In this document: positions 1 to 37,914 of the stretch, piece after piece
How the letters are laid out: each line of letters opens with the position of its first letter
How positions within the stretch are numbered: position 1 is the first letter of the stretch
Notes under the pieces: model-generated
The model's database searches: none
What the model saw: the letters and a program-made list of their open reading frames with translations, nothing else
What the model was told of the DNA's origin: nothing
Program-made: the position numbers and the translations under genes
Assembly (NCBI GenBank): GCA_048213135.1
Contig: PS015452.1
Location: 71,108-109,021 of the forward strand
DNA length: 37,914 nt
From: Reclinomonas americana ATCC 50394
Taxonomy: Eukaryota
Direction: 5' to 3'

Positions 1-229
1 TACTAGTCGGTCCGTTCCCGGTCCGGCCGGACGAAAGGAAAGGAAACCGTAACCCGTCCGTTCCTTTCCCTTCCCGTACGGACGTTCCCTTTTCCCTTCT
101 TTACTTTTCGTTCGTTCGTTCGTTCGTTGTCGTCGTCGTCTCTCCTCCTCCTCCCTCCCTCCTCTCTCTCTCTCTCTCTCTCTCTCCCTTCTCTTTTTCT
201 CCCTCTCCCCCCTCATTGCCGCTGACCAG

Positions 230-1406
230 GTGGAACGCTTCACGGGCTACCCGATGATGTCGATCTATGACTACCACCCACTGACCAGCACCGGGTGGCT
301 GAAAGACGTCTACACGCGGTACCCAGGCCGGCTGCCCAAGGATTTCACCACCGGTCCACGCGACGGTCACCAGCTCTCGTGGATGGTCGTTGCGTCACCA
401 TGCATTCTCCTTTCTTCCCCATTGTGTCTCCCCCGTCTCACCTACTTCCCCCCTTGTACAGACCAATCAGTACCCCTTTGGCGACCGCTCGCTGCGCCGC
501 GTGTTCGCCCCACCCTCCGACTTCTCCTCCGCCGAGGCCGTGATGCAGTACTTTAACGCGTACCCCAAGCGCCTCTATTTCAATGTGCATTTTTCGCCGG
601 GCTCCATCTCGGGCACACCACGCGATGCCGGCTGGAGATATCATCCCTACCTCCCGTACCACGAGTCGCGCGAGGCCGTCGGCATGCACCCCAATATTCT
701 GCGCAAGGCCGACAAGACGATTGAGGATTCGGGACTCGGGGTGCGATATTTTGCGTGCTACATGGCGCGGCCCGACGAGTACACGCAGCCGGAGACCATG
801 GAGCGCGAACTGGAGGTGTCGCCGCGCAGTCCGCGACGCCTCGCACGCTTCTTTAGTCGCGAGATGAAGCGGCGGCGCATCGATACGCTGTTGCTTGTCG
901 TCGACCATCGCCGGGCTCTCTTCCGTCGTCAGCTGGTGGAGCTGCTGGAGGGCATTCGCGTGCGCTGGTTGACCTATGGTGTGTATTTTTGAAGTGTTTT
1001 CTTGGTCCCCCCCTCTTCACAAGAATGTCGCGCTGACCGCATGTGGTGTGGCGTGGCAGGCATGGGCGCACTGCCGAACACTCCCGAGGCGCAGGCCGAT
1101 GAACTCGGCGCGTATCCGTGGGGCCACTACCAGTACGAGCAGAATCCGTTCATTGAGCTGGCCATGTGCGCACGAGCGGACCTGCTGTTCGCCGAGGGTT
1201 CCGACTTTATGTCCACCGACGCCGCCACGCGGTGGGCGCTGGAGATTAGAAGAGCACCTGGCGGCATGGCGGAGGCACTGGACGACTCGGACGATGTGAC
1301 CACGCTGTACGTGGAGCCCCGTCTGGCAAATCTCGACAGTAGTAACGCCGACAGCGACGACGACGCGAGTGGCGGCGTGCAATCGCGACTCGTGTACGAG
1401 TCCTAG
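230..1406 (+). CDS. 5'-partial gene, divergent GT-B fucosyltransferase-like protein (O-FucT/POFUT-like); exons 230-385 or 388, 462-978, 1060-1406
   Basis: GT-AG introns join three open frames in phase. YFACYMARPDEY, DTLLLVVDH and FIELAMCARADLLFA resemble the YxxxHxRxxD, VFVATD and IDxxICxxAxxFIG motifs of O-fucosyltransferases, but are degenerate. The upstream exon lies outside the window. Confidence 0.5.
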
Positions 1407-1532
1407 GTTAACAATGTAGGCCCCTTTGGCTGCATAATAGTGACAAGACGCACACACACAAACGGACAGACTCGGCTTCTTTTCCGTCACTCTGTTTACT
1501 AAATTCAGCCACAGCCTGCAAAACAAAAACCA

Positions 1533-4259
1533 TCACTTTTCTGTGATGCGCATGATTGGGTGCTTTTCAATCGTTTGCACCTCTTGCATGGCCCTGTCGG
1601 ATACACACAAAAAGATGAGGAAGAGATGAGTGTGGTGGGCGGAGAAGACGTGCATACAGAATGGACAAAGGCAACGCAACTTGGCCACATTGAAGCGCAG
1701 CTCGTGGAATTTTTCGAGCGACACCTCAAACGTCTCAATGTCGCCGTTGCTGTGTTGACGGAGGTGAGAACGAAATCATGGATGCAAGCGGTGCACATTC
1801 ACACACCTCAGCGTAATCTTCATCAAAATGAGCGGCTTCATCACACGATACAGAGAGCTGGTGGTGATGGCCACGTCCACTCGCCACTCGACATTGACAA
1901 TTGTCGGCAGCGTCAACACGTTGGCCAGCGCCACATCCACCAGCGCCTCGGCACTGGAGAGAAGGAGTGAGATCGATGGCACAGCAGACGCTCCACTCTC
2001 GCTCTCGCTCACCTCCGTGCATGTGCTTGTGCGAGGAGATCGCGGGGACGTTGTGGCATGTTCAGTTGCTGCAACACCGTCGACAGCACCTCGGGCTTGA
2101 GCTTCAGTCGCACAGCAGCACGCAGAATTTGCCTGTAGCGACAGCGGTGAGATCACAGCGAAACAACCAGACAGCTGAATGCACGCACCACACGGCCGTG
2201 GCAATCAGTGGCCATGGTCCATCGTCGTCGGGAATGTGTGGAACAGCGGCTGACAGCTGTGCCTCCTTCAGCGAGGGGCGGCCGGCAGTGAATTCCTGCA
2301 CGCAGCGGTGTTGGAATAGAGACGAAAAAGCTCAAACAGACAAGAGAATGACTCTCTACTCGCTGACTGAGACACATGACCAACTCACAAGACATGCCTC
2401 TCTCTAGCAAGCTCTCGGCCTCTAACAGCGACGAAGAAGCAGATAAGTCGACTCTTCCTCGCTCTCACTCTCTCCCCTGAATCTGGAAGCATCCAGTACC
2501 ACGAGAGATTACACATGAATCGCCTCCGTCTCTAGCGTGAATCAAAGCGTCATGCACATCAGGCAGGACAGGAACCGACTACAAGACTGACAATCTCCTC
2601 GCTGAAACAAGAGGCATGCTACCAGTACCAGATCGATGACCCACAAAGACGTACACAAAACTGTCCCCTTGCCGAGTCTGCGACGTAAAACATGCATGAC
2701 AGGAGCCAACAAGAACAACCTCCTCTCTGAATGAGAGGAAGCACACAATAGGGCTGCTTATCTCCTCTTGCAGAATCAGGGACATGAAGCTCGCTGCCAC
2801 ATGTATGACTATCTTCTCCCTCAATCAGGAAGTATGCAGATTGATGGCAAGCAGGCGACAGGTGATTCGCGTCACGGTACAAAAGAGTGACAAAGGAGCA
2901 AGACAACATGCTGCAAGGAGTGACTGCAAGACTGGCGATCATTTCTCTGAATGAAAAAGTACGCAGTCACCACCAGAACGATTGAAGCAATGGCCCCAAA
3001 GCGTGACTACAAAGTACGCGACAACTCTTGCGGAATCAGTGACATGAAACTCGTTGCACGCATGCCACGGGTCGACCTTCGCGACAATCTCCTCTCAATC
3101 AGGAAATGGCAAGCAGGCAACACGTGATTCGTGTCACGGAACAGAAGAGTGACAAACAAGCATAACATGCTGCCGTCTCCACATGTATGACAAGGAGTGA
3201 CTGCAAGCTGACTATCTTCTCCCTCAATCAGGGAGCATGCAGATCAATGGCAAGCAGGCAACACGTGATTCGTGTCACGGAGCAGAAGAGTGACAAATAA
3301 GCAGACAACATGCTACCGTTTCCTCACTGCCTCATGCATGACAAGGAGTGACTGCAAGCTGACTATCTTCTCCCTCAGTCAAGAAGCATGCAGATCAATG
3401 GCAAGCAGGCAACACGTGATTCGTGTCGCGGAACAGAAAAGTGACAAAGGAGCAGACAACATGCTACCGTTTCCTCACTGCCTCATGCATGACAAGGAGT
3501 GACTGCAAGCTGACTATCTTCTCCCTCAGTCAAGAAGCATGCAGATTGATGGCAAGCAGGCAACACGAGATTCGTGTCACGGTACAGAAGAGTGACAAAG
3601 GAGCAGACAACATGCTGCCGTTTCCTCACTGCCACTTACATCACAAGGGCTGACTTCCTCGACTACACCAGTCTCTCTGAGTGACCTGTCCCCTCAATCA
3701 CCCGCGGAACAACAATGCAATCTCCCCTTATCCCCCCTTCCCCCCTTACCCCCTTCCCCCCGTCTCCTCCTTCTCCTCCCGCACCCACCTCCTTGGCCAC
3801 CCGCTTGCCCTCCTCATCATGCCACAAGGCCAACGACGCGCGTTCCCTCGCCTCCTCCGCCTCCGCATCCCCACTCGACGACGTCGCCAAGTACTTGACC
3901 GCCCGCGTCACCACTCGCCCAAGCAACGCCTCAGAGAACACACCACCAATCGCACAAAACGCCTTCACCTCTGACGGGGGGGAAAGACAGAGAGTGAAAA
4001 AAAGAGAGCGCGACATTTCCAACACACACACACGCGTATGCACACTCCACGCACACGCAGGTGTCTGCGCAACACAGCGCGCACAGCTGCAAGACAAGAG
4101 CATGCAAGCGAGAAAGAAAGAAAGAAAGAGAGAGGATTTCACACAACACTTCTTTGCTCACTCGTCGTATCATTTGCCTCTCGTTTTCATGCGGTTTACA
4201 TGGCAAAGAAGAGAAAGCTCACCGGAGGGTGTGCGAGGAAACAGCGTGACTGTGTCCAT
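1533..4259 (-). CDS. COMMD5: COMM domain-containing protein 5 (Commander/CCC complex); exons 4259-4223, 3970-3789, 2295-2189, 2132-2013, 1953-1807, 1749-1681, 1593-1533
   Basis: All exon phases match. The C-terminus LPTIVNVEWRVDVAITTSSLYRVMKPLILMKITLSNGDIETFEVSLEKFHELRFNVAK is a COMM domain with the COMMD5-type WRVDVAI(S/T)TS motif. Confidence 0.88.
2540..3650. repeat. 151-bp-period tandem repeat inside COMMD5 intron 2 (2296-3788); near-identical copies at ~3105-3650, decayed copies at ~2540-3100
   Basis: GACTATCTTCTCCCTCA recurs at 2807, 3210, 3361 and 3512 (151-bp spacing for the last three). ORFs at 3272 and 3423 are near-duplicates 151 bp apart. Confidence 0.9.
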
Positions 4260-4339
4260 GTCGCAAGCAAGTGATCGAACTGCGAATGAATTTTCCGCGC
4301 ACTTTTTGTGTTTTCTTTTGTGTGTCAGCAAGCGCGCAA
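4260..4339. promoter_or_regulatory. Putative bidirectional promoter between COMMD5 and the divergent + strand gene
   Basis: Only 80 bp separate the two inferred ATGs (4259 minus, 4340 plus). Contains AATTTTCCGCG at 4289-4299. Confidence 0.55.
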
Positions 4340-7300
4340 ATGATTAGTGGTGGCGCACAAGAGGCACTTGAGGAGCAAGTGCGCCAACGAGCAGCCATTG
4401 TGCGTCTCTCTCTCTCTCACTGTCTGCCTCCTGTGTCTCTCGCACTCTCTCACGTGCATGGGACATTACTGGCTCTCGCTCTTTGTTTGTGTGTTTGTGT
4501 GTGTGTTTAGGCGACACAGATGCGCACGGATGCAGCTGAGGCGCTGCGGTTGTCGCAGTTGCAGAGTGGGTTGTTGGACTCGCAGAGGAAGCTGAGAGCG
4601 GTGGAATCGCGATTGGATACAATGCAGGTAAAGTCGAGTGAGAGAGAGAGAGAGAGTGTGTTTCTCTCTCCTCTCTGTTCTCTTTCTCTCTCTCTTGTGC
4701 CTCTGTGTGTGCGTTCTCTCGTGATTGCCATGCATTCCACTCCGATATCTCGCACTCTGTATCGTTGTTTTCTGCATTGCTTCATGCTTTTCTGTGCGTG
4801 TGTCACAGTCACAGCGATCGCTCTCTCTGTCTTGCGCGTACTCGCACGCTGTTGTCATCGCATCGTTGTTTCGCACTCACTAACCCTCATTCTCGTTGTT
4901 TCCCTCGCTCACTCGTATGTCGCATCGTTGTTTGTGTCACTCATCACTCTCTCTCTCCTCGCACTCTCGTTCGCAAGTACACTCATCATTCATTCGCTCT
5001 CTCTCTCTCACTCTCTGTCATTCATCTCTCTTCTCTTTCTTCTCTCTCTCGCTCATTCTTTGCCTTTGCCCCCTGCAGACCTCCGACGACTCGGGCGCCG
5101 GTGCCGTTCCATCCACACAGCCACCGTTCCTGCGACCATCGACTGTCGCTGATTTGCCGTTGCGTGCCGCGGCATCTTGCATTTCACCGATCTTCTCCCC
5201 CCCTCTCTCTCCCTCCTCCGCACACTCGCACAAGCTCTCGCACAAAGTAACAGCCGCACATTCTCTTCCGATCCAGTCTTCTCTTCTCCTCTCTACCACT
5301 CTCACATTGGCCATGCAGTGCACCGGGCGCTCTCTCGGATCACCTACGCGAGATGGATAAGCGATTACGGCAGTCGGAGTTGCAGGCGCAGCTGGCGGCG
5401 CTTCAGCGAAAACTGGAGGAGCGACACTCGAGGTTTGGTTGTCGGATGTTTTTTTCTTTCTTTCTTCATCTGTGATGTGCATCTCTCACCCACTGATCGC
5501 AGGGGCGGTTCGACGCTGAGTCCCGGCTCGCTGCATCCGGTGGACTCGTTGCACTCACCGCCGGCGTCGCCACCGCAAAACGGTCATGCACCGCAGGCAG
5601 CGGCGGCGCCGTCACAGCCGCTGCCACCGCCCGTGCTGCCGGCGGCGCAGGAGAGCGTGCAGAGCATTGTGCGCAGCGACTTGGCGGAGCAGGTGGACCT
5701 GGCGACCATGACTCCGGAGCAGCGTGACATGCACTTGCAACGACAGCTCATGGTCCATCAACACGAACTGGCACTGGAGCACGAGCGACAGCGGAAACAG
5801 CTGCAGGCTGAGCAGGCCGACCGTGCCCGCAAGTTTGCCGTGGATCCCGTGCAGGAGCAGGCACTGGTATGTGTCGTCTTCGCCTGCAAGCAGCGGTACG
5901 ACCGACGACAGTGCTGATGCATGTTCACGCAGATGCAGCTTCTTGAGCGACGGCAGCAGTCGGAGCAGCAGCAGCTGGTGGACTACATCACAACGCGACA
6001 CCGTCGGCAGGTGAGAAAGAGAGAGGGAAGGAAACAAGCATGGCAGCACGTCTACCCCTTCTCACACTCTTGCGTCCCATAGATCCGTGAAGACGAGATG
6101 CGCCACGAGCTGCAGTCGCGTCAGATGGAGTTGCAGCAGCAGCTGCAGCACAAGGAGAGGGAGTTGGAGCGTGCACGCAGCAAGTATCGCCAGTCGGAGG
6201 ACCTGGTGATCAAGATTCCGTCGCCGCCCGCCGACGAGACGCCGCTCGTCAGTGTGGAAGTACGTGGTCGTCCTCTTGTCTACATTCTCATTCTCTCGAT
6301 GGTGCTTATGCGCGTGCGCGTGTGTGTGTGTCGTGCAGCTACCGGGACTCGGTGGACTCGAGTTGACGCGCGAGGAGTTGTTTGCGGTCATCCACGCACG
6401 ATTGCAACGCAACGGCACGCCAACGCCACGCGTCCTGCAGGCGGTGCAGGCGCGTCTGGGATTTGCCGCCACTCCGCACGCTGCATCTCCGGGTGCGCCG
6501 CCACCACGGCAAAGGTCGTCGGCTGCGCGTGGAGAAGTTGTGTGCACTGTTGTGTGGCTACTCTCTTGTCTCATTGTCACTCACCGATCGTCGCCACGCA
6601 GGAGGTGGAGGTGGAGTTGGATCTGAGCACCGACACTACTGCGTCGCCGGCACCACGAATCACGCAGCGAACGGACCTGTCGTTTAGCAGTTCACGGCGC
6701 TCGCGATCGCCAACACGTCACAATCGAAGTGGTGCGCACCGTACGCTTATCCTGCTTATCGTTGCCTGGGCTTACCTTCGCCTCATTGCTTACACACAGT
6801 ATCGTCTCTCTCGCTGCGCTCTGACTTTTCCGAGGCCGAAGAACGGGCCCGCGAGTTGCGAGAGCGTGTCACTGGAACTGGGTCGCGGAAGGGCCGCTCG
6901 CCAGCGCGACAGCGCATTATGTCGAACACCGTGTCGGTCCGTCCTCTCGGGAATCGTATTGTGCGCTCGCTCATTGCCTCACATCGGTTTCGCGCACCGC
7001 ACAGAGTGAAGCCAAACGCCGGTCACCATCGCCAACAAATGGCGCACAGCGTGCAGTCAGCCCTGTGCCGTTTGAGCGCGAAGTGACCGCAGTGACTGCG
7101 GTGAGTGGCAACCTCCCGCAGTCACACTCTGCGCATCGACTCACTCGCGTCACTCCAGGCCTACTCACCCGTTCCGCACCTCGTGCGCACCGGTAATCGG
7201 GAGACTCTCGACTGGGTCACCAACCTGTGCTCCGGTCGTCACTCGCCCACTGGCCAGGAGGCTACACCGTCCTTTGTTGCGTCTTCAACGCAGTGACACG

Positions 7301-7441
7301 CGCAGTGCGACTCGTCGTCATTTTGTTCCCTCACTCTTTCGGGGGCCACAGATTCTCGACAATTTTTCGCCCAACAAGCCACCCACGCCGAACCGCGCCA
7401 GCACCCCAACCTCCTCACGGCCGACATGGCGCAAGTACTGA
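4340..7441 (+). CDS. Uncharacterised multi-exon coiled-coil / Ser-Pro-rich protein (about 13 exons)
   Basis: Starts MISGGAQEALEEQVRQRAAI and ends RPTWRKY*. A phase-consistent GT-AG chain joins Q/E/R-rich heptad exons (e.g. EMRHELQSRQMELQQQLQHKERELER). No family recognised. Confidence 0.7.
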
Positions 7442-7720
7442 GTTGGGTGTTTTTTGTTGTTTGTCCTCGACGCTGCTTGTCTCCTCCCCGTGCGCGCACG
7501 AGTGCAAAAATGTAGAAGTACCACAAAATAGCTTTTTCACGTCTCTCAAGTACCTGCGCACCGGTTGTTTTTAATTATCTACAATCACAAGACAACACAC
7601 TCGTGGCTTGTCTAAATGCACTGCCGAATGAGGGAGAAGGGAACGGCAGGCACCTCGTAAAGAAGCGAAAGAATGGAAGGGATGGAATGCAAAACAACAA
7701 CTCGTTCCGTCTTGCGATCG

Positions 7721-9558
7721 TCACATCTTGACGGCCGTGGCACCGAAACCACCGGGTGCCGGTCGGTGATTCGCATCGTAGGGTGGTGGTGCTGTGCCAA
7801 ACGGTTGGTTGGAATTGGGTCCGTAGGCACCGTACGCAGGCGCTGCGGGAGGCGCACTCGGCGCCGACGGCTGGAAGCGTGCCATTTCCACATCGCGCTT
7901 GTTGTTGTTGCTGTTGTTGTCCAGCGGGTGCGAACCCGAGTCGTACGCAGGCGACACAACCTCCTCTTCCCTCCGTTTGCGCGCTTTTTCGCTTTCGCCA
8001 CTGCGAGTGCGAAGACAAGGATGAGCCAACTTGCTCCTGTTTCCGCACACACACACTCTCTAACGCACCAGCAGCACGAGATCCAATTGAGAATCAGTGC
8101 AAGCACCATGGGACCGAGGCCAGCGACCTCAATCCACAACGATTTCTTGGCGTCGAACGTTCCCTTGTCGGTGACGGGCGTGGCGCCGTTTGGAAGCTGT
8201 ACATGCGCAAGCGCGAAGCGTGAGTCACCCAACAGGTCAAGATCGTCATGACAGAATGACTGACCAGCGAGTTGACAAACGACGGCACATTGTCGTTGAT
8301 TTGACCCTTGCCCCACACCGCCAGGGCTCCCCACAGCGCCGCTGCATGGCCATGACAATAGACAGAAGGTGAGCATCGTAGATGAAGAGCACACGAGTGC
8401 AGTTGCGTGGAACACACACCAGTGATGAGCGCGTCCAAGAACGACAACATGACGAGCAGCTGCAGCGCAGGGTCAGTATCGATCGGTCATGTGTTGGACA
8501 TGTATCCGCGAACGCAACGCAACATTCACGAGGCACACGACACACTTGTTGCGGCAGTAGTCGGTGAAGATGCCCAAGAGGATGACCAGCGCACAGGCAC
8601 CGGACGAGGCCGCCGCGGCAATCGCCACGTAGCCGACGGCTGTCACACGCCATGTGTCAGCAACAACCAACGTAAGAGTGTGTCAATGGAGAGACCTTGT
8701 GCGACTTTCTTCACCAGGTCGCAGTTGCTGCCAATGTTCTCCTGAATCTTCTTGACAGCTGCGACGACAGCAAGCTGTGAGCACGCAAAACACACAATTT
8801 ACGGCGGACGACTGCCGTGACACGCAACTGCAAATATCAGAGAGCGGTCCATCGTATGCCACCTCAATGTATGTGGTGGTCGGCCCGTTGTTGATGGTCT
8901 CGTTGCGGAAGACTGCCGACAACGAATCGCGTGTCAGATTGCTGTCAGACGAGAAACCACTCGCAAATATAGGCGCACCATTCCACAAGGCCTTCAGCGG
9001 ATCAAGTTGCACATTGAACGTCACCGTCTCAACCACCGTCTGCCCATTGCTTGTTCCCGACGACCGATACGCTGCCAGCAAGAGAGAGTCAACACAAGCG
9101 AATCGGACACGTTTTCGATATCTCTTGTCCGTGCACCGCTCTCTCGCAAGCTCACGTGATGGGCACACAGACGCACACACTGCGTTACACACACACGCGA
9201 CAGAGACTGCGAGGCAGACAAAGGAGATGCGCACAATCGCTGTTTCTCACGAATCATCATTCTCGCTCCCTCTCTCAACTCGTGTCAACCAACCGTACAC
9301 ACTCACTGATCCACTCGCCCAGCTGTCACTCTCACTCTCTCTCCATCGCTTGTCCACTTATTAGCAATCACAACTGTCTCTCAACATAGTCTCACTCTCT
9401 CTCTCTCTTTCTCTCTTTTCACACTCACTTTGCGGTGGATCGACGCCGAACCAGAAACGTGAGAGAATCGCTGCGATGAAGAGCGCACACGAGGCCGCGC
9501 ACAAGAGCGCAGTCACAATGTCGATTGTGCGACGACGAACGCATGGTGTACGACACAT
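7721..9558 (-). CDS. Four-transmembrane claudin/amastin/Sur7-like membrane protein, paralog A
   Basis: TM1 (DIVTALLCAASCALFIAAILSRFWFG) is followed by a large loop with a Cys pair, then three more hydrophobic helices, a CC juxtamembrane motif and a Pro/Tyr-rich tail with PPPY. Eight exons splice in phase. Family is inferred from topology only. Confidence 0.7.
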
Positions 9559-9957
9559 GATGCACAAGCGAGAGAGAGAGAGGCACACACACAGTGTTAT
9601 TAAGAAGAGAGAGAGAGAGAGGTGACGAGTTGCGATCGCTCACTGCTTCTCTTTATGTGCTTTGCGATTTGGTTGGTTGATGCACGAGGTGAACCGCAAT
9701 GCAAAATTATTGTGGTGTGAGAGGATTGTTGGCCTCGAAATCCGGCAATGATCACAACTGCTTTTTCTTTTTCCGGCTGTGCTTTCCCCGCCACCTCATC
9801 ACCACAACCAGACAAGTGCTCGAATCCGCAAGACAGGCACACAAGGAGGAGAGAGAGAAGTTGATTTCGGACATGACCGTTACTTCGTGTTTTATTTTTG
9901 CGGCAAGAGGCGAGAGAATCCCGTCAAGTGCGTATGTGGGAGTTGAGCGGGGCGCCT

Positions 9958-11616
9958 TCATGGATTGTAGGCCGGCGGTGGTGGCAGATAGGTCTGCTGC
10001 TGGTACTGCTGCTGTGGTGGTGGTTGTGGTGGGCAACAACAACAGTAAGTGACCGCCCGATCGCGACTTCTTCGTCGACGACGGGCTCGATATCGATGGC
10101 ATCATCGTGACGCACCGACTGCACGTGCGCCGCGCCATTGTATCCGTTCACCGACACCGCATGCTGGTGCTTCTCCAGACGACTACCCGTACCCGTCGCT
10201 ATCGTCGACGAGGTCGTCTTGACCATGCGGCGTCGTTCCTCGGCCGTCGCGGCAGCATGTCGGCGCCTGTGCGCACCAAAGAGTTTTTCCGATCACTCAC
10301 ATGCATCGTTTGCACTCATCAACACACACAAGGCAGTACGTAACCAGCAGCAGCCGACAAAGTCGAGAATGAGTGTGGCCAGCATGCAGGCGGCCGCCAC
10401 CAGCACTAACCAGTACGCTCGCCGGGCGTCAAAGTCGCCGCGAGCGTCGGTCGGCTGCGACAACGGTGGCAACTGCACGGTGCGCGCGACAGTGTCAGAA
10501 ACGGTGCAGGGCGTGGGCGACAGTTGCCTTGTACTCACCGTCGAGTTGATAAAGTTGGCCGTGTTGTCGTTCAGCTGTCGTCCACCGTACGCAGCTGCCG
10601 CACCCCACACCACGGCCTGCGAGACATCTTTGTCAGCACCACTCTTTCTCTAGATCTCTACCATCACCCCTCTGCAGCACTCACCGTGGATCCAATGCAC
10701 AGGAAGGCCGTCAGCACAGTGAGACTGTTGAACAGCGTGCACAACGGGGTGCCGCAGTCCTTCGTCGCCGCGCCAATGATCAGCACAACGACCGAGATGC
10801 CGGCCAGCACGGTGCCGGCAATGGCGAGAACAGCGGTCGCTGCATCACACACACATGTGAGAGGAGCAGCCCCTGTTGAGGAGAGTGTGTGTGGGGCAAC
10901 GCACCAACTCCGAGATCCCGCACTCGGTTGCATTCATTGTCGCCGCCGACCAGGTCTTTGATTTGCGACACCGCTGCCCCCGTGCCCCTCCCACTGTCAG
11001 AATCAAACACAGAAGAGTGCGGTGGGGAAGGAAGCGCAACGCAACAGCACATGTTGTTGACGGCGCTGTCGGGACCACAAACCCAAGCGAGTCAGTGCTC
11101 CTCACACATGCAAGCATGTCGGCGGCAATACTTACCCGTCGTAGGCGATCAGTTGTGTTGTCGTCACTTGCACTCCGGCTATCGTTGTCCGACGAGCCAC
11201 TGTGCAGAGAAAAAACACACAAATCAGCAGCCCCACCCCACTGTTGCAACTGTGGCGTGCACTCGACCATTCCAGCGCGTCTTCAGCGGCTGTGCCGAGA
11301 TGTCAATCTGTGTGCAAGCACAAGTTGGTTCGAATTCGGTTTCTTCACAGCTTGTAGCAATCGTAACAATGTAATCGTGGACCGTCGCCGGTCCACCGTT
11401 GACGTTGATGGCTGCGAAGAGAGAACGACAAGTCAACCAACATGCAATGGGAGGAATAGCGGATTGGAGGAATTCGAGATCGGAGAATCTTTTTCCTCCC
11501 TCTCGCGCTCAACTTTGCGTGTCGCCGAACCAGTCGCCGATCGCCAGTGCAGCTATCATCAGCGTGCACGCCGCCAGGGCGAAGAAGGTCGCCACCGTGT
11601 ACAGTCGAGACCGCAT
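9958..11616 (-). CDS. Four-transmembrane claudin/amastin/Sur7-like membrane protein, paralog B
   Basis: Same architecture as paralog A, with shared motifs (WFG, PLKxxWN, AYDG, WGAxAxxGxxQxNDN, GxFDA, CC) and several shared intron positions. Predicted end is QQYQQQTYLPPPPAYNP*; the last intron is less certain. Confidence 0.68.
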
Positions 11617-12088
11617 GGCGGAAGGAGTTCGCAGCTGCGGTGACGGTGAATCAATGTCGGAGTGACTCGGCGGCCACAAAATATCAGGAAGTTGGGGCGG
11701 CACTTGAAACACAACAAGTGCGGCGCCGCTGCAAGAGAGGAGTACGAGTAGCGCGTGCGAGGGTGGTGCCTACGAAGAGAGTGGAGACGCACGTTCAGGC
11801 GCAGAAGACACACACAGGCAGGCAGGCAGAGTCTTTCTGCTCCGCACACAAGTGGAAATTGTGAAGTGTCACAAAAAATGTCCACCTGTCCACACAGATA
11901 TCCTCCGGGTAGATTCACTGTTTTTCCTTGCGAAACTATGCACACATTACACGAAGCAGCAACAGCTGGCATAGCAAACGGGCGCGTGGTACCACGAGGC
12001 ACAAGGACCGCAACACACACCAGCACATGGCTCCACATACACACTCCCTCCCTCTCTCTCACTTCCCACCCCCAAAAAAAGAGTTGCT

Positions 12089-14139
12089 TCACGCCTTTTC
12101 TCCTGGTGTGCGCGAGCGAGAGCCCTTCGGGCGATTGCGGGAGCGACTGTTTGATCGTCGGTCCGCCTGCAAAACAGCAAAAACCAAATGAGCCGACACG
12201 CGGACTTACACGCACACACCGGCACAACAAGCGGAAAGAGGACGCAACAGCCGATGCGCGTGCTCTGTCCTGCAGTTCCTGTCGAGTGAGCGGGTGTACC
12301 GTCTCGTCTCCGCTGTCGTCACCCTCCAAGTCGTCGCTGTGGTCACAAAGAAAAAGACAAGCGGTGAGACACATGGAGCGCGGTGTTGCGTGTCAGGTGC
12401 CACTTTGCGTGTTACACGTACCCAGCCGCTGGTGGCTTGATGTCGAGCACCGTGGCACCAAATGGTGTCGATGGTCCCATGCCGAACACGGCGGCACCGA
12501 TAATCGACTGTGATGTGCTGCCAAACTCGGCACTCAGCTCCGGGCCCTGAATGGCCGCGTACAGCTGCAGCAACTCGTTGGCGCGCTGCTCAATAATACC
12601 TACACGCACAAGGGGTTAGTGTTTCGCTGCACACAGTCCTCATCACTTTCTCTTCCAGCTCTCCACTCACCGAGGTATTGCATCATGTTCGAGTCCGTGA
12701 CACCCGAGTCGCCAAGCACCTCTGCCACCGGGCCGAGCTCGCAGCCAATCTCGCGGAAGACGTGCTCGATACCGCCACGCAGACGATCAAGCACCTGCAC
12801 CTGCTCGTCGTGCTTCGACTCGTACTCGGTCGACTTCTCCTCGGCCGCGTTGAGCTTGCCCTCCAGCTCGGCAATGATGCGCTCCTGTTGTGTGTTGGAC
12901 TCGGCGCCCTGGCCCTGAATCTGTGAAATCTCGCCGCGCATCTCGCCAATCTGTGCGGTGGACGGGGATGAGCATCCCAACCACAGCAATCAACAACAAA
13001 ACGTGGGGAGCGAGAGTGACAGTACCTGCTCCTCCAGCTTCTCGATCTCGTTGTTGAGGTCGTTGACGTAGTTGAAGAGCGAGAAGTTTTGCTCCTCGGC
13101 CTGAATAAACTTCTCCACAATGAGGTGCAAGTCGTCGAGATCGGTGGCGTCCTTGATCTTGCGGATGGCCTCCTCGTACTCGTCGACCTTTTCGCGCGTG
13201 ACCTCGTGTGATGCCATTTCCACGGCCTCGTTCCATTGCGCTGAAATGCAACAATGAAGGAAATGTGAGGGAAAGCGGGGGACGGGTGGTGCCGGGGGTG
13301 AGATGCACACCTCGTTGTCCGTGTGCGCCATCCTCCTCTGCCTTGCCGTCGCCAGCCGCCGCGGCGCTCTCCAGCATGCGCAAGTGGGCCTTGCGTTTCC
13401 GATCCTTCTCCATCTCCGTGTCCAGTTCCTAACCATACACACACAGAGTGTGAGCGGGCGCTGCTGCGTTCTGCAAGGCAAGCCAAGCACACTACAGACG
13501 CACCTGGAAGAGTCGATCGAGTTCCTGATTCTCGCGTTCGTATGCCTGCTTCAAGGCCACCAACTCGTTCTGGCACTGATCCCTCTCCTCGTAAGCCACG
13601 TTGCTGCGCTCGATAATCTCCGCCATCTCCTTCTTCTTCTCGTGCAAGTCGCGCTCCAGCTTCTTGTAGATTTCGTCAAACACTTGTCGTTCCGTGCGCA
13701 GGTTATCAATCTCCTCACGCAGTTCGCGATTGCATGCTAGTGCCTCGTTGAACTTGATCAAGCCCTGCATTCACCCCACAATGAGAACCACGACAACAAA
13801 TCGGAGATGGAGAGAGTAAAGTACCTTGTCCAATCGGTTCTCCAGCAACTTGATCTGTCGTTGCACGGCCTCATCGCTCTCCGACGCCTGGTGCACACCG
13901 CCACGCTTGCCCTTCATCTCCTTGATGCGCGCCGCCATGATCTGTGAAGCACAAGAGAGAGAAAGGTGAAGGGTTAGGCGCGCGACTGCATCGCTCACCG
14001 GCTGACCATTCACAAACCTTGATCTGTCGATCCAGATCCTCCAGACGCCGCCGATCCTCGCCGTACTTGCGCGACAACACCTGGAACTGTTGCGATAGCT
14101 GACTGCCGCGCTTGGTGATCTCCACAGTCTCGCGCATGG

Positions 14140-14185
<46 letters not shown>

Positions 14186-14685
14186 ACACGAGCGAAGTGA
14201 GCGATTGACAAGCGTTGGAGGAGTGCGAGAGAGACTGTGATTGACATGCTTGCAGCTGACGGTCAAGCGTTGCAAGAGCGAGGAAGAGAGAGACAGTTGC
14301 AGAGTGGCATGAAAACGCCGACAACAAACCTTGTTCCGCGTCAACGTGGCCAGCTCCTCCCGCAACCCATCGTTCTCCTTCTTCAGCTTCTCAATCGTCA
14401 CACTACACAAGGCACGTGAGCAGGAAGTCACACACAGAGAAAGAGAAACAAGGGTGTTGTTGCTCACCGTTGCTTACGAATCGTGTTCTGTGAGTCCTCA
14501 GAGAGCGACTTGCGGTTGGTCGCCGCCATGCGCGCCTTGCGAGAGATCTCATTGAGACGAGCCTCCTCTGCAAAAAACAAAGAGAGAAGTGAGTGAGACT
14601 CTTGACTGTGTGTGAGAGACAGAGAGAGAGAGCGTGTGTGCAGACCTTCACCACCACCGCTGCCACCAGTGTTCGCCTTGGACAT
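12089..14685 (-). CDS. ODA1: Outer dynein arm docking complex subunit (Chlamydomonas ODA1/DC2; CCDC114/CCDC63 family), 12 coding exons
   Basis: Family motifs IKLLENRLDK, FNEALACNRELREEIDNLRTER, FIQAEEQNFSLFNYVNDLNNEIEKLEEQ and GVTDSNMMQYLGIIEQRANELL, all joined by phase-consistent GT-AG introns. Confidence 0.92.
14143..14182. repeat. (GA)n/(CT)n microsatellite forming the polypyrimidine tract of an ODA1 intron
   Basis: About 20 GA units abut the minus-strand CAG acceptor. Similar CT/GT microsatellites fill many introns (e.g. 26936-26958). Confidence 0.9.
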
Positions 14686-14893
14686 CTGTGCGTGCGTGAA
14701 CGAGAGAGATGAGCACGTGTTGTGTCTCTCTGTGGGAGTGACAGTGAGAGAGCGCAACGATCAAGTCACGCCTGTTCTTCAGCAAAACGCACGCGCCCGA
14801 TCAGCGGAACGGACCGCGGAAAAACAGAAAATTCGCATTTGTTGTGCATCACGTTTTGCACGCACGCACGCGCCTGCCTGCTTTCTGTGAGAC
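14686..14893. promoter_or_regulatory. Putative bidirectional promoter/5' UTR region of ODA1 and the divergent gene, including a likely ODA1 5' UTR intron (14686-14758)
   Basis: 208 bp lie between divergent ATGs. A minus-strand GTTGCG...CAG ends immediately before the ODA1 ATG. TTTTCCGCG occurs on the minus strand at 14815-14823. Confidence 0.5.
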
Positions 14894-17447
14894 ATGAGTG
14901 AGAGCGGCAACGACGAGGCACTGGCAGCACCGCGCGGGTTGCGTGGCGGAGGGGCGCCGCGTTTTGCCAATGGCACCGCGGCCATCACTGTGACCTCTGA
15001 CCAGCAGCCACACGAGAGCGCATCTGCTGCTGCGTCGCATGCACCGCCGCCACCAGTCGATGTCAATGGTGCGGACTATGCTGTTTTGTGTGTGTGTGCG
15101 TCAAAGTGTGAAATGGCTGACGACGCGTGCTCTCTCTCTATTGCTTTGTGTTATTCAGCGTCGTTTGAGTCGGCTGGTGCACATGATACCTCTGCGGATC
15201 GACAGTCGGCCTCGCGTAAGCCTCCGCCTTCGTCCACTCCGTTGCGTGCACAATGATAACACACGCACATGCATTGAAACGATTTTGCACTCACTCTCTT
15301 CTTCGTGCAGACGAGTTGCGATGTGCTGCATCACCTCACGTCTCCTTGTAGTCACACTGACATGTGGCGCTTTTCTTTCGTTGCACAACAACACAGGATG
15401 CGCGCAACAAGACTCCACGATCGACGACCACTCCGCGCAGTGTCGGCGTGTCGAATGCATCGCCGCGCAGTGCAATCAGCCCGCGTCCAAAGGGCTTGCC
15501 GGTGAGCAGTAGAGAGAGAAACAGAGAGAGAGAGAGAGGAAGAGAGAGAGGCACACACATTCACACTCACAGACACACACTCACTCTCTCTATCACATTC
15601 TGTTGCTCCCCTCTCGCTCACCCCTGCATGTGCACCTCTGCACACGTACGCCTTCACTGGTAGCCGTCCATTGTGTGGCGATTCCCTAACGACGGATTGT
15701 TGTTTTTTGGTGGTAAAATCGCAGGAGAATGTGTTGCCAGTGGAGAGCTCGTTCTCGATGAAGCCGCGACCTGGGCGCTCTCCGGGCACGTTTGGAACGA
15801 CGCCGACCAAGCGCGATCCGTCACCACGTCCTGGTTTGTTGTGATTTCTCGTTTCGCGCAAAGCTTTGGTGCTGACGACGACGACTACGACTCTGGGTCG
15901 CTAGTTCCGCTGGCTGCTCCGTCGCCGACGGCTGGTGCTGCTCCGTTGCCTCCATTGTTGTCGCCGGCGTTGGAGAAGCACATTGCGTCGACTGTGGGCA
16001 CCTTCTCACAGAGCCCAACGCGGCGTGATCCGCTGCCTCGTCCTCCGCGCGGTGCGTGAATCAGTGTTTCATCATCTCCCGAGTGGCTGCATGTTGCTGA
16101 GAAACGCGATTGCAAACAGACCCGAATGAGTTCAAGTTCAAGGCGCTGCCGCCTCGCCACATGCACGGCTCAGACGGCGGCCACTCGCCGTCGCAGTACC
16201 AGTTCCACCGTGCAGATTTGGCCTCACCGCGATCGCGTCGCGACCCGAAGCGAACATTCGGCGAGACGGCCTCGTATGGCACCGGAACGTTTGGTTGCAG
16301 CTCGCGTGACATTCGGACGTCGGTACCGACAGATGGTGAGCTACCATTTGCGCGGAGGAGGGAAGCGAATCTGCCTTGCCCTTGCTGTCTCACCCATCAC
16401 ACATCGAATGCACAGGTGCCCCAGTCCACGCCTACACGGGTGCCGCAGAGAAGAAGCCTGTGAAGACGGCGGTGTTTGGCAAGGCTGTTGCGTATGTCAC
16501 ATGTCCTTGTGCGCCCTTGCATCGGTGTTGACGTTGTGTGTGTGTTTGCAGCCACGAGCCACTCACCACGAGCTGATGGTCAAGGCGAGCGCTGCGGTTC
16601 CTGGTGCGTGTGTGTATGCGTGCCTGCTGGCTTTGTGTGCTGCTGCTCACTCCTCCCCTCGCGCACACAGATGCGGCGCAGTACAATGTGCCCACGTCAA
16701 CGTTTGTGGTCAAGTCGCACAACGTCAAGGTGCTGGAGATGGCGGCCAAGTCGCGCGAGAAGCGGCCTGACTCGGCGCGTGAGGACGGCAAGCCGTTCAC
16801 ACCACGCGTCAACCCATCACCTCGTCGCAGCACCGGCGAGCCGTCTGTGTTTGATCGTCTGTACGCCCAGAAACCCAATCGTGGTCACCCGCCGGAGCAG
16901 CCGAACCAAAAGTTGCATCTATTTTATCGTCTCTCGCACATGATGTGCCCACTCACTCGCATGTGTTTGTGTGCCGCTGCGCAGTGCTGGTCCGTCAAAG
17001 CCACCGCGACCACTGAGTGCCCGTCCGTCAGCGCAGTCCGCCGGCAGCGGTGCCGGCAGTGCTGCACCAGTACGACCCCTCTCTGCACGTGGTTCTCGTG
17101 ATGGTCGGTGGTGTGCATGTCCTATTCCTTCTCTCTCCCTCTCTCTTCCACTCATTTGCCTCTCACTCTTTTCAGCCTCGCCACGCATGTCGCGCGACGG
17201 CGGCTCTCCACTGCACACGCACGTGACGGACTACGTGCCACGCGCGCAGAGGGCGTCGTTTGACGGCAAGATCCCCGGCTTCCACCGTGCGTCGCTCTCG
17301 AATGACTTGCCGCAGCCGCCAGCGGGGGAGGAGCACGAGGAGCAGCAGAACAGCTGGTCCAACCAACAGCATTATCATGGCGCTGGCGATGAAGACGTCG
17401 ATGCGGGGGCTGGGCACCCTGCGACAGCCAGTCCCGAGTACTACTGA
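14894..17447 (+). CDS. Disordered Pro/Ser/Arg-rich protein, possibly microtubule- or cilium-associated
   Basis: Phase-consistent chain from MSESGNDEALAAP to ASPEYY*. Repeated GTF(G/S), VPDAAQYNVP and FTPRVN...SVFDRLY segments recall motifs of ciliary/cytoskeletal proteins; function is inferred. Confidence 0.65.
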
Positions 17448-17505
17448 TTGTCGAGTCGGTGGTGTGCGAGGAGAAGTTAGTGTTGCGAGTGCGAAGAACT
17501 GTAAG

Positions 17506-18381
17506 NNNNNNNNNNNNNNNNNNNNNNNNNNNNNNNNNNNNNNNNNNNNNNNNNNNNNNNNNNNNNNNNNNNNNNNNNNNNNNNNNNNNNNNNNNNNNNN
17601 NNNNNNNNNNNNNNNNNNNNNNNNNNNNNNNNNNNNNNNNNNNNNNNNNNNNNNNNNNNNNNNNNNNNNNNNNNNNNNNNNNNNNNNNNNNNNNNNNNNN
17701 NNNNNNNNNNNNNNNNNNNNNNNNNNNNNNNNNNNNNNNNNNNNNNNNNNNNNNNNNNNNNNNNNNNNNNNNNNNNNNNNNNNNNNNNNNNNNNNNNNNN
17801 NNNNNNNNNNNNNNNNNNNNNNNNNNNNNNNNNNNNNNNNNNNNNNNNNNNNNNNNNNNNNNNNNNNNNNNNNNNNNNNNNNNNNNNNNNNNNNNNNNNN
17901 NNNNNNNNNNNNNNNNNNNNNNNNNNNNNNNNNNNNNNNNNNNNNNNNNNNNNNNNNNNNNNNNNNNNNNNNNNNNNNNNNNNNNNNNNNNNNNNNNNNN
18001 NNNNNNNNNNNNNNNNNNNNNNNNNNNNNNNNNNNNNNNNNNNNNNNNNNNNNNNNNNNNNNNNNNNNNNNNNNNNNNNNNNNNNNNNNNNNNNNNNNNN
18101 NNNNNNNNNNNNNNNNNNNNNNNNNNNNNNNNNNNNNNNNNNNNNNNNNNNNNNNNNNNNNNNNNNNNNNNNNNNNNNNNNNNNNNNNNNNNNNNNNNNN
18201 NNNNNNNNNNNNNNNNNNNNNNNNNNNNNNNNNNNNNNNNNNNNNNNNNNNNNNNNNNNNNNNNNNNNNNNNNNNNNNNNNNNNNNNNNNNNNNNNNNNN
18301 NNNNNNNNNNNNNNNNNNNNNNNNNNNNNNNNNNNNNNNNNNNNNNNNNNNNNNNNNNNNNNNNNNNNNNNNNNNNNNNNN
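17506..18381. other. Assembly gap (876 N)
   Basis: Run of N. Confidence 1.
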
Positions 18382-18553
18382 CGAGTGTTTCATTGCCGAG
18401 CAGATGGTGATGAGAGGAGAGACTTAAAGAGTGAATGAGTAAACCGTTGTCTTGTTGCAAGACGCCAGCCGGCGCCGGCATCAATTTTCCGCGAACAGCC
18501 TTGTTGTCCGCCGCCCGAAATTGACCCTTGGTAGTTGCTGGCGGAGCACTGAC

Positions 18554-21462
18554 ATGTCAGCCATGATTCGTGCCCTCAGCTTCTTGCTGCGCCTTCTCAA
18601 AGCGCCAGTTGCGCACATGACCCTGCTTCCTCTCTCTCCTGCCACTCTCTCCATTGACGTGTGTGCGCGCAGGTTTTGGGTGGTCGTGCCGCGTGTCGCG
18701 CCTTTGTCTGTACGAGCAAGTTGCAACCGTCAGAGGATGAGGCAAAGCGTCCTCTGCGCACTGCATGGTTCTACACCAAGCGCACTCTGCGTGCTGTTGT
18801 TGCGTGCACACACACACGCACATCGTGATCATGGCTGTGTTCGGTTTCTCAATCCTGCGACAGCTGGCGGCTGCGGTTGCCGCCCTCGGCATGTTCCTGG
18901 TGGTGGTGATTGACAGCGATCAGCCACCAAAGCACGATGATGTCATGGCCCCGACCCTCGCCATTGCCGGCCAAGGCACAGCAGGCGCCGCTCCCGCCGC
19001 AGCAGATCGAGATCCCGACGCCGCACTGACCACAGATCTGCGAGGCAAGCTGACCAGCAACTTTTCCGAGTTCTTCGACGAGATCACCCTCGCCATGGTC
19101 GAGATGAAGTCGTACCGCGGCATTCTGGCCGACTTGTCGTACGCGCTGCACAGGAAGGACGGCGATCGGCCGATTGCCGATCCCGAGGTGCGCAAACGAG
19201 TGTTTGTGGAAACTCTGAACCGCACCGCGTCGGAGTGCGCACTGCGACGAGTGCGGGAGCACCTGCTGAGCTTGGAGGTGGTGGCCGTCGAGGAGACGTA
19301 TGCGGTTTTGGTGGACCACACGCTGCGCGAGGTCAACCTGTCGGTGGCCGGCACTCGCATGGTCAGCGAGCTCGCCGACTTTAAGGATGCCGCCAAGAGG
19401 CACACCGCACTTGCCGATGTGTGGACGGATGTCGAGTTTGCGGTGGCACGCGAGGGCGCCGAGCCCGAGCGTTTCATCCTCGCTCAACGGGCACATGAGG
19501 AGGTCCTCAAGCTGGCCGATGTTGCGAAGGGCGAGCAAAAGTACCGTGTCAGTCTCCATGGCCACAGCCTCGGGTCCACCATTGTTGCGTCGTCTGGGAC
19601 AGTGTATTCGCGGAAGCTACATGCATCCCACTGACCATCGCGATGCAGGTCATGTGGCTGCGCACATTCGATGCCGCCGAGGACGACCGCGTCAACGTGT
19701 ACACATTTGCCACCATTCCGCCGCCCACCGCCTGGAGCCGTGGCGAGAAGTGGCGCGAACAGAGTACAAGTGATGAAGAGGTATGTTGCTGTCTGCATGA
19801 GGCACATTCATTCTTAGACGCCCGCAGTTGCTCCAACATACGCGTGCAGAAAAATCATGAACCGCTGATGAGTGCCACCGTCTGGCAACTCGGCGGCTTC
19901 CAGCATTCGTTCTCCAACCAAGCCGATCCTGTGGCTGGCTGGGCCGGTCGCATCTGCCGCCTCATTCACGCAGGGGACGTGGTGCACTTCCACCACACGG
20001 TGGAGCACGTGGTTCTGACGGGCATGCACAACAGCTCGGATCATTACAATCTGGCACTGCGTGGTAAGTATTCATCATCCACTTCACCTCAGCCACAGTG
20101 AATCCGACTCACCACGCGTCCACGCAGCGCTTGGACCTGCCGACTGCGAGGCCATTCTCGACATTGTGCGTCCGCTGACCGAGCTGCTTCAGTTCCCACC
20201 AATGACGAGGAACAAAGAAGGAGAGTTGGTGCCCATTCCCACTCACAAGGCAATTGCCGTCACGCAAGAGCGGATGAATGCCGCGCTGCAGCGAGTGAAC
20301 TCGCAGCAGTTCGACACACAGCAAACGGGGCACATGCAGACGGCAGTGAACGACTTGCTCGCCGGCATGTGGCAAAGTTGCGATTCAGGGACAACTCGGA
20401 TGCATCTCTTCCTGCAACTGACTGACTCACCTTTTTGCTCGCAGACGTCTCCGTCATCATCAACAACAACCCGTCGACCAACGCACATCAGCTGGAGGCC
20501 TTGCAACTGCTTCCCCTGCTGCCGGTCAAAATCAGCGACCTGCTGCTCACTGATCATGACGTGGCCGCGGAGGATGAAGATACTCGTGCGATAACCGAGG
20601 CCGAGTGGTTCACCACACTCAAGACGCGGCTGCGCAGCGACCTGGGCATTGGTACGTATACGTAGCGCTCACTGGAGACACAAGAGACGCATAATCTCAG
20701 TTGTCGATGTGTGCTGCGCAGCGTCCGAGGAGAACCGCTGGCTGTTGGGCGTGTATGTCGGCGCACGCGTGTTCAGTCGACTGGCGTTCGCCCACGTGCG
20801 TCATGCTCTCTTCTGTCATTCCACGCAATGCTGAACGAATGTCCTCATCTGTTATTGTGCAGGCCACCGACACAGCCCGTCAGGACGCGAGAGACGTGCT
20901 CAACGCGGCCATTCAGTGGGCTGAGGACGTAAATGCGAGACAGCCTGCAGACCTCATCTTCCACCTGCGCCTGCACGCGGCGCAAGTGTGCCTCGCCCAG
21001 GATGACGGGGCCACCGCCGCAATTGATTACCTGTCACCGATCGCCCCCCACATCGATGTTGCGCCGCGGACGCTGCGGCCAGTCGACGGCCACGTGTGCC
21101 AGCTGTTGGCCACAGCACACCACAGGTTGAGCGATTCCGATGCGGCCGAGGCACGCCAGCGGCAGGCCAAGCGCGTCTTCAAGGAGGTCTGCGGAAAAAA
21201 CCACCCCGACACCATCGCCACTCGCTACGAGCTGGCTGCGGTGTTGCATCAAAAGGCCGCGGCGACCAGTGGCGAGGAGAGCACGAGGACCAACGCCCTT
21301 GCCGAGAAGAAGTATCGCCGCGTGCTGCAGCAATGCGTGCGACACTTCGGCGACGATCACCCTCGCACTCGCGCCGCCATGCAGCAAGCGCAGGAATACC
21401 GCTGGACCGCTACTACTACTGCTGCTGCTGCTGCTGCGGCTGCTCCAGCAGCTGGGTGGTAA
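18554..21462 (+). CDS. Class-3 lipase (alpha/beta hydrolase) with N-terminal basic presequence, one TM anchor and C-terminal kinesin-light-chain-type TPRs
   Basis: Lipase motifs LSVAGT, VSLHGHSLG, VYTFA and NQADPV, with downstream His candidates. TPR signatures GKNHPDTIATRYELA and FGDDHPRT. First introns 18608-18672 and 18799-18863 restore an ORF from ATG 18554. Confidence 0.8.
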
Positions 21463-21550
21463 CAGAGGGGAACACCGTTTTGCACTTACTTTTTGGAGGG
21501 TCTTTGTTGTTGTTTTCGCTCTCTTTTTATGAAGCCTTCTCCCGAGCCTC

Positions 21551-22134
21551 TCACTTGCCATTGGCGCCTGTCACCTCCTCCGCATATCGATCCATGGCTT
21601 GTGCCAAAGTAATATCCTTGTCTGAGACCCCGTCTACGTCGTGCGTACGCAGTGTCACGTCCACCCGGTTGTAGCAGTTGAACCACTCTGCGCGAAGCAC
21701 GGGTGAGGAGAGAAGAGAAGCAGAGACTAAACCCGAGATGACACGCAACCCGGATGATGATCCATCTCCTCGGCCTTGTCAGCAACCTGCGCAACAAGAC
21801 TGTCGGCATCTATGCTCTCACTCACTCTCTCTCCCTCCGTCTCTCTCTCTCTCTCTCAGTGTCTGTGCGCGCGCAACTCTGCTCATGAAGCGCCACGCCT
21901 GCTTAAAGTCCACAAAGCGATAGGTGCGACGAATGGCATCGACGCCCTCTGCTTGTGCATCCACCCAGCCCGGCACCTGCAGGTCAGTCACACACGCGAG
22001 TGTGTGAGTGAGTGAGAGTGTGTGAGGGAATCTCTGTCCCTACACACACACACACAGACCGCTGTCATGGCTCGGAGTCTTGCATCACCGCCCAGACGCG
22101 CTGCGTAGACCGCCATGGTTGCTCGATAGGCCAT
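21551..22134 (-). CDS. PCBD1: Pterin-4-alpha-carbinolamine dehydratase; exons 22134 (or 22116)-22060, 21976-21878, 21786-21750, 21687-21551
   Basis: The spliced product contains [61 protein letters not shown], the PCD signature with the catalytic HHP and THD motifs. Confidence 0.95.
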
Positions 22135-22203
22135 TCAACTGTGAATGCACACACACACAAGGACGATCGGAGAGCGGGACGACATGCATGACAACTAATG
22201 TAT

Positions 22204-24795
22204 TCATTCTGATGATGGCGGTGGCGGTGGCGGTGGTGTGTGTCGATGCCTTCTTGCATCATGCGCATGGCCGTCATCGTGTCCACTTCCATCGTCGTCG
22301 TCGTCGTCGGCGTCACCACCGGGTGGCACTGTCGGTGTCCGACGATCCGCAACGTCGACCAGCTCGTCGTCGTCGTCGTGGTCGGTGGAGTGTCCGTTGG
22401 CAAGGCCGTTCGCTACCACCTCTGGTGCAGCAGCAGTCGCGGGAGCACTCTCGCCGCCCTCGGCTGGTGGTTTCGGCACGTCGCCGGCCTCCACGGTCAG
22501 CGATGTGCCCGACACCATCGACTGGCCGTCGTCCGACGATGATGCAAGCGACTCGACGCCATCGGCGCCCACTCCACCACCATTCGCAGTCGCCACCGGT
22601 ACCACCGTTGCAGGTGGCACTGGCGCAGGCGCTGGCGCTGGTGCTGATGGAGGCAGCAGCGGCGTGGCCACGGACTCGGCGGGGTCTGGCGATTGCGCGA
22701 CCGATCGGCCGTGCTGCTGTGCGTGCGCATGAGCACGCGACGCTGGCGAGGTCGGTGAGGCGGGCGTGTGCGTCAATGCAGCGGGGGCGGTCGGCGGGGA
22801 GACGGCTCGCGTGGCGGAGCGCGGTGCGTGAGCGTGCGGGGCGTGCGAGTGGGAGTGGTGAGCGTGTGTCGGCGCACTCTTCGGCGGCTGCGGATGACCG
22901 TGCCCGTGGTGACGCGACGACGCCTGCTCCACGTCGTGATGGTGCGCCTCGTCACTGCCGGCGTCGTCGCCGTGGTGGTGGTGGTGATCGTGATGGTCGT
23001 GGTCGTGGTCGTGGTCGTGTGAGTGATGATGATGATGGTGACCGCCGCCGTGATGATGGTGGTCGTGCGAGCAGCCGTGATGCGAGACCATTGACATGCG
23101 CACGGCAGCCGGGCCCTGGAGCACCGACGAGGAGCGCACCAGGCTGTCCCAGCTCTCCTTCTCAATCTGCACCGTAATGTCGGAAAAGTACGGCCGCAGA
23201 ATCTCGTGCACCTGGCAGAAGACAATGAGGTCAGCAACAACAAGAGCAGCACGCTTACCAATCACACAAGAACCTTACGCAGGACGGTTTGCTCGTGTGC
23301 ATCCTCACATATGCGAACGCTCACGGTCGCCACATTGTTGTGGCCAGAGAGCGTCCAAAAGTGCTCGTTGCGGCACTGCAGCACGCCCTCCAGGTGTGAA
23401 ATCTGCAGCAATAAGGTCAGCCTTTCCTGTCTCGCATACTTGCGGGAGTCATCTCACGCAACATCGCGCAGGCACTTGTCGATGGGTCCGATAAACTGCG
23501 TCGGTGCCGTCTGCAGCACAATCATCATGTTCGTGCGCATCTCGCGGAAATGCGCTCGCAGGACCATGAAGAGGACCACCACGGCAACAATGCCGTCGGC
23601 CATGTGTTCGCCACTGCGTGCCACCAGGGGAAAAAGTGAGTGGCCCGACTCTTCCTACTCCCTCCCTCCATGTCATCCATGCTCGCGACGTACCGCACGT
23701 AGCACACCATCGAGGCCACCACAGACGCCAGGGCCGTGCTAATGTCGAGCAGCAGGTTGGCGACGCCCGTATGGTACGAACCCTTGGCGCTCGGATCGTC
23801 TAGCAGACCCTCGGTCATGGACGAGGCCTGTCGTTGCTGCTGGCGCACCTTGGCACCAAACACACCCAGCCCCACCGACGCCGTGCCGAAGAAGAAGACC
23901 AATCCGCTGTGCGCACGCAGATGACGCTGTCAGCGAGAGAAAGTCGATTCGTGGTGCATATATTTATGTCGAGCACGCAACACATGCACAGTGTCGGGGC
24001 TGATGGTGCGCAGAAACACCTCCTTGAGCACCGACGCCCACACAAAGAAGAGCACGCAGTAGTTGCAGAACTTGCCCAGCACCTCAAAACGCTCAAACGT
24101 GACGCAACAACGAGTCAAGGAGGAGGAACAACAACAAAGCATCATCGCAAACATCAGCGCTGCTTGAAAAAAAAAGGATATCCAAACGTAAAGTGCTCAT
24201 CGGTCCGTCGCGAGAGCACCATGGAGAACATGACAATGTACAAGTGCACGCTCTGGAACAAGACATGGAACGAGTCGGCCATCAACGCTGCACAACACCA
24301 CACATGAGACCACCAGTGGTGCCGCATGAACCAATTTGAGGTCGATCGCGCACACGCACCGAGCGACGACGCCCACCAAATCGACACTGCCAACTGCAAC
24401 AACGCATACGCCGCACACACGTGCGCAAAGAGGAACCAGCCGCGATACTGCCGATCCTGCAACAAGACGCGCGCATTCCATCGCACCTCCTCCCACACCG
24501 ATCGCCCATGCGCATGATGGTGATGTCTCCCTGCGCTTCCATGATGATGATGATGTCGCGAGGAGGGTGTCACCACTGCTGTTGCTGCTGCTGCTGTGTC
24601 CAGTGCGGTCGACGAGTGAGGAGTTGTCGCTGTTGGTGAGACTGCGACTGCGACAGTGGGCGCAGTGGGCGTCACTGCTGCTGCTGCTGTGGCGACTGCG
24701 GGCATAGTGCCATTGCTGATGGGAACTGCCACGGCAGTCGGGCCACTGCGCTTCATCTCTCTGTGTGAAAGTGTGTGTGTGAGTTTGGGCGACAT
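22204..24795 (-). CDS. SLC30A6: Cation diffusion facilitator zinc transporter, ZnT6-like (ZnT5/6/7 group), with a long His-rich C-terminal extension
   Basis: SLALMADSFH and FTFGFERFEVL motifs. The C-terminal domain LQTAPTQFIGPIDKCLRDISHLEGVLQCRNEHFWTL...AHEQTVL...ITVQIEKESW closely resembles ZnT6. Orthology is not tested. Confidence 0.8.
24099..24181 (-). other. U12-type (minor spliceosome) AT-AC intron in the ZnT gene
   Basis: 5' end ATATCCTTT, branch point TCCTTGAC 16 nt from a 3' CAC. Removal restores the conserved FTFG|FERFEVL. Confidence 0.92.
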
Positions 24796-25190
24796 GCCCC
24801 GTTATCGCACAATCAGAAGTCGGCACGCGCGTGTATGTGCGACCGACTGGGTGGAGTGTGTGGGGCAAGGGGAAGAGAGAGCAGTCACCTTTCCCGTCTC
24901 TGTCGGTCGTTTCGTTGGACGCGCGGCAGGCGGGACACACGCGTCTTTCTGTCGACGTTGTTAATCACACTCTCACTTGACAACGTTGAGAAACAACAAG
25001 TATTACATTCTTTTTCTTTCCACCCCACCAGGATTTAACAAAGACATATACCGAGTAGGTGATCACCCAAGCACACACACACTCTCCGTAATTTTTCAAA
25101 ATGCAAACAGACACACACAGATACAACAACAAAAGGGAAAAGATAACAACACGGGCGGGCACGCGCGCGCCTCCCGCGTCAACTCCATGG

Positions 25191-28100
25191 CTATGAGAGC
25201 ATGGCCACGAGCTTGGAGCGGTCGGCGTCTGACAGCGCGGCGGCTGCGTCCGAGAACTCGGACGGGATTGCCGACTGCAGCGCGCGCACCAGCGACTGCG
25301 TGGCGGCCTTGACGTCGGTCTTGGGCTCCTTCAGCAGCTTCACTGCCATTGGCAGCACTTGCCGCGTCAGTACGCCCGGTCGCTGGCGAGCCACCTCGTC
25401 GATCGAGTCTGCAACGTGCCTCCATCATCAGTCACTGTGCGTTTCCCCTCGCGAGCGCCACACAAAGATTGCTCACCTGCCAGCTTTTGCACCAGCTGCG
25501 CCTTGACCTTCATGTTGCCGTACATGATCTCGTGCACCACATGCGGCGCAATCACCGACGCTTGTGCGGCCGTGAACACGTGGTCAAACACCTCGGTGGC
25601 CTGCGAGCGCACCGCCGGTGTCGACGACGCCATGTTGCTGACGAGTGCTGGCGTGAGGCGATTGAGCACAGGCTCAACCGCGTCGCCAAACGCCGGCACA
25701 ATGCGCTCCAGCGACTGCAGCGCCGCCGCGAGGACTTTCGGATTGGGATCCGACAGACGCGACAACATCGGGTCAAAGGTGGTCACCAGTCGATCCGCCG
25801 TGCGAATGTACTCGGCCTCACTGACCAGCAGCTGCTCCAGTTGTGAGATACCCGACATGCGATCTCGCCAGTCTGCGCGACACCCGTCAGGAAAAAAAAA
25901 ACTAATCACAAAAGAGCGCACAAACACGCACCACTCGACGAAATCGCCGTGTTGATCTCCGGTAGTGCCTCAAAGGCAGACGGCTCGGGTCCTACCGAAG
26001 AGCGACCGGCACGCGATCCGGAGCGAGTGGCTCGCGAAATGGAGCGCACACGAGTGGACGGTGTACCGATTTCGACTGCCACAGCAGTGAGAAACACCAT
26101 GTGGAGAGAGAGAGGGGGAGAGAGGGAGAGGGAGAATAGAGACGTTACCATCCACGGGTGTTCCGTTCGTCTGTCGTGACGTCGGCGTCTCGCGAAGCGG
26201 GCTGCTACGCGGACTCGACTGTGTCTTGCCACTGCCGACACGCTCGCGTGCACTCGGTCGTCGAGGTGGTGGCGGTCCCTGTGACATCGGAGTGAGTGCA
26301 AGTCATCGGGAGGCGGATGCGTTGCGGGGGAGACTGAACACACCGCAATGCCCGACGCCGATCCGGCGGCAGCAGACGGCTGCACGTCGCCTCCACGTAG
26401 CGCAGACTCGCGGAACTTTTCAATCGCATCGGCCTTGAGGTACTGACGCAGGAATTTCTCAAACGCGCTCATGTCGCGATCAAATCTGCAAGCACGAATC
26501 AGCACAAAATCATGGAGACTTGCTTAATCAATCACTGTGTACCCTTGCAGTGCATAGGCTGCGGCCTGCTTGGCGGCATTGCGCGTCTCGGCGGAAGCGT
26601 CGCCCAACATGCGCGACACACCCGACACGAAGCGCTCCGCCTCACGTGATCCGTTCAGTTTGGATCCCTGCGACACATCACGCACGGTTTTTTTGAGTCA
26701 AGCGAACTCTTCTCATCCATCTCACACACACCACGACTCACCATGATCATCGACCAGTGTGCTATCGCGGCGGCGACCTTGGAACGCACGACCGCTGATT
26801 TGTGTTGTGAGTGCGCAAGGAGCGCAGCCAGCGCTGCACCACGGCTACAGTGTTCCACACACGCCAACATTGTCTTTTCCACCTCTTCGATGATGAATTT
26901 GGCGTCGACGGCCTTCTTGAACAGAGCCAACAGCTGAGAGAGAGAGAGAGAGAGAGAGATAGAGCAGAAAATGATCCGTGCGTGTCAGCAACATCGTCCT
27001 CGCAGTCCTCACAGGCGCGCAGAAAGTGAGCGCAACGATATTGTCGAGTTCCACGTCGAGCACCCGTCCCAAATGCTCCACCATGAACGAGAGCGTGCGC
27101 AGCGCATTCTTCGACACGGCCGACCGACCGTTGCCGACTGATTTGAGCAGCACGAGCACCACAGAGTGACTGTAGAAGGAGAAAAAGAATTCGGCAAGCA
27201 ACGATGAGATCACGAGAGCAAGAGAGTGGTGAGAGCGCGAGTGGCACGCAACGCCAGTGGGGAAACAAGCTCCGAATGGTGAACGACGAGGCGGCGCATG
27301 ATATTTAGCGACTCCATTTCCTTGACCCAATCCTCCTGACTGCGTTCCTGGCTCAGCGTGTCGAGTGCAAGCTGTATCACACGCGAAGTGATGAGCAGAA
27401 GGAAAACTGAGAAGACTTGTCGCGATCGACGAACTCGCAAGGCACGATCGGGATTCGGCACCGGCACCACATCCTCCGGCGCCAACTCCTCCACCGGCTT
27501 GGCGCCGAGTTCTGCCACGGCTCGACGATTGACGGCCTTGTTGGCTGCGCAGAGACACAGCAGTGAGCGTACTGTGCGGGTACAGGTGAGAGGCGACTCG
27601 AGCATGACGCACGACTTCTGTAGCTCTCGTTGCGTGCACGTTCGCCACCAAGCGAGTCGCTGTCGCCAGCGTCCATGTCGAACATGGACGACGGTGACAC
27701 GGGCGTGGCCTGATGGCGACTGAGACGACTCTTTGCCGCCGGTGACACCGTGTTGACAGCTACGTGTGTGTTAACAAGTCAGTGACACAAGACTACTAAA
27801 ACCGTGCTCCACTTCAACCGCACGCACATGAACCCTCGCTCTCGGTCGAGTACGACACGGAATCGCTGCCCTTGACGTCAGAGACGCGTGAACCTGCGAG
27901 CACACAACGATGAGCGACCACGGCGACGACATAATAAATATCAGAGTGCAGCGCAGACTACAAACCAGTGCGCCCGTGTCGGCGAACAGGGTGTGGCGAG
28001 TCTTCAATCTCATCCGGCGTATTCCTGCCGCACACACACACACATGTGAGACACACAATACGCAAGAGCCTCAGAAAATCAAGCATGCACAAACCTCGGC

Positions 28101-31100
28101 TTGTCGTCGTCGCCCGGCAGGTGCACAGGTGAGTAGTACTGAGCCGCGTGACTGGCTGGCATCGGTCGAATGGGCGCTTCGTCGGTGGTACGTCCAGAGA
28201 GCGGACTGATTACTTCCGGTCGCGCATCTGCTGGCCGCACACATCGTGTCGTGAGTGGACGGCGCTCACAAAAAATGGAGGTGCTTGACGCAGCACAACG
28301 CAACGGTTCGGTGACACGGACGAGGAGCTGGAGTACGTGTTGGCACGTTGTCGTCCACCGGGCGAGCGGCCGCCACGGTGCATTCGAAGAAGACTCAACT
28401 TGTCCGAGTCCACACCTACGCCGGCAAGTGAGCAGAAAAGAAGAGGACCTCAGCCTCGAGTCATGACATCCAAACCATTGTCGCGGTCCACGGTGGACGG
28501 TGTCGCTGCCGTCACGGACACTGCAGGCATCGAGTCGTGGGAGCTGCTGCTTTTGGGGAGAACGAGAGAGAGAGAGAGAGAGGAGGTCAGAGACGCTGAT
28601 GCAGACCGTGGCGAAAAAACATGACTTACCCAGTAGGATCATCGATGCGAAGCTCGGCCACATTGAACGCCGCTGCGTCAGCGCATACGTGAGAAACACA
28701 TCGTCATCACAAACTAGAGAAATGAGACGCACAAGATAATCTTCTCGAGCGCAGTCCCGACAATTCGTCGTACTCGTGTCGCGGTGGCTGTGAAAGAGAC
28801 ACACAAAATCAATGGTGAGCCGCGCTGTGCTCGACATGCGCACACTGCCACACCACAAACCGTGCGTTGCATCTGCTGCGTCTGCTGCTGTGGCACAGCC
28901 GAGTCCGACATGTGCTTTTGGTGCATGTGATTCCCCGACAGCATCGCGGCGCCAACATGCACACTCTGTTGTCCTCCATTCGGTCGCAGTTGATCAATCG
29001 GCAACCACTGCTTGATCTTGTCTTGATCGCCAGCATACTCGGGCCCTGTGCACATTGGTCAACCACTGCGACTCGCGACAAAAGACTTGGCGCAGTGACG
29101 AAACGAGCAAACACGGAGCCAGCATCCGAAAAGTTCGTCGACACTTGCGACACGGTCTCGCGTCCCTTGACAGGCGTACCGAAAGCAATTTGCCTGCACC
29201 CCATTCGAGTCAGTCGCACGACTCAATCGAGACAGACGAGTGCCGCGAGGTCAGACGCAACACAGGCGGGCGGTCCTCGTCAGACGATGAGTTGGACGAT
29301 TTCGGATCGCTGGTCAACTTGCTGAACGCCGACTGGTGACGCGCAGGCTGTGCACCAGCGGCCTGCTGTCCCTGCGTGCCATTTGCACCGCGGCGTACCG
29401 GATCCTTCTTGATCGGCGCCGAGTTGTAGCGCTGATTACGATGTCCGCCCTGCGCAGACAAAGAGATGAATACGAGAGACCACACGCCGCCCACTCGTCA
29501 ATCTTTTGCCAGCGACGCAACATCTTGGCCAGGTGGGGGTGCTGTGAATGCCGACTCCTCCGAATCCACCGACGCCTGATCAGTTGGGAACTCACCACCG
29601 CGGGCCTGGTACGCCGGCAGGTAATCCATGGCGCTGCGTGAACCCCGCAGCGGGTGCTGACGAGCAGCCACGGGGATTTCGTCCTCGTTGGCGTACTCGG
29701 TGGATGGCGATGAACCGCCCGTCAACTCGTCCTCCGACTCCTCCATGCGCGCACTGAGACCGCGACCGGTGCCACTCAACTGCCGCAGCAGCTTAAACTT
29801 GGAGTTCTGTGCGTGCCTTCCTCCGCGCACGCGCTCCAAGGGATCGGTCGACACGGTGCGTGCCGACAAATCATCATCGGTTTGGTTCGAGCCATCACCG
29901 CCCACACGCAGTGCCGCGTTTGGCAGCGGCGTCGCAAACGGTAATCTGCCCGAATCACTGCCGGCCGAGGTGAGCCGTGGTGGTCGCCCATCGCTGCGCG
30001 GTGGCATTCCCATGACCGAGGGAACCGACGGTGCCACTGACGAAGAGCCATTGGCACCGCGGCCAGAGATACGCGCCGAGCCAAACTGGTGACTCTGATT
30101 CACCCGCGTGTCCTCTGCAACACAGACGAGTGAGAACCACGGTGACAGGAGGGGGGGGGGGGGGGGAAAGGAGCGGTGCGTGCTTGCTGACAGTCGGAGG
30201 GACAGACGAACCGACTCGCTTGCGACGCGGAGCGCTGAGATCGGCCGGCAAACTGCGCGTGCTCTTGGGCGTCGGTGGTGCATCGGCGGCGGCCAGTGCG
30301 GGGTGATCGAGCGTCCCATCGCGCATGACCACGGGCAGATGCGGCTTGGAGAACCGCTCCTGCAGCAGTTCGTAGGTCTCGCGGTCGCGCAGCGTCATGC
30401 TGGTCAACAGCGGATCCAGACGATGCCCGATAATGTTCTTGATGACGGCAAACGCCTCCAGCGCCACGAACTTCACCTGCGCGTTGCACACAGAGCATTG
30501 AGTCCCGATTCCTCCTCACACATGCATCTGAATTGTGCCGATCTCACCTTGTTCTTGGTGTCCTTTAGCGCCACGGTCAACCGACTGACAATCGCGGGAA
30601 AATCAAACTCCACGCGAGATCGGTAACTCAAAAGCAAAACAATGATAAAGTTGATCATCTCCTCCTTCACGTACTTGGACGTCGACGAGTCCAAGTACGG
30701 CAGCAGCTTGTTCAACAGCAGCACCGGACCCACGGCCTCGGCGAGCCGGATAAAGAATTGTGTGGTGCTCTGTCGTGTGGGCGTCTTCGGGTCCTCCCAT
30801 TTCTGGAGCGTGGTGAAACAGGGTTGTGTGAGTGGCACGTTACGCACCCTTATCACGACGCGTGCAACCTCACCTTGACGAGTTTGGGCAGGATCACGTT
30901 GAGGTACGGCTTCATTTCGCCGCGTGTGCGCTCCACCAGCACCGTGAGGAACTGCACAGCCAGACTGCAGATCTGGTAGTTGCTGTCGCCCAGCAGCGGC
31001 AGCACCATGGTCTCCAGCAAGTCAAAAATGTGTGGAATCACCACATCGTGTTGCGGAGCATCCTCGAACGCGCGAATCAACTGTGTCACAGTGCAAAGCA

Positions 31101-33152
31101 AAGAGTGAGCACAGCGTGCATTTTTTGGAAAAAGGAAAACACCGAGGAACGACCGGCGGCCACTCACCGCCTTGGCCGCAGTGAGGCGATCACGCCAGTT
31201 GGCGCTCTGGCCCTGCACACAGATGCTGTCGGGGAGGAAGCCGAAACGCATCGGCTCCTCTGGCGTACTGAACATGGAAATCGCCACACCCGACGGCGCA
31301 GCCGTGTGCCCGCTCGACGACGACGACGTCGGCGAGTAGGCCGACGACGGAGATGCCGGACCTCGTGCCTGGTAGTGATTGGAAGACGAGGAGCCACTGA
31401 CGGACTGCCGCAGTGCGGGCGCGGAGCCGGCAGGAGGTGCCGGTGGACCGCTGATCGAACTCTGTTTTCATGCGCGGAAAGGAGTGAGGCACTGCGTAAA
31501 ACACACACGTGCGCGCGCACACAGCATCCACAAACCCGCGGCGCCGCCTTGAGCATCACTTCGACATCGTTCAGCAACGCGACAGCCTAATGCGCTCAAC
31601 GAGATGAGCAACACAAATCGCACACCACTGCCTTTCTCTCTCCCTCTCTCATCGCATGACTGTACCTTGCGGGCGGCAGCCTGCACTGTGCCGACAGCGT
31701 CACCCTCCAACGGCGAGAGAGCATTCCGCAGAGCACCAATGTCGATCCGCTCGACCGGTAATCTCGGCGGTGCCATGCCCGACGATCCCGATGTGGGCGA
31801 GGCGCTCGACACCACCACTGCGGCGGCCATGGCGCGGCCGGAGACAGAGGCGCGTGGTCGCATTGGACCCGCCTCCTCCGCCGCCGACACCACAGTGGCC
31901 AGCCACACTCCCAGCGCCTCGGCGCCGTGCAAGCGACCGGCAATGGTCGACGAGCGGAGACAAATGCGAAACACACGATCCATCACAGTCTGCGGCTTCT
32001 CCGCGCGATGCATGTAGACAGCCAGCGTCTCCACCGCAGCAGCACGCACAGCCAGTCGATCGTGAGCCAAGGCGCGCACACACGAGTCGAGAGTCCGCAT
32101 CAAGGCCGACTCCGCACTCTGCTCCCGTAATCTCCAGTGCTCCATAATCAGTCGCATGGTCGTCAGCGTCTTGTGCGTCACCATCCACGAGTCACCGCCG
32201 GCGGCGCCCGGACGCAGTGCCGCATCCAGCGCATCCACTAACCTGCTGCACTCGCCGTTCGCCGACAAGCACGTCACCAGCACCTGTCGATCACTCAACA
32301 GCGTCTCCAGTCCCTCCAATCGCCCCATCACACTGCCACTCTCTAGTTGCTCCAGCAGCGCCAGGTGCGTCGGCAAATCACTAATCCCGGCCGCCGCCGA
32401 CGCCGACAGCGCCGTGGTCAGTGAGAGATTGCGCGGAGAGGATGCGGTGGACGACGAAGACGACGATTGCGCGCCACTAGAACCCTTGCGCTGATGTGCC
32501 GGCGACGGTGCTGCCACTGAGTGTGTGACAGAGAGTGTGAGATATCGAAACGGGTGCAGTTGCGCGCCATGGCACGACCCCCGAGACACACACGCTTTCT
32601 CTCTGTCTGTCGATACACACACACATGTGCGCGCGTGCGGGCGTACACAGACACACATATATACAACACGCGAGACACACACACACACAGAGGTGGGAGA
32701 CACAGAGAGTGATGATGGCCATGACACGCACCGCCACTCTTGCTCTTGCCCCCAGACGGCACCCGCGAGCGCGGCAGTGGTGGTTTCGCCGAGGGTAGCC
32801 GCTTACTCGGCACCGCCTCCTCTTCCTCCTCATCATCCTCCTCAAACGACGAGTACTCCTCCTCATCATCGTCCTCCTCCTCATCGTCATCGTCAACAGC
32901 CACTGCTCTCTTCACCGCTGGCATGGGCTTGCGCACGACCACCGCTTCTTCTTCGTCTTCCTCGTCGTCTTCGTCTTCGTCTTCTTCTTCTTCTTCTTCA
33001 TCGTCGTCGTCGTCTTCCTCTTCCTCATCGTCGTCTTCATCGTCGTCGTCGTCCTCATCATCGTCGTCATCGTCGTCGTCCTCATCGCGGCGCACAGGCG
33101 GCGGTTGAGGCACAGACATGCGCCGCAGAGTGGCGCGCGTCAGTGGATCCAT
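25191..33152 (-). CDS. TOGARAM1: TOG-array ciliary microtubule regulator (crescerin/TOGARAM/CHE-12 family), more than 25 exons
   Basis: Two N-terminal and two C-terminal HEAT/TOG blocks flank a long disordered linker. Motifs include NWRDRLTA, LLGDSNYQI, EDWVKEMESLNIMRRL, GRSAVSKNA and DWRDRMSGI...RLSDPNPKV. The linker introns I traced splice in phase. Confidence 0.85.
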
Positions 33153-33481
33153 TCACACACACACACGCTGACAGCACTGATTGACTGACAACGGTCAATG
33201 TCGTCTGTGCACCAATCGACAAGAAACACACAGAGACAGTGAGTGAGTGAGTGGGTGAGATGGGATGGGTGGTGGTGGGAGGCTGAAAAGCACGGCGAGA
33301 GACAGGTGAGCTGATGATACGCACCTCACAAACACAAACGCAACCGGTTGTTGAGTGGACAAATATTGTGAGTGGACAAATACTTCGCGTGACTCATCAA
33401 TACCCGCCACTTTAGGGTCTGCGAACCATCGCGCTTCGCAATGGGAATGATGGTGGTCAATGCTAGACCTGCATCGCACAA

Positions 33482-33743
33482 GTTAACCAGGCCGCAGCGC
33501 GCGCAACTTGATCATGAGTGACGTCGACAAAAATCTCGAGTTGCGCATGCACTCCGGATCCGAGCAATTCAAGGCGGTTCGAATTCCCGGGCCCCGTGAT
33601 CAGCCACAGCCTCTGGCAATCCCTAGAAATCAGCTCATCACAGCGCACGTGATTGACCAATACTGCACATGTAATGCGCTGCGCGCGGTGATCGATATCA
33701 TGATCATATGATCTCGACTTGTACATGTGGATCCGGAGCTCCG
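33482..33743. other. Intergenic tract of densely overlapping short palindromes
   Basis: About 30 hexamer palindromes counted by eye, including ten overlapping pairs (see findings). Confidence 0.9.
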
Positions 33744-34145
33744 AGAGCGAACACACACACACACACACAAGAAACCTGCTGCAGCCTCAAGATTGGTGTC
33801 TGTGTTGATGTTTTGGATACGGTTGAACTTGGTCATCAAGACTTGTTTGTTGGTGAATGAATTTGTTGTTGTTGTCTCGCGATCGCGAGATTGATCGTAT
33901 GGCATCAAAGGTTAGCGAGCGTGCGTGGTGGTCATCGTCATCCGGACTTAACACACACTGTCGCTGCGTTAACAGTGCGAATGCAAGTGACGGGGCACAG
34001 AAGGGTGTACTATTTGGGTAAAAAAACACACAGACATCCAGGAGTGGAAGAAAAGAGCAACGAGAAAATGAGATGTGAGTGGCAGAGGAAACGACAAGGT
34101 ATGCTGGTGCACAGGCGCGTCGCACTCCTCGACGCCACCACCCAT

Positions 34146-34992
34146 CTATTCGAGGAGGCTAGCACGCAGGCGCGCCAGCTCACCCTCCAGCTCACGGAGC
34201 TCGCCCTCCACGCGAGCCAGTTCGGTCCGCGCGTCCTCGCCAGAGCGCGCCCGCCACTCTGCAGCCTGCAAGCGACGCTCCGCCATACGAGCGTCGATAT
34301 CCACCATCTGCTGGACAAGCTTGTGTTGCCACTTGTGGAAAGAGTGATAAGCACACACTTCGATACAACAACAAGCGGAAGAAGACATCGCAGCGCTCAC
34401 TCACCAGCTTGCGCTCACTCAGTTCAGCGCGACTTCGAAGCTCACTCACTTCAGCGCGATGCTCCGCACGTTCAGCGCGCAGCTCTGCACGTTCAGCGCG
34501 CAGCTCTGCTTCCACAAACTTGTGATTAGCTTCGCGCAGTTGTGCCTCGTGCTCGAGCTGCTGCACACGCGTTTCAGCCTCGCGCAGTCGCTGCTGCAGC
34601 TGCTCGCACCCGTCGGTCTTCTCCGGCTGTTCGAATGCGTCGGTCTTCTCCGCGGCTGGCTCCTCGTGCACTGCTCCAGCCTCGACCAGTTGCTCCGCGT
34701 GCACCACGATATCCGACTTGCTCGGGCTCAGCTTGTATTCCTCTCCATGATCTCGCTGCTGCTGCTGCTGCTGCTCGTGGAGCTGCTGCTGCTGCTCGTG
34801 GAGCTGCCGCTGCAGCTCGTGGAGTTGCTGATCTCGCTCGCGGATCTGCTTCTCCAGCTCGCGGAGCTGCTCGCGGAGCTGCTGTATCTCAAGAGCCTGC
34901 AGGTACCGATTCTCTGCGTCCTGTTCCTCCTGAATTGCTAATTAGAATCACATGCACACACAGAGACAGAGAGAGATAGATGCACAATCCAT
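34146..34992 (-). CDS. Uncharacterised coiled-coil protein with internal repeats (QLHEQQQ, AELRAER)
   Basis: Model MDSIQEEQDAENRYLQALEIQQLREQLRELEKQ...ELARLRASLLE*, with introns 34938-34985 and ~34333-34404. The start is uncertain; upstream exons at ~35175-35313 are possible. Confidence 0.6.
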
Positions 34993-36176
34993 GCATGCAC
35001 ACCTTCACAAGGGTATACAGCAACACCGCGGCAACAGGAAGAGAGTGGAGAGCAAGAGAAAGCAATAATTAGCGCACCACAAACAACATCACGGACAACG
35101 AGGGAGAGAAAGAACAAGAATGCGAGGAAAACGAAAGAAACACACAGTACAGTTGTCGCGCATCGAACACTCACCGACGAGCGCAACTTTGTGCGCCGTG
35201 GGCGACAAACGAGTACGTTAGTTCGTCGTGACGCTCGTGCACGTCGCCTTCGTTTACACAGCGAAGAGCCTCCGCCACTGACCAGTACGCTCTCATCAAA
35301 GTGCACTCGCCGATCTGCCACAAGGACACACAGTCAACATACCGACCCACTGTCGCGTCAACCGAGCCACTGCTCTCCTCTGTCTGCTGTCCGTTTTCGA
35401 TCTACCAGTGAGTCTCGTGTGCTTGCTTGCCTTCTATAACTAAAGCTGCTTAAGTGTGTTATCGCTGTTGAGAATAAAGCCCTATTCAGGCCGTGAAGAA
35501 GACTTCGCCCAGTGGCCACCAGAAGACAAATCAATCCTATCGATCCGCCTCTCTCTCTCTGCATGCACAACCAGGCCACTCCGCCACCAACAACAACAAT
35601 ATAAAATATCATGGCTCATCTCTCTTTCTCTTCGCTCTCTCTCTCTCTTTTCTTTCTCTTTCTAACTCTTCTCCCTCACCTCCCTGTGACTGACGCACGC
35701 ACCTCTCGGAATTTTCCGTTTCGCACAGCTCTCCTCCTGCTGCACGCCACCGTCCTCCATTCGAGAACCAGCCACCCAATGGATTTGTTGCCGTAATATC
35801 CTCTGCACAGTCTCCTCGCAAAGCGCCGCCACCGTATCATCATCCTCTCGCCGTTCGCCATCATGTTCTCTTCCTTTCGTTCCCTCCTCATCTCTTGCCA
35901 CTCTACAACAATCGCCATCGCCGAGAGAGTGGACGACGGCGACAGTCAAAACATCACACTCTGACATTCTCAGTATGCACAGAGAGAGAGAGAGCAGAGT
36001 GGGTCAGAAAGTACACACTCTGGGGCTCACTCGGTGATCTCGTCCGCTCTCACTGTCTTATGTAAACTCAAACAATGGGAGCAGGACGATAAGCAACGAC
36101 GAACTTCAGTCACCATACCATGATACAACAAGACAGCGAGCGCCCGGCAGGCACCCGGTCTTGACAGCAACAACAA

Positions 36177-36207
<31 letters not shown>

Positions 36208-36408
36208 CGGTTTCCTATCTGCCAATACGGGATTGCACTTACACAGTAGCCACGCACAATGATCGCGGCGATAAAGCAAGGCGGTCTACCGTGAACACCT
36301 CTGGCACTTCCTGGGACACCAGCGCATCACACCACACCTGATCGATATTGCAACCGAACGTCACCAGTATCCGCGCGTTGCGAGTCGTAAATCGTATGTA
36401 ATAAAGCA

Positions 36409-37860
36409 TCATCTGGGGCTCTCTTCACCACTAGAGCCGTGGCCAGCGGCGAGTTCCTCGCGCCTCTTACGCACTCGTTTCTTGACAACGGAGGCTGGCG
36501 TCTCGGCAGCGGTGGCGGAGGCCGAACTGGCCCTGCGTGGTGCCGACTCGTCGCCGGCGCCGGACGACGAGCGGCGGTGATGGCGCGCGGACGACGCACC
36601 CATCACAGCCTTGGTGGAAGACGTTGCTGCAGCAGCAGCAGCAGCAGCCACGGCATCGCGGTCAGCCGATCGGGATCGCCGCTTGGTTGGCGGTGTGGAC
36701 GCAGCGATTGCGTCGGTGGCGGCTGCTGCAGGCGGTCTGTTGACGCGTTGCGAGAGACGCAATTTCTCACGACCAGTCTCCGACAAGGTCGGCGGCATGT
36801 CTGCAGGCAGCGGTGGGTATGCTACAAGCAAAGCACACACGCACCAGGTGAGAGTGGACGCAACGAAGTGAACTGACTCGTTGGAAGGCCATGGCAGCCT
36901 CCAGTGGCGACGGATGACGCATGGACGAGGCGTAGTACTGGTGCACGTTCTCCGCTCCAAACATCGTGGACGATGATGACGACGATGGTGGCGGAGGCAT
37001 GTGGCGCGCCATCTGCACGACCTGCGAGGCCTTGCGTCTGGCCAACTCGACCTCCTTCTCGAGGCGACGCTTGTCGATCTCCAGACGGTCAGCTGTCGTC
37101 GGTAAAGCAGCAAGGTAGCAGTCAAGGGGGAACGCACATCGACGACAATAACAACAATGCAAGGGAGGGCAATGTGAAAACAAAAAAAGGATATCAAACT
37201 CGCGTCGCTCGGCCACCAACTGCTCCTGCTTCTTCACCAACGAGGTCACCTGTTGAGCACTCTCCTCGGCGGCACGCTCGGCCGCACGCACTGACGACTC
37301 GGCACGGAACAGGCGCTGCGCTAATGCATGAGAAATTGACGTGCAACTGGGGGAAGAGTGTGGTGCATTCGCACGCAACGGCATCCTTCTCCTGCAGCTC
37401 TTGCACCAAACGTGCCACCTCCTCCTTCACACGCCTCAAATCCGCCTCCAGCTGTCGGCTCACTTGTCGACTGCGCTCGGCCTCCTGCCGCGCCGACGAC
37501 ACCTGCACTCGCGCAGTTTCTTCCACCTCCTGTCGCTCCTCGGTTCTGCGCACCGCGAGAAGAACAAAGGTTGGCACGCAGAGTGGAAGCTCTGTGCTGC
37601 ACCACAATGAAACGCAACATGCGCCGTTGCTGTGAACGCGACTCCTCCGACAGTCGCTCGACCTCGGCCTCCAGTCGCCAGATCTGTTCCTTGGCATCTT
37701 GCAGTTCGCGTCGCCGATTCGCTTGCTCTCGTTCATGATCGAGTGCGAGCTCCTGCTGATGCGCACCCCGCGACTCGGTCTCCTGCCGCAACTGCAGCTC
37801 CAGGCGCTCCACCTGCGCACGCAAGTCCTCCCGCTGCTGCGTGGTTTGCAACAGTTTTTG
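36409..37860 (-). CDS. 3' part of a long coiled-coil protein with a disordered tail (5' end outside the window)
   Basis: Heptad exons (REDLRAQVERLELQLRQE, LEADLRRVKEEVARLVQELQEKD, DRLEIDKRRLEKEVELARRK) join in phase and end GEESPR*. Confidence 0.7.
37102..37194 (-). other. U12-type AT-AC intron in the terminal coiled-coil gene
   Basis: 5' end ATATCCTTT, branch point CCCTTGAC 20 nt from a 3' TAC. The phase-1 join gives RREFATTADRLEIDK. Confidence 0.8.
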
Positions 37861-37914
37861 CTGTGCGCGCAGCGGCGAATGAGTGGCAGAGTTACGGCTG
37901 CAAACTGGCAGTGT

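Follow-up and report, generated by a model that had tools for sequence, protein, structure and literature searches.

The window, that is, the whole stretch of 37,914 nucleotides from Reclinomonas americana ATCC 50394 that was analysed (GCA_048213135.1 PS015452.1:71108-109021), carries predicted genes for a pterin-4a-carbinolamine dehydratase, a TOGARAM-like protein, ODAD1, a ZnT-like cation-efflux protein and a coiled-coil protein, among others. The genome here is GC-rich and intron-dense, with short introns, a GCGT donor core and a CTGAC-type branch motif. An initial annotation had claimed about 25 introns with a GTTGCG donor, and this hexamer was read on the claimed strand at all 25 positions. 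Genes were modelled using a dynamic-programming gene finder that was trained on the 38 kb window and run without and with a donor model; it recovered 11 and 17 of the 25 claimed donors, respectively.

Protein homology backed five of the 25 donors (21877, 21749, 27252, 27036 and 12248), and at these sites removal of the intron restores a conserved protein without insertions. Two of them lie in the dehydratase gene. Its first intron (GTTGCGC, 91 nt, 21787..21877, minus strand) follows an exon whose last residue aligns with residue 52 of chain 3hxa_A. Exon 2, with 12 residues, fills residues 53-64 of that chain exactly, with contiguous Pfam coordinates, and after the second intron (GTTGCGT, 62 nt, 21688..21749, minus strand) exon 3 sets in at the counterpart of chain residue 65, the codon G|AG being split across the junction. 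As read from the sequence, a donor 3 nt downstream of 21749 would give an in-frame TAG. These readings place both predicted dehydratase introns with single-nucleotide precision. A PDB sequence search with the frame of the short exon gave no match.

Two further sites interrupt the third TOG/HEAT domain of the TOGARAM-like gene. The GTTGCGT intron of 83 nt at 27170..27252 (minus strand) was the best GT junction for 23 homologues, with a mean score margin of 28.7; HSP arithmetic was also done. When GC donors were allowed, 27252 was best in 6/9 comparisons and a GC donor 3 nt downstream was best in 3/9, a near tie. The GTTGCGC intron of 103 nt at 26934..27036 (minus strand) was the best GT junction for four homologues and, with GC donors allowed, for two of three; it was also recovered by the gene finder without a donor model. 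A word-index search with an exon of this gene found no orthologue, nor did one with an exon of a lipase/TPR gene, and in an exhaustive search the only relatives matched the TOG domain at about 30% identity. The fifth site is the donor of the last coding intron of the ODAD1 gene (GTTGCGT, 82 nt, 12167..12248, minus strand). Here the spliced tail scored 78-82 against the close orthologue P0001, compared to 54 for read-through, and the four in-frame options with the highest scores included no GT donor but 12248. Near-tie in-frame GC donors were seen 3 nt downstream at 27252, 27036 and 12248.

For 14 of the 25 donors (1680, 5159, 8828, 16487, 19584, 20377, 23462, 23981, 28304, 29261, 29521, 36864, 37379 and 37618), the support consists of frame continuity, coding potential and splice-signal models. 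All of these predicted introns begin with GTTGCGT except the one at 20377, which begins with GTTGCGA. The coiled-coil gene holds two of them on the minus strand, both phase-consistent: a 73-nt intron (37546..37618), found without a donor model and flanked by coding scores of 7.9 and 5.9, and a 64-nt intron (37316..37379), found in the first pass without a signal model. Another minus-strand intron, of 128 nt (36737..36864), was phase-consistent and chosen with the donor model, with no homology. Three more lie on the minus strand in the linker of the TOG gene. The 72-nt intron at 29450..29521 was found without a donor model and is phase-consistent, with an acceptor score of 12.8. The 68-nt intron at 29194..29261, whose phase-consistent acceptor ranked third, and the 74-nt intron at 28231..28304, which fails a simple phase test and is weakly supported, were both chosen only with the donor model.

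The ZnT-like gene has two candidate introns on the minus strand. One, of 75 nt (23907..23981), is phase-consistent, and the Pfam Cation_efflux match (profile 63-99) stops 12 nt before its donor; the gene finder missed it both without and with the donor model. The other, of 60 nt (23403..23462), has phase 0 on both sides and opens a 43-codon exon that ends AAG|GTTCTT and is followed by a 67-nt intron. At this donor the finder instead picked a 251-nt intron, one of its visible errors, which also include overlooking 21749 and 23981 and calling a false donor at 24108. A PDB sequence search with three frames of this gene gave nothing useful, and neither did a Pfam search of its exons at E up to 10.

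On the plus strand, the 68-nt intron at 20377..20444 was found in the first pass and is phase-consistent, with CTGAC branch motifs. The 65-nt intron at 19584..19648 is phase-consistent. Its donor keeps at the exon end the motif GHSLG, which would be removed by the rival donor at 19541. GHSLG may be a hydrolase nucleophile motif. The 65-nt intron at 16487..16551 was found without a donor model; it fails the simple phase test and the protein is of low complexity. The 160-nt intron at 5159..5318 was found both without and with the donor model and is phase-consistent. On the minus strand, a 70-nt intron (8759..8828) was found without the donor model and not chosen with it. A phase-consistent intron modelled as 87 nt (1594..1680) follows a weak COMM-domain match (profile 38-63 of 64, E 0.12) that ends exactly at the donor; its acceptor is uncertain, the finder having chosen 165 nt. 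At least two likely members were absent from the initial annotation: a 73-nt GTTGCGT intron at 389..461 (plus strand), found in the first pass without a signal model and in all later runs, and a 64-nt GTTGCGT intron at 8460..8523 (minus strand), chosen only with the donor model, where a second copy of the motif lies 5 nt away (8518/8523).

The remaining claimed sites fared less well. The GTTGCGTTGCG donor at 11040..11045 (minus strand) is ambiguous, with acceptors possible at 52, 58 or 206 nt. The site at 7276..7281 (plus strand) showed no coding signal, was phase-inconsistent and was never chosen by the finder. The plus-strand pair 15241 and 15315 (15241..15320) was also never chosen and would need a 4-nt exon. 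Also on the plus strand, 18608 and 18799 (18608..18804) lie upstream of or across the start codon at 18831, upstream of which there is no coding signal; an intron from 18799 would remove this start codon, the best one. These two could be introns of a 5'UTR. Of the 25 claimed donors, 19 were supported, five by homology and 14 by models; five were unsupported and 11045 was left ambiguous. Gene models trained on 38 kb carry the evidence for 14 of the 19 supported sites.

The motif itself was counted across the window. GTTGCG occurs 61 times compared to 41.5 expected, a count reached in 0/100 shuffles, and GTTGCGT occurs 30 times compared to 9.5 expected under a third-order Markov model. The ratio of sense to antisense copies of GTTGCGT was 23:4 (p 3e-4), while neighbour motifs were near 1:1. 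Position +7 is T at 20/25 claimed sites. The annotated shift of the conserved G from +5 to +6 was borne out, with G and T at +6/+7 and with T at +7 in 23/29 claimed or predicted GTTGCG donors vs 7/32 non-donor copies. The true motif is the heptamer GTTGCGT rather than the hexamer. The wider pattern GTNNNGT was found in 9/31 cases compared to a background of 7.1%, a figure from a donor model that could itself favour this pattern.

Use of the motif as a donor was then compared with expectation. Without a donor model, GTTGCG was the top donor hexamer in successive sets (6/45, 13/109 and 8/65 short introns). For the last set, position independence predicts 0.66 (p 3e-7), and with the donor model the hexamer began 14/90 introns compared to 1.18 expected (p 1.5e-11); enrichment over a position-independent donor model was strong. 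Independently picked flanking frames agreed at 16/25 claimed sites over a baseline of 34.6% (p 0.0016), and at 10/11 of those where both flanks look coding. An acceptor-score test over all GT sites discriminated poorly, with a good downstream acceptor at 28% of GTTGCG sites vs 10.9% overall. The class makes up about 16% of introns (14/90) by the gene finder with the donor model and about 20% once finder-missed sites supported by homology or frame are added, so the share of roughly a quarter given previously was too high.

These data bear on whether GTTGCG is simply a frequent word and the introns products of gene modelling. Five of the 25 claimed sites are unsupported and 32/61 copies are neither claimed nor predicted donors, as that explanation would have it, but five junctions are supported by homology, two of them nucleotide-exact in a conserved enzyme, and the skew towards the sense strand, the difference in T at +7 and the agreement of flanking frames are all contrary to it. 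We rejected this explanation on these grounds and consider it extremely improbable. By homology and by the statistics, the sites are donors, and the class is strand-specific and does not follow position independence.

At their 3' side, the introns of the class resemble the others of the window. All 21 modelled members begin with GTTGCG and finish with CAG. Their median length is 73 nt vs 71.5 nt for other introns. A CTVAY branch motif within 45 nt of the 3' end was found in 15/21 members and in 54/76 other introns, at a median distance to the 3' end of 16 nt and 19 nt, respectively. The acceptor CGCAG, which could pair with the donor, is not distinctive (7/21 vs 17/76), and pairing of the intron 5' end with its own body did not differ from the control (-6.78 vs -7.24 kcal/mol, p 0.40). 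In length, branch motif and CAG end, the class introns are otherwise ordinary short U2-type introns, and their 3' signals are ordinary.

The exon side is where the class departs from its neighbours. Other introns of the genome have a G at the exon end together with a loose GTNNGT. Exon position -1 is G at one of the 25 claimed sites; with the donor model it is G in 0/14 class introns vs 48/76 others (p 6e-6), and without it in 0/8 vs 34/57 (p 0.0016). Since G at -1 is also scarce at non-donor GTTGCG copies (3/32), this indicates the lack of an exon consensus rather than avoidance. Two major classes of 5' splice site, a U5-loop-1 type AG//GU and a U6-ACAGA type //GURAG, are described in the available text of PMC11732430 and PMC9803359. 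As in the model outlined there, a strong intron side here goes without an exon-end AG and vice versa (-1 G 0/14 vs 48/76). Unlike in that model, so far as this text sets it out, the intron-side class is GUUGCGU rather than GURAG, and the ACAGA box would be unmatched in the usual register.

Independence of exon context recalls intron gain by insertion. Introner elements supply many introns with a common terminal sequence regardless of the exon, and the class likewise shares a terminal sequence and shows no dependence on exon context. It could be the relic of a single burst of such gain, in which only the splice-critical 5' end was kept; insertion elements need no exonic AG|G, which would fit the missing exon consensus. 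Unlike introner copies, however, class members show no similarity past the first seven letters. Local-alignment scores of intron interiors averaged 5.59 for pairs inside the class, 5.47 for pairs of other introns and 5.68 for pairs across the two, and lengths, branch motifs and acceptors match those of other introns. Keeping exactly seven letters would, moreover, still require a specific reader. Introner copies were rejected because the interiors are no more alike than those of other intron pairs, and we find the relic of a burst quite improbable.

Recognition of U12-type 5' splice sites relies on base pairing confined to the intron. Like them, the class has a sharp 5' motif of 7-8 letters that is wholly intronic, with no exon consensus. 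Unlike U12-type introns, it lacks an RTATCCTT start and a TCCTTRAY branch site (0/21) and has the ordinary CTVAY branch motif. Membership in the U12 type was rejected because the introns start with GTTGCG instead of RTATCCTT and TCCTTRA is found in the last 40 nt of 0/21. The same window does contain two canonical ATATCCTT AT-AC introns, of the form ATATCCTT...TCCTTGAC...AC, and its three ATATCCTT sites are located away from class members.

Recognition of 5' splice sites by the 5' end of U1 is among the most conserved RNA-RNA contacts of eukaryotes. Noncanonical registers between human 5' splice sites and U1 have reportedly been described by Roca and Krainer in 2009 and by Roca et al. in 2012. 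One explanation of the class is that ordinary U1 and U6 suffice, pairing with the site through such a bulge or asymmetric loop and needing no lineage-specific factor: the extra T, or a 3-by-2 loop, would be looped out, and G6 and T7 would pair with U1 C4 and A3. The conservation of G at +6 and T at +7 agrees with this, and GUUGCGU preceded by an exonic CAG takes the long register in its minimum-energy duplex, at -5.9 kcal/mol. The real sites, in contrast, lack the exonic CAG. With the 5' end of canonical U1, the predicted duplex was -2.0 kcal/mol or weaker in 19/21 class members, and the long register was used by 2/21 minimum-energy duplexes, most being near 0 kcal/mol, whereas CAG|GT-type test sites gave -8.6 to -13.3 kcal/mol. 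These energies assume the canonical U1 11-mer in place of this organism's own U1 and ignore pseudouridine and proteins. Several ordinary donors here, such as GTACTT and GTGTGC, also match U1 poorly. At gathering scores Rfam gave no match of any kind in the window, and neither a U1 nor a U6 gene was detected; at E up to 1 it gave five sub-threshold miRNA or snoRNA-like matches in the window and nothing else.

Bulged pairing as the whole explanation also meets difficulty in the specificity of the inserted T. The counts for each donor and its T-inserted form were 7 and 12 for GTGCGT/GTTGCGT, 5 and 0 for GTGAGT, 4 and 1 for GTACGT, and 3 and 0 for GTAAGT. The extra T is tied to GCGT and is not generally tolerated. 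The bulged register would leave T3, G4 and C5 without a partner or in wobble pairs, yet they are fixed. Proof of such registers in human cells, with a bulge at +3 (or +2), an asymmetric loop 1 (+3/+4) or a shifted register, is given in the available text of PMC4856993 (Tan et al. 2016), where validated noncanonical registers account for about 1.5% of human 5' splice sites, compared to 16-20% of introns here. As in the human registers described there, the class has GT, one extra nucleotide and then G-T for U1 C4-A3, with no +5 G. By the same account, human register sites are heterogeneous and usually keep exon-side pairing, whereas GTTGCGT is one exact heptamer without an exon consensus. Unlike the human sites in that text, the class also has almost no predicted stability with U1, and its noncanonical register is not clearly more stable than the canonical one. 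The weak duplexes and the T specificity speak indirectly against an ordinary-U1 bulged register as a sufficient explanation, which we regard as unlikely.

GTTGCGT is probably, as judged from the sequence, a genuine, discrete and abundant class of U2-type 5' splice site that uses a longer register and an additional reader of the heptamer. Cleavage would take place before the first G of GTTGCGT. The class has no exon-side consensus, intron positions +3 to +7 being fixed instead. G and T at +6/+7 may make the contacts with U1 and U6 that +5/+6 normally make, which would render the register 1 nt longer. Canonical U1 pairing is far too weak and T3, G4 and C5 are fixed, so an extra, sequence-specific reader of the heptamer would be needed, and this could be a variant snRNA end or a protein. 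We infer both the longer register and the existence of this reader. A literature search found no published description of GTTGCG or GTTGCGT splice donors.

More tentatively, the reader could be a dedicated snRNA that is present beside ordinary U1 and pairs with GUUGCGU through its own complementary 5' end; it might be a variant of U1 or a small RNA of some other kind. All seven positions would then be explained together, where canonical U1 pairs hardly at all. A sharp heptamer without an exon consensus is the same design as that of U12-type 5' splice sites, and two U12-type ATATCCTT introns are present in the window. A protein reader, though, would account for the data equally well, and to our knowledge no organism has a second U1 for a fifth of its major-type introns, which counts against a dedicated snRNA. 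This identity of the reader is a minority view on our part. There is, likewise, a slim chance that the major spliceosome has a second system for 5' splice sites, in which a small RNA complementary to GUUGCGU serves about one fifth of introns. Such an RNA might then, equally doubtfully, work beside ordinary U1 on AG|GT introns and the canonical minor spliceosome on ATATCCTT introns.

The class has a practical consequence, since gene finders with position-independent donor models will mis-annotate about one fifth of the introns in this genome. Our own gene models mis-annotated class introns until a dependency-aware donor model was added. The commonest single intron start here is an exact heptamer that has almost no fit to U1 and is not helped by exon sequence. 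A genome of this kind would let one see, as a natural experiment, how the spliceosome chooses its cleavage site with minimal U1 pairing. It would also show whether longer registers, which are a curiosity in humans at 1.5%, can serve as a principal mode of recognition.

Introns with the 5′ splice site GTTGCG, extended to the core heptamer GTTGCGT, are a real, discrete and abundant class, amounting to about 16-20% of introns in a sample of one 38-kb window and about 100 introns. The initial annotation had named 25 such donors from the sequence alone and put their share at roughly a quarter of introns; the abundance stands, and the share is lower. The hexamer is present at all 25 positions on the strand given. 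Across the window, 61 copies of GTTGCG were counted against 41.5 expected, a number reached in 0 of 100 shuffles, and 30 copies of GTTGCGT against 9.5 expected under a third-order Markov model. With the first intron base numbered +1 and the last exon base -1, the claimed sites have T at +7 in 20 of 25 cases and G at -1 in one. Of the 29 donors that were claimed or predicted, 23 have T at +7, compared to 7 of the 32 other GTTGCG copies. Relative to our gene models, GTTGCGT lies on the sense strand 23 times, on the antisense strand 4 times and between models 3 times (p = 3e-4); the control motifs GTTGCT, GTTGCC, GTTGCA, GTCGCG and GTGGCG showed a strand ratio of about 1:1.

A phase test was conducted in which the best upstream coding frame and the best frame past the best acceptor were each picked independently. 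The phases agreed at 16 of 25 claimed sites compared to 34.6% of 4,777 other GT sites (p = 0.0016) and, where both flanks look coding, at 10 of 11 claimed sites compared to 314 of 855. Most of the claimed donors found support, but 7276, 15241, 15315, 18608 and 18799 were unsupported in every test. An intron at 18799 would take out the start codon at 18831, the 15241/15315 pair requires a 4-nt exon, and the acceptor of 11045 is ambiguous. At least two likely class members, 389 (+) and 8523 (-), were missing from the original list. The donor motif occurs in tandem copies 5 nt apart (GTTGCGTTGCG) at two introns, 8518-8523 (-) and 11040-11045 (-), where choosing either copy would shift the frame.

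The gene models were built with our own finder, which chains exons by dynamic programming on a codon-usage score and has GT..AG as its sole splice requirement. GTTGCG was already the top donor hexamer in the first pass (6 of 45). With an acceptor profile and no donor model, it accounted for 13 of 109 donors, the next hexamer for 4, and 11 of the 25 claimed sites were recovered. Addition of a first-order donor model gave 126 introns, including 21 with GTTGCG, and recovered 17 of the 25. Where models overlapped on opposite strands, the lower-scoring one was removed, which left 10 gene models with 108 introns; 90 of these introns are 45-140 nt long, and 14 of the 90 are GTTGCG introns. Expected counts came from a position-independent model of the same donors. 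GTTGCG exceeded this model both without the donor model (8 of 65 vs. 0.66 expected, p = 3e-7) and with it (14 of 90 vs. 1.18 expected, p = 1.5e-11), and the heptamer was observed 12 times vs. 0.39 expected. The finder also made errors: it skipped a 37-nt dehydratase exon, missed 23981, called a false donor at 24108 and, at 23462, chose a 251-nt intron though a 60-nt intron opens a clean 43-codon exon.

The window (37,914 bases, about 57% G+C, a single N run at 17506-18381) is tightly packed with short-intron eukaryotic genes. Pfam searches of stop-to-stop frames identified, on the minus strand, a COMM-domain gene (~1600-2300), the outer-dynein-arm docking gene ODAD1 (12167-14685), a three-exon pterin-4a-carbinolamine dehydratase (21554-22039), a divergent cation-efflux (ZnT-like) gene (~22900-24800) and a long TOGARAM-like TOG/HEAT gene (25191-33152), and, on the plus strand, a gene ending in TPR (18831-21458). 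The presence of ODAD1 indicates a flagellated organism. The TOG-gene model starts with about 100 residues that are almost purely Asp and Glu (32758-33152, minus). In the ZnT-like gene, a long His/Asp-rich run follows the C-terminal domain (22878-23211, minus), and the transmembrane metal-site motif looks divergent, with HVLFQ in place of what we take to be the usual H...D. No Rfam family reached its gathering score in the window, and no snRNA gene was found there even at E up to 1. Sub-threshold matches to mir-598 (38.3 bits vs. a gathering score of 69, 22211-22320, plus) and the C/D snoRNA sR53 (33.8 vs. 49, 32819-32873, minus) both lie within low-complexity coding sequence and are probably due to chance. 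The protein collection held a single close orthologue, P0001 (ODAD1, 79% identity to the query region), and none for two other window genes, and an exhaustive protein search returned nothing closer than about 30% identity. Sampling of this organism or its near relatives seems very thin.

Only five junctions are supported by evidence beyond our own models. In the dehydratase, Pfam Pterin_4a is matched in three frames, covering profile positions 12-50, 35-57 and 56-90. In the alignment to 3hxa_A, exon 1 ends at residue 52 (its final codon ends at 21878), exon 3 opens at residue 65 via a split codon G/AG, and the 37-nt middle exon encodes 12 residues that exactly fill 53-64. Since the exons cover the 3hxa_A residues without a gap, introns 21787-21877 and 21688-21749 begin at the G of GTTGCG. 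An alternative donor 3 nt downstream of 21749 would lead to an in-frame TAG, as read from the sequence. Intron 21787-21877 (-) contains a (GA)n tract and is rich in purines, in contrast to the pyrimidine-rich norm, and its acceptor is followed by GTTGCT, a near repeat of its donor.

For the TOG gene, the exhaustive search gave 311 relatives (best identity about 30%), with ungapped matches co-linear over the third TOG domain. Junctions were refined by scoring all GT (or GC)..AG pairs near two adjacent matches against the homologue. When GC donors were admitted beside GT, 27252 came first in 6 of 9 homologues; in the other 3 of 9 a GC donor lying 3 nt downstream scored highest, in a near tie. 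For 27036 the count was 2 of 3. Restricted to GT donors and to the 98 homologues of at least 500 residues, the refinement favoured 27252 in every one of the 23 that offered a usable pair, by a mean margin of 28.7, and 27036 in 4, by a mean margin of 10.2. The 564-residue P0001 is co-linear with ODAD1 over ten exon blocks. The nine internal junctions refined against it use GTGAGC, GTTTGT, GTTTGT, GTACTT, GTGCGT, GTGTGC, GTACTG, GTGAGT and GTACGT, all with G at -1. At the tenth, 12248, the spliced tail scored 78-82 vs. 54 for read-through in the P0001 alignment, and of the four in-frame options with the best scores, only 12248 has a GT donor.

To characterize the class, 21 members were compared with 76 other (non-GTTGCG) short introns. 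Median length was 73 nt vs. 71.5 nt and G+C 0.55 vs. 0.53; GCAG or ACAG ends were found in 19 of 21 vs. 59 of 76, and a CTVAY branch-like motif within 45 nt of the 3′ end in 15 of 21 vs. 54 of 76. Every one of the 21 class members has a CAG end, and none has a U12-type branch site. Because of this 3′ half, the class belongs to the major-type introns. Interior similarity was 5.59 within the class, 5.68 between classes and 5.47 among the others. Since class members resemble one another in their interiors no more than they resemble other introns, they are not copies of an element. Pairing of class introns with their own bodies showed no excess over the control.

Minor-type introns do occur in the window. 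No GT-AG intron joins profile position 63 of one ZnT-like frame to position 63 of the next. The gap is accounted for by a textbook U12-type AT-AC intron of 83 nt in this gene at 24099-24181 (minus), with a ATATCCTT start, an AC end and a TCCTTGAC branch site 16 nt before the end. Its removal yields ...EHFTFGFERFEVLGKF... in frame and connects two frames whose Cation_efflux matches each include profile position 63 (...TFGFERFEVLG...). The GTTGCG copy at 24108, which misled the finder, sits within this intron. A second ATATCCTT intron, in a coiled-coil gene, starts at 37194 (minus) with CCCTTGAC downstream; the frame is kept by an AC end (37102, 93 nt) or an AG end (37093, 102 nt), and the intron takes the place of an exon that looks implausible and of the GTTGTTA donor that the finder model had put at 37155. 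These introns indicate that the organism possesses a canonical minor spliceosome, whose substrates do not include the GTTGCGT class. A minor-type share of two introns in about 100 would be unusually high.

Among other donors, 48 of 76 carry G at -1, 45 of 76 G at +5 and 40 of 76 T at +6. Class members had G at -1 in 0 of 14 with the donor model (p = 6e-6) and in 0 of 8, vs. 34 of 57 others, without it. As G at -1 is also rare at non-donor GTTGCG copies (3 of 32), the class is simply without an exon-side consensus. The earlier description, in which G-T shifts by one position from +5/+6 to +6/+7, fits the class well. Donors in general do not show the extra T: GTGCGT was used 7 times and GTTGCGT 12 times, but other donors outnumber their T-inserted forms (GTGAGT 5 vs. 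0, GTACGT 4 vs. 1, GTAAGT 3 vs. 0, GTGTGT 6 vs. 2, GTTTGT 6 vs. 1). Among donors without G at +5, 9 of 31 fit GTNNNGT vs. a 7.1% background, which hints at a wider one-longer register, with G-T at +6/+7 in place of +5/+6, beyond the class; this tendency is suggestive only, since the donor model could favour the pattern. Such donors on the minus strand include GTACTGT at 13025, which the ODAD1 orthologue verifies, and 31665, 26148 and 29104 (GTACAGT, GTAACGT and GTTTCGT). T at +3 is generally common in this genome. GTTTGT is a frequent donor of this kind (20 copies sense, 0 antisense, 6 between models), with two ODAD1 cases verified by homology (14329 and 14017). GTGAGT is more frequent antisense than sense (25 vs. 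14), likely because sense-strand introns carry the branch-like motif ACTCAC, its reverse complement.

Pairing to U1 was predicted with ViennaRNA duplex and a canonical U1 5′ end, the 11-mer given in PMC4856993, which may differ from that of this organism. CAG/GT test sites gave -8.6 to -13.3 kcal/mol, whereas 19 of 21 class members gave -2.0 kcal/mol or weaker, and just 2 of the 21 adopted the one-longer register with this U1. Long registers are proven in humans (PMC4856993), but noncanonical registers there make up 1.5% of sites and usually keep exon-side pairing; the class here makes up 16-20% and has no exon-side consensus. A literature search, in which most matches were primers, found no description of this donor class, though an earlier one may exist. 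The division seen here into a loose, exon-helped class and a sharp, intron-only class resembles the two-class 5′ splice-site model (PMC11732430; PMC9803359), although the intron-side motif differs. Because pairing to ordinary U1 would be negligible and three further positions are fixed, we infer a sequence-specific reader of GTTGCGT. Either a variant snRNA end or a protein could serve as this reader, acting together with, or instead of, the one-longer register.

Follow-up and report, generated by a model that had tools for sequence, protein, structure and literature searches.

Genomic context of the locus

The palindrome array described here lies at 33482–33743 of the window, that is, of the whole stretch of 37,914 nucleotides that was analyzed. 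It sits mid-way within a spacer of ∼1 kb (33153–34145), in the middle of the contig and between two intact tandem genes on the minus strand. The spacer is non-coding, and codon-phase GC periodicity was absent from about 33150 to 34050. One neighbor is a TOG-domain gene, which runs on the minus strand from the ATG at 33150–33152 down to about 25370. Its probable first coding exon (32421–33152) contains an acidic D/E repeat and would join the downstream TOG exons on the same strand. Its assignment as a TOG-domain protein is sound on the basis of domain matches. The ORF at 25370–25969 matched CEP104-like_TOG (25.8 bits, cutoff 24.3) and HEAT in Pfam, with XMAP215_CLASP_TOG below its cutoff, and the ORF at 31471–32802 was associated with CLASP_N/TOG clusters (Atlas features). 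PDB entry 5dn7 (FAM179B) matched the TOG gene only at an E-value of 0.02. Relatives of the 444-aa TOG ORF were not found among longer proteins, and 175 pattern matches in metagenome contigs yielded no confirmed related TOG locus. The preliminary description had placed the tract 330–590 bp upstream of the start of TOGARAM. The distance is correct when measured from the minus-strand ATG (330–591 bp), and so is the assignment to TOG-domain proteins, with TOGARAM as a candidate name only. On the other side of the spacer, translation and codon-phase GC point to the probable last exon of a coiled-coil gene (34146–34340, minus strand, TAG at 34146–34148); no homolog was found.

The surrounding DNA is eukaryotic and intron-bearing. 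An ODAD1 gene at ∼12.6–13.6 kb contains a GT...CAG intron of ∼72 nt, removal of which restores continuity with a homolog that is 60–61% identical. Matches of ODAD1 in a collection of 5.8 billion proteins were scattered over protist groups, the best being 61% identical. We detected no transposon in the window, and the flanks of a run of N (17506–18381) were ordinary host sequence with no sign of a cassette.

Two reading frames are open through the tract: frame +2 contains a 65-codon ORF beginning with ATG (33514–33711), and frame −2 is open throughout. The tract was rejected as coding DNA, as neither of these frames matched Pfam at E-values up to 1 and the spacer has no codon periodicity. It was also rejected as an RNA gene: a single match to a miRNA family was sub-threshold (20.2 bits, threshold 51), none was obtained at the gathering score, and no tRNA was found. 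The GC content is 0.54 in the tract and about 0.58 in the window, and the tract does not qualify as a CpG island. The observed/expected ratio of CpG is 1.25 in the tract, 0.88 in its flanks and 1.08 in the window. The commonest dinucleotides in the tract are AT (25), GC (25) and CG (24), and the rarest is TA (7).

Outside the array, the remaining 731 bp of the spacer contain 10 hexamer palindromes (13.7 per kb against a background of 17 per kb). An (AC)9.5 microsatellite detected by TRF (33751–33769) starts 8 nt beyond the right end of the array, and CA runs like it are present in other host spacers. A perfect 16-bp palindrome, TCTCGCGATCGCGAGA (33875–33890), is located 132 nt from the array. 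Among the 63 palindromes of at least 10 bp in the window, it is the longest and the only one above 12 bp.

Content and layout of the palindrome array

Within its 262 bp, the tract contains 32 perfect hexamer palindromes representing 23 distinct words and ten nonamers of the form XYZ-revcomp-XYZ (all counted by script). Among longer palindromes, there are six 8-mers, two 10-mers and one 12-mer. The preliminary description had reported about 30 hexamer palindromes and ten such nonamers; all ten were recovered at their positions, and the words that it named (GTTAAC, CTCGAG, CACGTG, GATCATATGATC and CGGAGCTCCG) are all present. It also stated that symmetry recurs rather than one motif; the 23 words share no recurring core. 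The hexamer palindromes occupy 140 of the 262 bases and are grouped in 15 clusters, leaving 122 bases of filler. From left to right, the fillers between clusters are 9, 4, 2, 6, 1, 2, 16, 2, 43, 15, 8, 3, 9 and 0 nt long.

The clusters form two blocks. The left block (33497–33602) comprises GCGCGCGC, TGATCATGA, GACGTCGAC, CTCGAG, TGCGCATGC, TCCGGATCC, TTCGAATTCCCGGGCCC and TGATCA, with fillers of 1–16 nt. It is separated by a 43-nt gap free of hexamer palindromes (33603–33645) from the right block (33646–33741), which comprises CACGTG, ACATGT, GCGCGCG, ATCGATATCATGATCATATG (five palindromes in 20 nt), TGTACATGT and GGATCCGGAGCTC. Several words are used repeatedly, even inside a single block: TGATCA and GCGCGC occur three times each, and GGATCC, TCCGGA, TCATGA and ACATGT twice each. 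Outside GC runs, five words occur more than once.

Alignment of the two blocks revealed a weak direct repeat in which palindromes are swapped for other palindromes (score 20, compared with 13.1±2.1 in shuffles), and this score was equalled in 12 of 1000 shuffles. The first internal-repeat score was equalled by 35 of 2000 dinucleotide shuffles and by 67–143 of 2000 block shuffles. In addition, of 87 pairs of adjacent segments taken from other parts of the window, 21 scored as high as the block-to-block alignment. Because block-preserving shuffles and these other segment pairs reach such scores, the argument is soft, and internal duplication of the blocks is suggestive only.

Departure from chance

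The whole window contains 657 hexamer palindromes (17 per kb), which corresponds on average to 4.44 in 262 bp (s.d. 2.87). The next-best non-overlapping places of the same length contain 13, 12 and 12 of them, compared with 32 in the tract. The number of distinct words per 262 bp is 23 in the tract and 12 at the next-best place. The tract also ranks first in the window at scales of 40, 60 and 100 bp. Secondary peaks at 10045, 20418 and 25146 correspond to ordinary sequence with GC runs. The preliminary description had noticed nothing similar elsewhere in the window, and not even a weak version of the array occurs at another place in these 38 kb.

In 5000 dinucleotide-preserving shuffles of the tract, the number of hexamer palindromes averaged 5.95 (s.d. 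2.36) and never exceeded 15. The same shuffles gave a mean of 0.149 nonamers (maximum 4, observed 10) and a mean of 22.0 palindromic 4-mers (maximum 37, observed 47). In 30 Mb of sequence simulated with a third-order Markov model trained on the remainder of the window, the richest 262 bp contained 20 hexamer palindromes, and the tail of the distribution dropped ∼2.5-fold for each additional palindrome. A random fluctuation in GC-rich sequence without CpG depletion might be suggested by the CpG ratio of the window (1.08) and by a background slightly over 1/64, but both the shuffles and the Markov simulation refute chance as the origin of the array.

Word-level signature of the array

Of all the results, the properties of the words themselves proved the most informative. 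Gap-free dyads with 3-nt arms number 32 in the tract, where the rest of the window predicts 4.3, whereas dyads with gaps of 1–12 nt are at background (2–7 compared with ∼4). The fraction of 2-bp symmetric centers that extend to 4 bp is 0.58 (background 0.25), and the strongest step is that from 4 to 6 bp (0.68, background 0.29). From 6 to 8 bp the fraction is 0.19 (background 0.29); symmetry ends at 6 bp. Near-palindromes, in which two of three pairs are complementary, number 33 against 35 expected from background, and therefore no halo of decayed sites surrounds the perfect ones. Ten of the 31 possible neighbor positions at +3 are filled, each forming a nonamer (binomial P=0.003 given the density).

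The choice of words does not follow that of the host. Between word usage in the tract and that in the other 36 kb, the Spearman correlation was 0.20 (P=0.11), and a uniform model fitted the array words better than host usage (log-likelihood −133 and −138, respectively). Fourteen of the 32 array palindromes contain only two G/C, compared with 19% in the host. The commonest host palindromes (CTGCAG, CAGCTG, GTGCAC and GCCGGC) are missing from the tract, and some array words are scarce in the other 36 kb (CCCGGG 0, CATATG 1, TCCGGA 2 and GTTAAC 2 occurrences). The occurrence of 23 distinct words among 32 fits sampling with replacement (25.3 under the uniform model, 95% range 22–29). With respect to the filler, its GC content (0.516) and AT skew (+0.22) equal those of the left flank (0.514 and +0.21), and its GC skew is −0.14, compared with +0.11 and +0.15 in the two flanks. 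In the host window, 617 hexamer palindromes were observed and 598–628 expected. Such palindromes are not avoided, and therefore there is no sign that the host lives under restriction pressure.

Folding and phasing were also analyzed. As single-stranded DNA, the tract folds at −41.8 kcal/mol, compared with −40.3±3.8 kcal/mol for shuffles (z=−0.39), and 64 of 200 shuffles fold as well. No spacing periodicity or helical phasing of the palindromes was found, the observed maximum being reached by 3846 of 5000 permutations; the left block had seemed to follow an 11-bp register, which was rejected on the same count. The preliminary description had offered a scar of repeated fold-back or template-switch synthesis as one origin. 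This proposal found no support, as gapped dyads are at background, arms do not rise above 3 nt and the fold is ordinary; a fold-back or hairpin origin was excluded because loops, longer or variable arms and a stable fold were not seen. Another of its suggestions, a platform of symmetric sites, survives only insofar as the unit is an uninterrupted 6-bp palindrome and fails for CpG or ApT dinucleotides and for longer dimer sites. Taken together, the constraint acts on uninterrupted 6-bp palindromes as duplex, which is the signature of restriction-site-type words. To our knowledge, the only readers of arbitrary 6-bp palindromes are type IIP restriction and modification enzymes and the designers of cloning sites, and we know of no eukaryotic reader of this kind.

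Searches for related sequences

We searched for the array elsewhere by blastn with 11-base words, using positions 33440–33790 as the query. Among plasmids (PLSDB), 55 records were obtained, all of them chance matches of 29 nt (E-value 0.09), and none covered at least 80% of the query. The phage collection gave seven chance matches with E-values of at least 1, and 20,395 chromosome and plasmid records of Escherichia coli gave no match. One 25-mer of the tract was not found as an exact match in contigs of viruses, prokaryotic genomes or metagenomes, nor in the text of open-access papers. A description of such an array was not found in the literature (open-access full text). With respect to the proposal that the tract is part of a small element, the window revealed neither terminal inverted repeats nor target duplications, nor was a second copy found in it, and the searches gave no match elsewhere.

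Comparison with known systems

Compared by description, synthetic polylinkers and superpolylinkers resemble the array in several respects: they consist of dense 6-bp type IIP words, they use half-overlapping XYZ-revcomp-XYZ pairs, and they show no symmetry past 6 bp and no decayed copies. However, the sites of a polylinker are unique, whereas only 23 of the 32 array palindromes are distinct. The array also differs in its fillers of up to 43 nt, in lacking many classic sites, in having no vector match in the searched collections and in its place in the middle of a spacer, where the neighboring genes, those of an intron-bearing protist, are intact. CpG islands, considered as clusters of rare-cutter sites, resemble the array in their promoter-proximal CpG-containing palindromes (CpG ratio of the array 1.25). 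In contrast, the ratio is already 1.08 for the whole window, 14 of the 32 array palindromes contain only two G/C, and the excess in the array is at the level of 6-mers and not of dinucleotides.

Restriction-site avoidance in prokaryotic viruses shares with the array the orthodox type II word as unit of selection (Rusinov et al., 2018; PMC6286503). The array differs in showing enrichment and in belonging to another domain of life, and the host window around it is without avoidance. The excision footprints of hAT, Transib, RAG and MULE elements (PMC5499845) resemble the array in being gap-free short palindromes derived from the flank, and the succession of target-site duplication (TSD), P nucleotides and TSD equals the nonamer. 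Such footprints are single and variable in length, whereas the array would represent 10 events of the same format in 260 bp. For each of the nearest described systems, there is at least one defining feature that was tested and that the array lacks.

Origin of the array

Our main reading, to which we assign a probability of roughly 40%, is that the array is native to the chromosome and is read by two-fold-symmetric readers with a 6-bp footprint. It would then be a genuine chromosomal array of restriction-site-type words, located in the spacer near the promoter of a ciliary gene of the TOG-domain (TOGARAM-like) type and presumably kept by selection. The array may work in duplex form rather than as a hairpin, and could offer many docking sites to two-fold-symmetric readers with 3-bp half-sites. 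Type-II-like enzymes (methyltransferases or endonucleases) would be candidate readers, as would a family of homodimeric factors. Through such readers the spacer might acquire a particular chromatin or methylation state, which in turn could influence how the downstream gene is expressed or insulate the two tandem genes from each other.

Several observations were counted in favor of a native array. It lies in the middle of the contig, and the non-coding spacer around it is flanked by two intact genes of the same strand; its filler equals the left flank in GC content and AT skew; and 23 distinct words among 32, together with fillers of up to 43 nt, would be odd for a designed cloning site. The plasmid, phage, E. 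coli, contig and paper-text searches gave no match. The real 72-nt introns and the best ODAD1 relative at 61% identity point to a poorly sampled lineage, so that the organism is probably no standard laboratory model. The longest perfect palindrome of the window lies 132 nt off in the same spacer, in host-like sequence, and the two blocks form a weak direct repeat (12 of 1000 shuffles). Counted against it were the lack of an excess of decayed sites, which would be expected of young or designed DNA more than of an element that evolves, and the uniform-like word usage, which extends to words seldom or never found in the other 36 kb. The same holds for the lack of palindrome avoidance in the host window (617 compared with 598–628), the solitary occurrence of the array in 38 kb, the marginal internal repeat, the GC skew of the filler, which is unlike that of the flanks, and the fact that, as noted above, we know of no eukaryotic reader of arbitrary 6-bp palindromes.

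A near-equal rival, which we consider quite possible, is that the array is of non-biological origin and has no function: the remnants of a polylinker or superpolylinker of a transformation construct that integrated in the sequenced strain, a contaminant joined during assembly, or DNA constructed in some other way. The six-cutter signature (exactly 6 bp, gap-free and without decayed copies), the uniform word usage with host-rare words, the uniqueness of the array in the window and the deviating GC skew of the filler all fit such DNA. So does the packing through 3-nt overlaps (10 of 31 neighbors at +3, binomial P=0.003). XYZ-revcomp-XYZ is the most compact placement of two palindromes, and superpolylinker vectors used it. 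On the other hand, words recur even in one block, and the fillers of 15, 16 and 43 nt have host-like GC content and AT skew. Ten classic cloning sites (AAGCTT, GGTACC, CTGCAG, TCTAGA, ACTAGT, GCTAGC, CCATGG, AGATCT, CCGCGG and ACGCGT) are all missing from the tract, and its 8-bp palindromes are not known to match a rare-cutter site. Inspection by eye of positions 33200–34400 revealed nothing in the flanks that belonged to a vector, a marker or a primer site, and both neighboring genes are intact. The PLSDB, phage, E. coli, contig and paper-text searches count against this origin as well. The lineage is without a close sequenced relative, and because the best ODAD1 match is only 61% identical, a transformed laboratory strain is probably not involved. 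With regard to synthetic linker contamination, which the preliminary description had also considered, the sequence signature fits and a vector match is absent from the plasmid, phage, E. coli and contig collections.

A further reading, which we regard as improbable, takes the array as a eukaryotic 'natural polylinker', a selected promoter array showing many type II restriction or modification words. It could act as a bait, or as a methylation or cleavage sensor, for enzymes of the restriction-modification type from large DNA viruses or bacterial symbionts; viral enzymes of this type are known from chloroviruses. The remaining readings are unlikely even when taken together.

One of these, also improbable, is an origin by mutation, in which each nonamer would be the scar left when a transposon with a 3-bp target duplication inserted and was excised once, or the scar of another hairpin-capped break. 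A flank hairpin opened 3 nt off its tip would place P nucleotides, in the form of a 3-nt inverted copy, between both copies of the target. Hairpins that form on flanking DNA, are opened by host enzymes and leave footprints on end joining have been described in hAT, Transib, RAG1 and a MULE (PMC5499845). A TSD, an inverted copy and a second TSD give the form of the ten nonamers exactly, the words are diverse, as expected of target-derived sequence, and the position is promoter-proximal. When the form was generalized as a word w, the first k bases of its reverse complement and w again, 10 cases were found for k=3 (0.16 expected) and 2 for k=2 (0.17 expected). However, the k=0 form was found once (11.6 expected), and three of the five cases with k=1 are GC runs. 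About 10 events in 260 bp would be required, each adding exactly 3 bases without loss, and 12 of the 32 palindromes lie outside nonamers. Moreover, the other 731 bp of the spacer are not enriched (13.7 compared with 17 per kb), and we saw no transposon in the window.

We consider it still less probable that the tract is an ordinary cis-regulatory module with sites for known dimeric factors (bZIP ACGT cores, bHLH E-boxes and a CCAAT box), possibly combined with symmetric CpG or ApT methylation, which corresponds to the reading that the preliminary description had put first. Its position 330–591 bp upstream of the ATG would suit such a module, and the tract includes GACGTC, CACGTG, CATATG and CCAAT, with TGACTCA at 33390–33396; we take these words to be bZIP, bHLH and CCAAT motifs. 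The prevalence of the self-complementary dinucleotides AT, GC and CG, the rarity of TA and the CpG ratio (1.25 compared with 0.88 in the flanks) point in the same direction. Against it, the 23 words form no recurrent motif family, and helical phasing is absent (3846 of 5000 permutations). Most sites of dimeric factors are 8–14 bp long or gapped, whereas symmetry in the array ends at 6 bp and gapped dyads are at background. Neighboring factor sites would be mutually exclusive as a consequence of the 3-nt overlaps. Methylation requires only 2-bp symmetry, and the extension of 4-mers to 6-mers at 0.68 argues against a methylation platform. Ordinary factor sites or CpG/ApT methylation therefore fit poorly as an explanation.

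Finally, capture of a foreign array, that is, horizontal transfer of a phage-, bacterium- or virus-type piece into the spacer, seems very improbable: the word usage is not host-like, but the context is eukaryotic and nuclear, with introns, Pfam revealed no reverse transcriptase, phage or viral gene among the 146 ORFs of at least 120 aa, and phage and viral collections gave no DNA match.

Implications

If the array is laboratory DNA, the public assembly is engineered or contaminated, which would be worth flagging to its curators. If, on the other hand, it is native to the chromosome, it would represent a new kind of element, the first eukaryotic chromosomal one that is conserved only in the two-fold symmetry of many 6-bp words, and it would imply a new class of readers, or a new conflict with restriction-type enzymes, in a protist.

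Open frames and neighboring genes

The palindrome array (positions 33482–33743), which contains 32 perfect hexamer palindromes in 262 bp, is crossed by open frames. A 65-codon ORF beginning with ATG (33514–33711, plus strand) spans most of it, and frame -2 has no stop over its full length. Since neither Pfam matches nor codon periodicity could be detected in the open frames through the array, these frames are probably due to chance.

In the TOG gene, a TOG-domain gene on the minus strand, the probable first coding exon opens with a long acidic Asp/Glu repeat (32927–33100, minus strand), which is encoded by runs of GAC, GAA, GAT and GAG codons and for which TRF reported periods of 3–30 nt. A gene for the outer dynein arm docking protein ODAD1 was found on the minus strand at 12603–13675, and an intron of about 72 nt was confirmed in it. 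Thus, two cilium-related genes (ODAD1 and the TOG gene) are located within 20 kb. The count of hexamer palindromes per 262-bp sliding window revealed no palindrome array in the ODAD1 region. An intergenic run of 876 N (17506–18381), which may represent a gap in the assembly or sequence that was withheld, is flanked on either side by sequence that appears to be of ordinary host type.

Background symmetry and additional motifs

Outside the array, 25 w-revcomp(w)-w nonamers (two hexamer palindromes overlapping at offset +3) were identified in about 37 kb, compared with an expectation of roughly 9 at a rate of 1/4096 per position. The most frequent spacing between background palindromes was likewise offset +3 (23/617). 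Composition or codon usage may underlie this mild genome-wide tendency.

The interval from the array to the TOG start contains a tandem 17-nt direct repeat (TGAGTGGACAAATATTG / TGAGTGGACAAATACTT, 33352–33385), followed by the AP-1/GCN4-like motif TGACTCA (33390–33396) and by a TGCGAA-N9-TTCGCA dyad (33420–33440). In addition, the longest palindrome of the window, the perfect 16-bp TCTCGCGATCGCGAGA (33875–33890; all others were 12 bp or shorter), lies 132 nt from the array within the same non-coding spacer. Its core 9-mer, TCGCGATCG, occurs in 31 copies in the window with at most one mismatch, whereas shuffled sequences contained 17.1 ± 4.7 copies by the same definition and none of 100 shuffles attained 31. 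The 9-mer, or the 16-bp palindrome itself, may be a promoter-type motif of the host.
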